Source: an uncultured Oscillospiraceae bacterium
GTDB taxonomy: Bacteria > Bacillota > Clostridia > Oscillospirales > Feifaniaceae
Assembly (NCBI GenBank): GCA_964369475.1
Contig: CAYJFK010000020.1
Location: forward strand, 13,370-37,369
Direction: 5' to 3'
DNA length: 24,000 nucleotides
Shown here: positions 1-24,000 of the stretch, piece after piece
Layout: the number at the start of each line of letters is the position of its first letter
How positions within the stretch are numbered: the first letter of the stretch is position 1
The notes under the pieces: generated by a model
Database searches by the model: none
Told to the model about the DNA's origin: nothing
The model's input: the letters and a program-made list of their open reading frames with translations, nothing else
Position numbers and translations under genes: made by a program

Positions 1-747
1 CTTTGGAGGTTTATCACTCGTTAGAACTATCTGCTTTTTTGCCTCGTAAAGCGAGTTAAATGTGTGGAAAAATTCCTCCTGCGTCTGCTCCTTGCCTGCC
101 AAAAACTGCACATCGTCTATCAAAAGGCAGTCGAGCAGTCTGTATTTTTCTCTAAAAGCAGCCATTGTACCCGAACGAATAGAGCCTACAAGCTCGTTTA
201 TAAAGTCCTCCCCTTTTATGTAGCCTATATTACAGCCGGGGTACTTTCTCTTCATCTGATTTCTAACGGCAAACAAAAGGTGAGTCTTGCCAAGCCCTGA
301 TCCGCCATATATAAAGAGCGGATTAAAAGCATCTCCCGGTGTGTCGGTAACGGCGATACAAGCGGCATGTGCAAGCTTGTTGGAACTGCCAACAATAAAG
401 TTAGGGAATGTATACCCTTCTATTGCGCTATACTGCCCCGGCGGCTCGTCGGGCGGTGGTGGTGGCGATATAGGTGTTTTTGATAATGGCGCATTCGGGT
501 CCTCGTTGCTCTTTATGGCAACATAAACGGGAAAGCCCATTACTATCTCTGCCTCACGCACAAAATCGTCGTGATACCTCGATTCTACCACCTGCTTTAC
601 AAAATCGGTGTCGCATTCTAAAACAAGTGTGTCTCCTTTAAATTCGAAGGGTCTTAAATTGTCTATCCATGTATCTATAATTACCTCTGTGTATAGGTTT
701 CTAAGTCGTGCATATATAACTTCCCATATTTCGTGTACTGATTTCAT
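1..747 (-). CDS. dnaA: Chromosomal replication initiator protein DnaA, N-terminal 249 codons (gene continues past the left edge)
   Basis: Absent from the ORF track because it is open at the window edge. Reverse-strand translation from ATG (745-747) gives MKSVHEIWEVIYARLRNLYTEVIIDTWIDNLRPFEF... Walker A LFIYGGSGLGKTHLL and LLIDDVQFLAGKEQTQEEFFHTFNSLYEAKKQIVLTSDKPPK are diagnostic DnaA AAA+ motifs. GGAGGAGG RBS (complement of 754-761) lies 6 nt upstream. Confidence 0.92.
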   Translation of the reverse strand, partial: MKSVHEIWEVIYARLRNLYTEVIIDTWIDNLRPFEFKGDTLVLECDTDFVKQVVESRYHDDFVREAEIVMGFPVYVAIKSNEDPNAPLSKTPISPPPPPDEPPGQYSAIEGYTFPNFIVGSSNKLAHAACIAVTDTPGDAFNPLFIYGGSGLGKTHLLFAVRNQMKRKYPGCNIGYIKGEDFINELVGSIRSGTMAAFREKYRLLDCLLIDDVQFLAGKEQTQEEFFHTFNSLYEAKKQIVLTSDKPPK

Positions 748-992
748 TAACATCCTCCTCCAATAATTGTTTTGCTAAACAACCCCACTTTTTGTGCTGA
801 AATTTATATTTTTATTTTCGAGCACAGTCTTATAATAAGACAAAAATATACAAAATAAACCAAAAAAATTGCATAGAAAATTTCACTTAAAATAGTGCAA
901 ATATGCCCCTATCTACACTACAATTTATTTAAAAAATTAAGCTTAATTTAAATGTCTTAAGAGTGGCTTTTTTAATGCTCTTTATATTGTAC

Positions 993-1021
993 TTGACATG
1001 GCGACAAATACATTATATTAT
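993..1021 (+). promoter_or_regulatory. Sigma-70/SigA-type promoter with no protein gene downstream
   Basis: TTGACA (993-998), 17-nt spacer, TATTAT (1016-1021). The next + strand feature is the hairpin/T-tract at 1192-1241. Confidence 0.4.
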
Positions 1022-1191
1022 ATAAATGTCTTATGGAAAAATAGCCGTAATAAGACGATTTATAATAAGTGGTACGTAGTAAAATTATAACACATTTTGC
1101 GATATTTTACAAGCACATTTTGCAAGGTTTTGCCCAAAAAAGCAAAGTTGTCATAAGATGTCATGCTTAAAAAACTTAAAATTACATAAGA

Positions 1192-1241
1192 ATACCGTAA
1201 AATCTATATTTATAAATAGACTTTACGGTATTTCTCTTTTT
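1192..1241 (+). terminator. Intrinsic terminator (may also act for the minus-strand amidohydrolase gene ending at 1290)
   Basis: 15-bp stem with one mismatch (ATACCGTAAAATCTA 1192-1206 / TAGACTTTACGGTAT 1217-1231) and a 10-nt loop. It is followed on the + strand by TTTCTCTTTTT. Confidence 0.6.
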
Positions 1242-1289
1242 ATGCTATTGTGCAGTTAAAATAAAGGGCTTTATACAAAGTGAAAATTT

Positions 1290-2879
1290 CTATTTGTTAT
1301 ACCTCAAAACCCTACCAAACCTTCCGCCCGTGTATATGCCGTCATCGACCGCTATCTTGCCGTCTACAACTACCGTTATAATACCCTCGGGATGACGTGC
1401 CGCCTCTTTAAAATCGGCAGTGTCGAGAATTTTCTCGGGGTCGAACAAAACAAGGTCGGCGACATTGCCAACATGAAGAACTCCTCTACCGAAAAAGCCA
1501 AAACGAGCGGCAGGAAGGCTTGTCATCTTGCGCACGGCCTCCTCGAGAGGCATAATGCCCTTTTCACGCACATAGCGAGCGAGCACCCTTGCAAAAGATC
1601 CATATGCACGGGGATGACACTTAACGCTATCCGACCCCGGCAAGGTGTCAGACCCTATCATGGTGTAGGGCGACTTCATAACGGTGCAAACATCCTCGTC
1701 ACTCATAGAGCCGTAGCCCACAAGATCGTGACCATTGTTAAGGGCGATTATATCAAGTGCCGTATCTATCGGGTCTTTGCCGTGAATTTCCGACGCTTCG
1801 AGCAGATTAAGCCCCTGATACTGCGGCGTGTGGGGAATGTAAAAGAGCAGTATGGCATCGGGCCCTGTAACGAGTTTAAATTGATTTTCCCAACCATCTA
1901 TGCCGTTATCTATATCCTCTCTAATTCTTCTCCTTACATCGGGGTCGGAGAGCCTTGCGACGGTCTCCTCCACTCCCCCTATCTGCGACCAAGGAGGGAG
2001 CACGGCACGAAGGGTAGTTGCCGATACATTGTACGGATACTGGTCGAGCGTTACATCTATTCCCTCATCACGTGCCGCCTCTATCATGCCGAGCGTTTTG
2101 TTAACGAGCCCCCAGTTGTGCGCCCCTGTGACCTTATGATGATGAATTTGCAGCTTACAGCCCGAGCGCCTCGAGATTTCAAGAACCTCCTCGACAGATG
2201 CCACAAGCTCGTCGCCCTCGTTTCTCATATGGCTTGCAAATATGCCGCCATACTCAACGAGCACCTCGCCAAGCGCTGCAAGCTCGTCTATTGAGCTCCA
2301 AACCCCCGGCGGATAAAATAGACCTGTCGACATGCCAAGCGCCCCTGCCTTCATGGCATCTCGTAGCATATCCTTCATCTTTTCGAGCTCGTCTGTTGTC
2401 GGCGCACGGTCTACAAAGCCCATGGCGGCAATTCTAAGTGTGCCATGACCTACATATGCCGCAAAATTAACGGCGGGCGGCAGTTTGTCGACATAAGAAA
2501 GATACTGCTCGAAAATTCTCCACTCAAAGGGAGGGTTAAGCCCTGCCAGCGTAAAGCCGACATAACGGCGAACTTCTTCTTCAATGTCGTCTGTCAGCGG
2601 AGCAGGAGTAAGGCCGCAAACGCCGCAGACCTGCGTTGTAACGCCCTGCATTAAATTGGCAAGCGTGTCGGGCATAGCCCCGATAATAGATTCATAATGG
2701 GCATGAGTATCTATAAACCCCGGCGCAAGAATATTGCCGCCGCAATCTATAACCCGTATTGCCTCACCGTCGCCACCGATAGCGGCAATCTTGCCGTCCT
2801 TAACAGCGAGCGACGACCTATACCAAGGTGCTCCCGTTCCGTCTACAATTCTTGCATTTTTAAAAAGAATGTCGTACAT
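1290..2879 (-). CDS. N-acyl-D-amino-acid deacylase (D-aminoacylase) family amidohydrolase
   Basis: 529-aa ORF. N-terminus MYDILFKNARIVDGTG...ILAPGFIDTHAHYE carries the HxH metal-binding motif of the amidohydrolase superfamily. Length and layout are typical of D-aminoacylases. GGAGGG RBS upstream. Confidence 0.85.
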   Translation of the reverse strand: MYDILFKNARIVDGTGAPWYRSSLAVKDGKIAAIGGDGEAIRVIDCGGNILAPGFIDTHAHYESIIGAMPDTLANLMQGVTTQVCGVCGLTPAPLTDDIEEEVRRYVGFTLAGLNPPFEWRIFEQYLSYVDKLPPAVNFAAYVGHGTLRIAAMGFVDRAPTTDELEKMKDMLRDAMKAGALGMSTGLFYPPGVWSSIDELAALGEVLVEYGGIFASHMRNEGDELVASVEEVLEISRRSGCKLQIHHHKVTGAHNWGLVNKTLGMIEAARDEGIDVTLDQYPYNVSATTLRAVLPPWSQIGGVEETVARLSDPDVRRRIREDIDNGIDGWENQFKLVTGPDAILLFYIPHTPQYQGLNLLEASEIHGKDPIDTALDIIALNNGHDLVGYGSMSDEDVCTVMKSPYTMIGSDTLPGSDSVKCHPRAYGSFARVLARYVREKGIMPLEEAVRKMTSLPAARFGFFGRGVLHVGNVADLVLFDPEKILDTADFKEAARHPEGIITVVVDGKIAVDDGIYTGGRFGRVLRYNK

Positions 2880-2902
2880 ATTTCCCTCCTAAAATAAAAA
2901 TA

Positions 2903-2917
2903 AGAACAAATGTTTGC
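2903..2917. promoter_or_regulatory. LexA operator (Cheo/SOS box)
   Basis: AGAACAAATGTTTGC matches the Gram-positive GAAC-N4-GTTY SOS box. It overlaps the -35 region of the lexA promoter. Confidence 0.75.
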
Positions 2918-2942
2918 TTTTTTGCATGAGCTGTGCTATAAT
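2914..2942 (+). promoter_or_regulatory. lexA promoter (extended -10)
   Basis: TTGCTT (2914-2919), 17-nt spacer containing TG at 2934-2935, TATAAT (2937-2942). Confidence 0.6.
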
Positions 2943-2998
2943 CAAATTAAGTATATTTTATTGTATTATTCACATTGTGTCAATGCGGAGGTTTTTTT

Positions 2999-3595
2999 AT
3001 GACAAAGGGCGAAAAGAAAAAGATGGAAGTCTATAATTTTATAAGAGACTTTATGGAAGATCAGGGTGTCCCCCCCACAACAAGGGAGATTGGCGACGGT
3101 GTTGGCTTAAAGTCGACCTCGACTGTTTTTATGTATATAAAAAAGCTCGAGGCAGATGGGCTGCTCGGCGGCAGTAGCGGCAGAAAAAGGGGCGCAATGC
3201 CGACAGAAAAAAGAGAGCCCTCGGCATATATCCCCATGCTCGGAACGGTAACGGCAGGCCAGCCAATTTTAGCTATCGAAAGCCACGAGGAGACAGTGCC
3301 TGTCGACCCATCATTTGTTAGAGGCAGAGAACTCTTTGCCCTAAAAATAAAGGGCGACAGCATGATAAATGCAGGCATTTTAGATAAAGACACAGTCTTT
3401 GTAGAACGCACCCCCGACGCAAGAAACGGCGAAATAGTAGTAGCCCTAATAGAAGACGAAGCAACGGTAAAGCGCTTTTACAAAAAAGAAAACGCCTTCT
3501 GGCTAATGCCCGAAAACGATGCCTATCAACCGATCATTGTGGAAGAAGTTGTTATTTTAGGCAAAGTGGTGGGGCTTTTTAGGGATTTTATATAG
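2999..3595 (+). CDS. lexA: LexA repressor (SOS regulator, S24 peptidase)
   Basis: Start placed at ATG 2999 (MTKGEKKK...) with GGAGG 8 nt upstream; the track ORF begins at 2975. N-terminal winged HTH (PPTTREIGDGVGLKSTSTVFMYIKKLE), Ala-Gly cleavage site (VTAGQP), catalytic Ser (KGDSM) and Lys (VKRF). Confidence 0.93.
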   Translation: MTKGEKKKMEVYNFIRDFMEDQGVPPTTREIGDGVGLKSTSTVFMYIKKLEADGLLGGSSGRKRGAMPTEKREPSAYIPMLGTVTAGQPILAIESHEETVPVDPSFVRGRELFALKIKGDSMINAGILDKDTVFVERTPDARNGEIVVALIEDEATVKRFYKKENAFWLMPENDAYQPIIVEEVVILGKVVGLFRDFI

Positions 3596-3613
3596 CAAAA
3601 TCGGAGATTTTGC

Positions 3614-3783
3614 AGGTAAGAAGTAATAGTGAATAAGTAACAACTATGGTGGAAAAACCAAAGGTTTTTCAATAATATATTCAATACTTAATTGCCAACG
3701 GCAATTAAGTTACCATACTTATTACCTATTCACTATTACTTATTACTTAACTTATTCACTTCTTCACTATTACTTATTACTTA
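3614..3783. repeat. Foldback unit 1L: arm - module B - module A - arm' (arm' doubled)
   Basis: Arm AGGTAAG AAGTAAT AGTGAAT AAGTAAC AACTATG G (3614-3649). B is GAAAAACC-AAA-GGTTTTTC (3652-3670). A is CTTAATTGCC-AAC-GGCAATTAAG (3687-3709). The inverted arm spans 3710-3783 with about 10 heptads. Confidence 0.85.
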
Positions 3784-3803
3784 AAAAAAGAGGAGCGTTT
3801 TTT

Positions 3804-4160
3804 ATGAAGGACAGTGAACTTACCCGTCAGTCGGTAGAGCTTTCTGTTTGTATTGTGGAATATTATAAGTGGCTTGTTTATGAGAAAAAAGAATTTGTTA
3901 TGTCTAAGCAGCTACTTAAAAGTGGAACAAGTGTTGGTGCGAATATTCACGAGGCTTTTTATGGAGTTAGTAAGGCAGACTTTATTTCCAAAATGCAGAT
4001 AGCTCTAAAAGAGTGTGCAGAAAGTGAGTATTGGCTCATAATCTTAAAACGCACAAACTATTTTGATATTAAATTTAACCAATTGGAAAACTATATAAAA
4101 TCCCTCAAAAAAATGCTAATATCCACATTAAATACTTCAAAAAAAAGCTTCAATGAGTAA
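3804..4160 (+). CDS. Four-helix-bundle protein (23S rRNA intervening-sequence protein family, PF05635/TIGR02436-like; Avd-like fold)
   Basis: 118-aa ORF with GAGGAG RBS at 3790-3795. The core LLKSGTSVGANIHEAFYGVSKADFISKMQIALKECAESEYWLIIL matches the family signature (QLxRSxxSIxANIAEG...DFxxxxxIAxGSxxEtxYWL). Confidence 0.85.
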   Translation: MKDSELTRQSVELSVCIVEYYKWLVYEKKEFVMSKQLLKSGTSVGANIHEAFYGVSKADFISKMQIALKECAESEYWLIILKRTNYFDIKFNQLENYIKSLKKMLISTLNTSKKSFNE

Positions 4161-4178
4161 TAACTCATTGAAGCTTTT
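4143..4178 (+). terminator. Hairpin spanning the stop codon of the four-helix-bundle gene
   Basis: 15-bp perfect stem AAAAGCTTCAATGAG (4143-4157) / CTCATTGAAGCTTTT (4164-4178) with loop TAATAA containing the stop. A-run and T-run sit inside the stem ends. Confidence 0.5.
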
Positions 4179-4314
4179 TAAGTAAAAAGTAATAGTGAAT
4201 AGGTAATAAGTATGGTAACTTAATTGCCTGTGGCAATTAAGTATTTTATATTATATAGAAAAACCTTTGGTTTTTCCTCCATACTTCTTACTTCTTCACT
4301 ATTACTTATTACCT
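4179..4314. repeat. Foldback unit 1R: arm - module A - module B - arm'
   Basis: Arm AAGTAAA AAGTAAT AGTGAAT AGGTAAT AAGTATG G. A is ACTTAATTGCC-TGT-GGCAATTAAGT (4218-4242). B is GAAAAACC-TTT-GGTTTTTC (4258-4276). The inverted arm spans 4277-4314. Confidence 0.85.
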
Positions 4315-4334
4315 GCAAAATCTTCGATTTTGCC

Positions 4335-6389
4335 TTATACCTCCGTTATAACCGGCAGTATCATTGGGCTTCTCTTTGTTTTATGATAAATATAGCCCGA
4401 AAGTGCATTCTTTATAGCGCTCTTTAGTGCGCCGAATTCGATTGGCATCATGGGGAGGGTTTTGTCTAAGGCGGTGCGTAGTGCGTCGTGTGCGCCGTCC
4501 ATTAGATCCTCTGATTCCTTAACAAATACAAAGCCTCTCGAAACGAGCTCGGGTTGGGAGACAAGCTCGCCTGTGGCACGGTCTACTGTCAAGGCTACAA
4601 CTACAAGGCCGTCCTCGGCGAGGTGCTTTCTGTCACGAAGGACAACACTGCCAACGTCGCCGACACCTATTCCGTCTATAAGCACCTTGCCCGAAGGCAC
4701 TGTACCGTTTAGCTTGCAGCTGTTTGCCGTCATTTCTATAACTCGGCCTATCTCGGAAACAAAAATTCTGCTCTCGTCTATGCCCATTAATTTTGCTGTT
4801 GCAGCGTGGGCAACGAGGTGAGAGTATTCGCCGTGTATCGGAATAAAATATTTCGGCTTTGTAAGTGCCAAAACGAGCTTTTGTTCCTCTTGCGAGGCAT
4901 GGCCCGAAACGTGAACCTCTGCTTGTTTTGTCGTTATTACCTCTGCGCCCCTTTTAAGAAGTCCGTTTATAACCTTGGAGACAGTCTTTTCATTGCCGGG
5001 GATTGGAGAGGCCGAAATAATAACAAGGTCGTCTGGCCCAACTTCAACATTCCTGTGCTCACTCGCCGCCATTCTTGAAAGAGCCGACATGGGCTCGCCC
5101 TGACTGCCGGTAGTAACGAGCACAACACGGTGTGGCTCGTAGTCCTTAATGCGGTCTATGTCTATCAAAATGCCTTCTTCCACATCGATAACACCGAGAG
5201 CAATTGCGGCATTAACATTGTTGATCATAGAGCGACCCGAAACAGCGACCTTTCGTCCTTGCTTGGAGGCGGCATCTATTATCTGCTTAACCCTGTGAAT
5301 GTTAGAGGCAAATGTCGTAACTATAATACGTTTTTTTGTCGTCTCGAAAAGGCGGTCGATGGCACGGGCAACAACATGCTCGCTCTTTGTGTGTCCTGCC
5401 CTCTCGGAATTTGTCGAGTCGGAAAGAAGTGCCAAAACACCCTTTTTACCAAGCTCGCCAAGGCGTGCAAGATCTATCATCTCGCCGTCTATCGGGGTCG
5501 TGTCAATCTTAAAGTCGCCTGTAAATATAATGCGGCCGGCAGGTGTTTCTATGCCGAGCATACATGCATCGGGAATGGAGTGGTTGGCACGAATTATCTC
5601 GACCTTAAAAGAGCCTAAGGTAAGCACATCGCCGTATTCTACTTGATATAGCTCGGTAGTGGCGGTAAGCTTGTGCTCGTCGAGCTTGTTTTTAACAAGT
5701 CCGCATGTAAGCCTTGTGCCGTAGACAGGCGCATTAACCTGCTTTAAAAGGTAGGGTATGCCGCCCGTGTGGTCTTCGTGACCGTGGGTAATAACGATAC
5801 CACGGAGCTTGCTTGCGTTGTTTACCACATAGGTAAAATCGGGTATAACAAGATCGACTCCGGGCATAGAATCGTCGGGGAAGGCTATGCCGCAGTCGAG
5901 CACAAGCATGTCGTCGCCGCACTCGATTACAGTAAGGTTTTTGCCGACCTCGTGCAGTCCGCCAAGCGGGATAATGCGTAGCTTGGAGGAGTTGTCTGTC
6001 TTTAGTGCGGGCGAGCGCTTTAGAATATTTTGCGGCACTCTCGGTGCGGCAGGTTGTGGGGCTTTTCTTGTAGTCATTATCTTGGCACCGCCACGGCGCT
6101 TGTTATTTCTTCCCTTGTTTTGACCGCCCTGACCATTAGATCCTTGTCCACCCTGACCGCTCGTCTTGGTCTGATTTGTATTTGCAGGGGCTGTGCCCTC
6201 TGCTTGCTTGTTTTGCGCCTCGGGCTTTTTCTTAGGCTGAGAGCCGCCCTGTTTGCCGCCTCTCTTGCCTCTGCCTCCCTCGGGCTTTTGAGCGCTCTCT
6301 CCTCTTTTGTCGAAAATAGAGGGCATAACCTCTCCCACATTTTGGGTAGAAGGCCGAGCCTTGCGCTTGGGTTTGTTGTCTTTGTTCAT
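4335..6389 (-). CDS. rnj: Ribonuclease J (metallo-beta-lactamase/beta-CASP) with a ~130-aa basic low-complexity N-terminal extension
   Basis: 684-aa ORF. Contains LRIIPLGGLHEVGKNLTVIE, the HxHxDH motif (ITHGHEDHTGG) and the beta-CASP and C-terminal domains. An alternative internal start at M105 (ATG 6075-6077) would give a canonical ~580-aa protein. Confidence 0.9.
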   Translation of the reverse strand: MNKDNKPKRKARPSTQNVGEVMPSIFDKRGESAQKPEGGRGKRGGKQGGSQPKKKPEAQNKQAEGTAPANTNQTKTSGQGGQGSNGQGGQNKGRNNKRRGGAKIMTTRKAPQPAAPRVPQNILKRSPALKTDNSSKLRIIPLGGLHEVGKNLTVIECGDDMLVLDCGIAFPDDSMPGVDLVIPDFTYVVNNASKLRGIVITHGHEDHTGGIPYLLKQVNAPVYGTRLTCGLVKNKLDEHKLTATTELYQVEYGDVLTLGSFKVEIIRANHSIPDACMLGIETPAGRIIFTGDFKIDTTPIDGEMIDLARLGELGKKGVLALLSDSTNSERAGHTKSEHVVARAIDRLFETTKKRIIVTTFASNIHRVKQIIDAASKQGRKVAVSGRSMINNVNAAIALGVIDVEEGILIDIDRIKDYEPHRVVLVTTGSQGEPMSALSRMAASEHRNVEVGPDDLVIISASPIPGNEKTVSKVINGLLKRGAEVITTKQAEVHVSGHASQEEQKLVLALTKPKYFIPIHGEYSHLVAHAATAKLMGIDESRIFVSEIGRVIEMTANSCKLNGTVPSGKVLIDGIGVGDVGSVVLRDRKHLAEDGLVVVALTVDRATGELVSQPELVSRGFVFVKESEDLMDGAHDALRTALDKTLPMMPIEFGALKSAIKNALSGYIYHKTKRSPMILPVITEV

Positions 6390-6538
6390 TCATGTGTCCT
6401 TTCGAATAATGTTGTTTGTCATATTAAAGCCGCTTTTGTCAGCCGGCATTTTTTTCACAGCTGATAGGCGGAAATATTCTTGTTTAGTATTTATGTTATT
6501 ATATGTTATTTTTCTATATATTGTAGTATTTACAATAT

Positions 6539-6567
6539 ATTATACAAACTGTAAAATATATTGTAAA
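6539..6567 (-). promoter_or_regulatory. Candidate rnj promoter
   Basis: Minus-sense TTTACA (6562-6567), 17-nt spacer ending in TG, TATAAT (6539-6544). This predicts a ~140-nt leader. Confidence 0.5.
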
Positions 6568-6604
6568 ATTCCAAGTCTTATAATCGGCATTCACAGGTAA
6601 TATT

Positions 6605-7117
6605 CTACAATAAGTATAATATCTTATATACCTTTGAAACGAGCTCGACCCTGTCTACATATGTCGCCGTCTCGGTATAGGGGATGTCGCCACGGCCTAT
6701 GCCATCGGCTATCCAGCCCTCTACACGGTTTGGGCCTGCGTTGTAAGAGGCAAGGGCGATCCATAGCGAGTTGCCCTCCATAAGCATTGACAGATAGTAA
6801 CTGCCGTAATCAATATTAACGGCGGCACTATATAAATCTTCTTGTGGCAGATCTCGTTTTTGCCTTAACCATTCGTATGTGTCGGGCATTATCTGCATTA
6901 AACCGCAAGCGCCGACAGGGGAGGTTGCATTTTCGTTAAATCTGCTCTCTGCCCAAATAACGGCATAAATAAGCTCCTCGGGAATGCCGTGATCGGTGGC
7001 GGCGGCGCTTACCTCTGCCCTATAATCTCGGGGGAATAGCTCTGTTAGCTGAAAAAGTGCCAAACAAAAGAGCAATGTTAAAGAGAGCAAAGAGACAAAA
7101 ACTCTCCTTGCCGCCAT
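6605..7117 (-). CDS. Lytic transglycosylase (SLT domain) with N-terminal membrane anchor
   Basis: SLT catalytic motif AVIWAESRFNENATSPVGACGLMQIMPDTYEW. Start placed at ATG 7115-7117 (MAARRVFVSLLSLTLLF..., signal/anchor). The track start at 7189 would overlap coaE by 59 nt. Confidence 0.8.
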   Translation of the reverse strand: MAARRVFVSLLSLTLLFCLALFQLTELFPRDYRAEVSAAATDHGIPEELIYAVIWAESRFNENATSPVGACGLMQIMPDTYEWLRQKRDLPQEDLYSAAVNIDYGSYYLSMLMEGNSLWIALASYNAGPNRVEGWIADGIGRGDIPYTETATYVDRVELVSKVYKILYLL

Positions 7118-7130
7118 CTTTTTCTTTTTA

Positions 7131-7706
7131 CTATAAGCCGAGTTTTTTCGCAACGGCGTCCACCTGACGGGCGACACTCTCCATGTCACCGTCGTTAATA
7201 ATTACATGATCGGCATGAGAAGTGAAAAACTCCTCGCCCTTCTGTGCGGCAAGACGTGCCTCTGCCTGCTCCTTTGTTATACCGTCCCTCTCCATAATGC
7301 GAGAGAGAGATAGCTCGTAAGGCGCAATAACAGCAACGACAGGCCAGCCCCTGCCGCCCTCTATAAATTTTATGGCATCAACAATAATCGCTTTAGCGGT
7401 GCTCTTTTCCTCTATTTCACGAGAGAGTATTCCAAGGTGCTTATAAACAATATCCTCGAGCACCTTCATCTTTGCAGGATCGGCAAATACAATAGGGCCC
7501 AAGACCTTGCGGTTAACTGCGCCGTCCTCGCCTATAATGCCCTCGCCGAAATACTCGGCAAGCTCTGCCGCGCACTGGGTATTAGGGCCTTGCACCTTAT
7601 GTACAAGCTTGTCCGAGTCGATGTGCTCTGCTCCGTGCTTTTCAAAAAGGCGAGCGACGGTGCTCTTGCCGACACCGCTCCTACCCGTTATTCCAAATTT
7701 AATCAT
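7131..7706 (-). CDS. coaE: Dephospho-CoA kinase
   Basis: 191 aa with P-loop GITGRSGVGKSTVA followed by ...IDSDKLVH. Typical CoaE length. Confidence 0.88.
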   Translation of the reverse strand: MIKFGITGRSGVGKSTVARLFEKHGAEHIDSDKLVHKVQGPNTQCAAELAEYFGEGIIGEDGAVNRKVLGPIVFADPAKMKVLEDIVYKHLGILSREIEEKSTAKAIIVDAIKFIEGGRGWPVVAVIAPYELSLSRIMERDGITKEQAEARLAAQKGEEFFTSHADHVIINDGDMESVARQVDAVAKKLGL

Positions 7707-7740
7707 ATCTATCGTTGTCCTTTAGCTCGTATAATAACTA

Positions 7741-8200
7741 TACCCCTGCGCACCCCGCTCCACCGCATGGGGCGATCGGGCGCATCACTTAACATCCGGC
7801 GCCCTGTGGCTTCAAAAACGGGTTCGGATTATATCTATCACCCTACGCAAGCACGGGCGGCTCTGCACGCAAAATGCTTCGACTAAAATTACAGCAGGGC
7901 GCATTTTGCGTGCGCCTTTGCGGCTTAGTGCCGTGCTTATGTCTTTGGTGCTCCCAAAAAAGGAAAGAGAGGTTGCCTTATGCTGTGTGCCCCTTGCCGC
8001 AAAGGCTCTCGCTCCCGCAGGAGCGAGCGAGCCGCCCACCGAGCCCCATGCGGTGGAGCGTGGTCTTGTAGGGGGCAGATGCATGGGGGCGTGCGAAGTA
8101 TACGCACTGAGCATGGGCGCTCTCTGCGACTATGGAGCGAAAGAGGCATATTGCAAAGCTCCATGTGCCGCCATAGGAGAGAGCGAGCATAGTAGGTTTT
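7741..8200. ncRNA. GC-rich, helix-dense non-coding region; candidate large structured RNA or GC-rich inserted element of unknown family
   Basis: All six frames are open (six overlapping 65-100-aa ORFs in the track, none protein-like). Perfect helices: 7756-7773/8043-8060 (18 bp), 7865-7877/7901-7913 (13 bp), 7914-7924/7996-8006 (11 bp). Further helices: 8009-8015/8020-8026, and 8118-8125/8178-8185 enclosing 8132-8138/8159-8165. Two helix extensions are U-G only if read on the + strand. Confidence 0.45.
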
Positions 8201-8229
8201 AGAAAAATCTTATGCCTATCTAATCCACA

Positions 8230-9249
8230 CTACACCCTTATAACTCTATGCCCTGCCGCCTTAATAAGCCTGTTATAAAGAGCAAGGCCAAGACCCTCTC
8301 TTTTTGGGACGGGGCAATATATCTCTGTTGCTCCTATATCGTCGGCAGTCCTAAGTGCGGCAAATATATTGTGAGCCGCCTCGCCAAGATCTCTGCCGAG
8401 CGTTATAACATTATATCCTTCAAAACTTGCCGCATCGCTCTCAAGACAGAGCAAAACGGCATTTTTCTTTGCCTTCATAAAATCCGTCACGGCAGAGGGG
8501 TCACCCTCCACCAAATAGAGCTCCCCCTTAGGGGCATAATGACGATACTTCATTCCGGGCGACGAGGGGATGCTCCCCTTTTCAATCTCCCCCAAAACAG
8601 CACGGTCAATATCAATGCTTCCAATAACTTCCTCTATCTCCTCGGCAGTTACACCACCCGGACGCAGTAGCCTCGGGGGAGATACCGCAAGCGAAAGCAC
8701 GGTCGACTCAAGCCCGACATCGCACTGTCCGCCCTCCAAAATAAAGCCAAGATCCTCCCCAAAATCGCCATCTACATGAAGTGCGGTAGTGGGCGACGGT
8801 CTGCCCGATATATTGGCAGAGGGAGCGGCAATAGGAAGCCCTGCTCGCCTAATTAAATCGAGCGCCACAGGATGCGACGGCATACGCACCGCCACAGTAT
8901 CAAGCCCTGCCGACACAATGTGCGGCACAATGTCGCTCTTTTTCAAAACAAGAGTAAGTGCCCCCGGCCAAAACTTTTGAGTTAAGCTGTATGCCTCTTT
9001 CGGAATATCACAGCACAACATTTCAAGCATCTCTACGCTACTAATGTGCAGTATAAGAGGATTGTCCGACGGCCTGCCCTTTGCCTTATAAATAAGACTG
9101 CAAGCCGCCCCATCAAGTCCATTTGCGCCAAGCCCATATACCGTCTCTGTCGGAAAGGCAACAAGTCCCCCCTCCTTAAGTATATCGGCCGCTATTTCTA
9201 TATTTTGCTCGGTAGGGGGAAATATTCGCCCCCCCTCCATATTTATCAT
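8230..9249 (-). CDS. tsaC: L-threonylcarbamoyladenylate synthase (Sua5/YwlC type, with C-terminal Sua5 domain)
   Basis: 339 aa with the YrdC-domain motif [15 protein letters not shown]...[13 protein letters not shown]. The start overlaps the prfA stop (ATGA, 9246-9249). Confidence 0.88.
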
Positions 9250-10313
9250 GCGTTACCCTCTGCGCCCTTTAGCTTTTCGGCACGATCTGCCGTAATAAGC
9301 GCATCTATCATCTCGTCAAGATCGCCATTCATAAAGGCCTCGAGTTTATATAGCGTTAGAGTAATTCTATGATCGCTAACACGCCCCTGAGGGAAATTAT
9401 ATGTGCGAATACGCTCGCTCCTATCGCCCGTACCGACCTGCAACTTACGCTCTGCCGCAGTCTTTGCGGTCTGCTCCGACTGCATCTTCTCGTATATACG
9501 AGAGCGAAGAACACGCATAGCCTTATCTTTATTCTTGTGCTGACTGCGCTCGTCTTGGCACTCTACAACAATACCTGTCGGCACATGGGTAATTCTAATG
9601 GCAGACTCTGTCTTATTAACATGCTGACCACCCGCACCACCTGCACGGAATGTGTCAATCTCAAGATCGGCAGTGTTAATTTCAACCTCGACCTCCTCGG
9701 CCTCGGGCAAAACGGCAACGGTAACGGTCGATGTGTGAATACGCCCCGAAGACTCGGTATCGGGCACACGCTGAACTCTGTGAACACCCGACTCAAACTT
9801 AAGACGGCTATAAGCCCCCTCGCCCTCTACCATAAAGCTAATTTCCTTAATACCGCCAAGCTCTGTCTCGTTTATAGACATAACCTCGGTCTTAAATTTA
9901 TGGCTTTCGGCATACATGGTGTACATGCGGTAAAGCGAATGAGCAAAAAGTGCCGCCTCGTCGCCGCCTGCACCGCCTCTAATTTCCACAATAACGCTCT
10001 TGTCGTCGTTGGGATCTTTGGGAAGTAGCAAAATCTTTAGCTCCTCAAGGCAGTTCTCGATTGTCTCCTTCGACGAGTGAAACTCCTCCTCGGCAAGCTC
10101 TGCCATGTCAGGATCACTCATAAGCTCCTTTGCATCGTCGTGCGCAGCGACGGCCGCCTTGTACTCCCTGTACTTTTCAACAATGGGAGTAAGATTTTTA
10201 AACTCCCTCATCAGTTCACGATACAAATTCTGATCGGAAACAACATCAGGGTCAGACAACTGACCCTCTATTTCAATATAGCGACTCTCTACCGCCGCAA
10301 GGCTTTCAAGCAT
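9246..10313 (-). CDS. prfA: Peptide chain release factor 1
   Basis: 355 aa with the GGQ motif ([21 protein letters not shown]) and an RF1-type recognition region ([24 protein letters not shown]). Confidence 0.93.
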
Positions 10314-10407
10314 GTTTTAACCATCCATTCTAAAATATATATTATCGCCTGTGCGACAACTTTATAATACTATCTATATCTACCCAAAATATCAAAAAGA
10401 GCAAGCA

Positions 10408-10617
10408 TTAACCAAGTTCTATGTTGCCATCTTCAACCGCTTTACTCTCGACACTCTTAATGCCGCCGACAGCCTTAGACCGTACCATCCAAAGCTCCCT
10501 ACCGCACCCTTCACACTTAAACCGAATGTCCATCCCCGTCCGCATAACAACAAACCGACTACTGCCACAGGGGTGCTTTTTCTTCATAATGCAAATATCC
10601 CCAACATTCAGTATCAT
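10408..10617 (-). CDS. DUF951 family small protein (zinc-ribbon-like)
   Basis: 69 aa. MKKKHPCGS...RTGMDIRFKCEGCGR is the pattern typical of DUF951 (YyzM-like). AAAGGAG RBS upstream. Confidence 0.7.
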   Translation of the reverse strand: MILNVGDICIMKKKHPCGSSRFVVMRTGMDIRFKCEGCGRELWMVRSKAVGGIKSVESKAVEDGNIELG

Positions 10618-10716
10618 AAAAAGTGCTCCTTTTTAGGCAATTACAAATAAACGCTTCTCTGCAATTATATATATTATCATATGTAGGGAAAAAATTCAAG
10701 ATAAATATAATAAATT

Positions 10717-10980
10717 AAGAACTATATAAGTAAGAACTATACTAAGTAATAGGTAATAGTGAAGAAGTAATAACTATGGAAAAAATTGCTTGCGCAATTT
10801 TAATTATATTCGGAGCTAAACCCCAACGGGGTTTAGCGGATAAGCAAAAAAACGCTATGCGACATTTTGTCGCATAGCGTTTTTTACCCTCAAATTGCCA
10901 AAGGCAATTTGATATTTCTAATATAAAAGCGGTAGCTTTTACACCATAGCTCTTACTTCTTACTTATTACTTATTACTTA
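10717..10980. repeat. Heptad-armed foldback element 2: arm - F - G - C - D - E - arm'
   Basis: Arm AAGTAAT AGGTAAT AGTGAAG AAGTAAT AACTATG G (10744-10779), preceded by partial arm duplications. F spans 10782-10801, G 10815-10837, C 10846-10885, D 10891-10911, E 10925-10940. The inverted arm spans 10944-10980 (5 heptads). Confidence 0.85.
10846..10885. terminator. Bidirectional intrinsic terminator (module C), downstream of the ABC operon
   Basis: A7 - CGCTATGCGACA - TTT - TGTCGCATAGCG - T6. Confidence 0.7.
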
Positions 10981-10989
10981 AAAACCCTC

Positions 10990-11631
10990 TCACCCCACAT
11001 CGACTCCTTCCATGACCTTTCGTGAAAGTTTTCTCGAAAAGTAGTGTGCAAGTAGGCATAACGGTAACGATGATATTGCGCCGAGGGAGATCGTTGTTAG
11101 GTCGGCAGACATTTGAAGACCCATAAGACCGCTGTAACCGGCTATCGGGATAAATACCAACAAAAACATTAATATCCTTGTCTTTTCCACACCGTATTTG
11201 TAAAGAATGGGGATCGATACCGCCTGATAAAGTAGGCTGACCGACATTGTTATAAAGATAAGCATTACCCCAACTATCGCTATGTCATATTCAAGCCCGT
11301 ATAGCATGGAATGAATCAAAACAAGCAGAGTGGAAATGCCGCCGCCGACAAATATAGTCAGTAGGCCAAAGCTGTATCTGCCGTCTACAACTTCTTTTCT
11401 TGTTACATTTAAGGTCATAGCATACTTGTTGCCGCCCGACATTGCGTCGTAGCTAAAGGCGGAATATATCTGCGAGCCCAATATAAAGACAAGCACCGAG
11501 TATAAAAATGACATGTCGGTTATTATGCCGATGGCAAGATATACGACCCCGAGAAGCAAAACGGTGTTGAGCGATTTGCTTGAATTTTGCCAATCCTTGA
11601 GCACAAGCCCATTAACTGCTGATTTTCTCAT
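10990..11631 (-). CDS. ABC-2 family transporter permease
   Basis: 213 aa, about 6 predicted TM helices, GGAGG RBS. Last gene of the GntR-ABC operon. Confidence 0.75.
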   Translation of the reverse strand: MRKSAVNGLVLKDWQNSSKSLNTVLLLGVVYLAIGIITDMSFLYSVLVFILGSQIYSAFSYDAMSGGNKYAMTLNVTRKEVVDGRYSFGLLTIFVGGGISTLLVLIHSMLYGLEYDIAIVGVMLIFITMSVSLLYQAVSIPILYKYGVEKTRILMFLLVFIPIAGYSGLMGLQMSADLTTISLGAISSLPLCLLAHYFSRKLSRKVMEGVDVG

Positions 11632-11639
11632 AATTCCTC

Positions 11640-12254
11640 CTAACTCTCCTTTCTCTCGAGCACCCTTGCAGAGAGCCTGCTCGAGAGAAAATAAACAAAA
11701 AGCGACGCCACAAATGCAAGTGGGTTAGACGGGGCAATGTGCGCATCGCCACCAAAGGTAAAAATAGAAACCATAGGAACTAACATAAATAAAAACATTA
11801 AAATTTTTGTGCGCTCTACCCCAAAGCGGTACAAAAAGGGCATTACCAAAGACTGATACAATGTAGCGCTCCATGCGGAGATAAATATAACATTAATGGC
11901 ATTGGATATTGCTACATCATTTGTTATAAAGGACTGAATATAAACCATGGCAATCGATATTAAGAGACCTGTCACCGTCATTACAATCCCATACATATAC
12001 CTTGCCGTTATAATTTCTCGCCGTGTCACATTGAGTGTCATTGCGTAGGTGTCAAACTTCGACAGGCTGTCGAATGTAAAAGAGGTGCTTACCTGCCCTG
12101 CCATTACAAAGACAAGTACCGCATATAAAAAGGTCTCGCCTTGTAAAATGCCTATAACTAAATAGATGCCGCATAGCAAAAGTATAACAAGTGCCGCTGT
12201 TTGCACATTTAATAGCTCCTTTAAAACAAGCCCCCTTATTGCCCTGACCCTCAT
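11640..12254 (-). CDS. ABC-2 family transporter permease (paralog)
   Basis: Start set at ATG 12252-12254 (MRVRAIRGLVLKELL...), overlapping the ATPase stop (TAATG). Its N-terminus parallels MRKSAVNGLVLKDWQ of the paralog. The track ORF start at 12431 is an out-of-frame run into the ATPase gene. Confidence 0.75.
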   Translation of the reverse strand: MRVRAIRGLVLKELLNVQTAALVILLLCGIYLVIGILQGETFLYAVLVFVMAGQVSTSFTFDSLSKFDTYAMTLNVTRREIITARYMYGIVMTVTGLLISIAMVYIQSFITNDVAISNAINVIFISAWSATLYQSLVMPFLYRFGVERTKILMFLFMLVPMVSIFTFGGDAHIAPSNPLAFVASLFVYFLSSRLSARVLERKES

Positions 12255-13099
12255 TATTGCGCTCTCCTTGTGTAGTTGATCATAATGTCCTCGACCGACG
12301 GACGCAGACAGCTCGCCTCGTCTATGCCGACCCCACGAAGTACAAGCGCCTCGACACCAAACGACCCCTCTCTGTGGGAAATAACAGCCTCGCTCGGGAT
12401 TTGCATAAAGCTCTCCACACTCCCCTTCCATATTGCATGACGGTCGAGCAGATCGTCCTTGCCCTCCGAAAGAAGTATCTCGCCGCCATCTATCATTGTT
12501 ATAATGTCGGCAACCTTGTCAAGATCGCTCGTAATGTGGGAGGAGATCAAAATGGCGCACCCCTCGTCCTCTACAATGTCACGCAGAATGTCGAGTATCT
12601 CGTCACGCACAAGGGGATCGAGCCCCGAGGTCGCCTCGTCGAGCAGTAGCAGTCTCGGCCGCCTTGCAAGCACCGTTGCAAGATATAGCTTCATCTGCAT
12701 TCCCCTCGACATCTCCTTTAGTTTTTTGTCAAAGGGTAGCTGAAACCTTTTCATGTAGCTTGCAAATAGCTCGCTGTCCCATGTCGAGTACATTGTCGAG
12801 AGCACCTTCTCTATCTTCTTTGCATTAACTTGATCGTAGAAAAAAGCCCCGTCGAGCACCGTGCCTATCTCCTGCTTAACATCAAACTCGTGCGCTATAT
12901 TGTCACGGCCGAATATCTCGATAGTGCCGCTCGAGCGCTTTATCATGTTAAGTATAAGCTTAATGGTCGTCGTCTTGCCGCTTGCATTTGCGCCAACAAA
13001 ACCCATAATCGTGCCGCCCTCAAGCGTAAAGGAGACATTTTTCAGCTCGAACCCATCGTATTTCTTGCAAACATTTTCAAGTTTTAAAACCACGCTCAT
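12254..13099 (-). CDS. ABC transporter ATP-binding protein
   Basis: 281 aa with Walker A GANASGKTT, signature MSRGMQMKL and Walker B LLLLDEATSGLD. Confidence 0.9.
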   Translation of the reverse strand: MSVVLKLENVCKKYDGFELKNVSFTLEGGTIMGFVGANASGKTTTIKLILNMIKRSSGTIEIFGRDNIAHEFDVKQEIGTVLDGAFFYDQVNAKKIEKVLSTMYSTWDSELFASYMKRFQLPFDKKLKEMSRGMQMKLYLATVLARRPRLLLLDEATSGLDPLVRDEILDILRDIVEDEGCAILISSHITSDLDKVADIITMIDGGEILLSEGKDDLLDRHAIWKGSVESFMQIPSEAVISHREGSFGVEALVLRGVGIDEASCLRPSVEDIMINYTRRAQ

Positions 13100-13476
13100 T
13101 ATTTTTCCTCCCCATCTGTCAAAACCTTTAGCATATCGTGCAAAAGATCCTTCTCTATTCCATACTTATCGGCAATCGCAAGGGCACTCGCCATTGCCGC
13201 CCTTATCTGTTTTATACCCTCTTTGCGCATGTCCTTGGCAGATCCGCCCTTAACAAAACTTCCCCTGCCCACCATGCTCTCTATTATGCCGAGGCGCTCG
13301 AGCTCCTCGTATGCCCTCTTTGTCGTTATAACGCTAACCCTAAGCTCGCTGGCAAGCGCTCTCATGGAGGGCAGTGGGTCGCCCTTCTTTAGCTCCCCCG
13401 ACAAAATCGCAAAGCGTATGCCATCTATAATCTGCTCGTATATAGCACCGCCATCGGGCTTTATTATTATGTTCAA
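13099..13476 (-). CDS. GntR family transcriptional regulator, YtrA subfamily
   Basis: 125 aa. GntR wHTH (LPSMRALASELRVSVITTKRAYEELERLGII) with a short C-terminal region. Its stop overlaps the ATPase start (TAATG). Confidence 0.88.
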   Translation of the reverse strand: MNIIIKPDGGAIYEQIIDGIRFAILSGELKKGDPLPSMRALASELRVSVITTKRAYEELERLGIIESMVGRGSFVKGGSAKDMRKEGIKQIRAAMASALAIADKYGIEKDLLHDMLKVLTDGEEK

Positions 13477-13511
13477 GCAGTGACCTCCCCTCTGTTGTTT
13501 TTGTTGTATTG

Positions 13512-13530
13512 TGTATATACAATATATACA
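13512..13530. promoter_or_regulatory. Candidate YtrA-type operator
   Basis: Perfect inverted repeat TGTATATA-CAA-TATATACA, 36 nt upstream of the GntR start codon. Confidence 0.5.
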
Positions 13531-13612
13531 ATTTGAGAGCCTTTGTCAAGTGCTTTTGAGAAAATTTTTTAAACTGGAAAAATCAGTCAAGCTTATCGTG
13601 GGATTAGTTAAG

Positions 13613-13655
13613 CAGTAACTAAGAAGTAATAAGTATGGCATAAAAGCTCTGCTTT
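13613..13655. repeat. Solo/degenerate half copy of the foldback element (arm + E-like hairpin)
   Basis: AGTAACT AAGAAGT AATAAGTATGG arm-like sequence followed by AAAAGC-TCT-GCTTTT. No matching inverted arm. Confidence 0.5.
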
Positions 13656-13733
13656 TAATTTAAAAATGCCGTGGTATCTTAAAAATATTACTGTACACAT
13701 TTCACAAAAAAATCACACAGTTACAAATAACCA

Positions 13734-13761
13734 TTGAAAAATCCCGAATTTGTGATATAAT
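13734..13761 (+). promoter_or_regulatory. Promoter of the lipoprotein gene (extended -10)
   Basis: TTGAAA (13734-13739), 16-nt spacer, TGaTATAAT (13753-13761). Confidence 0.6.
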
Positions 13762-13817
13762 ATTACAGCGTAACTTTTGAGTTTCGCAAAATAAACAAAA
13801 CGGAGAGATTAAACAGT

Positions 13818-14483
13818 ATGAAAAACATAGCAAAAATCGCAATACTTCTTGCTCTGTGCCTTGTTATGACGGCATGCAGCGGCGGCGGTATAGATGCAGG
13901 CGCTTACATGAACTTAGAGCTGCAATCTACTTACCTAAACAACCACACACAGGAATTTATCGACATGCTTTCGGACGATGTAACGGTAGAAGACCTCGAA
14001 GAAATGTACTATGGCGGCGTAGAGGCTGAGGTAGATTTCTTCCTTGGTTACTATTTGGAAATATACACCGAAATGCTCTCGCAAGAGACAATCGATCGTG
14101 CAAACACACTTTTTGATCAGATCTACACAAACACAAAATACGAAATAGGCGAAGTTCGTGAGAGCGGCTCCAACTACGAAGTAGACATAACAATCTACCC
14201 GATCGACATTATCGAGAAGGTAATAACGGTAGAGTTTGTAACAGAGGCACTCGAGGCAGTCTACTCGCAAGAGGGCGCAGATGAAATGGCAATGGAGGAG
14301 CTCGAGGAGCAGTACACAGACATTATCCTTACAGCCTTAGAAGAAAACTTAGCGGCGATCGGCCACTTAGAGCCTGTAACAATAACAGCCCTAATCATAG
14401 GCGGCGACAGCTACTACGAACTAAACGACACAAGCTGGCAAGAAATCGACACCTACATCATCAGCTACGGCAGTGAGGGTTAA
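13818..14483 (+). CDS. Putative acidic lipoprotein
   Basis: 221 aa with a signal peptide and lipobox (LALCLVMTAC). GGAGAG RBS. The mature part is very acidic. Confidence 0.75.
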   Translation: MKNIAKIAILLALCLVMTACSGGGIDAGAYMNLELQSTYLNNHTQEFIDMLSDDVTVEDLEEMYYGGVEAEVDFFLGYYLEIYTEMLSQETIDRANTLFDQIYTNTKYEIGEVRESGSNYEVDITIYPIDIIEKVITVEFVTEALEAVYSQEGADEMAMEELEEQYTDIILTALEENLAAIGHLEPVTITALIIGGDSYYELNDTSWQEIDTYIISYGSEG

Positions 14484-14484
14484 T

Positions 14485-14811
14485 AAAAATTGCTTTGGCA
14501 ATTTTTAGGTAATAGGTAATAGTGAAGAAGTAAGAGGTAATAGTGAATAAGTAATAAGTATGGTAACTTAATTGCCTTTGGCAATTAAGTATTAAATATT
14601 ATATAGAAAAACCCCAAAGGGTTTTTCTGCCATACCTAGTACTTCTTGCCTAAGTAAAAAAACGCTGTGCGACAATATGTCGCACAGCGTTTTTTTACTC
14701 TCAAATTGCCAAGGGCAATTTGATATGTTTAATATAAAAGCGGTAGCTTTTACACCATAGTTATTACTTCTTCACTATTACCTATTACTTCTTCACTCTT
14801 ACCTCTTACTT
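14485..14811. repeat. Heptad-armed foldback element 3: F - arm(8 heptads) - A - B - degenerate arm' - C - D - E - arm'(8 heptads)
   Basis: F spans 14485-14506. Arm AGGTAAT AGGTAAT AGTGAAG AAGTAAG AGGTAAT AGTGAAT AAGTAAT AAGTATG G (14507-14562). A spans 14565-14589, B 14606-14627, C 14656-14696, D 14702-14722, E 14736-14751. The inverted arm spans 14755-14811. Confidence 0.85.
14656..14696. terminator. Bidirectional intrinsic terminator (module C) between the convergent lipoprotein and comEA genes
   Basis: A7 - CGCTGTGCGACA - ATA - TGTCGCACAGCG - T7. Confidence 0.7.
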
Positions 14812-15252
14812 TAAAAAAACCACAAACTCCAAAAGCCCCTCCAAGACCTTCTCCCCAATGCCGGAGACCGCCAGTAAATCTTCTGCCTCGCTGTATGGCC
14901 TGCCCTCTATAATGCGCTCAGCTATTGTCGGGCCTATGCCGGGGAGGGTGTCGAGTAGGTCGGCAGGGGCGCTGTTTATGTCTATCTTGCCGTCTATTAT
15001 ATACTGCGGTGGCGTAGTGTCGTTTTGCTCCGACTGCACTAAAGTGCCGTCTCCATAGCCGACACGATTGCCGCCCAAAAGGAGCATGGCAAGGCAAGAG
15101 CATAGCAAAATGGCAAAGAGCACAAGATAAAACCCAACAGACCCTCGCCTTACCGCCCTTTTCTCGGGCAGAGGTGAGGCCGTATGGCCTCCCTCGTCTT
15201 TGCTCATGAGCAGCGATATATAATGCTCCGAGTCACGCTTGTTACTATCCAC
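14806..15252 (-). CDS. comEA: ComEA family helix-hairpin-helix DNA-binding protein
   Basis: 148 aa, GTG start with GGGGGTG RBS and one TM helix. C-terminal HhH repeats (INSAPADLLDTLPGIGPTIAERII...LLAVSGIGEKVLEGL). Confidence 0.85.
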   Translation of the reverse strand: MDSNKRDSEHYISLLMSKDEGGHTASPLPEKRAVRRGSVGFYLVLFAILLCSCLAMLLLGGNRVGYGDGTLVQSEQNDTTPPQYIIDGKIDINSAPADLLDTLPGIGPTIAERIIEGRPYSEAEDLLAVSGIGEKVLEGLLEFVVFLK

Positions 15253-15359
15253 CTCGCACCCCCTTTAATTTGAGCGCAAAAAGTAGCCCTCACTCGGGCG
15301 ACTGAGCACCAACCGAGATAGGCTCTCTCGGTGGAGCGCCCCACCTACAAGCGGCTCGC

Positions 15360-16568
15360 CTACCGCTTTCTTCTCGGCTTAGGTGGTGACGGCGCTCGCA
15401 TCGGCTTGCGCTCGGGTTCTTCCTCGGTCTCGACAATTTCAAGCTCGCCCTTGGAATTAAACCTCACCAAAACCGCCTTAGCCCCCGATATACGAGCGAG
15501 CTCACGCAGTTTTGGAGCATCGTCCTCGCCATAGAAGAAGGTGTAGGACTCGCCCTCCTTGCCTGCCCTGCCCGTTCTGCCAATTCGGTGCAGATAGTGG
15601 GCGGCCTCGTCGGGTATATCGTAGTTTATAACGGCATCAACACCGCTAACGTCAATGCCCCTTGCCGCAACATCGGTCGCCACAAGAACGGGCAGTGTGC
15701 CGGCTTTAAAATCCCTCATAACCTTTGTTCGTGCCTGCTGACGCATGTCGCCATGCAGACAATCTGCCTTAAGCCCACGCTCCTTTAGCCTAAGGGTCAG
15801 CATATCTGCCATACGCTTTGTGTTGACAAATACAACAACACGCTCGAACTGCTTTGTCATTATAATTCGTGCCGTATCCTTTGTCTTTTGCGTGCCGACA
15901 CCCTCGATAATAAACTGCTTTATCTTTGGAATGTCCTCCTTGGAGCGTGTAACGGTAATCTCCTCGGGCTCTTTTTGGTAAAGCCACGAAATGTCCATTA
16001 CCTCCCTCGATATTGTCGCAGAGAACATGTTAAGAGTGCGTTCTTTGGAAGTTTTTTCTATTATATAGCAAACATCTTTGTAAAAACCCATGTCGAGCAT
16101 CTTGTCGCACTCGTCGAGCACAATTCTGCGCACACCGTCAAGCCGAACATGACGCTGCTTAAAGAGATCGATAAGCCGCCCCGGTGTCGCCACAAGTATT
16201 TGCGGCTTTTTCTTTAGGGCCTGCACCTGACGTGCTATCGGGTCGCCGCCATATACCGTTACAATATTAATGCCCTCTTTATGCTTCGAGAGTGCCTTTA
16301 AATCCTCGCCTATCTGCACGGCAAGCTCCCTCGTAGGAGCGAGCACAATGGCCTCTATAAAACTGCCGCTCGTAGCGCTCTCGATAAGCGGCACACCAAA
16401 TGCACATGTCTTGCCCGTTCCTGTCGGCGCCTTTGCAACGACCTCGCCGCCCGAAAGTAAAATAGGCAGTGCCTTTTGCTGAATTTCCGTCATCTCTACA
16501 TAACCCATATCGTCTATGGCGCTCTGCACCTCGGCCGATAGGTTTAGAGATATAAATGTGTTGTCCAA
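15360..16568 (-). CDS. DEAD-box ATP-dependent RNA helicase (DECD variant)
   Basis: 402 aa, TTG start with AGGTGA RBS. Q motif (TEIQ), motif I AKAPTGTGKT, motif II DECD, SAT, and motif VI HRIGRTGRAG. Basic C-terminal tail. Confidence 0.9.
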   Translation of the reverse strand: MDNTFISLNLSAEVQSAIDDMGYVEMTEIQQKALPILLSGGEVVAKAPTGTGKTCAFGVPLIESATSGSFIEAIVLAPTRELAVQIGEDLKALSKHKEGINIVTVYGGDPIARQVQALKKKPQILVATPGRLIDLFKQRHVRLDGVRRIVLDECDKMLDMGFYKDVCYIIEKTSKERTLNMFSATISREVMDISWLYQKEPEEITVTRSKEDIPKIKQFIIEGVGTQKTKDTARIIMTKQFERVVVFVNTKRMADMLTLRLKERGLKADCLHGDMRQQARTKVMRDFKAGTLPVLVATDVAARGIDVSGVDAVINYDIPDEAAHYLHRIGRTGRAGKEGESYTFFYGEDDAPKLRELARISGAKAVLVRFNSKGELEIVETEEEPERKPMRAPSPPKPRRKR

Positions 16569-16604
16569 GTTAATTCACCTGTATCTTTTTTATTTTATTT
16601 TTGT

Positions 16605-16656
16605 AGTCTATCACATTTATCAAGATATTGCAAATGTGATAAATACAGTGTATAAT
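16605..16656. promoter_or_regulatory. Back-to-back divergent promoters sharing one palindromic -35 hexamer, inside a 10-bp inverted repeat
   Basis: TTGCAA (16628-16633) is its own reverse complement. On the + strand it is followed by 17 nt and TATAAT (16651-16656). On the - strand it is followed by 17 nt and TAGACT (16605-16610). IR TATCACATTT (16609-16618) / AAATGTGATA (16632-16641). Confidence 0.45.
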
Positions 16657-16693
16657 GGCATAATAAACCATATATTAAAGGAGGCGAATTTTT

Positions 16694-17734
16694 GTGGATA
16701 AAGCTGTTATAAGAAGAAATATTAAAAAAAGGGCAAAAGAATCACTAAAAGGGTCTCGTTTTGCCGCATGGGGAGTGCTGATAATACCGGTTATTTTAAC
16801 CTTAGCATTTGCCATGATAGACCTTATGATAACCTTTGGGCTTGGCTATCCACTCGATACGCCGAGCGAAATATTGGCTCAGGACAGCACCTATGTAATT
16901 CTTACATTAATAACGGGAGTTATTAGCTTCCTTCTCGTAACTCCTGTGCTCTATGGTATAAGAGAATGGTTCTTAGAACTTGGCGACGGACGAAAACAGC
17001 CCGTAACATTTGCCTTTGGCTGGTACTCCTCCCTTGCCTTCTACGGAAAAAGCATAGGGCAGTCTCTACTTGTCGGCATACTGTCTACACTTTGGAGCTT
17101 GCTCTTTATAGTACCACTTGTCTTTGCAATTCCCCCACTTGCAGTATTGGCGACGGTCATTGCGAGAAATATTGTAATATTCGGAGTGGAACTTGCCTTT
17201 ATCATAGTGTATATGGCAATCATTCTCCCCATCATGCTGGTAAGCATATTCCTTACACGGTATGCCGCCGCACCCTATATAATAATACTTCACCCCGAGC
17301 GTACCGTTGTGCAAACTATTGGCGACAGCACAAGGCTTATGAAGGGGCACAAATGGGAATACTTTGTATTTGTTCTAAGCTTTTTCCTAAACTTTTTGCT
17401 AATACCGCTAACGATCGGTATAGCTGCATTTTGGGTCGTGCCCTACTTTAACCAAGCAAGCGCACTTTTCTTTAAATATATAGAAGATTTCGACACGATG
17501 CGCAACCACTCATTCGACGACATACCGCAAGGCGGAAGTTACAGCGGCAGTCATAGCGGCCATGTAAACCTAACCCCCGAGGAGGTCTTAGACCTGCAAG
17601 GTGCACCGATAGAAAAGAGCACGCCTACCATAGAATTTGACTCGTCGAGATACAGGGACTACCTAAAGAGCGGCGACGACATGGGCGACACAACAGAAAT
17701 ATACGACGGCACAAACCAAGAACCCCCTCAGTAG
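16694..17734 (+). CDS. DUF975 family integral membrane protein
   Basis: 346 aa, GTG start 9 nt after GGAGG. Multi-pass TM core with a hydrophilic C-terminal tail, as is typical of DUF975. Confidence 0.7.
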   Translation: MDKAVIRRNIKKRAKESLKGSRFAAWGVLIIPVILTLAFAMIDLMITFGLGYPLDTPSEILAQDSTYVILTLITGVISFLLVTPVLYGIREWFLELGDGRKQPVTFAFGWYSSLAFYGKSIGQSLLVGILSTLWSLLFIVPLVFAIPPLAVLATVIARNIVIFGVELAFIIVYMAIILPIMLVSIFLTRYAAAPYIIILHPERTVVQTIGDSTRLMKGHKWEYFVFVLSFFLNFLLIPLTIGIAAFWVVPYFNQASALFFKYIEDFDTMRNHSFDDIPQGGSYSGSHSGHVNLTPEEVLDLQGAPIEKSTPTIEFDSSRYRDYLKSGDDMGDTTEIYDGTNQEPPQ

Positions 17735-17803
17735 GCGAGGGCATATTCGTATAGCAAAGGCATATTAGACAAGCTGTCTTAATTATAAGGAGGAAGAAAG
17801 AAA

Positions 17804-19765
17804 ATGAGCGACAAGAACACCTTTTACATCTCGACCCCAATCTACTATCCGTCGGACAACCTGCATATAGGACATGCCTATTGCACGGTAGCGGCAGATG
17901 CGATGGCACGCTTTAAGCGTCTTGAGGGGTTTGACGTTATGTTCCTAACAGGAACGGACGAGCACGGCCAAAAGATCGAGGGCAAGGCGACAGAGGCCGG
18001 CAAGACACCAAAGCAGTATGTCGACGACATTGTAGACGGCATACACAAGCTATGGGATCTAATGGGCATATCGCACGATAAATTTATAAGAACGACAGAC
18101 GACTACCACAAGGAAGCCGTTCAAAAGATATTTAAAATGCTCTACGACAAGGGCGACATATACAAGAGCGAATACGAGGGTCTATACTGCACACCTTGCG
18201 AATCCTTTTGGACAGAGCATCAGCTTGTAGACGGCAAATGCCCCGACTGCGGCAGAGATGTTGAGAAGACAAAGGAAGAGAGCTACTTCTTTAAGCTCTC
18301 CAAGTACCAAAAACAACTCGAGGACTACTACGAGGCACACCCCGACTTTATCTCCCCACAGTCGAGACTAAACGAGATGCTCTCGAACTTCATTCGCCCG
18401 GGACTCGAAGATCTCTGCGTTTCCCGTACCTCCTTTAAATGGGGTATCCCTGTAAGTTTCGACGATAAGCATGTCGTATATGTTTGGGTCGATGCCCTCT
18501 CCAACTACATCACAGCGCTCGGCTGGGGAAGTGACGACGACAGCCTATTTAAGAAATACTGGCCTGCCGATGTTCACCTTGTAGGCAAGGAGATCGTGCG
18601 CTTCCACACAATTATATGGCCTGCAATGCTAATGGCGCTCGACATGGAGCTACCCAAAATGGTATACGGTCACGGCTGGCTACTGCTCCAAGGCGGCAAG
18701 ATGAGCAAGTCCAAGGGCAATGTTGTAGACCCTGCCGTTTTGTGCGAGAGATACGGCAGAGATGCAATACGCTACTTCCTACTTCGTGAAGTGCCATTCG
18801 GTTCAGACGGTGTTTTCTCAAACGAAGCACTTATAAACCGCATAAACTCCGACCTTGCCAACGACCTTGGCAACCTCGTAAGCCGTACCCTGACAATGGC
18901 TGGCAAATTCTTTGGCGGCACTATTACCCCCTCGGGCGTTACAGACGAGTTTGACGCTTCTCTAAAGGCACAGCTCGACGAGAGCGTTAAGGCATACCAC
19001 GGCGAGATGAACAAAATGATGTTCTCGACAGCATATGCCGAGGTATTCAAGCTCGTTTCACGCTCGAACAAATATATCGACGAGACAATGCCGTGGAAAC
19101 TCTCGAAAAACGAGGAGACAATGCCACGCCTGCAAGAGGTTATATACAACCTTTGCGAGACCATCCGTGTTATAGCTATACTCTGCCAAGCGGCAATGCC
19201 TACAACGAGCGAGAAGATTTTAAACTTCTTCGGTGTGTCTGAGGCCGCTCGTGCTTGGGACAGTGTCTACGAGTTTGGCAAGACTGCCGAGTTTAAGACA
19301 GAAAAGGGCGAAATTTTGTTCCCCAGAATCGATCTTGCCGAGGAGATGAAGAAGCTCGAAAAGGAAGAGTCAAAGCGCAAGTCGGCAGCCGAGAAGGCCG
19401 CTAAAAAGGCTGCAAAGGAAGCCGAGAAAAACGCTCCAAAGCCAATAATCGAGTACGACGACTTTGCCAAGATGGACTTTAGAGTGGCCAAAATCGAAAA
19501 CTGCGAGATCGTCGAAAACTCCGACAAGATGCTAAAACTATACCTCGATGTGGGCGGCGAAAAGCGCACCATTGCCTCGTCAATTCGTGAGTGGTACACA
19601 CCCGAGCAGCTAATAGGCCGCAACATTATTATCGTTGCAAACCTAAAGCCAGCCGTTATAAGGGGTGTAGAGTCGCAAGGAATGCTCCTTGCGTGTGATA
19701 ACACCGAGACCGACTGCAAGGTTATATTTGCCGACGAGTGCACACCGGGCAAGCCTGTTAGATAG
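17804..19765 (+). CDS. metG: Methionine--tRNA ligase with C-terminal tRNA-binding (Trbp111-like) domain
   Basis: 653 aa with HIGH motif (NLHIGHAY), KMSKS (GKMSKSKGN) and a zinc knuckle (CTPCE...CPDCG). C-terminal FRVAKIENCEIVENSDKMLKLYLDVG. Confidence 0.95.
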   Translation: MSDKNTFYISTPIYYPSDNLHIGHAYCTVAADAMARFKRLEGFDVMFLTGTDEHGQKIEGKATEAGKTPKQYVDDIVDGIHKLWDLMGISHDKFIRTTDDYHKEAVQKIFKMLYDKGDIYKSEYEGLYCTPCESFWTEHQLVDGKCPDCGRDVEKTKEESYFFKLSKYQKQLEDYYEAHPDFISPQSRLNEMLSNFIRPGLEDLCVSRTSFKWGIPVSFDDKHVVYVWVDALSNYITALGWGSDDDSLFKKYWPADVHLVGKEIVRFHTIIWPAMLMALDMELPKMVYGHGWLLLQGGKMSKSKGNVVDPAVLCERYGRDAIRYFLLREVPFGSDGVFSNEALINRINSDLANDLGNLVSRTLTMAGKFFGGTITPSGVTDEFDASLKAQLDESVKAYHGEMNKMMFSTAYAEVFKLVSRSNKYIDETMPWKLSKNEETMPRLQEVIYNLCETIRVIAILCQAAMPTTSEKILNFFGVSEAARAWDSVYEFGKTAEFKTEKGEILFPRIDLAEEMKKLEKEESKRKSAAEKAAKKAAKEAEKNAPKPIIEYDDFAKMDFRVAKIENCEIVENSDKMLKLYLDVGGEKRTIASSIREWYTPEQLIGRNIIIVANLKPAVIRGVESQGMLLACDNTETDCKVIFADECTPGKPVR

Positions 19766-19793
19766 CTTTGCATTACGCAATTTTTATAAACCT

Positions 19794-19840
19794 TACCCCC
19801 TTTGGGCGATATGCCTTGAGGGGGTATTTTTCTTTTTTTA
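19794..19840 (+). terminator. metG intrinsic terminator
   Basis: Stem TACCCCCT (19794-19801) / AGGGGGTA (19819-19826) followed by TTTTTCTTTTTTT. Confidence 0.75.
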
Positions 19841-20011
19841 CAAAAAGAGCTAAAAATCTCAAAGAGATAAATGCAAATGAATTTAAATTGTTTACACCCA
19901 GTTAAAATCCCCCTGTTTACAAGAGTGGTATTTGTGTGGTATCATTACATGTATTTATGTTACAGTTTGCAAAATAGATACAGGGCAAAACTATAAATGG
20001 AAGGTGTTTTT

Positions 20012-20413
20012 ATGCAAGATATGCAGGTTTTTTACTTCACAAAAACAGGGCGCAGTCAGATGGTGGCAAAGAGCATTGCCGATAAATTCGGAGTGCTCTC
20101 TAATCAGATAATAGACAAAGAAAATTGGGACGGTGTTGTGGGCTTTTTAAAGGGCGGCGCTAAGGCCTCCAAGGAGGAGCGCACCGAGATAAAACATGCC
20201 GCCATAGAAGAAGGCAAGGAGATAGTGCTTGTTTTCCCCGTCTGGGCAGGAAAATTTCCCCCTGCTGTAAATGCCTTTATGGAGGGTGTCGACCGCTCTA
20301 TTGTAACGCTCGTCGCAACCTCGCTCGGCACAAAGATTAAGGACAGAGAGGGCTATAAAAAGGTTATAGACCTTGTAGGCAAAGACATTTCCGGAATGGA
20401 AATAGATATATAG
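20012..20413 (+). CDS. Flavodoxin-like fold protein
   Basis: Start set at ATG 20012 (MQDMQVFYFTKTGRSQMVAKSIA...), which has a better RBS than the track start at 19997. The N-terminal FYFTKTGRS loop resembles the flavodoxin phosphate-binding loop. Confidence 0.55.
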   Translation: MQDMQVFYFTKTGRSQMVAKSIADKFGVLSNQIIDKENWDGVVGFLKGGAKASKEERTEIKHAAIEEGKEIVLVFPVWAGKFPPAVNAFMEGVDRSIVTLVATSLGTKIKDREGYKKVIDLVGKDISGMEIDI

Positions 20414-20534
20414 ATTGCATAAGCGAGAGGTTAAATAGCGATAGATTGAAGGTCTCTCGAAATGGCATGTGTTTTTGCTCATCGGGGCAGATCGTTAAAA
20501 GTAAAACTTTATGTACTATAATAGGAGGGCAACA

Positions 20535-21551
20535 ATGGAGGGCGAAAAGACAGGACTTTTAGAGGCGAGCTCGGAGCTGCCGCTCGAGCTTGAGGAAAAA
20601 GAATCAAACAATGCCGAGCTGTCGGCAGATTTGGCAGAGAAAGAGTCGGCAGAGAAAGAGCTTACTACATCCGATAAATCTAACTTTATCAAGGGGGCAA
20701 TTTGCATACTTCTTGCCGCCCTTGGATTTTCATTAAATCAGGCAATATCAAACTACCTCGGCTCGACTGTCGGTGTTTTTGAAAAACTGGTATTTCTAAA
20801 TTTAGTGCCGATGGCAATATTCGGCTTTTTGATTTGGAAAGAGCATATACCAATGCTGGGCGGTAAGCCGTCGCTAATGATTTCGAGATGCCTATTCGGG
20901 CTTTTTTCCTCCGTCTTAACAATAACGGCAAGCACATTTAGTAGCAGACCGCTATTCGAGCTAACAGTGCTCTCCTCGACCTCGGCGATATTTTCCATGA
21001 TCTCAGCGGCACTCTGGCTAAAGGAAAAGGTAACAAAAGCGCAGATAATTATAATAATTGTATGCTTTGTCGGTGTCGTAGTAACGGTGCGACCCTCGCC
21101 ACAGCTATTTACCGATCCCTTTTGGCTCTTTGCCCTCGGCGGTGCGGCATTTGCAGGGGTCGCCTATACAATTGTCAGAAGCCTAAAAAACTATGCACAC
21201 CCCTATGCAGTGGTATTTTGCTTTGGAGCTGTCTCCTTTTTGGGCTCGGTGCCGATGTATATATACGAGCTCTACCAAGGCGCAGGAATGCCGACATTTT
21301 CGCAGTTTATATACATGATGCTAATGGGAGTAACAATAGCCTTCGGACAGTACTTCCTAAACCTCGGCTACCGCCTTGCAGATGCCTCTAAGGTATCACC
21401 ATTCCTATATGTGCAAAATGTATATTCGCTTATAATCTCGCTCTTTATATTCGGTCAGACAGTAACGATATTCTCCTATATAGGGGCGGCGCTGATAATT
21501 GGCGGAAATTATGCAAATTTAATCGTATCAAGAAAAAAAGCGGCACAGTAG
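20535..21551 (+). CDS. EamA/DMT family transporter with acidic N-terminal extension
   Basis: Start set at ATG 20535, 7 nt after GGAGGG (track start 20511). About 10 TM helices in two EamA-like halves. Confidence 0.8.
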   Translation: MEGEKTGLLEASSELPLELEEKESNNAELSADLAEKESAEKELTTSDKSNFIKGAICILLAALGFSLNQAISNYLGSTVGVFEKLVFLNLVPMAIFGFLIWKEHIPMLGGKPSLMISRCLFGLFSSVLTITASTFSSRPLFELTVLSSTSAIFSMISAALWLKEKVTKAQIIIIIVCFVGVVVTVRPSPQLFTDPFWLFALGGAAFAGVAYTIVRSLKNYAHPYAVVFCFGAVSFLGSVPMYIYELYQGAGMPTFSQFIYMMLMGVTIAFGQYFLNLGYRLADASKVSPFLYVQNVYSLIISLFIFGQTVTIFSYIGAALIIGGNYANLIVSRKKAAQ

Positions 21552-21605
21552 TCAGACTGGAGAAAAACCTAAAGTCAAGCCCCTTCGGAAGGAGGGGGAG
21601 CGGCG

Positions 21606-21721
21606 AGGGGGCACCATCAGGGTGCCCCCTGGCGTTAAATTCCCGCCCCGTGGGCGTTAAAATCAGCTTTAGCTGATTTCTCAGCTTGGAGAAAACGCTT
21701 CTCCAAGCTGCAGTAGTTTTT
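21606..21721 (+). repeat. Train of four short hairpins downstream of the DMT gene (arm-less relative of the mosaic modules?); the last one is terminator-like
   Basis: AGGGGGCACC-ATCAG-GGTGCCCCCT (21606-21630). CGCCC-CGT-GGGCG (21645-21657). AAATCAGC-TTTA-GCTGATTT (21660-21679). CAGCTTGGAGAA-AACGC-TTCTCCAAGCTG (21682-21710) followed by ...TTTTT. Direct repeat GGCGTTAAA occurs twice. Confidence 0.55.
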
Positions 21722-21818
21722 GCTTGCAGAGACCTCATATTTTTTTGCAAAGAGCGTGTTTTTGCGTTTTTAGGTTATATATAACAATTAAATTATGAGA
21801 AAATATGCAAAAATGCTA

Positions 21819-21847
21819 TTGATGTATAGCAAATGTTATGCTATAAT
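21819..21847 (+). promoter_or_regulatory. Promoter of the small membrane protein gene
   Basis: TTGATG (21819-21824), 17-nt spacer, TATAAT (21842-21847). Confidence 0.55.
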
Positions 21848-21880
21848 TAAATATACTAAATATATAAAGGAGGGTGCAAG

Positions 21881-22156
21881 GTGTTTTTATTCAAGATTTT
21901 CGACTGGTCGCTCGAGAGGCTACGCAACTTCTCAATCTTTGATTTTGGTCTTTTTAAGTTTGCAATGTTTTTTATAGGGGTATTGTTCGCAATATTCACG
22001 GCGGATTTTTGGAAGGGCAAAACAAAGCTCGCCGCAGCCCTTGCAGGCGGCTTCTCACTCGCTCTGCTACTTCGCCTACTATTCGGCACCACCTATTATG
22101 AGATAGATGCAGACCCGGAGATGTACTTCGATGGCGAAATAGACATGGAAATGTAA
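21881..22156 (+). CDS. Hypothetical small membrane protein
   Basis: 91 aa, GTG start 6 nt after AAGGAGGG. Two hydrophobic segments and an acidic C-terminus. Confidence 0.6.
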   Translation: MFLFKIFDWSLERLRNFSIFDFGLFKFAMFFIGVLFAIFTADFWKGKTKLAAALAGGFSLALLLRLLFGTTYYEIDADPEMYFDGEIDMEM

Positions 22157-22157
22157 C

Positions 22158-22185
22158 TAAAAAAGAGGGGCAACCCTCTTTTTTG
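22158..22185. terminator. Intrinsic terminator
   Basis: A6 - AGAGGG - GCAA - CCCTCT - T5. Confidence 0.75.
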
Positions 22186-22215
22186 TTTGCATAAACCGTT
22201 ACCACACTATATATC

Positions 22216-22244
22216 TTGCGTTTTTATCCGAAATGGGGTATAAT
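22216..22244 (+). promoter_or_regulatory. Promoter firing directly into foldback element 4
   Basis: TTGCGT (22216-22221), 17-nt spacer, TATAAT (22239-22244). The left arm of the element starts at about 22249-22253. Confidence 0.55.
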
Positions 22245-22248
22245 GATT

Positions 22249-22389
22249 AAAGAAGTAATAAGTAATAGTTAAGAAGTAATAAGAATGGTAACTTAATTGA
22301 CGTTGGCAATTAAGTATTGAATATAATATTAGAAAAACCCAAAGGTTTTTCCACCATAGTTATTACTTATTCACTCTTACTTATTACCT
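22249..22389. repeat. Heptad-armed foldback element 4: arm - A - B - arm' (minimal form)
   Basis: Arm AAGTAAT AAGTAAT AGTTAAG AAGTAAT AAGAATG G (22253-22288). A is CTTAATTGAC-GTT-GGCAATTAAG (one mismatch). B is GAAAAACC-CAAA-GGTTTTTC (22332-22351). The inverted arm spans 22354-22389. Confidence 0.85.
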
Positions 22390-22408
22390 AAAAAAGGGGG
22401 TTCTTATT

Positions 22409-22639
22409 TTGACAGCAAAAAAATGGGGGTCGCTTGTGGCGCCTTTGGTCGTGACGGTACTGCTTTGCATGTATTTTGCATTTTGGGGATTTGCACTGAT
22501 CTTTACACCTTCTAACATATTGTTTAAGGTGCTGGCCTGTGGAATTCCCGCATGTTTAATTGTTGTAAGTTTGTACAACCTAATACACAGATATAACGAA
22601 TTAAAAGGAGGAATAGAAGATGATCTTGACAACTACTGA
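22409..22639 (+). CDS. Hypothetical two-TM small membrane protein
   Basis: 76 aa, TTG start 8 nt after GGGGG. Two hydrophobic helices. Overlaps the ybjQ start by 20 nt. Confidence 0.55.
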   Translation: MTAKKWGSLVAPLVVTVLLCMYFAFWGFALIFTPSNILFKVLACGIPACLIVVSLYNLIHRYNELKGGIEDDLDNY

Positions 22640-22931
22640 AAACATCCCCGGAAAAACATACGAGATAATCGGACTTGCAAGGGGGTCTACCGTGCAGTCT
22701 AAAAACTTCGGCAAGGACATTATGTCGGGACTTAAAGGCCTTGTCGGCGGCGAAATATCGGCATATACCGAAATGATGAACGAGGCAAGGGCAATAGCGA
22801 CAAAGCGCATGGTAGAGGATGCCCAAATGCAAGGCGCAAATGCCATAGTAATGATGCGCTACTCCTCCTCCGCTGTAATGCAATCAGCAGCTGAGGTAAT
22901 AGCATATGGTACGGCGGTTAGGATACTTTAG
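22620..22931 (+). CDS. ybjQ: YbjQ family protein (UPF0145, heavy-metal-binding domain)
   Basis: 103 aa. MILTTTENIPGKTYEIIGLARGSTVQSKNFGKDIMSGLKGLVGGEISAYTEMMNEAR... is the canonical YbjQ pattern. AGGAGG RBS. Confidence 0.88.
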   Translation: MILTTTENIPGKTYEIIGLARGSTVQSKNFGKDIMSGLKGLVGGEISAYTEMMNEARAIATKRMVEDAQMQGANAIVMMRYSSSAVMQSAAEVIAYGTAVRIL

Positions 22932-23140
22932 TTTTAAGTAAGAGTGAAGAGTGAAGAGTGAAGAGTTATGGTGAAAAATTGCTGAGGCAATTTTTGGTTT
23001 TATATAATAATAAAGGGCGGGCACCTTTGGTGCCCGCCCTTTAGCTTAGAGAAAAACCTTTAGGTTTTTTATTGTATCAAATACTTAATTGCCAAAGGCA
23101 ATTAAGTTACCATAACTCTTCACTCTTCACTCTTCACTAA
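22932..23140. repeat. Heptad-armed foldback element 5: arm - F - G - B - A - arm'
   Basis: Arm AAGTAAG AGTGAAG x3 AGTTATG G (22936-22971). F spans 22974-22995. G is AAAGGGCGGGCACC-TTT-GGTGCCCGCCCTTT (23012-23042). B spans 23051-23070, A 23083-23107. The inverted arm 23110-23138 is a perfect 29/29 complement of 22943-22971. Confidence 0.88.
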
Positions 23141-24000
23141 AACAACTCCCCTTTTACCTTTGCGAAGCATTCTACGGCGTATAAGAGTTGCTCTTTTGTG
23201 TGTGCGGCCGAGACTTGGGTTCTTATTCTGGCTTTGCCTTTGGGGACTACGGGGTAGGAAAATGGCACGACGTAGACGCCGAGCTCTAACATTCGAGCGG
23301 CGAATTTGCCGGCAATGTGGCCGTCGTATAGCATTATCGGGACAATGGGGTGCTCGCCCTCCAAAACGTCAAGGCCGACCTTGGCGAGTTCCTCCCTGAA
23401 AAACGCGGTGTTTTCCATTAGCCTGTCACGAAGTTTTGTGCTGTCCTCTACAATGTCGAGCGCCTTAACAGAAGCGGCGGCGACGGCAGGGGCTAAGGTG
23501 TTGGAAAAAAGATATGGGCGAGCCCTTTGGCGAAGGAGGTCTATTATTACCTTGGAGGCAGAAATATATCCGCCCGATGCACCGCCGAGCGCCTTGCCGA
23601 GGGTGCTCGATATTATGTCTACCCTGCCCATAACACCGCAGTGCTCATGAGTGCCTCTGCCGGTCTTTCCCATAAAGCCTGTGGCATGGCTATCGTCGAC
23701 CATAACAAGCGCATCATACCTTTCTGCAAGGGTGCAGACCCCCTCCAAATTGGCTATGTAGCCGTCCATCGAGAAGATACCGTCGGTAACGATAAGCTTA
23801 ATGCGAGCGTCCTTTGCCTCGATGAGCTTTGCCTCGAGATCTTGCATGTCGTTGTTCTTATAGCGGTAGCGGCTCGCCTTGGAAAGGCGCACTCCGTCTA
23901 TAATGCTTGCATGGTTTAGCTCGTCCGATATTATGGCGTCGCCCTCCCCTGTCAGCGCTTCGAATATGCCGCCGTTAGCATCGAAACAAGAGGAAAATAA
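23137..24000 (-). CDS. kbl: Glycine C-acetyltransferase (2-amino-3-ketobutyrate CoA ligase), C-terminal 287 codons; 5' end beyond the right edge
   Basis: The frame stays open to position 24000 ([42 protein letters not shown]...). The track start at 23892 is an internal GTG. PLP-lysine motif [38 protein letters not shown] closely parallels Kbl. Confidence 0.88.

Follow-up and report, generated by a model that had tools for sequence, protein, structure and literature searches.

The window analysed here is a stretch of 24,000 nucleotides of DNA from an uncultured Oscillospiraceae bacterium. Its lexA gene (2975–3595, forward strand; Pfam Peptidase_S24 and LexA_DNA_bind) and its RNase J gene, rnj (4335–6389, reverse strand; Pfam RNase_J_b_CASP, RNase_J_C, and Lactamase_B), are separated by an element in which the gene of a 118-aa four-helix-bundle protein is bracketed by two inverted copies of a foldback repeat. 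The inverted repeat spans 3589–3750 and 4178–4339 (162 nt, 90% complementary, 427 nt between the arms). In a preliminary description, the two copies had been placed at 3595–3750 and 4179–4333, and they are real. The first base of the element overlaps the lexA stop codon (TAG, 3593–3595), and its far end lies next to the rnj stop codon (4335–4337). The gap was said to be filled to the nucleotide, which holds for the borders at both stop codons but not for nucleotide 4334, which is left uncovered.

Both copies consist of an imperfect tandem heptamer stem that closes small palindromic hairpins. The left copy starts with the tip hairpin t1 (GCAAAATC-GGA-GATTTTGC, 3595–3613), followed by the outer heptad arm (3614–3650, forward strand), which reads GTAAGAA, GTAATAG, TGAATAA, GTAACAA, and CTATGGT and pairs with 3712–3746 (35 nt, 89%). 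The loop (3651–3709) harbors the hairpins h1 (GGAAAAACC..GGTTTTTC, 3651–3670) and h2 (CTTAATTGCC..GGCAATTAAG, 3687–3709) with an AT spacer between them. It is closed by the inner heptad arm (3710–3750, forward strand), which is made of TATTCAC-type units, carries a period-7 signal, and is complementary to 4178–4218. The right copy presents the same modules in the opposite order: the inner heptad arm (4178–4218, forward strand), a loop (4219–4277) with h2 (4219–4241), the AT spacer, and h1 (4258–4277), the outer heptad arm (4278–4314, forward strand), which pairs with 4175–4215 (41 nt, 83%), and the tip hairpin t1 (GCAAAATC-TTC-GATTTTGC, 4315–4333).

When the left copy is compared with the reverse complement of the right copy, the tip hairpins agree at 18/19 positions (the mismatch lies in the loop), the outer arms at 32/37, h1 at 20/20, the AT spacer at 11/16, h2 at 21/23 (differences in the loop only), and the inner arms at 40/41. 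The values given previously for the outer and inner arms, 34/39 and 39/40, are close to these recomputed ones, and one identical and one loop-variant hairpin pair had been described correctly. The tip hairpin had likewise been placed at both outer ends, and its general form GCAAAATC-N3-GATTTTGC indeed matches the window at 3595 and 4315 only (two copies versus 0.02 expected). The heptamer-array nature of the arms was missing from the preliminary description. Each copy folds alone into a foldback of its own, as had been proposed (−59.5 and −60.1 kcal/mol, z about −10), and the fold of the whole element reaches −297 to −300 kcal/mol (z −23 to −34).

A single intact ORF of 118 aa (3804–4160, forward strand) lies between the copies and, as first described, has its own ribosome-binding site, a Shine-Dalgarno sequence GAGGAG (3791–3796, forward strand) 7 nt ahead of the ATG. 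Directly 5′ of this site is an extra partial copy of the inner arm (3751–3790, forward strand): 3747–3780 is a 71% direct copy of 3713–3746, and 3758–3787 is 90% complementary to 4175–4204. The hairpin that had been noted across the TAA stop codon is present and perfect, with a length of 17 bp instead of the reported 15 bp (4142–4179, strands 4142–4158 and 4163–4179). With T-runs beyond it on both strands, it looks like a bidirectional terminator. The only terminator-like call in a promoter/terminator scan was the h2 hairpin, and promoter-like sites are not enriched in 3400–4500 (5 found versus 3.1 ± 1.9 expected). Inspection of the element borders by eye revealed no evident target-site duplications. 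As for the features of a MITE, inverted arms are present, and the window holds no transposase.

The 118-aa protein is a true member of the family to which it had been assigned, scoring 85.1 bits against PF05635 (cut-off 33.8) and 93.3 bits against TIGR02436 (cut-off 24). Its residues 2–106 align with profile positions 1–105 of 106, and PF05635 is its only Pfam match. The AlphaFold model takes on four helices at a pLDDT of 94.7. The closest structures in Foldseek are 2RLD, a four-helix up-down bundle (TM 0.88–0.92, 51% identity; phmmer E = 1e-29), and 2GSC (TM 0.77–0.84), both of which are uncharacterised and contain five chains in their entries. The suggested kinship to Avd stands, distantly, at the level of the fold, where the match extends over the full length (TM 0.66–0.76, weak E-values), but not at the level of sequence, where searches against Avd chains gave no match. 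The predicted pI of the protein is 9.0. A PADLOC search gave no match, so the protein is not among the catalogued defence proteins. The PF05635/TIGR02436 family is very large, with at least 7991 matches (7991 of 8000 scored candidates), and we know of no catalytic activity in it that could move DNA.

ORF-less relatives of the arms are dispersed through the window, as the preliminary description had it, at five sites (one of them partial) versus the one ORF-bearing element. Foldback C (10716–10990; −103.6 kcal/mol, z −13.6) has heptad arms around hairpins together with a terminator-like hairpin. The 63-nt heptad arms of foldback D (14485–14825; −158.9 kcal/mol, z −20.9) are 89% complementary and enclose h2, h1, a terminator-like hairpin, and two more hairpins. 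Unit foldback E (22240–22400) shows the module order of the right copy, and foldback F (22928–23142; −115.7 kcal/mol, z −19) is built from three GTGAAGA and three TCTTCAC units, which enclose a GC-rich terminator hairpin and h1/h2-type hairpins. The partial relative (13609–13665) is a degenerate single arm with one small hairpin and no significant fold. Across the window, heptad foldbacks fold with z from −6 to −21, and arms in the four unit copies pair at 83–89%. A reading of the 35-nt arm as “five heptamers per pentamer” was dropped, since arm length ranges from 30 to 63 nt within the window and is much greater at other loci. Seven is the sole period with signal in the window (40 windows at ≥16/21; none for periods 5, 6, 8, and 9).

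The copies are related across loci. The arm at 10744–10779 in foldback C is the perfect mate of 14755–14790 (36/36), and the inner part of the left copy matches the copies at 14528 and 22253 at 91% and 90%, as closely as it matches its partner. The gene units 13818–14483 and 22409–22931 also lie between foldbacks; in this window, being bracketed is therefore nothing special by itself. The elements abut stop codons, often between convergent genes, and several carry terminator-like hairpins with T-runs. The arms of foldback C have diverged without compensatory changes, a pattern more in keeping with decay following the spread than with selection acting on each copy. No Rfam family, LSU rRNA and tRNA included, was found anywhere in the window, and no sizeable ORF encodes a reverse transcriptase (RVT) or transposase domain in Pfam searches, in agreement with what had been stated before. 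A repeat search of the window returned the foldback family only, with no obvious template/variable repeat pair.

The neighboring genes have their nearest relatives in Clostridia, e.g., Solibaculum, Howiella, and Oscillospiraceae. The closest RNase J relatives are 64% identical, and their rnj is followed by a PNP_UDP_1 gene, not by lexA. Three syntenic family-level relatives (22 kb each) contain no period-7 arrays, versus the 40 windows counted here, which suggests that the foldbacks were amplified in a lineage-specific spread. A scan for the h2 hairpin in a genome collection without the source genome yielded two unrelated single matches only.

Period-7 arrays flank homologous genes in other bacteria as well, at about 33 of 51 metagenome loci (about a third have no array within 200 nt), at 11/18 loci on viral contigs, and at 10/10 named loci from Cyanobacteriota, Spirochaetota, Bacteroidota, Bacillota, and Chloroflexota. 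The cyanobacterial ones among the latter are from Nostoc, Anabaena, Planktothrix, Euhalothece, and Gloeocapsa. The same design of gene and 7-base repeat thus recurs in five phyla and is not a local oddity. With the best 28-nt self-match at a given period in the gene flanks as the statistic, period 7 reaches a mean of 17.2 upstream and 15.0 downstream, compared with 12.1–12.9 for periods 4–6 and 8–11. Strong period-7 windows occupy 2.84% of the positions up to 200 nt from the gene versus 0.085% beyond 600 nt; those of other periods remain at or below 0.07% near the gene and at about zero far from it. The viral contigs replicate this result (period-7 coverage 5.2% near the gene versus 0.55% far from it). 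In 517 kb of loci that were chosen for carrying the gene, no more than 300 nt separate 110 of the 145 arrays (76%) from a family gene.

Within a locus, the array upstream of the gene is complementary to the one downstream (flank complementarity z = 7–21 at the named loci), and the unit is specific to the lineage. ORF-less arrays in a locus share their unit with the arrays that flank the gene there. On one contig (L097), the inverted arrays of three paralogs are built from a different unit for each paralog, and two family proteins with 71% identity are flanked by unrelated heptamer units, which argues against a slow, sequence-specific co-evolution of protein and repeat. Arms that are strictly private to the PF05635 gene were considered and rejected: like arrays bracket a RhuM/Fic-like gene at one locus (L060) and a phage ORF at another (L088), which shows that the arrays also accompany other genes.

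The gene behaves as a discrete cassette. It sits alone between the cistrons of hsdS/hsdR, cas2/cas1, drmD/mmeI, an RND adaptor/permease pair, and DUF1156/HEPN. In Nostoc plasmids, the array-ORF-array unit is either present or replaced at a homologous site, with the right border ≤6 nt and the left border about 22 nt from the array edge; the comparison shows a replacement, not a clean empty site. In the window and in ten annotated loci, no recombinase is linked to the gene, except for a Tn7-like context in Nostoc. The upstream gene is co-oriented in only 6/10 named loci; hence, read-through cannot account for transcription in general. With the design of gene and 7-base repeat recurring in five phyla, family genes appear to move as stem-flanked cassettes far outside ribosomal RNA.

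The reading that we favor, at a probability of roughly one half, is that the lexA–rnj spacer holds one copy of a widespread, apparently unnamed cassette, namely a four-helix-bundle gene of PF05635 that brings its own ribosome-binding site and lies between complementary arrays of 7-nt tandem repeats. ORF-bearing intervening sequences (IVSs) of 23S rRNA share this design, and the element can therefore be regarded as one of IVS type between protein genes. The view that a gene within complementary arms represents the IVS design outside of rRNA, put forward in the preliminary description, gains support from the 162-nt arms, the lexA and rnj neighbors, and a window free of rRNA. In this genome, the arms would have grown into foldbacks of roughly 155 nt, in which a heptad stem closes small palindromic hairpins, and ORF-less foldbacks of the same family would have spread to many intergenic sites, abutting stop codons.

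In the proposed mechanism, the cassette would be transcribed by read-through from lexA or from a weak internal promoter. Subsequently, the heptad arms would fold into long double-stranded RNA, either as two local stems of 35–41 bp in the untranslated regions of lexA/ORF and of rnj, or as a 162-bp long-range stem. The latter requires read-through because the terminator-like hairpin at 4142–4179 precedes the right copy. This position speaks against the long-range stem, which may seldom form as RNA, and the two local foldbacks in separate untranslated regions may be the actual RNA structures. RNase III would then cut the heptad stems, as in the Coxiella IVS, which would free the cassette mRNA from the messages of the host genes and leave ends capped by stems. 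The basic four-helix bundle, which is akin to crystallographic pentamers and distantly to the RNA stem-loop binder Avd, would act on the heptad stems of its own cassette and on those of the ORF-less copies. Because it would act on both, the gene is proposed to be the trans-acting partner of the repeat family, as RAYT is to its REPINs.

Intergenic repeats of the REP/BIME type, working as terminators or 3′-end stabilisers for lexA and rnj with the gene merely caught between two of them, would account for the location at stop codons between convergent genes, for the terminator-like hairpins and T-runs, for the two other gene units that are bracketed alike, and for a left inner part that resembles two distant copies as well as its partner. 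Such a coincidence nevertheless leaves unexplained the cross-phylum tie of period-7 arrays to one gene family, the private tip hairpins at the two outer ends, and the 40/41 match of the inner arms. The association statistics weigh against pure coincidence, and we consider this account very improbable. Slightly better placed, yet still improbable, is a cassette that recombines at the DNA level, in which the arrays would be recombination or hairpin substrates on single-stranded DNA, in spirit like the attC sites of integrons, for a host or unidentified recombinase, with the protein as accessory or cargo. Whole-cassette replacement at a homologous site, positions between cistrons and in defence loci beside other inserted cargo, and the modular mosaic of the copies, exemplified by the 36/36 mates of foldbacks C and D, are consistent with it. 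The recombinase that it calls for is linked to the gene nowhere in the window or the ten annotated loci save for the Tn7-like context in Nostoc, and target-site duplications were not seen by eye.

At helices 25 and 45, an IVS takes the place of the terminal loop, and a preference for loops could also explain the arrangement here. The heptad foldbacks would then be independent, self-propagating or made by slippage as STRR-like repeats, and the cassette would favor landing in their loops or between their arms, with a protein unrelated to the repeats. Insertion into an existing foldback loop would automatically provide complementary flanks of the genome's own unit; ORF-less foldbacks outnumber ORF-bearing ones 5 to 1 in the window; arrays bracket other cargo, too; and IVSs and STRRs sit inside of stable RNA genes, namely helix 45 of 23S rRNA in Coxiella (PMC4990558) and the RNase P RNA gene (Vioque 1997, as cited in PMC2858038). 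Against this account, 76% of the arrays in the 517 kb are found no farther than 300 nt from a family gene, albeit in loci chosen for that gene, arrays and ORF are present or absent together in Nostoc, and relatives have no arrays whatsoever at syntenic sites. We regard it as rather unlikely.

The favored reading, a cassette of PF05635 gene and heptad arms, can be extended tentatively to a two-component selfish system across bacteria. PF05635 proteins would maintain or spread the foldbacks of heptamer stem arrays, 23S IVSs would be one landing site, and cyanobacterial STRRs as well as the foldbacks of this genome would be ORF-less progeny. The origin of ORF-bearing rRNA IVSs has been an open question since the early 1990s. 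If the genes systematically sit in complementary heptamer arrays, three puzzles, the function of PF05635 outside of DGRs, the origin of ORF-bearing IVSs, and the function of STRRs, become one testable system with one defined protein, one defined repeat, and one predicted RNase III substrate. Lone inserts in restriction-modification, CRISPR, DISARM, and efflux operons would then be explained as well, and the cassette would become recognisable to annotators and could be a source of RNA processing sites inside operons.

Among known systems, Avd shares the fold of the protein over its full length. It forms a pentameric basic barrel that binds an RNA stem-loop in cryo-EM work on a DGR (bioRxiv 10.1101/2023.10.23.563531), and PF05635 is the commonest family beside DGR reverse transcriptases (PMC10053308). 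In contrast to a DGR, the window has neither a reverse transcriptase nor an obvious template/variable repeat pair. REPIN-RAYT systems consist of a single-copy gene flanked by inverted hairpin repeats with orphan copies in intergenic regions (PMC3116915). They resemble the element in the flanking, inverted, and dispersed hairpin repeat and in a cognate repeat type per gene, as seen for the three paralogs on one contig. They differ in that a RAYT, as an IS200-like HUH tyrosine transposase, has a plausible mechanism, whereas the PF05635 protein, a small four-helix bundle, has no known catalytic activity, and in that the repeats here are heptad arrays and not 16–20-nt palindromes.

STRRs are tandem 7-bp units of filamentous cyanobacteria that can form hairpins and occur between cistrons (hupS/hupL), with unknown function (PMC2670836); according to Vioque (1997), as cited in PMC2858038, they also occur inside of the RNase P RNA gene. 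The tandem 7-bp intergenic, hairpin-forming units are common to both, and the cyanobacterial arrays beside family genes look STRR-type. The element differs in its Clostridia-like host, which is not a filamentous or heterocystous cyanobacterium, and in its imperfect units (GTAATAG/TGAAGAA-type) that are tied to a PF05635 gene. In the literature searched, STRRs are not linked to any gene, and no link between the PF05635 gene family and STRR-like heptamer repeats was found.

The closest parallel is provided by the 23S IVSs of Leptospira, Coxiella, Xanthomonas, and others, which carry the same protein family in the loop between stem-forming complementary arms and have a similar size of about 450–750 nt. 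In Coxiella, three to four GACAGAT heptamers, whose number varies between strains, lie immediately ahead of the ORF, with RNase III cleavage at the first of them (PMC4990558); tandem heptamers beside the ORF are thus a further shared trait. Unlike these IVSs, the element described here lies outside of an rRNA gene, between lexA and rnj, and has ORF-less copies dispersed in its genome. Its arms are 162-nt foldbacks with nested hairpins instead of a 28-bp stem, and its ORF is intact with a strong ribosome-binding site, whereas in Coxiella the ORF is in decay and cleavage removes its Shine-Dalgarno sequence. The element presents a double-stranded, substrate-like stem, and by analogy RNase III may excise it between lexA and rnj as well.

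The lexA–rnj gap holds a cassette of the type known from 23S rRNA intervening sequences (IVSs), with its PF05635 gene, that is set between protein genes and whose foldback arms have been amplified by the host genome. The cassette is framed by a 162-nt inverted repeat (arms 3589–3750 and 4178–4339, 90% complementary, 427 nt between them). When the left copy is compared with the reverse complement of the right copy (left-copy coordinates), the match runs from the tip hairpin t1 (3595–3613, 18/19, mismatch in the loop) through the outer arm (3614–3650, 32/37), the small palindromic hairpin h1 (3651–3670, 20/20), an AT spacer (3671–3686, 11/16), and a second palindromic hairpin, h2 (3687–3709, 21/23, mismatches in the loop), to the inner arm (3710–3750, 40/41). 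The t1 hairpin, GCAAAATC-N3-GATTTTGC, is restricted to the two outer ends of the element (two matches in the window versus 0.02 expected). Within single copies, the outer and inner arms pair over 35 nt at 89% and over 41 nt at 83%, so that each copy is a foldback, and RNA folding of the single copies yields −59.5 and −60.1 kcal/mol (z about −10). The 118-aa gene (3804–4160) is the sole ORF between the copies; it is preceded by GAGGAG 7 nt upstream, and its stop codon is spanned by a perfect 17-bp hairpin. The element is bounded nearly to the nucleotide by the stops of lexA (3593–3595) and rnj (4335–4337). Segment comparison, folding, and the ORF and stop positions confirm the preliminary description of inverted foldback copies around one ORF that fill this gap. 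Searches of the window also agree with its statement that reverse transcriptase, transposase, and rRNA are absent, as neither an Rfam family nor a tRNA turned up and the sizeable ORFs carry no domain of a reverse transcriptase or transposase.

The left foldback is located in the lexA 3′ UTR and the ORF 5′ UTR, and the right foldback in the rnj 3′ UTR. On direct reading, the hairpin at 4142–4179 lies before the right copy on the + strand, is followed by T-runs on either strand, and resembles a bidirectional terminator. The predicted whole-element fold with its 162-bp long-range stem reaches about −297 kcal/mol versus about −120 for two local foldbacks plus the ORF’s own structure. The long stem is thermodynamically favored, yet would form only on read-through of the putative terminator, and the local foldbacks rather than the long stem may be the structures that matter here. 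Each gene-flanking foldback additionally harbors a promoter-like TTGCCA-16 nt-CATACT (9/12 matches; 3692–3719, + strand; 4236–4209, − strand) made up of the h2 hairpin and the inner arm, which is sense into the ORF in the left copy and antisense in the right; promoter-like sites around the family gene are not enriched over shuffled sequence. The neighboring rnj product (4335–6389, − strand) carries a low-complexity, K/G/Q/N-rich N-terminal extension of ~130 residues before its metallo-β-lactamase domain. Its RNase J Pfam matches begin at residue 151, and relatives span 548–771 aa, so the length of the extension varies.

The 118-aa protein matches PF05635 at 85 bits and TIGR02436 at 93 bits, both well over the cut-offs, which bears out the family membership proposed earlier. 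AlphaFold models it with confidence (pLDDT 94.7) as a four-helix bundle, and the nearest solved structures, 2RLD (TM 0.88–0.92, 51% identity) and 2GSC (TM 0.77–0.84), are both uncharacterized family members. The proposed kinship with the DGR accessory protein Avd stood in part: Avd chains from the Bordetella phage DGR align to the model over the full length (TM 0.66–0.76, weak E-values), but were not reached from the 118-aa protein by sequence or profile search. Thirteen columns are invariant among 56 homologs of 39–75% identity, and this conservation, the basic character of the protein (pI 9.0), and the strong RBS suggest a functional gene.

The arms consist of imperfect 7-nt unit runs (e.g., GTAAGAA GTAATAG TGAATAA), and period 7 is the sole periodicity in the window (40 windows of at least 16/21; none at periods 5, 6, 8, or 9). 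The scatter of ORF-less arm relatives noted previously resolves into four foldbacks that repeat the element’s design, C (10716–10990), D (14485–14825), E (22240–22400), and F (22928–23142), and one partial arm (13609–13665). The modules follow the order heptad arm, small palindromic hairpins, with or without a terminator-like hairpin, and complementary heptad arm. The ORF-less foldbacks fold strongly (z −6 to −21), and the h2 hairpin, AATTGCC-N3-GGCAATT, occurs at seven sites in the window versus none expected. The foldbacks adjoin stop codons amid housekeeping genes (prfA, sua5, coaE, metG, DEAD helicase, ybjQ, and others). Two further gene units are bracketed by foldbacks (13818–14483 and 22409–22931), so bracketing in this genome is not peculiar to the four-helix-bundle gene; in the small operon between E and F, the start of ybjQ is overlapped by a gene for a predicted membrane protein of 76 aa.

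A terminator-like hairpin, AAAAAAACGCTATGCGAC...GTCGCATAGCGTTTTTT, is found at 10843–10885 and 14651–14699 with 89–91% identity, and this repetition makes it a module of the repeated element; the pair differs by a compensatory stem change (ATGCGAC/GTCGCAT versus GTGCGAC/GTCGCAC). The left arm of C (10744–10779) is complementary to the right arm of D (14755–14790) at 36/36 positions, whereas C’s own arms pair far worse, a pattern suggestive of either recombination or a common master copy, after which decay went uncompensated. All GTAA/GTGA-type arms in the window finish loop-side in (C/G/T/A)TATGG(T/A/C) or, in arm E, the close variant GAATGGT (3642–3650, 4208–4216, 10771–10779, 13630–13638, 14556–14564, 22282–22289, and 22964–22972). 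At a homolog locus (L002, 4996–5004), the family gene starts at the ATG within the CTATGG motif, and ORF-less foldbacks might, by this reading, be internal-deletion derivatives that retain the start codon.

The closest RNase J relatives are 64% identical, and the named matches are Clostridia such as Solibaculum, Howiella, and Oscillospiraceae. Three Clostridia relatives retain both the prfA-sua5-coaE-SLT-rnj block and the 76-aa/ybjQ pair; their orthologous spacers hold plain GC-rich terminators, and about 22 kb of each contains no period-7 array. This absence shows, at the level of sequence comparison, that the foldback family with its ORF-less members was amplified in the window’s lineage.

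Heptamer arrays also accompany the gene family elsewhere. This emerged first at two metagenomic homologs, of 74% and 71% identity, whose upstream flanks carry heptamers of the GTGAAGA, GACTAAG, and GGCTAAT types and whose downstream flanks carry the complements. Of 71 metagenomic loci gathered, 51 had flanks that could be used, and the window brought the set to 52. At period 7, the best self-match over 28 nt in these 52 has a mean of 17.2 upstream and 15.0 downstream, compared to 12.1–12.9 at periods 4–6 and 8–11. About 33 of the 51 have an array in a flank, with strong period-7 windows making up 2.84% within 200 nt of the gene versus 0.085% at distances over 600 nt; the other periods reach no more than 0.07% close to the gene and nearly zero at a distance. 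Viral contigs behave similarly (11/18; 5.2% near versus 0.55% far), and all ten named plasmid or chromid loci from five phyla carry an array (Euhalothece, Treponema saccharophilum, Bernardetia, Monoglobus, Chondrinema, Anabaena, Nostoc, Chlorohelix, Planktothrix, and Gloeocapsa). Upstream and downstream flanks are significantly complementary in 10/10 of these (z = 7.0–20.9). The unit changes with lineage (CCAGTGA, ATTAGTG, GTCGGAG, AATCCCC, TTTAGAT, and others) while the arms stay complementary, so the stem is kept and its sequence is not. In 517 kb of fetched DNA, from loci chosen for carrying the gene, 110 of 145 arrays are no more than 300 nt from a family gene, and the 35 orphan arrays mostly have the unit of the local gene’s arrays.

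Individual loci vary this arrangement. In viral contig L097 (476–5313), three paralogous family genes within 6.3 kb are each bracketed by inverted arrays of their own unit (AATTACG, AACCTAT, and AAAATAG), and the contig also carries an AACCTAT foldback without an ORF as well as a fourth type of array, GGTCAGA. At homolog locus L031, foldbacks separate tandem gene copies, like in the window. Arrays with the unit of a nearby family gene also enclose other cargo, namely a RhuM/Fic-like gene within an hsd operon at L060 and, at L088, a phage ORF, so they are not exclusive to the family. The L060 gene (852–2016) is a 351-aa ORF between hsdM and hsdS flanked by GTGTTAA arrays, with the family gene after hsdS; arrays therefore mark multiple cistron junctions in one type I restriction-modification operon. 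At the closest metagenomic homolog locus (L001, 1291–1692), a second ORF of 133 aa shares heptamer arms with the family gene and has a HELLH motif and no Pfam match on record.

In annotated records, operons that would otherwise be contiguous have the family gene, by itself, between two of their cistrons (hsdS/hsdR, cas2/cas1, drmD/mmeI, RND adaptor/RND permease, and methyltransferase gene/recF). The DUF1156/Swt1-HEPN junction is interrupted on plasmids from two phyla, Chlorohelix (L106) and Gloeocapsa (L108); here, either the block of DUF1156 protein, four-helix-bundle gene, and Swt1-family HEPN moved as a whole or the small gene is part of the system. Three related Nostoc plasmids have a left motif and the xisH start in common. 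Between them, the N. punctiforme plasmid holds array-ORF-array, and the other two (xisH-xisI 98.4% and 93.7% identical) hold about 220 nt of unrelated sequence without an array, so arrays and ORF were gained or lost jointly. The right border falls within 6 nt of the outer array edge and the left border about 22 nt from it. The site is a replacement rather than a clean empty site, and the comparison shows a discrete cassette, as read from these sequences.

By analogy with the Coxiella IVS, the heptad arms would fold to double-stranded RNA within transcripts and serve as RNase III substrates; the basic, probably pentameric protein may bind these stems as Avd would suggest, and the family gene could be the trans-acting partner of the repeat family, a plausible idea modeled on RAYT and REPINs. 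The strongest rival holds that heptad foldbacks are an independent repeat family into whose loops the cassette inserts, and it accounts for complementary flanks and matching units without the protein’s involvement. Pure coincidence, with foldbacks acting as terminators or stabilizers, would account for the window but leaves the cross-phylum association statistics unexplained. A DNA-level cassette mobilized by some recombinase fits the operon-internal inserts and mosaic copies, although no recombinase is linked to it.

The IVS-like reading of an element outside rRNA is supported and generalized by the cross-phylum arrays, and its interest lies in this broader regularity of PF05635 genes within heptamer arrays in five phyla. 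Judging from the loci compared, the family appears to be set in complementary arrays that tie it to IVSs and STRRs, an apparently undescribed regularity; the searchable literature yielded no paper joining the gene family to heptamer arrays other than the Coxiella description. In the Coxiella 23S IVS, the best-studied ORF-bearing IVS, 3–4 tandem GACAGAT heptamers lie just upstream of the PF05635 ORF, their copy number differs between strains, and RNase III cleaves at the start of the first heptamer, within the terminal stem (PMC4990558). The heptad-stem design is therefore common to real IVSs and extra-ribosomal cassettes. The cyanobacterial arrays beside family genes resemble known STRRs, hairpin-capable 7-bp repeats between cistrons whose function is described as unknown (PMC2670836) and which are cited as occurring even inside the gene for RNase P RNA (Vioque 1997, cited in PMC2858038). 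Avd, a distant relative of the 118-aa protein, binds an RNA stem-loop. The family gene with its heptad repeats can be likened to a RAYT gene, which has REPINs on its flanks that it is thought to mobilize (PMC3116915).

Follow-up and report, generated by a model that had tools for sequence, protein, structure and literature searches.

Heptamer-armed inverted repeats at gene 3′ ends as miniatures of a four-helix-bundle cassette family

Why should every pair of converging genes in a stretch of bacterial DNA be separated by a copy of the same repeat? REP/BIME, BOX and ERIC-type intergenic repeats concentrate at the 3′ ends of genes, and some of them stabilise mRNA or terminate transcription. An earlier note on the stretch analysed here (24,000 nt from a Clostridia-type bacterium, the window) had proposed a 3′-end element that is analogous to REP/BIME and yet structurally distinct, and that either prefers transcript ends for insertion or is selectively kept there, a proposal supported by the census in other organisms described below.

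A repeat search of the 24,000-nt stretch recovered one family across the window (Table 1). In each element, tandem heptamers (AGTAATA, GTGAAGA, GTGAATA and similar) build up the outer inverted arms, and the interior is a mosaic of small hairpins that varies between copies, some of the hairpins resembling terminators. With at most one mismatch allowed, the arm motif (RKKAAKA)x3 gave 30 matches in the window against 0.00 expected from shuffled sequence; these merge into 13 arms. Hairpin A (TTAATTGCCnnnGGCAATTAAGT) occurs at 5 sites, with 0 expected. Identity reaches 81-86% over 101 nt among E2, E4 and E5, and 90% over 100 nt between E3 and E4, with modules D, E and F of E3 90% identical to their E4 counterparts. 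E1 and E2 form an inverted repeat (3589-3750 versus 4178-4339) of 162 nt that is 90% complementary. AGTAATA is a main unit type in the window and elsewhere (175 of the units tallied), arms are bounded by ACT...AGT, and their length peaks at 4-5 units. The number of heptamers is polymorphic between strains; between lineages both unit number and unit sequence differ, and the heptamer design is kept. A CRISPR array was considered and rejected, the units being contiguous 7-mers in inverted pairs without spacers.

Table 1. Repeat elements, associated features and convergent junctions of the window (R, purine-rich heptamer arm; Y, pyrimidine-rich arm).
Feature	Position	Strand	Fold z	Layout or remarks
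Convergent junction 1	2975-3595 / 4335-6389	+ / -		LexA / RNase J
E1, miniature	3595..3783	.	-10.9 (+ strand), -9.1 (- strand)	hp0 3595-3613; R arm 3615-3650; hairpin B 3653-3669; hairpin A 3688-3708; Y arm 3712-3747; extra Y arm 3750-3783
Four-helix-bundle gene	3804..4160	+		intact, 118 aa; S23p / 23S_rRNA_IVP / TIGR02436 family
T4 hairpin	4141..4179	.		A-tract / stem / T-tract; overlaps four-helix-bundle gene stop; bidirectional-terminator form
E2, miniature, inverted twin of E1	4175..4333	.	-10.7 / -13.7	R arm 4181-4216; hairpin A 4220-4240; hairpin B 4259-4275; Y arm 4279-4314; hp0' 4315-4333
E3, 3′ of last ABC-2 permease gene	10717..10985	.	-14.6 / -13.6	R arm about 10726-10779; hairpins C 10782-10801, G 10815-10837, D 10847-10885 (A6-stem-T6, terminator-like), E 10891-10911, F 10925-10940; Y arm 10943-10980
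Half copy	13609..13656	+		solo R arm ending AGTATGG, then F-type hairpin; divergent promoter region
Convergent junction 2	13818-14483 / 14806-15252	+ / -		unknown ORF / ComEA-like
E4, gap unknown ORF/comEA	14485..14817	.	-19.5 / -18.0	hairpin C 14486-14505; 7-unit R arm 14508-14556; hairpins A, B, D (14657-14695), E, F; 7-unit Y arm 14762-14810, holding comEA stop
Promoter-like site TTGCGT-17-TATAAT	22216..22244	+		consensus match only; directly upstream of E5
E5	22249..22395	.	-7.7 / -7.9	between promoter-like site and small-ORF RBS; R arm 22254-22281; hairpins A, B; Y arm 22361-22388
76-aa ORF, predicted membrane	22409..22639	+		overlaps ybjQ start; its leader holds E5
Convergent junction 3	22620-22931 / from 23137	+ / -		YbjQ / class I/II aminotransferase
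E6, gap ybjQ/aminotransferase	22932..23140	.	-19.4 / -20.0	R arm 22937-22964 (GTGAAGA units); hairpin C 22975-22994; GC-rich hairpin H 23012-23042; hairpins B, A; Y arm 23117-23137

Genes were named from Pfam and NCBIfam, and a codon-based gene caller reproduces those annotations. As the earlier note had it, there are exactly three convergent junctions in the window and all are occupied (3/3), compared with 3/17 tandem and 0/3 divergent gaps; the hypergeometric probability of finding 3/3 convergent gaps within 6 occupied of 23 is 0.011, a post hoc value at small n. Two further copies announced there were also found, one behind the ABC operon, where the permease gene stop (10990-10992) lies beside E3, and one in a 5′ leader, while the divergent regions are indeed empty save for a half copy. 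The leader assignment of E5 would follow from the promoter-like site just before it. Like the small ORF downstream of E5, an ORF of 76-82 aa that overlaps ybjQ is called in the nearest relatives.

Again as claimed, the copies at all three convergent junctions abut the stop codons or run into them. At lexA/rnj the outer hairpin GCAAAATCggaGATTTTGC begins on the G of the lexA TAG (3595), and its twin ends at 4333, the rnj stop being 4335-4337; the flush part is formed by the outer hairpins, and the heptamer arms start about 20 nt from the stops. Hairpin C of E4 starts at 14485-14486, directly after the TAA at 14481-14483, and the comEA stop (14806-14808) is inside the right arm of the same element. 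The ybjQ TAG (22929-22931) comes 5 nt before the E6 arm, and the aminotransferase stop (23137-23139) overlaps its final arm base.

The lexA/rnj junction had been described as a single full element at 3595-4333. Family copies do occupy it, but they are two complete miniatures around a protein-coding gene that the earlier note missed and that ties the gene-end repeats to known cassettes. This gene has an RBS (GAGGAG) 8 nt before its start, and its product matches Pfam PF05635 (23S_rRNA_IVP, 4.7e-24), TIGR02436 (9.9e-27) and PDB 2RLD (1e-29); PADLOC returned no match for it. Its presence makes the family relatives of the S23p-type intervening sequence (IVS) of 23S rRNA, the best-known member of the cassette class. 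The remaining five window copies have no ORF and are hence derivatives, rather than full members, of such a cassette. The whole composite folds with z = -19 / -23. Next to the gene the Y arm is upstream and the R arm downstream, and the usual R-gene-Y order holds only for the outer arms.

S23p-type IVSs were reportedly described in Leptospira by Ralph & McClelland in 1993. The comparison can be drawn closely for Coxiella burnetii, where the IVS carries an S23p ORF, heptamers (GACAGAT) in strain-variable number and a 28-bp terminal stem that is cut by RNase III, and where such elements are regarded as selfish and possibly mobile (PMC4990558). The composite in the window shares the ORF family, the terminal inverted repeats that would form a duplex around the ORF, and the tandem heptamers adjoining it. 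In contrast to the IVS, which sits in helix 45 or 25 of 23S rRNA, every window copy lies between protein-coding genes (Rfam finds no rRNA in the window), most copies have lost the ORF and carry a mosaic of small hairpins in its place, the heptamers are AGTAATA/GTGAAGA, and RNase III excision, known for the IVS, is a prediction for the window copies.

The association of gene and arrays extends well beyond this locus. At loci selected by the gene, arrays adjoin the four-helix-bundle gene in 12/12 cases from four phyla (6 Clostridia and 6 plasmid records from Cyanobacteriota, Spirochaetota, Bacteroidota and Bacillota), mostly with a purine-rich array upstream and its complement downstream. Conversely, at loci selected by the arm motif, four-helix-bundle ORFs were found beside arrays in 7/10 and 12/13 cases in two sets. 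Near these genes, a generic lag-7 detector called 17 arrays in 6 kb, as against 5 in 33 kb elsewhere. The four-helix-bundle gene is the sole recurrent ORF of the cassettes, and ACTAT(n)G forms the inner boundary after the R arm in cassettes and miniatures alike. Cassettes are inserted in conserved gene pairs (prfA/sua5, cas2/cas1, hsdS/hsdR, miaB/mutS); prfA and sua5 overlap in the window and in loci L151/L153, and in L155 the prfA stop is inside an arm. The 12/12 adjacency, together with the same layout in the Coxiella IVS, identifies the window elements as miniatures without an ORF, and in one case a composite with one, of a selfish cassette that is widespread. In its full form, this cassette has a gene of the four-helix-bundle (S23p / Avd-like) type between inverted arrays of tandem heptamers. 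Such cassettes are poorly understood, and are best known inside ribosomal RNA genes as intervening sequences.

A census of copies against junction type, proposed in the earlier note, was run on 239 loci in two independent samples from other organisms, with genes from a home-made caller, a single arm motif for the arrays, and species other than the host as the source of loci. In GTDB genomes, arrays occupied 21/85 convergent, 73/501 tandem and 7/91 divergent gaps, and in JGI metagenomes 20/55, 54/413 and 6/58, respectively. Both samples thus give the order convergent > tandem > divergent, with combined occupancies of 29%, 14% and 9% (convergent versus divergent, OR 4.3, p = 8e-6; convergent versus tandem, OR 2.6, p = 2e-5). 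Gap length does not explain this bias, since in the window the unoccupied divergent gaps are the longest. Within tandem gaps the array is closer to the upstream 3′ end in 56/73 (GTDB, p = 5e-6) and 37/54 (JGI, p = 0.009) cases. A tRNA 3′ end directly precedes the array in about 17% of loci (25/119 and 15/120), an enrichment that we roughly estimate at 50-70-fold. These results demonstrate that the elements pile up immediately after the points where transcription units end, be they stop codons, tRNA CCA ends or terminator hairpins.

We consider it probable that this distribution reflects a selfish family of four-helix-bundle cassettes whose miniatures are tolerated at transcript ends, with arms acting as RNase III-type duplexes and as portable homology. 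The R strand would be the one read by an incoming ribosome, with TAA, TAG or TGA in every frame: stops in all three frames were found on the R strand of 154/200 arms, and zero stops on the Y strand of 174/200. With such stops, a gene hit in its final codons would lose only a few residues. At gene ends no promoter would be disrupted, and the interior A-tract/stem/T-tract hairpins could stand in for a terminator in both directions. The arms may close into a duplex of 28-49 bp on either strand, and RNA folding gave z scores of -8 to -20 on both. By analogy with the IVS, RNase III should cut this duplex, which would provide defined ends for both convergent transcripts and less antisense read-through. 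Arm complementarity between elements is as high as within them (100% over 36 nt for E3 versus E4), and hence compensatory changes lend no support to a selected RNA stem. The same arms could offer portable homology through which elements recombine, invert and exchange modules, and slippage would change the number of heptamers. Spread is pictured here without a transposase; the window elements have no unambiguous target-site duplication, as the flanking TA...TA also belongs to the inverted repeat.

The family has much in common with REP/BIME, being high-copy, intergenic, concentrated where genes end and where they converge, mosaic in build and endowed with RNA hairpins able to affect termination and mRNA stability. 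It differs in lacking the 35-40-nt REP palindrome with its GTAG head and, in the window, a RAYT (Y1 transposase) gene, in having tandem heptamers as arms, and in possessing an ORF-bearing four-helix-bundle form. One could imagine modules selected by the host as bidirectional terminators or insulators, kept at convergent junctions against collision and stabilising the upstream mRNA, with mobility incidental. We find this unlikely, although several observations speak for it. Every convergent junction of the window holds at least one strong A-tract/stem/T-tract hairpin (D, H or T4), which has the stem and U-tract form of an intrinsic terminator in both directions, and no further terminator-like hairpin is evident in these gaps; the fold is equally good on both strands, and in both samples occupancy is highest for convergent gaps. 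On the other hand, E5 and the array of L099, which lies between a T-box terminator and an RBS, sit between promoter or attenuator and RBS, where a terminator would silence the gene, showing that the elements are not obligatory strong terminators. The big arm stem of (+,-) elements is followed on both strands by an A-run, not a U-run; (-,+) units elsewhere have a T-run after the R arm on the tRNA-sense strand. Furthermore, the nearest relatives (only 64% RNase J identity) have the prfA-sua5-coaE-SLT-rnj operon in common with the window host, and yet zero copies, and no array by the lag-7 detector, were found in 44 kb of their DNA. Finally, the mosaic content and the link to the four-helix-bundle gene look selfish rather than designed. 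Known RNA families offer no other assignment: no Rfam match in the window reached the gathering score, those at E <= 1 being at chance level, and matches on 8 related loci were limited to tRNA, 5S rRNA and T-box.

Selfish elements could also be mobilised as MITEs by a transposase encoded elsewhere (for example of the TA-targeting IS630/mariner type), with the arms as its terminal inverted repeats and the four-helix-bundle gene as a passenger, a scenario that we judge improbable. Like Correia in Neisseria, RUP, BOX and SPRITE in pneumococcus, and ERIC, the window elements are small, non-coding, bounded by inverted repeats, dispersed, presumably co-transcribed with their neighbours and able to form long hairpins; Correia RNA is a substrate of RNase III. 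Terminal inverted arms, copies 80-90% identical in unrelated contexts and the many four-helix-bundle homologues on very short contigs, as expected for multi-copy repeats, all fit a MITE. TA also flanks 4/5 elements on both sides, although TA is self-complementary and continuous with the inverted repeat, so that it is indistinguishable from an extension of the latter. Yet Pfam and NCBIfam reveal no transposase, Y1 transposase, integrase, reverse transcriptase or SLATT domain among the window ORFs, and no transposase, reverse transcriptase or SLATT gene was called next to the gene-selected cassettes. The ORF-bearing relatives found encode four-helix-bundle proteins only, no transposase-encoding parent emerged among these loci, and arms with a variable number of 7-nt units, differing between lineages, are unlike the fixed terminal repeats that a transposase binds.

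We give very little credence to a third possibility, namely that the arms are tracts of about 4-5 heptamers bound by a pentameric Avd-like protein and laid down or extended by a DRT10-like iterative reverse transcriptase. The cDNA repeat unit of DRT10 (UG17) is AGTAATA, and in its template two ACU motifs are spaced by 7 nt (bioRxiv 10.64898/2026.04.29.721553). One of our main units (AGTAATA/TATTACT) is identical, and the ACT...AGT arm boundaries match the ACU/AGT register. An AGT core is kept in the units beside four-helix-bundle genes of other phyla. PF05635 proteins are Avd-like, and Avd is an accessory protein of a reverse transcriptase; the homologue 2RLD has 5 chains, close to the modal unit number of the arms; and a polymorphic unit number would be expected. 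However, given about 2,300 possible heptamer classes, a single match could arise by chance where DNA is AT-rich, and mixed units within an arm are explained by replication slippage and point mutation. The DRT10 product is an extrachromosomal cDNA made with a reverse transcriptase, an ncRNA and a SLATT effector, characterised in Escherichia (Pseudomonadota) and not in Clostridia, whereas the window repeats are chromosomal, of mixed units and, like the gene-selected cassettes, without a reverse transcriptase or SLATT gene nearby. That there is no real association, with random intergenic placement and 3/3 convergent junctions as a small-sample accident, is scarcely credible: the window has 23 gaps only and the test was picked after seeing the data, but the two independent samples agree (combined p about 1e-5), as do the position of arrays in tandem gaps and their enrichment behind tRNAs.

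Beyond the selfish cassette that we favour, a broader grouping is conceivable, if improbable: a single phylum-spanning mobile class made up of the 23S IVS, the STRR repeats of cyanobacteria and the Clostridial miniatures, with heptamer tracts as the operative part, bound by a toroidal pentameric Avd-like protein and laid down or extended in a telomerase-like manner by iterative reverse transcription of a 7-nt template, as in DRT10, whose product shares the AGTAATA unit. Were it true, the four-helix-bundle family would gain a function, and a new route of DNA mobility or repeat genesis would be added. STRR heptamers (CCCCAGT, TTGGTCA and CAACAGT, said to have been reported by Mazel et al. in 1990) are likewise tandem and intergenic, and differ from the window in phylum and unit sequence. 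In the literature we found no account of STRR as inverted arms that flank four-helix-bundle genes. The link is our own observation at 3 cyanobacterial loci only: 13 CTGGTCA copies follow the four-helix-bundle gene of Euhalothece (L169), and those of Nostoc and Anabaena are flanked by AAGTCGG and AGTAAAA arrays.

The repeats found by a repeat search of the window form one family, with six copies in 24 kb (E1 to E6) and a half copy, and the copies are 81-90% identical across about 100 nt although their contexts are unrelated (see table). Their arms are tandem heptamers: the pattern (RKKAAKA)x3, with at most one mismatch, gave 30 matches that merge into 13 arms (expected 0.00), and hairpin A, one of the small hairpins between the arms, was found at five sites (expected 0). 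In the window the purine-rich R arm precedes the complementary pyrimidine-rich Y arm without exception. The interior, which occurs in both orientations (A-B and B-A), holds a varying assortment of small tri- or tetraloop hairpins (A to H); the inner modules D, H and T4 have an A-tract/stem/T-tract form. On either strand, every element is predicted to fold into one extended duplex of the two arms, topped by small hairpins (z -8 to -20). Arms have mostly 4-5 units; of 200 arms, 154 have stop codons in every frame of the R strand, and 174 have none on the Y strand. Rfam searches of the repeat units, in gathering and E-value modes, returned nothing. A promoter within hairpin A and the AT-rich spacer would have just 9 of 12 consensus matches; a CRISPR array was rejected, since there are no spacers.

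Features of the window discussed in the text (nt; element limits approximate)
Feature	Position	Strand	Remark
E1	3595-3783
E2	4175-4333
E3	10717-10985
E4	14485-14817
E5	22249-22395
E6	22932-23140
Half copy	13609-13656
Similar segments of ~100 nt, set 1	4177-4277, 14525-14625, 22250-22350
Similar segments of ~100 nt, set 2	10880-10979, 14691-14790
AGTAATA arms (examples)	22254-22281, 10951-10978
4HB gene	3804-4160	+	118 aa, intact, good RBS
RNase J N-terminal extension	6015-6389	-	~125 aa
AT-skewed region	6001-6500
DUF951 gene	10408-10617	-	69 aa; upstream of prfA, as in relatives
Promoter before E5	22216-22244		near-consensus
Unannotated ORF	22409-22639	+	76 aa, predicted membrane protein

The earlier note had read 3595-4333 as a single element filling the lexA/rnj gap. 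The gap is indeed occupied, but by two complete, inverted miniature copies, whose 162-nt arms are 90% complementary, and by an ORF between them that the first reading did not contain. Its product is a four-helix-bundle (4HB, S23p) protein, matching Pfam 23S_rRNA_IVP (4.7e-24), NCBIfam TIGR02436 (9.9e-27) and PDB 2RLD (1e-29). Proteins of this family are encoded by the intervening sequences (IVSs) that interrupt certain 23S rRNA genes; the family shares homology with Avd, a protein of diversity-generating retroelements, and has been listed as "CRISPR-associated", being found between cas genes. No role is known for it apart from diversity-generating retroelements, and the protein gave no defence-system match in PADLOC. 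Homologues are numerous (7,585 with E <= 1e-10 among 8,000 candidates scored), and many close ones lie on contigs of 0.5-1.5 kb, which fits assemblies breaking at flanking repeats.

Heptamer arrays accompany 4HB genes in other organisms too. At comparison loci (L numbers) chosen by the arm motif, 7 of the 10 4HB homologues among the 119 genome loci listed adjoin arrays, as do 12 of the 13 among the 120 metagenome loci listed. When loci were chosen by the 4HB gene alone, arrays stood beside the ORF in 6/6 Clostridia, in five of them on both sides, purine-rich upstream and the complement downstream, and an additional R:Y hairpin frequently follows the ORF; in the exception, L154, the Y arm lies past a second ORF. 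Plasmid records chosen in the same way gave arrays in 6/6 (Euhalothece, Anabaena, Nostoc, Treponema, Bernardetia and Monoglobus). Here the unit depends on the lineage (CTGGTCA, AGTAAAA, AAGTCGG, GTGGAAA, TTAGTGA, AATTAGG), while the 7-nt period is constant and an AGT core is kept in most lineages. A generic lag-7 detector found 17 arrays in 6 kb near 4HB genes versus 5 in 33 kb elsewhere. Furthermore, ACTAT(n)G closes the R arm in cassettes and miniatures alike.

The published Coxiella IVS is built alike: it holds an S23p ORF and tandem GACAGAT heptamers of strain-variable number, and RNase III cleaves its 28-bp terminal stem (PMC4990558). Unit number varies between strains in our set as well: upstream of the 4HB gene, between prfA and the cassette gene, the difference between L155 and L158, L160 and L161 of the same species is 21 nt, or exactly three heptamers. 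We conclude that the window elements are ORF-less derivatives of the 4HB cassette family. Arrays like the cyanobacterial STRR heptamer repeats flank cyanobacterial 4HB genes (L169:1028-1131; L174:536-574 and 1068-1109; L173), as (CTGGTCA)x13 or as AAGTCGG paired with ACTTCCG, which suggests that 4HB cassettes include at least some of the STRR repeats.

The cassettes also split conserved gene pairs, namely cas2|cas1, hsdS|hsdR, prfA|sua5 and miaB|mutS (at L173, Anabaena pANACY.01; L172, Monoglobus; L155; and L168); prfA and sua5 overlap in the window and its relatives. The published CRISPR association of 23S_rRNA_IVP may reflect such insertions between gene pairs.

As for placement, the window gene map, with neighbours named by Pfam and NCBIfam, was reproduced by a codon log-odds gene caller, and it bears out the earlier claim that all three convergent junctions are occupied (3/3, versus 3/17 tandem and 0/3 divergent gaps; hypergeometric p = 0.011, calculated by hand, post hoc and on small numbers). 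The elements were also said to lie flush with stop codons, and they do: the outer hairpin begins at the last base (G) of the lexA TAG, the twin of that hairpin stops 1 nt short of the rnj stop, the comEA stop codon falls within an arm, as does the prfA stop in L155, and the end of an arm runs into the aminotransferase stop. E3 is placed between the stop codon of the ABC operon and the upstream region of the DUF951 gene, given the position of the latter before prfA. The copy reported in a 5' leader, E5, does lie between a near-consensus, promoter-like site and the RBS that serves a small conserved ORF, and in L099 an element follows a T-box terminator and precedes an RBS; both positions argue against a purely terminator role.

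To extend the proposed concentration at 3' ends to loci from other species, we ran a census with our own gene caller and a single arm motif, counting tRNAs as features. Occupancy fell from convergent to tandem to divergent gaps both in genome loci (21/85, 73/501 and 7/91) and in metagenome loci (20/55, 54/413 and 6/58), that is, 29%, 14% and 9% combined. The combined convergent excess holds over divergent (OR 4.3, p = 8e-6) and over tandem gaps (OR 2.6, p = 2e-5), and supports the concentration; an earlier census without tRNA features had given a weak trend (22%, 14% and 15%, p = 0.1). Within tandem gaps the array was nearer to the upstream 3' end in 56/73 genome cases (medians 42 versus 148 nt, p = 5e-6) and 37/54 metagenome cases (30 versus 66 nt, p = 0.009). 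A tRNA 3' end also lay no more than 120 nt from an array at 25 of the 119 listed genome loci and 15 of the 120 listed metagenome loci, mostly at 27-45 nt, the spacer being a hairpin that starts with the encoded CCA.

One arm pattern matched at least 119 loci in 185,579 species genomes, those listed being overwhelmingly gut or rumen Clostridia MAGs (Acutalibacteraceae, Oscillospiraceae, Ruminococcus, Christensenellaceae), at least 120 loci in JGI metagenomes, and 31 viral contigs. The same (+,-) element, with heptamer arms and two GC hairpins, turns up at L003, L005, L014, L016 and L029 (IMG/VR) and at L139, on several viral contigs and one MAG, so the family is also carried on phage or prophage DNA. 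For the window sub-family, a specific 29-mer from hairpin A was without exact matches in JGI metagenomes. The host is isolated: looking up its RNase J and 4HB proteins by exact sequence turned up no record, and its best RNase J relatives, which share the prfA-sua5-coaE-SLT-rnj operon, are 64% identical and have no heptamer arrays in 44 kb.

The commonest layout in other genomes is a Y arm, a loop of about 25 nt and an R arm, beside a CCAAAA-stem-loop-stem-TTTTGG hairpin (L138:5480-5700, L112, L144, L059, L062 and some 40 more loci). The loop appears to copy one half of the adjacent hairpin; in L104 its sequence, CCAAAGCCCCAAGGAC, is reverse-complementary to the 3' half of that hairpin. Alternative pairings are therefore possible, and the copy could equally be an insertion-derived duplication or an antiterminator-like switch. 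By longest common substring, loops of such (-,+) units match the neighbouring terminator half modestly above cross-locus controls, the margin being small because terminator hairpins are themselves repeated sub-families.

We infer a selfish cassette, one whose insertion would do least damage at the very 3' end of a transcription unit, where it would supply stop codons and terminator hairpins of its own. By analogy with IVSs, the arm duplex in RNA would be an RNase III substrate whose cleavage would set the transcript ends of both convergent genes; the arms could serve both for cleavage by RNase III and for binding of the 4HB protein. As inverted homologies they may also allow inversion, module exchange and copying between sites.

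The 4HB genes are a large unexplained family. Their inverted arrays, their sites in conserved operons and their ORF-less miniatures recast them as a selfish cassette, which would account for their odd genomic associations. For annotation, the repeats give housekeeping gene ends stop codons, terminators and long double-stranded RNA, and they probably also break gut Clostridia assemblies. Repeats at 3' ends and S23p IVSs are already known; for heptamer arms around 4HB genes, or these repeats in Clostridia, our literature search returned the Coxiella IVS paper only. We found no description of inverted heptamer arms as a general rule for 4HB genes, of ORF-less miniatures at gene ends, or of the apparent link between 4HB cassettes and STRR-type heptamers.

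A low-probability but interesting lead comes from a 2026 preprint on the DRT10 (UG17) reverse transcriptase (bioRxiv 10.64898/2026.04.29.721553). The ncRNA template of this enzyme has two ACU motifs at a distance of 7 nt, and the cDNA copied from it consists of AGTAATA in tandem. AGTAATA is also a main chromosomal arm unit, arm boundaries read ACT...AGT, and the arm-associated protein is Avd-like; no reverse transcriptase was found in the window or among the genes called beside the cassettes chosen by their 4HB gene.

Two further observations concern neighbouring genes. The unannotated ORF before ybjQ overlaps its start by 20 nt, and an ORF of 76-82 aa is called at the same place in the nearest relatives L151 and L153, so that the two appear to form a conserved two-gene unit. 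RNase J has an N-terminal extension in which Lys, Gly, Gln and Asn abound; it is absent from most homologues (554 aa) and accounts for the strong local AT skew.

Follow-up and report, generated by a model that had tools for sequence, protein, structure and literature searches.

The tsaC-coaE locus

Does the helix-dense stretch between tsaC and coaE of this uncultured Oscillospiraceae bacterium encode a structured RNA, or is it DNA that came to lie between two genes? The first-pass annotation described positions 7741-8200 of the window (the whole stretch of 24,000 nucleotides analysed here) as an unassigned structured RNA or a GC-rich insert. The ORF map and Pfam place this region in an operon on the minus strand comprising genes for DUF951, prfA, tsaC/sua5, coaE, an SLT transglycosylase and RNase J, and Pfam identification of both flanking genes confirms that it sits between tsaC and coaE. 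Positions 7741-8200 form the GC-rich core of a longer non-coding spacer, referred to below as the element, and the locus is laid out as follows.

4335-6389, minus strand: RNase J (ORF map and Pfam)
6605-7189, minus strand: SLT transglycosylase (ORF map and Pfam)
7131-7706, minus strand: coaE, dephospho-CoA kinase, intact (PF01121, E 2.9e-32; start aligned with the start in relatives)
7707-8229, no strand assigned: non-coding spacer of 523 nt from the coaE start to the tsaC stop (ORF map, Pfam)
7718-7722, minus strand: likely ribosome-binding site of coaE, AAGGA, 11 nt upstream of the ATG, in the AT-rich 3' tail of the insert
8230-9249, minus strand: tsaC/sua5, threonylcarbamoyl-AMP synthase, intact (PF01300 and PF03481; C-terminal length as in relatives)
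9246-10313, minus strand: prfA (ORF map and Pfam)

The GC content of 7741-8200 is 58%, with peaks of 64-67%, compared with 45.7% for the window and 27-35% for its other intergenic DNA, in agreement with the earlier remark that the region is GC-richer than its flanks. Along the spacer, GC content forms a mosaic of 31, 73, 46, 59, and 31% for 7707-7742, 7743-7804, 7805-7854, 7855-8190, and 8191-8229, respectively, in which GC-rich blocks alternate with host-like AT-rich linkers. No tandem repeats were found in the region. A short motif, GCATGGGG, occurs five times in the window against 0.84 expected, with three of these copies in the element, and a variant of it, GCATGGGCG, is found at 8111. The first of the direct copies reported previously begins at 7765 and not at 7766. 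In addition, 8044-8051 can form alternative pairings of 7-8 bp with 8081-8088 or 8111-8117.

The description of the region as stop-free and open in all six frames does not hold, as only the plus-strand frame 7738-8199 (154 codons) is fully open and the other five contain 3-7 stops. Stops are depleted in the region, numbering 21 where dinucleotide shuffles have 31.2 +/- 3.9 (p 0.005), and the tsaC reading frame reaches a stop 83 codons into the spacer. A Pfam scan of the spacer in six frames returned no families, the open plus frame matched nothing among 5.8 billion clustered proteins or among 1.84 billion representatives, the longest minus frame (105 codons) matched nothing among the 5.8 billion clustered proteins, and no ORF of the spacer is found in a 15-billion-protein collection. 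Across these searches, the spacer displays no coding capacity.

The spacer in comparison with relatives

In the two closest syntenic relatives (L001 and L002), tsaC and coaE overlap by 7 nt (ATGTTGA), while 1 nt separates the two genes in L198, and an additional ORF of 195 aa lies between them in L199 and L200. Furthermore, among the 120 best TsaC homologs, 72 carry CoaE fused to them in the same protein. The TsaC C-terminus and the CoaE N-terminus encoded in the window align end-to-end with those of relatives. Since both gene ends align in this way, the 523 nt are extra DNA placed exactly between an intact tsaC stop and an intact coaE start. The spacer is absent from all syntenic relatives examined, which lends weight to the "GC-rich insert" of the first-pass annotation, and the proposed check of whether the tsaC-coaE spacer is empty in relatives revealed an overlap, a 1-nt gap, or a fusion in those compared.

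The host lineage is essentially unsampled in databases, because the best homologs of TsaC, excluding the protein of its own contig, are only 57% identical, and CoaE and PrfA form singleton clusters in the 15-billion-protein collection. Contigs of the same species were sought using the exact CoaE and TsaC sequences, and none are on record.

Helices and predicted fold

The inverted repeats listed previously were all recovered where they had been placed, together with an additional perfect helix of 9 bp (7855-7863/8029-8037). The helices and hairpins of the element are given below without strand.

7752-7773: left arm of the main long-range inverted repeat, S1 (22 nt, 95%; imperfect outer extension back to 7743)
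8043-8064: right arm of S1 (encloses 269 nt; imperfect outer extension to 8074)
7778-7804: hairpin h1, GGGCGC/GCGCCC with a 15-nt loop (MFE structures of both strands)
7855-8037: inner domain with a four-way junction, closed by the perfect 9-bp helix
7865-7877/7901-7913: inner-domain hairpin, 13 bp, perfect (inverted-repeat search and MFE)
7914-7924/7996-8006: inner-domain hairpin, 11 bp, perfect (within 7908-7924/7996-8012; 17 nt, 88%)
8008-8015/8020-8027: inner-domain hairpin, 8 bp (loop CGCA on plus, UGCG on minus)
8091-8107: small hairpin GTGCG-aagtata-CGCAC, with the motif GCATGGGGGC (8081-8090) directly before it
8113-8190: 78-nt hairpin, 8113-8125/8178-8190 around 8131-8138/8159-8166, with GCATGGG (8111-8117) before it

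S1 has a perfect core of 18 nt (7756-7773/8043-8060) and can be imperfectly extended to about 31 nt (7743-7773/8043-8074). Within the window, the 18-mer is found only at the two arms of S1, against 0.01 expected, and the pair probabilities of the stem are 0.88-1.0 on the minus strand. In the inner four-way junction, the three hairpins are joined by linkers of 0-1 nt, with a pair probability of 0.997-0.998.

Folding of the complete spacer (7707-8229) gave MFE values of -229 kcal/mol on the plus strand and -223 kcal/mol on the minus strand, compared with shuffle averages of -188 and -184, corresponding to z-scores of -5.6 and -5.8, respectively, with 0 of 100 shuffles as good. In sliding sub-windows of 150 nt (40 shuffles each), most z-scores fell between 0 and -2, and isolated outliers reached -4.0 (7825-7974, minus strand) and -3.3 (7975-8124, plus strand). 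According to these models, the fold signal arises from long-range pairs. When 31 tiles of 460 nt were placed over positions 1-16,060, the element scored z -4.9 and two tiles were more negative, at 4161 (-7.8) and 14561 (-8.6), both of which hold an unrelated AT-rich palindromic repeat. The tile 9881-10340 came close to the element with a z-score of -4.5.

An unrelated AT-rich hairpin repeat of ~160 nt occupies most other long intergenic gaps of the window and flanks a PF05635 gene twice.

Strand and transcription signals

The core helices are almost purely Watson-Crick, with 18/18, 13/13, 11/11, 9/9, and 8/8 perfect pairs. Over 7741-8200, the MFE is -214.4 on the plus strand versus -212.5 on the minus strand, and the structures contain 15 versus 8 G-U pairs. 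More G-U pairs thus form on the plus strand, where the first-pass annotation had noted two U-G helix extensions, but the energies are equal and favour neither strand. Both strands have A-rich unpaired bases, whose composition does not tell the strands apart; assigning a strand from energies, G-U counts, and unpaired-base composition thus gave no decision. Equal folding of both strands is expected from DNA inverted repeats. For an RNA under selection on one strand, the sense fold is usually clearly better than the antisense fold, and the helices of older functional RNAs are typically irregular, with G-U pairs.

The TATAAT reported at 7729-7734 is actually located at 7730-7735, lacks a usable -35 box, and is not among the calls of the promoter scan. 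On the minus (operon) strand, the spacer itself yielded neither a promoter nor a terminator call. Within 7400-8500, calls were made on the plus strand only, namely a promoter-like site at 8342-8370 (inside tsaC) and a terminator-like hairpin at 7919-7935, and the numbers of promoters and terminators in this interval equal the shuffle counts. As it has no promoter or terminator of its own, the insert would be transcribed passively in the prfA-tsaC-coaE-slt-rnj operon, on the minus strand.

Searches for RNA families and further copies

The label "unassigned" agrees with the outcome of the cmscan comparison with Rfam that had been suggested along with it, as no family was found at gathering score. 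Rfam 15 gave 0 matches at this score for the whole window, including the 6S, RNase P, tmRNA, SRP, and riboswitch families, and a search of 7600-8350 at E<=10 gave only four noise matches (E 1.8-8.7; 13-16 bits compared with thresholds of 40-60). The Rfam models of ROOL, GOLLD, OLE, raiA, and HEARO had no match in 7600-8350 even at E<=10, and ARAGORN found no tRNA or tmRNA. A group I or II intron was considered and rejected, as neither Intron_gpI (RF00028) nor Intron_gpII matched at E<=10 and both genes are complete.

Homologs of the element were searched for with exact words or translated frames, and with blastn in phage and plasmid collections. The blastn searches, with cut-offs of E 1e-5 and E 5, yielded only chance matches of 27-45 nt. 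The 18-mer of the main stem had 74 single chance matches in the JGI metagenomes, on GC-rich soil contigs and with no element-like locus, and one chance match in IMG/VR, in a GC-rich phage gene. The hairpin pattern had no match in IMG/VR, and the matches listed for a 16-mer of the main stem in GTDB genomes were chance matches. Within the 24-kb window, neither a second copy nor a local origin of the element was found. The GC-rich 107-nt gap at 15253-15359 was considered as a relative and discarded, as the one 10-mer it has in common with the element is not significant (p 0.14). By sequence comparison, the element is an orphan with no homolog in the collections searched.

A possible relic of the original junction

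An internal 17-mer, AGGGTGATAGATATAAT (7828-7844, minus strand), reads as the final two codons of tsaC (AGGGTG, 8238-8233) linked to the region of the coaE start (GATAGATATGAT, 7713-7702; 11/12), and MAFFT placed the tsaC ends of relatives at this 17-mer unprompted. The 17-mer may be a relic of the original tsaC-coaE junction, splitting the spacer into two inserted blocks. In a composite-match test of the junction, designed post hoc, 1 of 1000 shuffles reached the observed score, and the component alignments, taken separately, fall short of significance (p 0.07-0.38), which leaves support for the relic borderline. Junction-related direct repeats, short and AT-rich, are found at 8238-8222, 7844-7828, and 7718-7702, their pairwise significance being weak. 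If the relic is real, the order left flank, X, left plus right flank, Y, right flank would fit two successive insertions with target duplications. Block X would then cover about 7845-8229 (~385 nt) and block Y about 7714-7827 (~114 nt), and the main 22-bp stem would consist of a piece of Y paired with a piece of X.

Two further candidates were tried and rejected, namely long diverged target duplications among the AT-rich linkers, which were weak (p 0.18, 0.025, and 0.49), and homology of the two repeat-bearing blocks beyond the 22-nt repeat (p 0.16-0.9).

The leading explanation and its resemblance to known elements

The explanation that we tentatively place first is an insertion of palindromic DNA, selfish or passenger in type, that is specific to this lineage, possibly composite, and transcribed together with the operon. 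A non-autonomous repeat, a foldback-type element, or captured foreign DNA would have entered a formerly tight tsaC-coaE junction, possibly in two steps that left a relic of this junction between the blocks. The tight or fused gene pair of relatives, with both gene ends of the window at homologous positions, the DNA-like strand symmetry, the lack of transcription signals and of any known function, the GC mosaic, and the possible relic all argue for this explanation. The genome clearly tolerates palindromic inserts, since the unrelated AT-rich hairpin repeat is present in most other long intergenic gaps. Against it stand the absence of a target-site duplication at the inverted repeat and of terminal inverted repeats at the insert ends, the GC richness, and the lack of a second copy in the 24-kb window or among exact 18-mer matches in the JGI metagenomes and IMG/VR. 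The GC content of the element, more than 20 points above that of other intergenic DNA, also counts against it. Functional structured RNAs are searched for by just such GC enrichment together with a compact, multi-branched fold.

Compared with known systems, the element is most like a MITE or a REP-type intercistronic palindrome, although several of the features that define MITEs were not seen in it. A MITE of ~300 bp bounded by the 18-bp repeat had been offered as an alternative reading of the region. The repeat does exist, extends to ~31 nt, and bounds a unit (7743-8074) that at ~332 bp and with no transposase is of MITE size (<500 bp), the whole spacer measuring 523 bp. However, the 36 nt to its left and the 154 nt to its right are also extra DNA (7707-7742 and 8076-8229 lie outside the repeat), the spacer ends have no inverted repeat, the flanks of the inverted repeat (ACTATA/CCCCT ... 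AGGGG/GCAGAT) show no direct duplication, the unit is GC-rich, and no second copy was found in the 24-kb window. Like the MITEs Correia, ERIC, QMITE, and Chunjie, the element is small, non-coding, and intergenic inside an operon, carries an inverted repeat of ~22-31 nt, and would give a transcript predicted to form a very stable stem-loop. Unlike them, it has its repeat away from the insert ends, shows no target-site duplication directly beside that repeat, is GC-rich, and has no second copy or parent IS that could be found. Prokaryotic MITEs are typically AT-rich, with copy numbers down to 1-22 per genome, and transcripts that bear them form stable stem-loops cleaved by RNase III, which in Correia-bearing mRNAs cuts at the paired repeats (PMC10969869).

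With REP/BIME elements (REPINs), the element has in common that it is GC-richer than its host, contains clusters of hairpins in alternating orientation between operon genes, carries a short conserved single-stranded motif beside the hairpins (here GCATGGGG), and is probably co-transcribed. It differs in that its hairpins are unlike each other in sequence, the unit is much larger and branched, and neither a RAYT gene nor other copies are found within 24 kb. The REP elements of E. coli are co-transcribed and stabilise the upstream mRNA. In clostridial operons, intercistronic stem-loops set transcript ratios (PMC4423207), and the element resembles the stem-loops of such operons with selective RNA processing and stabilisation in placing stable structures between the cistrons of what would be one transcript in a clostridial-type genome. 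The clostridial stem-loops, however, are simple, lie at gene 3' ends, and have mapped processing sites (PMC4423207), whereas the element is a 460-nt branched structure that originated by insertion. If the fold forms in the mRNA, it would most plausibly act in the manner of these intercistronic stem-loops.

The element also recalls ROOL, GOLLD, OLE, raiA, and HEARO, being intergenic, long, GC-rich, and full of helices, in a genome of Bacillota type with moderate GC, but it matches none of their models, has no homologs that could be found, and is built of perfect, strand-symmetric helices. Retrons, ωRNAs, and bridge RNAs are accompanied by an adjacent reverse transcriptase, TnpB/IscB nuclease, or recombinase. 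According to Pfam, the 18 larger ORFs of the window encode housekeeping, transporter, or DUF proteins, and none of these three types of enzyme, nor a transposase, is found among them.

In the mRNA, the 22-bp stem (imperfectly to ~31 bp) of such a palindromic insertion would close a branched domain with the four-way junction. The insertion would have broken the translational coupling of tsaC and coaE, and for its translation coaE would rely on an AAGGA site of its own in the AT-rich tail of the insert, which is largely unpaired; in the minus-strand ensemble this site is mostly unpaired (unpaired probability 0.81-0.98, but 0.45 for G7720). The long duplex would be a likely site for RNase III or other processing, or a barrier to exonucleases, and, as may be expected from REP/BIME, Correia, and clostridial intercistronic stem-loops, could alter the relative stability of the tsaC and coaE halves of the message.

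Alternative explanations

A new structured non-coding RNA acquired by the lineage, acting either as a domain of the operon mRNA (minus strand) or as an antisense or independent RNA (plus strand), is possible but doubtful. It would account for the z-score of about -5.6 over the full region, for a GC content of 58-67% where other intergenic DNA of the window has 27-35%, and for the compact four-way junction with its 0-1-nt linkers. The module of GCAUGGGG(C) followed by a hairpin is present in three direct copies, which could be rival partners for the 3' arm of the main stem, the plus strand gains additional G-U helix extensions, and the minus strand carries a cUGCGg (UNCG-type) tetraloop at 8016-8019. 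As the element lies outside every Rfam family, such an RNA would be new. On the other hand, no homolog was found, so covariation lends no support, the helices are long and perfect, both strands fold with equal energy and are not separated by the composition of their unpaired bases, no promoter or terminator bounds the region, and the site came about through insertion at a junction that relatives keep tight. The more specific proposal is a new class of large (~330-460 nt) branched RNA, confined to a poorly sampled clostridial lineage and carried on a small insertion, that would be part of the operon transcript or antisense to it and use its GCAUGGGG-plus-hairpin modules for protein binding or switching; this we consider unlikely. 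The evidence does not establish an RNA gene.

We give somewhat less credence still to neutral filler, i.e., DNA taken up a single time where the junction had broken, through illegitimate recombination or as template-switch palindromes, with neither mobility nor function. The element is single-copy in everything searched, shows neither element-like termini nor a target-site duplication at the inverted repeat, and differs from its host in composition, all of which such a capture would explain. Yet in a genome of 46% GC, filler should drift AT-ward and lose its perfect helices unless it were very recent, the stop depletion (p 0.005) and the open frame of 154 codons are not predicted, and a template-switch origin predicts similarity to nearby sequence, of which none was found.

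It is highly improbable that the element is a cis-regulatory leader of coaE, riboswitch-like or an attenuator, that responds to a CoA-related signal via competing GCAUGGGG pairings. The location just ahead of coaE, whose ribosome-binding site falls within the 3' tail, and the alternative 7-8-bp pairings of 8044-8051 with 8081-8088 or 8111-8117 would suit such a leader, but no terminator or helix sequestering the ribosome-binding site is present, the site being mostly unpaired, and the 22-bp stem would overwhelm alternatives of 8 bp. Moreover, the region greatly exceeds known aptamers in size, is missing from all relatives examined, and has no Rfam riboswitch match.

Finally, there is very little to recommend a self-splicing group I or II intron, another ribozyme, or an artefact in the assembly of the metagenomic contig: the size and dense structure do resemble an ORF-less group I intron, the gene pair is fused in relatives, and the sequence comes from just one NCBI MAG contig (37,929 bp), but no such Rfam match was obtained even at E<=10, tsaC has its own stop and coaE its own start, both at homologous positions, the tsaC frame ends within the spacer, and an artefact would require two precise chimeric joins sparing both genes.

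Implications

If the element were a true RNA, an under-sampled lineage would have yielded a new class of large RNA. If it is a plain insert, the locus would present a gene pair that is coupled, and elsewhere fused, pried apart by non-coding DNA with both genes surviving, and the downstream gene would use a ribosome-binding site supplied by the insert. In that case, such inserts would mimic the signatures of structured RNAs, being GC-rich and having a strongly negative z-score.

Gene order and fusion of tsaC and coaE

The organism carrying the window is nearly unsampled. In a collection of about 15 billion proteins clustered at 90% identity, its CoaE and PrfA each form a singleton cluster, and its TsaC, with the contig's own protein left out, shares 57% identity with the closest homolog. 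The window itself comes from one NCBI contig, 37,929 bp long. Among the 120 best TsaC/Sua5 homologs of the product of window positions 8230-9249, 72 are TsaC-CoaE fusions of 555-558 aa (one of 593 aa) with the domains PF01300, PF03481, and PF01121, and the names on these proteins include Oscillibacter, Dysosmobacter, and Pusillibacter. Unlike these fused homologs, the window's nearest relatives have separate, overlapping tsaC and coaE genes, and in one lineage, L199/L200, an uncharacterised 195-aa ORF separates the two. The TsaC homolog P0003 of the syntenic relative L002 (5001-6209) carries 63 extra N-terminal residues, rich in Cys, Ala, and Gly, which are missing from every other TsaC homolog in the alignment.

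A second GC-rich gap

Another GC-rich intercistronic gap (15253-15359, 107 nt, about 61% GC) lies between the following genes:

14806-15252, - strand, ComEA-like HHH gene
15360-16568, - strand, DEAD-box helicase gene

Its predicted fold on the - strand reaches -43 kcal/mol. The 10-mer CGCTCCACCG and the 8-mer CTTGTAGG are common to this gap and the GC-rich spacer between coaE and tsaC; the similarity between gap and spacer is not significant (p 0.14).

AT-rich repeats and the PF05635 cassette

Most long intergenic gaps in the window are filled by an abundant AT-rich palindromic repeat of ~160 nt, with the core ...GTAATAGTGAATAAGTAATAAGTATGGTAACTTAATTGCC...GGCAATTAAGT... and a sequence unrelated to that of the GC-rich spacer. 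It is found at these sites:

3589-3750
4178-4339
10743-10980
14484-14820, a paired copy without an ORF, with a perfect 22-bp hairpin in its centre (14653-14699)
22253-22395
23051-23134

The first two sites are the arms of an AT-rich cassette of ~750 bp (3589-4339), which takes up the entire gap between two convergent genes and holds a third:

2975-3595, + strand, lexA
3804-4160, PF05635 '23S rRNA-intervening-sequence protein' gene (118 aa, E 4.7e-24), within the cassette
4335-6389, - strand, RNase J gene

These 162-nt arms, each a hairpin in itself, form 90% complementary inverted repeats on both sides of the PF05635 gene, which is followed by a perfect 17-bp hairpin. The whole unit looks like a mobile cassette.

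Follow-up and report, generated by a model that had tools for sequence, protein, structure and literature searches.

Intergenic elements with inverted 7-bp arrays and palindromic hairpins in an uncultured clostridial bacterium, and the association of such arrays with PF05635 genes

Inverted arrays of tandem 7-bp units accompany genes of the PF05635 family across bacterial phyla, and we regard this association as the most valuable outcome of the present analysis. In the 24,000-nucleotide stretch of DNA that was analysed (hereafter the window), arrays of this kind form the arms of a family of seven copies, namely element 2, which is the feature under study, and six relatives, every one of them intergenic (Table 1). 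The sole protein gene enclosed by these repeats is a PF05635 gene. With confidence and doubt about evenly matched, we propose that the elements are ORF-less miniatures of PF05635 cassettes, which would fold into a long stem bearing terminator and other hairpins.

The product of the enclosed gene matches PF05635, the family named 'four helix bundle / 23S rRNA intervening-sequence protein', over the full length of the model (E 4.7e-24) and TIGR02436 with an E-value of 9.9e-27; its closest solved relative is the pentameric protein of PDB entry 2RLD (1e-29). The composite formed by element 1L, the gene and element 1R takes up the entire gap from the stop codon of lexA to that of the RNase J gene. 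Arrays with a period of 7 (or 14 or 21) were found within about 300 nt in 29 of 36 PF05635 loci, belonging to at least four phyla. In the first sample, 13 of 15 loci were flanked by arrays (Clostridia, Cyanobacteria, Spirochaetota and Bacteroidota), and in 11 of the 15 the two 300-nt flanks formed a significant inverted repeat with each other. In an independent sample from IMG/VR, arrays accompanied the gene at 16 of 21 loci, flanking it on both sides at 13, and the flanks formed a significant inverted repeat at 14. For comparison, 33 arrays were counted in 1.11 Mb of background, which is itself already enriched for such elements. The seven loci among the 36 that have no heptamer arrays count against the reading that we prefer, as does the circumstance that, to our knowledge, no catalytic or mobilising activity has been attributed to PF05635.

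The flanking units take many forms. Among the clostridial loci, AGTGAAG-type units lie upstream of the gene in L188 and arrays lie on both sides of it in L189; L191 has four copies of ATGAAGA with a hairpin upstream and the mirror image downstream, and L192, which belongs to Clostridium sp. JNZ J1-5, has GTAAGAG-type units upstream and six copies of TCTTACT downstream. Plasmid loci of homologues in other phyla were found by tblastn. The Euhalothece gene is preceded by CCAGTTA (6 copies) and followed by ACTGGTC (12.6 copies), that of Treponema saccharophilum is preceded by 41 units and followed by CTCTCCG (11 copies), and that of Bernardetia lies between ATTAGTG (15 copies) and TCACTAA (5 copies); in Nostoc punctiforme the units are AAGTCGG upstream and ACTTCCG downstream. 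Arrays on both sides were also seen in Monoglobus, where the locus lies between hsdS and hsdR, in Chondrinema, between the genes for an RND adaptor and a permease, in Anabaena, between cas2 and cas1, and in Pseudanabaena, where the locus adjoins cas1. On two human-gut scaffolds from a phage collection, the PF05635 locus instead shows hairpins interleaved with GTGATAT-type units. The heptamer units differ completely among loci, while the PF05635 protein stays 40-70% identical.

Two cassette layouts can be recognised. The gene lies either between an array and its complementary array or between two composites, each made of two arrays with an insert, and the cassette of the window has the second layout. 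Contigs with a PF05635 cassette also bear arrays without an ORF, and positions 10995-11165 of L192 hold a full arm-hairpin-arm element. Since ORF-less arrays thus occur beside cassettes elsewhere, the window elements are most simply explained as miniatures of such cassettes, and it is in this sense that we infer their derivation.

PF05635 proteins are described as functionally uncharacterised; they are encoded in rRNA intervening sequences and in cas loci and are homologues of Avd, the accessory protein of DGRs (PMC3936711, PMC10053308, 10.1101/2024.02.27.582315, PMC10910872). Intergenic heptamer repeats occur in excess in many bacteria and frequently precede a start codon directly (PMC4692102, PMC4679880). 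Known examples include the cyanobacterial STRR, the Xanthomonas GGGAATC repeats, with 186 arrays that in 70-75 cases form convergent inverted pairs (PMC4692102), and the TAACTGA arrays of Beggiatoaceae, Cyanobacteria and Bacteroidetes (PMC4679880). Like the arms of the window elements, STRR, the GGGAATC pairs and the TAACTGA repeats are intergenic tandem 7-bp units. The window units differ from GGGAATC and TAACTGA in sequence and are A/T-rich, so that the G-quadruplex idea does not apply to them. The two papers on heptamer repeats (PMC4692102, PMC4679880) mention neither PF05635 nor interior hairpin modules, and a full-text literature search, with the subscription literature outside its reach, returned no paper that joins PF05635 to heptamer repeats. 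We suggest, more tentatively, that PF05635 genes and inverted 7-bp arrays may together constitute a widespread and undescribed selfish cassette, insulated by the pairing of its arms in operons and rRNA, of which STRR, the GGGAATC pairs, the TAACTGA arrays and the window elements would be ORF-less miniatures. Such a cassette would range over Clostridia, Cyanobacteria, Bacteroidota and Spirochaetota at least, as well as contigs of the IMG/VR viral collection. The arms would then join a very common protein family, with solved structures, no known role and homology to Avd, to the unexplained excess of intergenic 7-bp repeats that has been noted since 1990. If the link holds genome-wide, binding of the arrays by the protein, insulation by RNase III and movement of the cassette become directly testable.

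The window is a housekeeping part of a Clostridia chromosome. Its genes encode an amidohydrolase, LexA, RNase J, CoaE, Sua5, RF1, an ABC transporter, a ComEA-like protein, a DEAD-box helicase, MetRS, an EamA transporter, YbjQ and an aminotransferase. The next relatives of its RF1, whose names point to Clostridia, Oscillospiraceae or Ruminococcaceae, are just 78-81% identical, which indicates that the source is an isolated lineage. Four gene gaps are occupied by elements over the whole distance between the two stop codons, or almost the whole. Element 5 is an exact stop-to-stop filling between convergent genes; element 3 is also flanked by convergent genes, and the right end of element 4 adjoins the ribosome-binding site of the next gene. 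The nearest relatives by RF1 (L186 and L187) retain the DUF951-RF1-Sua5-CoaE-SLT-RNase J block, and in the 42 kb examined of these two closest syntenic contigs there are no heptamer arms or arrays and no PF05635 gene, which favours our preferred reading. The neighbours at the element positions differ there from those in the window, so that no empty site is available, and this counts against our preferred reading. In the narrow sense, the elements represent a new bacterial family of intergenic mosaic repeats from uncultured Clostridia that fills gene gaps and appears to supply terminators, and that matters for the annotation of this lineage and for the assembly of MAGs.

Table 1. Elements of the repeat family in the window, with the modules of element 2
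Feature	Position	Strand	Composition	Properties
Element 1L	3589-3783		outer hairpin GCAAAATC-GGA-GATTTTGC, arm, B, A, long arm (about 10 heptamers)	
PF05635 / TIGR02436 'four helix bundle protein' gene	3804-4160	+	118 aa	enclosed by 1L and 1R
Element 1R	4175-4339		arm, A, B, arm, outer hairpin	
Tandem duplication, outer left edge of element 2	10716-10749		15-bp unit TAAGAACTATACTAAG, 2.2 copies	TRF, score 61
Element 2, left arm	10743-10779		7-bp array TAAGTAA TAGGTAA TAGTGAA GAAGTAA, ending ..CTATGG	
Element 2, module F	10782-10801		hairpin AAAATTGC-TTGC-GCAATTTT, AATTGC core	-6.5 kcal/mol, z -3.2
Element 2, module G	10815-10837		hairpin GCTAAACCCC-AAC-GGGGTTTAGC	-15.3 kcal/mol, z -4.0
Element 2, module C	10847-10885		A7, 12-bp stem CGCTATGCGACA/TGTCGCATAGCG, loop TTT, T6	-26.2 kcal/mol, z -9.3
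Element 2, module D	10890-10912		hairpin TCAAATTGCC-AAA-GGCAATTTGA	-12.0 kcal/mol, z -5.1
Element 2, module E	10924-10941		hairpin TAAAAGC-GGTA-GCTTTTA	-6.2 kcal/mol
Element 2, right arm	10945-10980		CCATAG, then 7-bp array TTACTTA x4	period 7, 4.0 copies, 95% matches
Solo half-element	13609-13660		arm ending TATGG, E-like hairpin AAAAGC-TCT-GCTTTT	
Element 3	14485-14816		F, arm, A, B, decayed arm (14628-14655), C, D, E, arm	
Element 4	22248-22395		arm, A (C>A mismatch), B, arm	
Element 5	22931-23140		arm (AGTGAAG x3.9), F, GC-rich terminator-like hairpin, B, A, arm	100% matches in array

A first-pass annotation had placed a mosaic of hairpin modules at 10717-10980. Element 2 was indeed found there, its paired part (10743-10980) being narrower. 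It consists of two inverted 7-bp tandem arrays around five perfect hairpins, F, G, C, D and E. When 10712-10988 was folded as RNA, the two arms paired with each other on both strands, with a minimum free energy of -103.6 kcal/mol on the + strand (z -11.4) and of -109.4 kcal/mol on the - strand (z -12.6), and none of 200 shuffled sequences folded as well. The 15-bp duplication on the left-hand outside runs into the beginning of the left arm; its outer part (10716-10742) is unpaired in the fold. Module G of element 2 occurs in a single copy within the window. Module E is the same in elements 2 and 3, and its stem recurs with the loop TCT in the solo half-element (13640-13655). Further copies of module F lie at 14485-14506 (loop TTTG) and 22974-22995 (loop TGAG). 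Modules A and B, which element 2 lacks, gave -13.3 and -7.1 kcal/mol when folded alone.

The likeness of module C to a bidirectional intrinsic terminator, already remarked upon in the annotation, is borne out by its sequence: A7, a 12-bp stem and T6-7, with a folding energy of -26.2 kcal/mol in element 2 and of -29.3 kcal/mol in element 3. The module of element 2 lies downstream of an ABC-2 permease gene (- strand), and its two copies appear to sit where the ABC operon (element 2) and the two convergent genes (element 3) would need a terminator; a terminator scan together with folding revealed no other terminator-like site in the gene gaps of these two elements. The simple terminator scan did not list module C itself, probably since its A and T tracts pair and so lengthen the stem under the rules of the scan. 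The GC-rich hairpin of element 5 (GGGCGGGCACC/GGTGCCCGCCC, -28.7 kcal/mol) was listed as terminator-like on the - strand, which is that of the aminotransferase gene. Module C and this hairpin both have the form of terminators.

Between the arms, the copies had been described as carrying different orders of a small set of modules. Module content does vary; the apparent shuffling, however, is mostly a matter of inversion and nesting. Element 1L (3589-3750) is the reverse complement of element 1R (4178-4339) over 162 nt with 90% identity, and the orders B-A in the former and A-B in the latter therefore reflect orientation only. Inversion of an A-B unit yields B-A, given that the modules are all palindromes. 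Likewise, the B-A half of element 5 aligns with the other copies solely as its reverse complement, and the hairpin that had been labelled G in that element (GGGCGGGCACC-TTT-GGTGCCCGCCC) is unrelated to the G of element 2 (CTAAACCCC-AAC-GGGGTTTAG). The order given for element 3 is correct from A through B and the decayed arm to C, D and E, but omits the F hairpin outside the left arm. Element 3 is best read as F, followed by a complete arm-A-B-arm unit with a decayed right arm and by a C-D-E-arm part, that is, as the nesting or fusion of two types of unit. The C-D-E-arm part shares 89-90% identity with the right-hand portion of element 2.

The arms add to this picture. In elements 3 and 5, each arm finds its best match in its own partner, with 89-100% complementarity, whereas 1L and 1R pair with each other, outer and inner arms alike. 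Over 36 nt, the left arm of element 2 shows 100% complementarity with the right arm of element 3, its own right arm being more diverged, which points to exchange between arms. The mosaic may have arisen by inversion of whole units, by nesting beside or inside other units, and by recombination or conversion between the repetitive arms.

All arms in the window consist of 7-bp units repeated in tandem 3.4-9.9 times, and TRF also reports super-periods of 14 and 21 bp; the units are of the AGTAATA or AGTGAAG type and the inner ends read TATGG...CCATA. Judged from the sequences, it is the arms, not the interior hairpins, that define the repeat family. A scan of metagenome contigs with the arm pattern gave at least 120 loci, and five true relatives were recognised among the matches listed (L072, L102, L125, L138 and L163), with common arm units and TATGG/CCATA inner ends. 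Four of the five carry unrelated short perfect hairpins inside, for example GGTTTGC-GTCA-GCAAACC in L102 and, as the whole interior, AAAACTC-GAA-GAGTTTT in L163; L125 has no clear interior hairpin. Across organisms, the interior is thus a slot for one to five hairpins of nearly any sequence. These unrelated hairpins lend the best support to the idea, put forward in the annotation, that hairpins are maintained as such. The arm pattern also matched 12 sites in viral contigs, none of which proved real.

The core AATTGCC-N3-GGCAATT had been reported to occur seven times. Six occurrences are exact (3690, 4222, 10893, 14570, 14704 and 23087; expected number 0.00), and the seventh, at 22297 in element 4, is mismatched: it reads AATTGAC-GTT-GGCAATT, with an uncompensated C>A change. 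The change takes the module A hairpin from -13.3 to -3.9 kcal/mol, a rough comparison in which the folded stretches were framed differently. The seven loops are as the annotation had listed them, and those of module A, in common orientation, are TGT, GTT, TTT, GTT and TTT. The compensated A-T to G-C difference in module C was found again (CGCTATGCGACA/TGTCGCATAGCG in element 2 versus CGCTGTGCGACA/TGTCGCACAGCG in element 3, where the copy at 14657-14697 has the loop ATA instead of TTT), as was the extra C-G pair of module B (GAAAAACCC-CAAA-GGGTTTTTC in element 3 versus GAAAAACC-CAAA-GGTTTTTC in element 4).

All copies were put in common orientation, and deviations from the consensus of each module were counted. 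Stems deviated at 4 of 350 positions (1.1%), loops at 16 of 62 (26%) and linkers between modules at 11 of 104 (11%). The nominal Fisher p values, 3e-11 for stems versus loops and 3e-5 for stems versus linkers, are not true probabilities, as the copies are related. The stem rate lies far below the loop rate, in keeping with the constraint on hairpins that had been proposed, and the equal rates that the annotation would have taken as a refutation are not what these copies show. Two of the four stem deviations are the compensated pair of module C; one is the uncompensated change of module A in element 4, and one is a wobble in module B of element 5, where a G-C pair has become G-U on the + strand and A-C on the - strand. 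In a comparison of element 2 with element 3, stems show 2 changes in 56 nt, which are the compensated pair, and unpaired positions show 8 in 46 nt. In the five-copy alignment of the arm-A-B-arm unit, 92.6% of the cells pair and no pair is changed on both sides; column shuffles do equally well. What the module stems show is thus conservation, not covariation. Few events speak for compensation: one substitution pair (module C, two copies) and one symmetric indel (module B) stand beside one uncompensated change and one wobble.

The annotation had further argued that the hairpins themselves are under constraint, as RNA or single-stranded DNA, rather than any linear sequence. The first part of this statement is supported in so far as the stems are the best conserved positions and relatives keep hairpins as such. 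The phrase 'rather than any linear sequence' is contradicted, because the AATTGC/GCAATT core is invariant across modules A, D and F and its exact AATTGCC-N3-GGCAATT form recurs beside 7-bp arrays in other phyla. Nor does the pattern tell RNA from DNA, since the palindromes are perfectly Watson-Crick paired with hardly any G-U and the two strands fold equally. Altogether, the observations in the annotation are largely correct and in part confirmed, and its interpretation is partly supported. In quasipalindromes, intrastrand templating makes 'compensated' double changes in one event. The stem pattern fits selection for hairpins and also fits intrastrand template correction of perfect palindromes; the stems may thus stay intact because the hairpins are needed, because the palindromes correct themselves by intrastrand templating, or both. 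The mismatches between 1L and 1R are mostly transversions, and no transcribed strand is marked by them (ungapped arm comparisons, mis-registered for several elements). The minimal covariation and the near absence of G-U pairs and of a strand mark count against our preferred reading.

How such elements might behave is suggested by known systems. Intervening sequences of 23S rRNA with a PF05635 ORF occur in Leptospira, Coxiella and other bacteria (Ralph & McClelland 1993, as cited in PMC3936711). Like the window cassette, such a sequence holds the PF05635 gene inside complementary flanks able to form a long stem and is tolerated within a transcription unit. The stem of an rRNA intervening sequence is excised by RNase III, and by analogy the stem of 1L and 1R, complementary over 162 nt at 90%, might be cleaved in the same way. 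Unlike the intervening sequence, the window cassette lies between lexA and the RNase J gene, with no rRNA in the window; its flanks are 7-bp arrays with hairpin modules, and ORF-less copies are dispersed.

The terminal inverted repeats of Correia/NEMIS and ERIC-type MITEs lie at gene ends, pair in mRNA and affect processing and termination, and most plausibly the window elements would work in a similar manner. Terminal inverted repeats such as MITEs possess are indeed present, over 63 nt with 89% complementarity in element 3, as perfect 7-bp arrays in element 5 and as pairing arms in element 2. The outer T-runs and A-runs are complementary (flanks compared by eye) and are therefore part of the inverted repeat rather than direct repeats. 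The window elements differ from Correia/NEMIS and ERIC in that no TA duplication was noticed in the flanks, that the window holds no related IS, that the sequences are not similar, and that the arms are variable-copy tandem repeats rather than a fixed terminal inverted repeat. No transposase domain was detected in the 20 ORFs of the window scanned against Pfam.

There is also a likeness to REPIN-RAYT, BIME and BOX, which comprise dispersed intergenic palindromes, mosaics of varied order and orientation and one small gene between inverted copies (PMC3116915, PMC3733652). REP units are palindromes of 20-40 nt with a GTAG or CGTC head (PMC3733652). This tag is absent from the window modules, which start with ACTTAATTGCC, GAAAAACC, CGCTATGC and similar sequences. 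Unlike the REPIN-RAYT arrangement, the flanked gene encodes a four-helix bundle protein (PF05635/TIGR02436), not a Y1 transposase, and nothing in REP, BIME or BOX corresponds to the heptamer-array arms.

On the strength of these parallels, the reading of the elements as cassette miniatures would work as follows. Where transcription of an adjacent gene runs on into an element, the arms would pair over 30-60 bp in the manner of an rRNA intervening sequence or of a Correia element, and the inner hairpins would stop or stabilise (or process) the transcript. In this way the insertion might be shielded from the genes around it and be tolerated even where it abuts their ends. This RNA-level mechanism is proposed by analogy.

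Alternatively, the element may act at the level of DNA. The arrays would then be cooperative protein sites, three 7-bp units corresponding to about two helical turns, and the palindromes would be dimer sites or extruded hairpins or cruciforms; the PF05635 pentamer or a host protein would recognise both, in the service of transposition, recombination or replication-linked copying, and effects on transcription would be by-products. Such a role would agree with the fact that all stems are perfect Watson-Crick palindromes, the same on both strands, and with the super-periods of 14 and 21 bp in the arrays. The B loop, in common orientation, is TTT in 1L and 1R versus AAA in elements 3, 4 and 5, as if the spacer of a palindrome had been inverted, and a gene between inverted copies of a genome-wide repeat is the layout of REPIN-RAYT (PMC3116915). 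The conserved AATTGC/GCAATT core of three module types, whose exact form also occurs beside arrays in other genomes (see below), points the same way. On the other hand, the PF05635 protein has no nuclease or recombinase domain, the complete difference in heptamer units between loci is awkward for sequence-specific binding by so similar a protein, and relatives carry interior hairpins of unrelated sequence. Comparison of the flanks by eye showed no target-site duplication, which speaks against our preferred reading as well. We consider action at the DNA level possible but unlikely.

A further explanation holds that the elements are neutral, decaying selfish repeats without function for the host or for themselves, in which template-switch repair mimics stem conservation while loops and linkers drift. 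Decay is in fact seen in the arm inside element 3, in the solo half-element and in the broken A hairpin of element 4, only two compensated events face one uncompensated change and one wobble, and the nearest relatives are without any elements. Neutral decay nevertheless seems improbable, given that the elements provide the sole terminator-like hairpins of several gene gaps, that the architecture is kept across phyla and tied to one gene family, and that the arms of elements 3 and 5 are still 89-100% complementary. A structured cis-regulatory RNA or sRNA gene (riboswitch, leader or sRNA) with the hairpins as functional domains would suit the strong predicted folding and the position of element 4 directly upstream of a ribosome-binding site, but is very improbable, since no Rfam family reached its gathering score (for example L20_leader, 29 vs 58.7 bits; best E 0.04 or worse), conserved unpaired sequence is lacking, module content varies and the copies lie in both orientations, mostly at the 3' ends of unrelated genes. 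Riboswitch, sRNA and CRISPR were accordingly rejected as candidates, the last for want of a repeat-spacer structure.

As to the core hairpin, exact hairpins of the AATTGC type number nine in the window versus one in 761 kb of loci that had not been selected for them. The exact form AATTGCC-N3-GGCAATT adjoins 7-bp arrays in Deltaproteobacteria (L008), Elusimicrobia (L025), Bacteroides (L050) and an unclassified bacterium (L035). As a general partner of heptamer arrays, the AATTGC-type hairpin was discarded on account of its single occurrence in the 761 kb and its absence from the other PF05635 cassettes inspected. A pattern scan of genome contigs with YYWAATTGCCNNNGGCAATTWRR gave 65 loci, which is about the number estimated for chance, and none of them aligned to the window elements past the hairpin core. 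The same scan turned up a separate multi-hairpin repeat in a Spirochaetales MAG.

The association of the window's PF05635 gene with tandem 7-bp arrays recurs well beyond this contig. Such arrays occurred in the flanks of 29 of the 36 PF05635 'four helix bundle' loci sampled from other contigs (L188-L192, L195-L204 and L217-L237), which came from Clostridia, Cyanobacteria, Bacteroidota, Spirochaetota and IMG/VR contigs. The two flanking arrays are mostly inverted relative to each other, and the 7-bp unit differs in sequence at every locus. No report of a link between PF05635 and 7-bp arrays was found in the literature searched. A flank type differing from pure heptamer arrays was seen at two PF05635 loci on human-gut scaffolds of the phage collection (L203 and L204) and on a rumen Clostridia contig from the AATTGCC scan (L046); here a short motif (AGTGATATT or CAGTGAAATT) is repeated, with small GC hairpins in between.

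In four plasmid loci (L198, L199, L200 and L202), the PF05635 cassette separates or adjoins genes that belong to a single functional unit, a different one at each locus except for the two cas loci. This looks like selfish insertion, which may be the reason for the reported 'association' of the family with CRISPR loci.

Coordinates and locations of the features discussed
Feature	Sequence	Position
PF05635 cassette with flanking arrays	window	3589-4339
PF05635 cassette	Monoglobus plasmid	between hsdS and hsdR
PF05635 cassette	Chondrinema plasmid	between RND adaptor and permease genes
PF05635 cassette	Anabaena plasmid	between cas2 and cas1
PF05635 cassette	Pseudanabaena plasmid	adjoining cas1
Non-pure-heptamer flank	L203	340-600
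Non-pure-heptamer flank	L204	340-600
Non-pure-heptamer flank	L046	1870-2080
AATTGCC hairpin with 7-bp arrays	L008	1285-1445
AATTGCC hairpin with 7-bp arrays	L025	310-365, 1270-1355
AATTGCC hairpin with 7-bp arrays	L035	13-95
AATTGCC hairpin with 7-bp arrays	L050	3366-3466
Gx481_bin132 repeat	L002, L011, L018, L022, L027, L044, L047, L051, L057, L058
Module B copies	window	3652-3670, 4258-4276, 14606-14627, 22332-22351, 23053-23072
Element 2 left arm	window	10744-10779
Element 3 right arm	window	14755-14790
GAACAAATGTTTGC	window	2905-2918
lexA	window	2975-3595
Terminator-like hairpin GTTGTCGCACAGGCGATAAT	window	10341-10360 (- strand)
Canonical terminator	window	22159-22184
TATAAT hexamer	window	22239-22244
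Element 4 region	window	22239-22400

The AATTGCC hairpin of modules A and D also lies directly beside tandem 7-bp arrays elsewhere, in 4 of 65 loci selected for the hairpin, well above the background rate of arrays. The hosts are a deltaproteobacterium (L008), an Elusimicrobia MAG (L025), an unclassified bacterium (L035) and Bacteroides cellulosilyticus (L050); L008 carries the complete module-A stem, and L025 an F-like AAAAATTGC hairpin. A distinct, GC-rich repeat family was observed in the Spirochaetales MAG Gx481_bin132, where several different hairpins are chained, all sharing the AATTGCC-N3-GGCAATT core, with covarying outer stems (CCT/AGG, CTA/TAG, GGT/ACC, CGG/CCG and GCT/AGC, among others). 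Numerous copies are located at contig ends.

Within the window, the elements (intergenic repeats with inverted 7-bp-array arms around short hairpins) bear possible marks of rearrangement. The left arm of element 2 and the right arm of element 3 are 100% complementary over 36 nt, whereas the element 2 left arm matches its own partner arm on the right distinctly less well; this points to a recent exchange, by recombination or conversion, between the arms of separate elements. With all copies turned the same way, the module B loop reads TTT in elements 1L and 1R whereas it reads (C/T)AAA in elements 3, 4 and 5, an outcome that inversion of a palindrome spacer ('flip-flop') would produce.

Element 4 is situated between a TATAAT -10-like hexamer, found by eye at a site where the promoter scan listed none, and the RBS of a small ORF preceding ybjQ; it may therefore be a 5′ UTR of the ybjQ operon. 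A separate canonical terminator lies ahead of it. Upstream of lexA, GAACAAATGTTTGC adjoins a TGCTATAAT -10 and probably represents an SOS box of the Gram-positive (Cheo) type, putatively serving lexA autoregulation. Finally, the terminator-like hairpin that lies a short way upstream of where RF1 begins has TGTCGCACAG in common with the stem of module C in element 3, perhaps as a remnant, perhaps by chance.

Follow-up and report, generated by a model that had tools for sequence, protein, structure and literature searches.

Heptanucleotide arrays at gene boundaries in Clostridia as probable arms of IVS-like foldback elements

The window, that is, the whole stretch of 24,000 nucleotides analysed here, carries arrays of 7-nt repeats that are probably the inverted terminal arms of foldback elements resembling rRNA intervening sequences (IVSs): a cassette with the gene of the four-helix-bundle 23S rRNA intervening-sequence protein (IVP) and its ORF-less derivatives, with arms that would act as a long processing stem and whose stop density would allow a harmless landing at gene 3′ ends. 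The elements are discrete insertions between genes or right after them, one arm beginning at the stop codon of the host gene or overlapping it, and they apparently represent an undescribed family of small insertion elements widespread in gut Clostridia. In the proposed scheme, the coding form, of about 0.5 kb, would consist of a purine-rich heptad arm, a ribosome-binding site, the IVP gene and a pyrimidine-rich heptad arm complementary to the first. In the window there are one IVP gene between two inverted copies (E1), the ORF-less, mosaic, MITE/BIME-like relatives E2–E5 and one decayed arm (Table 1).

Table 1. Elements and associated hairpins in the window.
Feature	Coordinates	Strand	Remarks
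Outer hairpin GCAAAATC-GGA-GATTTTGC	3595-3613		Starts on G of lexA stop codon; part of 162-nt inverted repeat I1
E1L outer arm, 5 heptads (AGGTAAG AAGTAAT AGTGAAT AAGTAAC AACTATG G)	3614-3649	+	
E1L interior	3650-3712		Hairpin B and hairpin A
E1L hairpin B GAAAAACC-AAA-GGTTTTTC	3652-3670		
E1L hairpin A ACTTAATTGCC-AAC-GGCAATTAAGT	3687-3711		
E1L inner arms	3713-3781	-	Canonical 5-heptad arm (3713-3748) and truncated tandem arm (3749-3781), 1-nt phase slip
IVP gene (PF05635, TIGR02436), four-helix-bundle	3804-4160	+	Between two inverted element copies
Hairpin AAGCTTCAATGAG-TAATAA-CTCATTGAAGCTT	4146-4179		IVP stop codon in loop; then T5
E1R left arm, 5 heptads	4180-4215	+	
E1R interior, hairpin A then hairpin B	4216-4278		Inverted copy of E1L (I1: 162 nt, 90% complementary)
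E1R right arm, 5 heptads	4279-4314	-	
Outer hairpin GCAAAATC-TTC-GATTTTGC	4315-4333		Abuts RNase J stop codon (4335-4337, minus strand)
E2 left arm, 5 heptads	10744-10779	+	100% complementary to inner part of E3 right arm
E2 interior (type B)	10780-10943		A/T-flanked hairpin and three further hairpins
E2 strong bidirectional terminator-like hairpin A7-CGCTATGCGACA..TGTCGCATAGCG-T6	10846-10885		
E2 interior hairpin AAATTGCC-AAA-GGCAATTT	within 10780-10943		
E2 interior hairpin AAAAGC..GCTTTT	within 10780-10943		
E2 right arm, 5 heptads	10944-10979	-	Starts 10 nt past ABC-2 permease gene stop
Solo decayed arm and adjoining AAAAGC-TCT-GCTTTT hairpin	13609-13638	+	Remnant of type-B element end
Hairpin A5-TTGC-TTTG-GCAA-T5	14485-14506		Immediately after stop of 221-aa gene
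E3 left arm, 8 heptads (the feature originally reported)	14507-14563	+	3-heptad (21-nt) duplication and canonical 5
E3 mosaic interior	14564-14754		Type-A left half (hairpins A, B) and type-B right half
E3 degenerate internal arm	14630-14655		
E3 bidirectional terminator-like hairpin, type-B half	14656-14696		
E3 right arm, 8 heptads	14755-14811	-	First heptad gives TAA stop (14806-14808) of ComEA-like gene
E4 left arm, 5 heptads	22253-22288	+	Begins 8 nt past perfect TATAAT hexamer (22239-22244)
E4 interior (hairpin A, hairpin B)	22289-22353		
E4 right arm, 5 heptads	22354-22389	-	Then A6 and ribosome-binding site of next gene
E5 left arm, 5 heptads, AGTGAAG type	22936-22971	+	Begins 4 nt past YbjQ-like gene stop
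E5 interior	22972-23109		A/T-flanked hairpin, GC-rich terminator-like hairpin (23011-23043), hairpin B, hairpin A
E5 right arm, 4 heptads	23110-23138	-	Outer end overlaps aminotransferase stop TAG (23137-23139)

The 13 arms of the window divide into heptads of the consensus A-R-G-T-A-A-K or A-G-T-G-A-A-K and end in ..TATG G. When anchored on that end, every arm shows a single heptad phase, as the initial annotation had stated, and all the arms it listed are present and parse accordingly. Five of the seven heptad positions are invariant, the other two varying within restricted alphabets, and type-2 heptads are spaced at 21 bp, about two helical turns. Self-matches of 28-nt windows occur at lags 7 and 21 only, with none at lags 5, 6, 8, 9 or 14, and 11 arrays were observed against 0 in shuffled windows. 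The pyrimidine sense of the arms is G-free.

The initial annotation also correctly gave both arms of E3 eight heptads, which are the canonical five plus the 21-nt duplication. Its figure of about ten heptads for the inner arm of E1L is right as a count, but the tract is actually two tandem arms. T-run and A-run flanks, described for every element, accompany 8 of the 12 arm ends and are lacking at the others. Likewise, the two arms match in heptad number in four of the six window elements but not in E5 (5/4) or E1L (5/10), and close arm pairs in other genomes are sometimes very unequal (4 vs 11 at locus L026, 7 vs 4 at L011), arms ranging overall from 4 to 11 heptads. Such inequality fits a register-tolerant stem, which had been offered as an alternative reading. 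The terminal inverted repeats are present, with arms of 29–57 nt that are 83–89% complementary within elements, and the window arm pairs fold, as predicted structures, into long stems (z = -6.8 to -20). In a co-variation test, partner arms were not more similar than non-partner arms; therefore, compensatory evolution gives the stem no support. The heptad-arm hairpin has the polarity U(T)-run, stem, A-run, the reverse of an intrinsic terminator.

The type-A copies (E1L, E1R, the left half of E3, and E4), at four unrelated loci, are 81–91% identical and contain neither a GC-rich stem nor a terminator-like hairpin, and a 100-nt type-B block is common to E2 and E3 with 90% identity. Hairpins of an A-run, a GC-stem and a T-run lie inside E2, E3 and E5. 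Only the one in E5 was reported by the terminator scan; in E2 and E3 they were recognised from sequence and fold, and a separate listing gave only the AATTGCC-type hairpins of E1R, E2 and E3. The site before E4, with its perfect -10 hexamer, matches the -35 hexamer at only 3 of 6 positions and was not reported by the promoter scan. The window has no Rfam match at gathering thresholds, only weak, chance-level matches appearing at E<=5; a tRNA scan of it gave none, and no rRNA was found in it.

The IVP gene of the window matches its Pfam family with E=4.7e-24, TIGR02436 with E=9.9e-27 and PDB 2RLD with E=1e-29, and the inverted repeat I1 in which it lies is predicted to fold as a stem around the ORF. 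Such genes are abundant in public protein collections, where 8,000 candidates were scored and over 7,500 of them proved to be relatives at E<=1e-10, and PADLOC gave no defence-system match for IVP. The association with heptad arms is seen in nine IVP loci that were drawn by protein search and not by DNA motif. In all nine, the ORF is abutted on its upstream side by a purine-rich arm and on its downstream side by a pyrimidine-rich one; lag 7 is the leading lag in eight of them, and arm complementarity exceeds that of all 200 shuffles in 8/9. The arms directly beside the window IVP have the reverse polarity, with the pyrimidine arm upstream. At L157 a perfect 34-bp stem is predicted around the IVP ORF, arrays of the AAGTAAT type stand directly upstream of IVP at L114 and L102, and no heptad arms were found at the IVP genes of L090 and L060. 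The sequence type of the arms co-clusters with the IVP clade. The heptad sequence varies between lineages, while the period of 7 and one stop per heptad are kept. In Bengtsoniella, the IVP arms are CTAAGAA/AAGTGAA versus AAGTAAG/AGTGAAT in the dispersed arrays of the same genome. Among the loci inspected, IVP is the only gene regularly bounded by arms; in the iterative protein search over all ORFs of 118 loci, it served as the sole query. Since E2–E5 hold no ORF and no recognisable IVP remnant, it is only the shared arms that suggest their derivation from cassettes. The opposite history is possible for E1, with IVP captured between pre-existing repeats.

Insertion is seen at gyrB–gyrA. A sister species (GyrB 90% identical) has the empty site, in which the gyrB TAA is followed by an 18-nt spacer and gyrA. 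At loci L142–L147, 502 nt of arm-IVP-arm come directly after the gyrB stop codon, and the GyrB C-terminus is the same as in the sister species. For the window itself, no exact-protein matches were found for the 221-aa protein and LexA, sought as close relatives for an empty-site comparison; the nearest LexA is 58% identical, and a metagenome scan gave one distant match.

The purine-rich sense of the arms contains 0.18 stop triplets per nt, against 0.04 for the window, and the pyrimidine-rich sense is nearly without stops. The initial annotation held that the arms close all three reading frames and proposed a comparison with shuffled arms. Its frame arithmetic for 22936-22971, in which three frames are covered, is correct, and the total of 96 stops in the 13 arms exceeds the 60 of mononucleotide shuffles and the 81 of dinucleotide shuffles (P<0.0005). 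Frame closure fares otherwise: 10 of the 13 arms block every frame, against a mean of 8.0 in dinucleotide-preserving shuffles (P=0.17), one frame being left open in each of E1R-right, E2-left and E3-right. The excess of stops thus stands, but frame closure in the window is an effect of composition. In an independent set of eight IVP-cassette arms with other heptad sequences, six close all frames versus 2.9 expected (P=0.015).

The arrays are also placed unevenly with respect to genes. The stop-rich sense follows the end of a protein-coding gene within 60 nt in 28 cases, and the stop-free sense does so in 7 (plus 5 read-throughs); in 15 of 121 arrays, the array itself terminates an ORF that is 100 codons or longer. 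For IVP cassettes, the upstream host stop lies from -36 to +13 nt relative to the arm start, and between convergent genes of the window the elements occupy the entire spacer, 0–23 nt from the stops. The earlier view that the stop-rich sense faces outward agrees with this bias at gene ends but does not extend to the many pairs of opposite polarity (pyrimidine arm first) in other genomes, especially after tRNA genes; since such pairs are frequent, outward-facing stops are not universal.

We propose that, once transcribed, the arms would pair into a long imperfect duplex, the type of stem that RNase III cuts in rRNA IVSs, and that this duplex would keep the insert apart from the transcript on either side. 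Because nearly every heptad has TAA, TAG or TGA, and 7 and 3 share no common factor, a ribosome coming from the neighbouring gene would in most frames meet a stop and be released after two or three heptads at most. With these stops in the arm, insertion into the final codons of a gene, or into its stop codon, would yield no fusion protein, and therefore such copies would survive. The 7-nt (and 21-nt) period may let slippage lengthen or shorten the arms while their pairing register is preserved. It is from sequence that we infer both the RNA processing and the means of mobility.

Beyond the window, 110 arrays were collected from 87 loci, mostly Clostridia MAGs (Oscillospirales-type), and they share one 7-nt logo (A 98%, R, G, T, A, A, D; C 0.5%), with different interior hairpins. 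Small hairpins are common beside the arrays and differ in sequence between species, and elements elsewhere also adjoin tRNA genes. Arrays occur solo as well, conserved at orthologous sites. At the queA 3′ end (the queA–tgt spacer) of three species, codon third positions are 34–50% identical and the 36-nt array is 92–100% identical. These solo arrays could have a host function instead. Viral contigs gave 20 matches to an 18-mer and 0 heptad arrays. No published description of the arrays was found in the literature on heptanucleotide repeats, REP, Clostridia, PF05635 and STRR; literature matches to the core sequence were miR-30 shRNA loop sequences only.

Several other explanations deserve weighing. 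If the elements were ordinary MITEs, the heptads would be reiterated sites for a trans-acting transposase encoded elsewhere, with stop richness a by-product of a C-free TAA/TGA motif and IVP a frequent passenger. Dispersed copies, mosaic structure and decayed fragments are as expected of MITEs, the pattern of invariant and restricted heptad positions resembles a protein-recognition motif, and the 21-bp spacing and the compositional origin of frame closure point the same way. However, no target-site duplication is present at the borders of the six window elements, none is evident at the gyrB–gyrA insertion, no transposase domain occurs among the ORFs of the 24-kb window, and none was noticed beside the arrays inspected. 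The arms abutting the ORF in all nine unbiased IVP loci, the tracking of IVP clade by arm type, the change of heptad sequence under a constant period and stop content, and the conserved solo arrays also argue against MITEs, which we regard as unlikely. The initial annotation instead favoured a bidirectional translation stop joined to a hairpin or terminator, which the host would have evolved and kept as an intergenic insulator. The stop-dense arms and the orientation bias towards gene ends bear out part of this, as do the filling of convergent-gene spacers, the strong bidirectional terminator-like hairpins of E2, E3 and E5, and the persistence of the queA–tgt arrays across species with saturated synonymous sites. 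A purpose-built cassette is nevertheless improbable: the arrays are arms of a dispersed, IVP-linked repeat family whose copies decay and form mosaics, and an arm-bounded cassette is present or absent in the essential gyrB–gyrA operon. In addition, type-A elements have no terminator-like hairpin, the polarity of the whole element is that of a reversed terminator, E4 sits upstream of a gene and not at a 3′ end, and pyrimidine-first pairs are common elsewhere.

It is tempting to let IVP itself bind the arrays, a homopentameric ring sitting on an arm of about five heptads, as RNA or DNA, and driving processing, expression or spread. Homologues are pentameric (PDB 2RLD has 5 chains; S23p is a toroidal homopentamer (PMC4990558)), five-heptad arms are canonical in the window and occur also at L156 and L157, and arm type co-varies with IVP clade while period 7 outlasts changes of sequence. 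On the other hand, arm sizes run from 4 to 11 heptads, the window has one IVP gene for at least 13 arms, and co-variation is equally expected from simple co-inheritance, so this is very unlikely. The broadest form of the idea, in which the ring would read the 7-nt arm (RNA/DNA) to drive processing, expression or copying, and rRNA IVSs, operon-spacer cassettes and ORF-less foldbacks would be one transposase-less mobile class, possibly along with other bacterial heptanucleotide repeats, we hold to be quite unlikely. The reading of the arrays as arms of IVS-like foldback elements is the one we prefer.

Other candidates were rejected on simple grounds. In HutP/TRAP-type RNA-binding repeats, UAG-N4 fits a minority of the heptads only. 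The TTAC runs are on the wrong side for IS200/IS605 TTAC target arrays or PATEs, since on either strand they come 3′ of the interiors. Against integron attC heptamer cores, there is no integrase, and the sites are scattered among housekeeping genes. Only GAGGTAA heptads are SD-like, as against Shine-Dalgarno or stabiliser arrays, and in a tRNA-like minihelix (hairpin + NCCA) the CCA belongs to palindromic stems.

The literature examined still assigns IVP no function and treats it solely as the ORF that rRNA intervening sequences carry. The loci described here indicate that, in Clostridia, IVP genes travel as compact cassettes with stop-dense heptad arms, that the cassettes insert precisely behind stop codons, even in essential operons such as gyrB–gyrA, and that gene boundaries can become saturated with ORF-less relatives sharing these arms. 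The old IVS puzzle thereby gains a tractable system that includes cultured carriers such as Bengtsoniella intestinalis BP47G, Haloimpatiens lingqiaonensis and Clostridium cadaveris. The annotation of gut MAGs is affected, as gene ends are set by the arrays, which probably also cause breaks in assemblies. The arms are, in addition, a naturally occurring candidate for a frame-independent translation stop coupled to a processing stem.

The closest known system is the IVS of rRNA. The Coxiella 23S IVS carries an S23p (IVP) ORF and, at its 5′ end, tandem heptameric repeats that vary in number, and RNase III cuts the 28-bp stem formed by its terminal inverted repeats (PMC4990558). IVSs occur both with an ORF and as short forms without one, and they are considered selfish insertions that spread horizontally (PMC4990558; PMC11270868). 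The elements of the window share with the rRNA IVSs of Coxiella, Leptospira and others the PF05635/TIGR02436 protein and an ORF inside stem-forming terminal inverted repeats, and E2–E5 correspond to the short ORF-less IVSs. In contrast, the elements described here are found outside rRNA, in the spacers of mRNA operons, where convergent genes end, and after tRNA genes; their arms consist wholly of heptads, ARGTAAK/AGTGAAK as opposed to GACAGAT in Coxiella; their density is very high (13 arms in 24 kb), and their RNase III stem is a predicted one.

Among small non-coding repeats, MITEs such as Neisseria Correia/NEMIS and pneumococcal RUP and BOX are small (below about 600 bp), multicopy, intergenic and modular or mosaic, with terminal inverted repeats and transcript hairpins, and can affect the expression of neighbours. 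The elements resemble them in size, intergenic location, copy number, terminal inverted repeats, mosaicism and hairpin formation; they differ in that no target-site duplication or cognate transposase was found here, that periodic 7-nt arms are common to many genera while interiors differ, and that they are tied to a non-transposase four-helix-bundle gene. In enterobacteria and pseudomonads, REP and BIME elements form extragenic hairpins in high copy number at the 3′ ends of genes, arranged as mosaics in alternating orientation and in some cases near stops, affecting translation; a REP is a 20–40-nt imperfect palindrome with a GTAG-type head, accompanied by a RAYT transposase in the genome. The likeness lies in the mosaics of hairpins in alternating orientation at gene 3′ ends. 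The window, however, shows no GTAG-headed palindrome and no RAYT gene, and its conserved part is the flanking heptad array, not the hairpin. Cyanobacterial STRRs are tandem 7-nt units (e.g., CCCCAGT), dispersed between genes and reported also in the RNase P RNA gene; they share dispersed intergenic heptads with our arrays but have another sequence and belong to another phylum. Lastly, the foldback (FB) transposons of Drosophila have long terminal inverted repeats made of short tandem repeats, with arms of variable and often unequal length. By analogy only, the arms described here are likewise inverted, tandem-repeat-built and unequal, although FB transposons are eukaryotic, much longer and of other repeat periods.

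The window, a Clostridia-type chromosome segment with the housekeeping genes lexA, RNase J, coaE, sua5, prfA, metG and a DEAD-box helicase gene, contains dispersed, mosaic copies of the repeat, as follows: six elements and one decayed solo arm. As the initial annotation proposed, a single heptad phase, anchored at the inner ..TATG-G, fits all 13 arms. The canonical arm is ARGTAAK ARGTAAT AGTGAAK ARGTAAK AAnTATG G, and the main heptad of the E5 arms is AGTGAAG. Heptads vary only at position 2 (A/G) and position 7 (T/G), the remaining five positions being invariant. Lags 7 and 21 are the only lags with self-similarity, and shuffled windows yield zero arrays. The eight heptads counted earlier in both arms of element E3 are confirmed and include a 21-nt duplication. 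The inner arm of E1L, the left copy of E1, is indeed a long array, but rather than a run of about ten heptads it is two arms in tandem with a 1-nt slip between them. Arm lengths are equal in four of the six elements, so that the matched heptad number claimed for each fails in two, and the T-run/A-run flanks claimed for every element are present at 8 of 12 arm ends. The stem earlier envisaged for the arms is predicted in both RNA and DNA folds (z = -6.8 for E4 and about -20 for E3).

Element interiors include a type A and a type B. The 100-nt type-B block includes a bidirectional terminator-like hairpin common to E2 and E3. Promoter-like sites beside hairpin A face outward, through the pyrimidine-rich arm; that of E1L is directed into the E1 gene, and that of E1R is antisense to it.

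The purine-rich sense of the window arms contains 96 stop triplets in 530 nt, versus 60 in mononucleotide and 81 in dinucleotide shuffles (P<0.0005 each), and the complementary sense is nearly without stops. The initial annotation held that the arms close all reading frames. The excess of stops stands, but three-frame closure occurs in only 10 of 13 arms versus a mean of 8.0 in dinucleotide shuffles (P=0.17). GTAA and GTGA alternate at 6/8 spacing, which puts more stops in two of the frames than in the remaining one.

A search with the arm core GTAATAGTGAAKARGTAA against one genome per species matched at least 118 loci. Among the matches listed, true arrays are found at 87 of 118 loci, with at least 110 arrays in total. 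Nearly all carriers listed are labelled Oscillospiraceae, Acutalibacteraceae, Ruminococcus, Eubacteriales or unclassified Clostridia, from animal guts; two listed genomes are from cultured organisms, Bengtsoniella intestinalis and Haloimpatiens lingqiaonensis. The same heptad logo recurs at all listed array loci (position 1 A in 98%, position 2 A/G, position 7 T/G/A; C is 0.5% of 3,629 bases), and the adjoining hairpins vary from species to species. Listed arrays are arranged as purine arm-hairpins-pyrimidine arm, as in the window; as pyrimidine arm-short loop-purine arm, often directly 3' of tRNA genes and terminators; or solo. No Rfam family matched, literature searches found no account of these heptad arrays, and the motif gave none in the viral contigs examined.

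Several observations accompany these arrays. At the tRNA-downstream loci, the loop repeats half of the adjoining terminator hairpin in inverted orientation (CCAAAATC...), which points to a history of duplication or template switching, or to alternative pairings. Some purine arrays have further 7-nt tandem arrays beside them that are unrelated in sequence: (CCTATTC/CCTATTG)n, (GTTATGG)n and (AATTCCT)n; the conserved trait of the superfamily may be period 7 itself. A highly conserved block of ~130 nt (…GGAATATACAAGGYGAWGCAAGTAATAGTGAATAGGTAAAGATTAAACGTAAGTCG…) in eleven viral contigs contains the 18-mer motif and no heptad array; the sequence upstream is variable, and the block may represent non-coding sequence conserved within a single phage group.

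The window elements occupy intergenic space, with arms starting 4-23 nt past stop codons; the stops of the ComEA-like and aminotransferase genes are built from the T-run and first heptad. E4 lies 5' of a gene, 8 nt past a perfect TATAAT with a weak -35, and a promoter scan there called no promoter. Among the matches listed, an ORF of at least 100 codons ends -80 to +13 nt from the purine-arm start at 44 of 121 arrays, usually with a small hairpin across or just after its stop codon, and 15 ORFs use a stop within the first heptads. Within 60 nt of gene ends in these matches, the stop-rich sense comes next in 28 cases and the stop-free sense in 7, plus 5 read-through ORFs. Where three species were compared at the 3' end of orthologous queA genes, identity is only 34-50% at third codon positions but 92-100% over the hairpin that spans the stop and the 36-nt array that follows. 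This hairpin, GCTCATCCT-ATAA-AGGATGAGC (L006, L057, L083), has the stop codon in its loop, about 12 nt ahead of the array. The conserved C-terminus is encoded by the 5' half of the hairpin, and the hairpin as a whole is identical in the three species, with synonymous sites elsewhere saturated. Comparable layouts precede many arrays (L058, L035, L081, L070 and the window IVP gene).

The E1 gene encodes a 23S rRNA intervening-sequence protein (IVP) and is flanked by two inverted type-A copies, a 162-nt inverted repeat, 90% complementary, that predicts a stem around the ORF. The motif-selected loci listed include four further IVP genes, two of them immediately preceded by AAGTAAT-type arrays; the arrangement at these two is tRNA-terminator-pyrimidine arm-loop-purine arm-IVP. 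An independent sample, drawn by protein search for IVP homologues and not by DNA motif, gave nine distinct loci. In all nine, the ORF is followed by a pyrimidine-rich arm and preceded by a purine-rich one that runs up to the ribosome-binding site of IVP. Lag 7 leads in eight of the nine, and in eight arm complementarity is above all 200 shuffles; L157 has a predicted perfect 34-bp stem around the ORF. The heptads vary with lineage (AGTGAAA, AATGAAT/GATGAAG, AAGGATG/AAGGAGT, CTAAAGA/GTGAAGG, AAGTAAT), and the period of 7 is retained, as is one TAA/TAG/TGA in each heptad. These arms hold 44 stops versus 31.6 in dinucleotide shuffles (P<0.0005), with three-frame closure in 6 of 8 versus 2.9 expected (P=0.015). 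Measured from the arm start, the stop codon of the upstream host gene is at -36 to +13 nt, and IVP clade and arm type co-cluster.

Features of the window and of loci examined for comparison
Feature	Location	Description
E1 gene	3804-4160	118 aa, four-helix-bundle IVP; PF05635, TIGR02436; homologue structure 2RLD
Promoter-like sites	3692-3719 (+); 4236-4209 (-); 14584-14557 (-)	TTGCCA-N16-CATACT (9/12), each at the junction of hairpin A and adjoining arm
Terminator-like hairpin	E2 10846-10885; E3 14656-14696	A7, 12-bp GC-rich stem, T6-7; 89-91% identical
E3 arms	14507-14563; 14755-14811	8 heptads each; 3-heptad duplication ahead of canonical five
Solo arm	13609-13638	
tRNA-downstream arrays	L010 4650-4770; L011 190-310; L102; L114 140-260	terminator hairpin, pyrimidine arm, 22-24-nt loop, purine arm
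Unrelated 7-nt arrays	L026 about 90-140; L043; L028 about 60-100; L057	beside purine arrays
IVP genes without heptad arms	L090 7000-7350 (minus strand)	inside GATGTT/ACATCAC units and GC hairpins
	L060 4450-5350	inside ATATCGA-flanked hairpins
Two genes between heptad arms	L141 1291-1692	IVP and 133-aa ORF without Pfam match
Clostridium cadaveris IVP arms	L152 380-700; 1050-1400	tandem ~80-nt modules containing AGTGAAGAGT; downstream arm partly N-masked
Independent cassettes 1-4		miaB-IVP-mutS; gyrB-IVP-gyrA; galM-IVP/trpS; ddl-IVP-rluD-like
Independent cassettes 5-9		permease-IVP; acetyltransferase-IVP-polA; smpB/IVP; HD/IVP; one two-gene cassette
Viral block	L120, L123, L125-L127, L130, L131, L133, L134, L137, L139	contains GGAATATACAAGGYGAWGCAAGTAATAGTGAATAGGTAAAGATTAAACGTAAGTCG

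One pair of filled and empty sites is available. In a sister species (GyrB 90% identical), gyrB ends in TAA, followed by an 18-nt spacer with AGGAGG and the gyrA ATG. The species of L142-L147 has the same GyrB C-terminus with TGA as the stop, then at once 502 nt of arm-IVP-arm, and then gyrA. We read the elements as IVS/MITE-like selfish insertions (IVS, 23S rRNA intervening sequence), widespread in gut Clostridia, in two forms: the IVP cassette and an ORF-less, mosaic, MITE/BIME-like form. It is improbable that they are MITEs of the classical, transposase-driven kind, with stops as a by-product; dispersed and mosaic copies would fit them, but no target-site duplication is evident at the gyrB-gyrA insertion. 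Insulators evolved by the host, the view of the initial annotation, seem to us just as improbable. The heptad-arm feature is real, though only partly as described there; the idea is partly right on its property and less right on the nature of the element. That the arrays are binding sites for IVP, as could be proposed from the co-clustering of clade and arm type, is less probable still.

For selfish insertions of this kind, the density of stops may have been selected by harmless landing on gene 3' ends, and length changes of 7 and 21 nt would come from slippage. In public data, the nearest relatives of the window IVP are up to 74% identical and those of LexA 58%; the closer IVP relatives hint at horizontal spread. 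About one third of the listed IVP clusters are known from contigs <2 kb only, and both observations would fit a horizontally moving, assembly-breaking element.

The interest is greater in the family than in the single structure. IVP is still described as functionally uncharacterised (PMC11270868), and the heptad-arm family offers a concrete handle on these long-unexplained genes. The 23S IVS of Coxiella contains the S23p (IVP) ORF, a 28-bp terminal inverted-repeat stem cut by RNase III and, at its 5' end, tandem heptameric repeats of variable number; S23p is pentameric (PMC4990558). By analogy, the arms here would pair in transcripts and then undergo RNase III-type processing. The anatomy is alike, although the elements described here lie outside rRNA, and because of this match we interpret the heptad arrays as arms that belong to IVS-like foldback elements.
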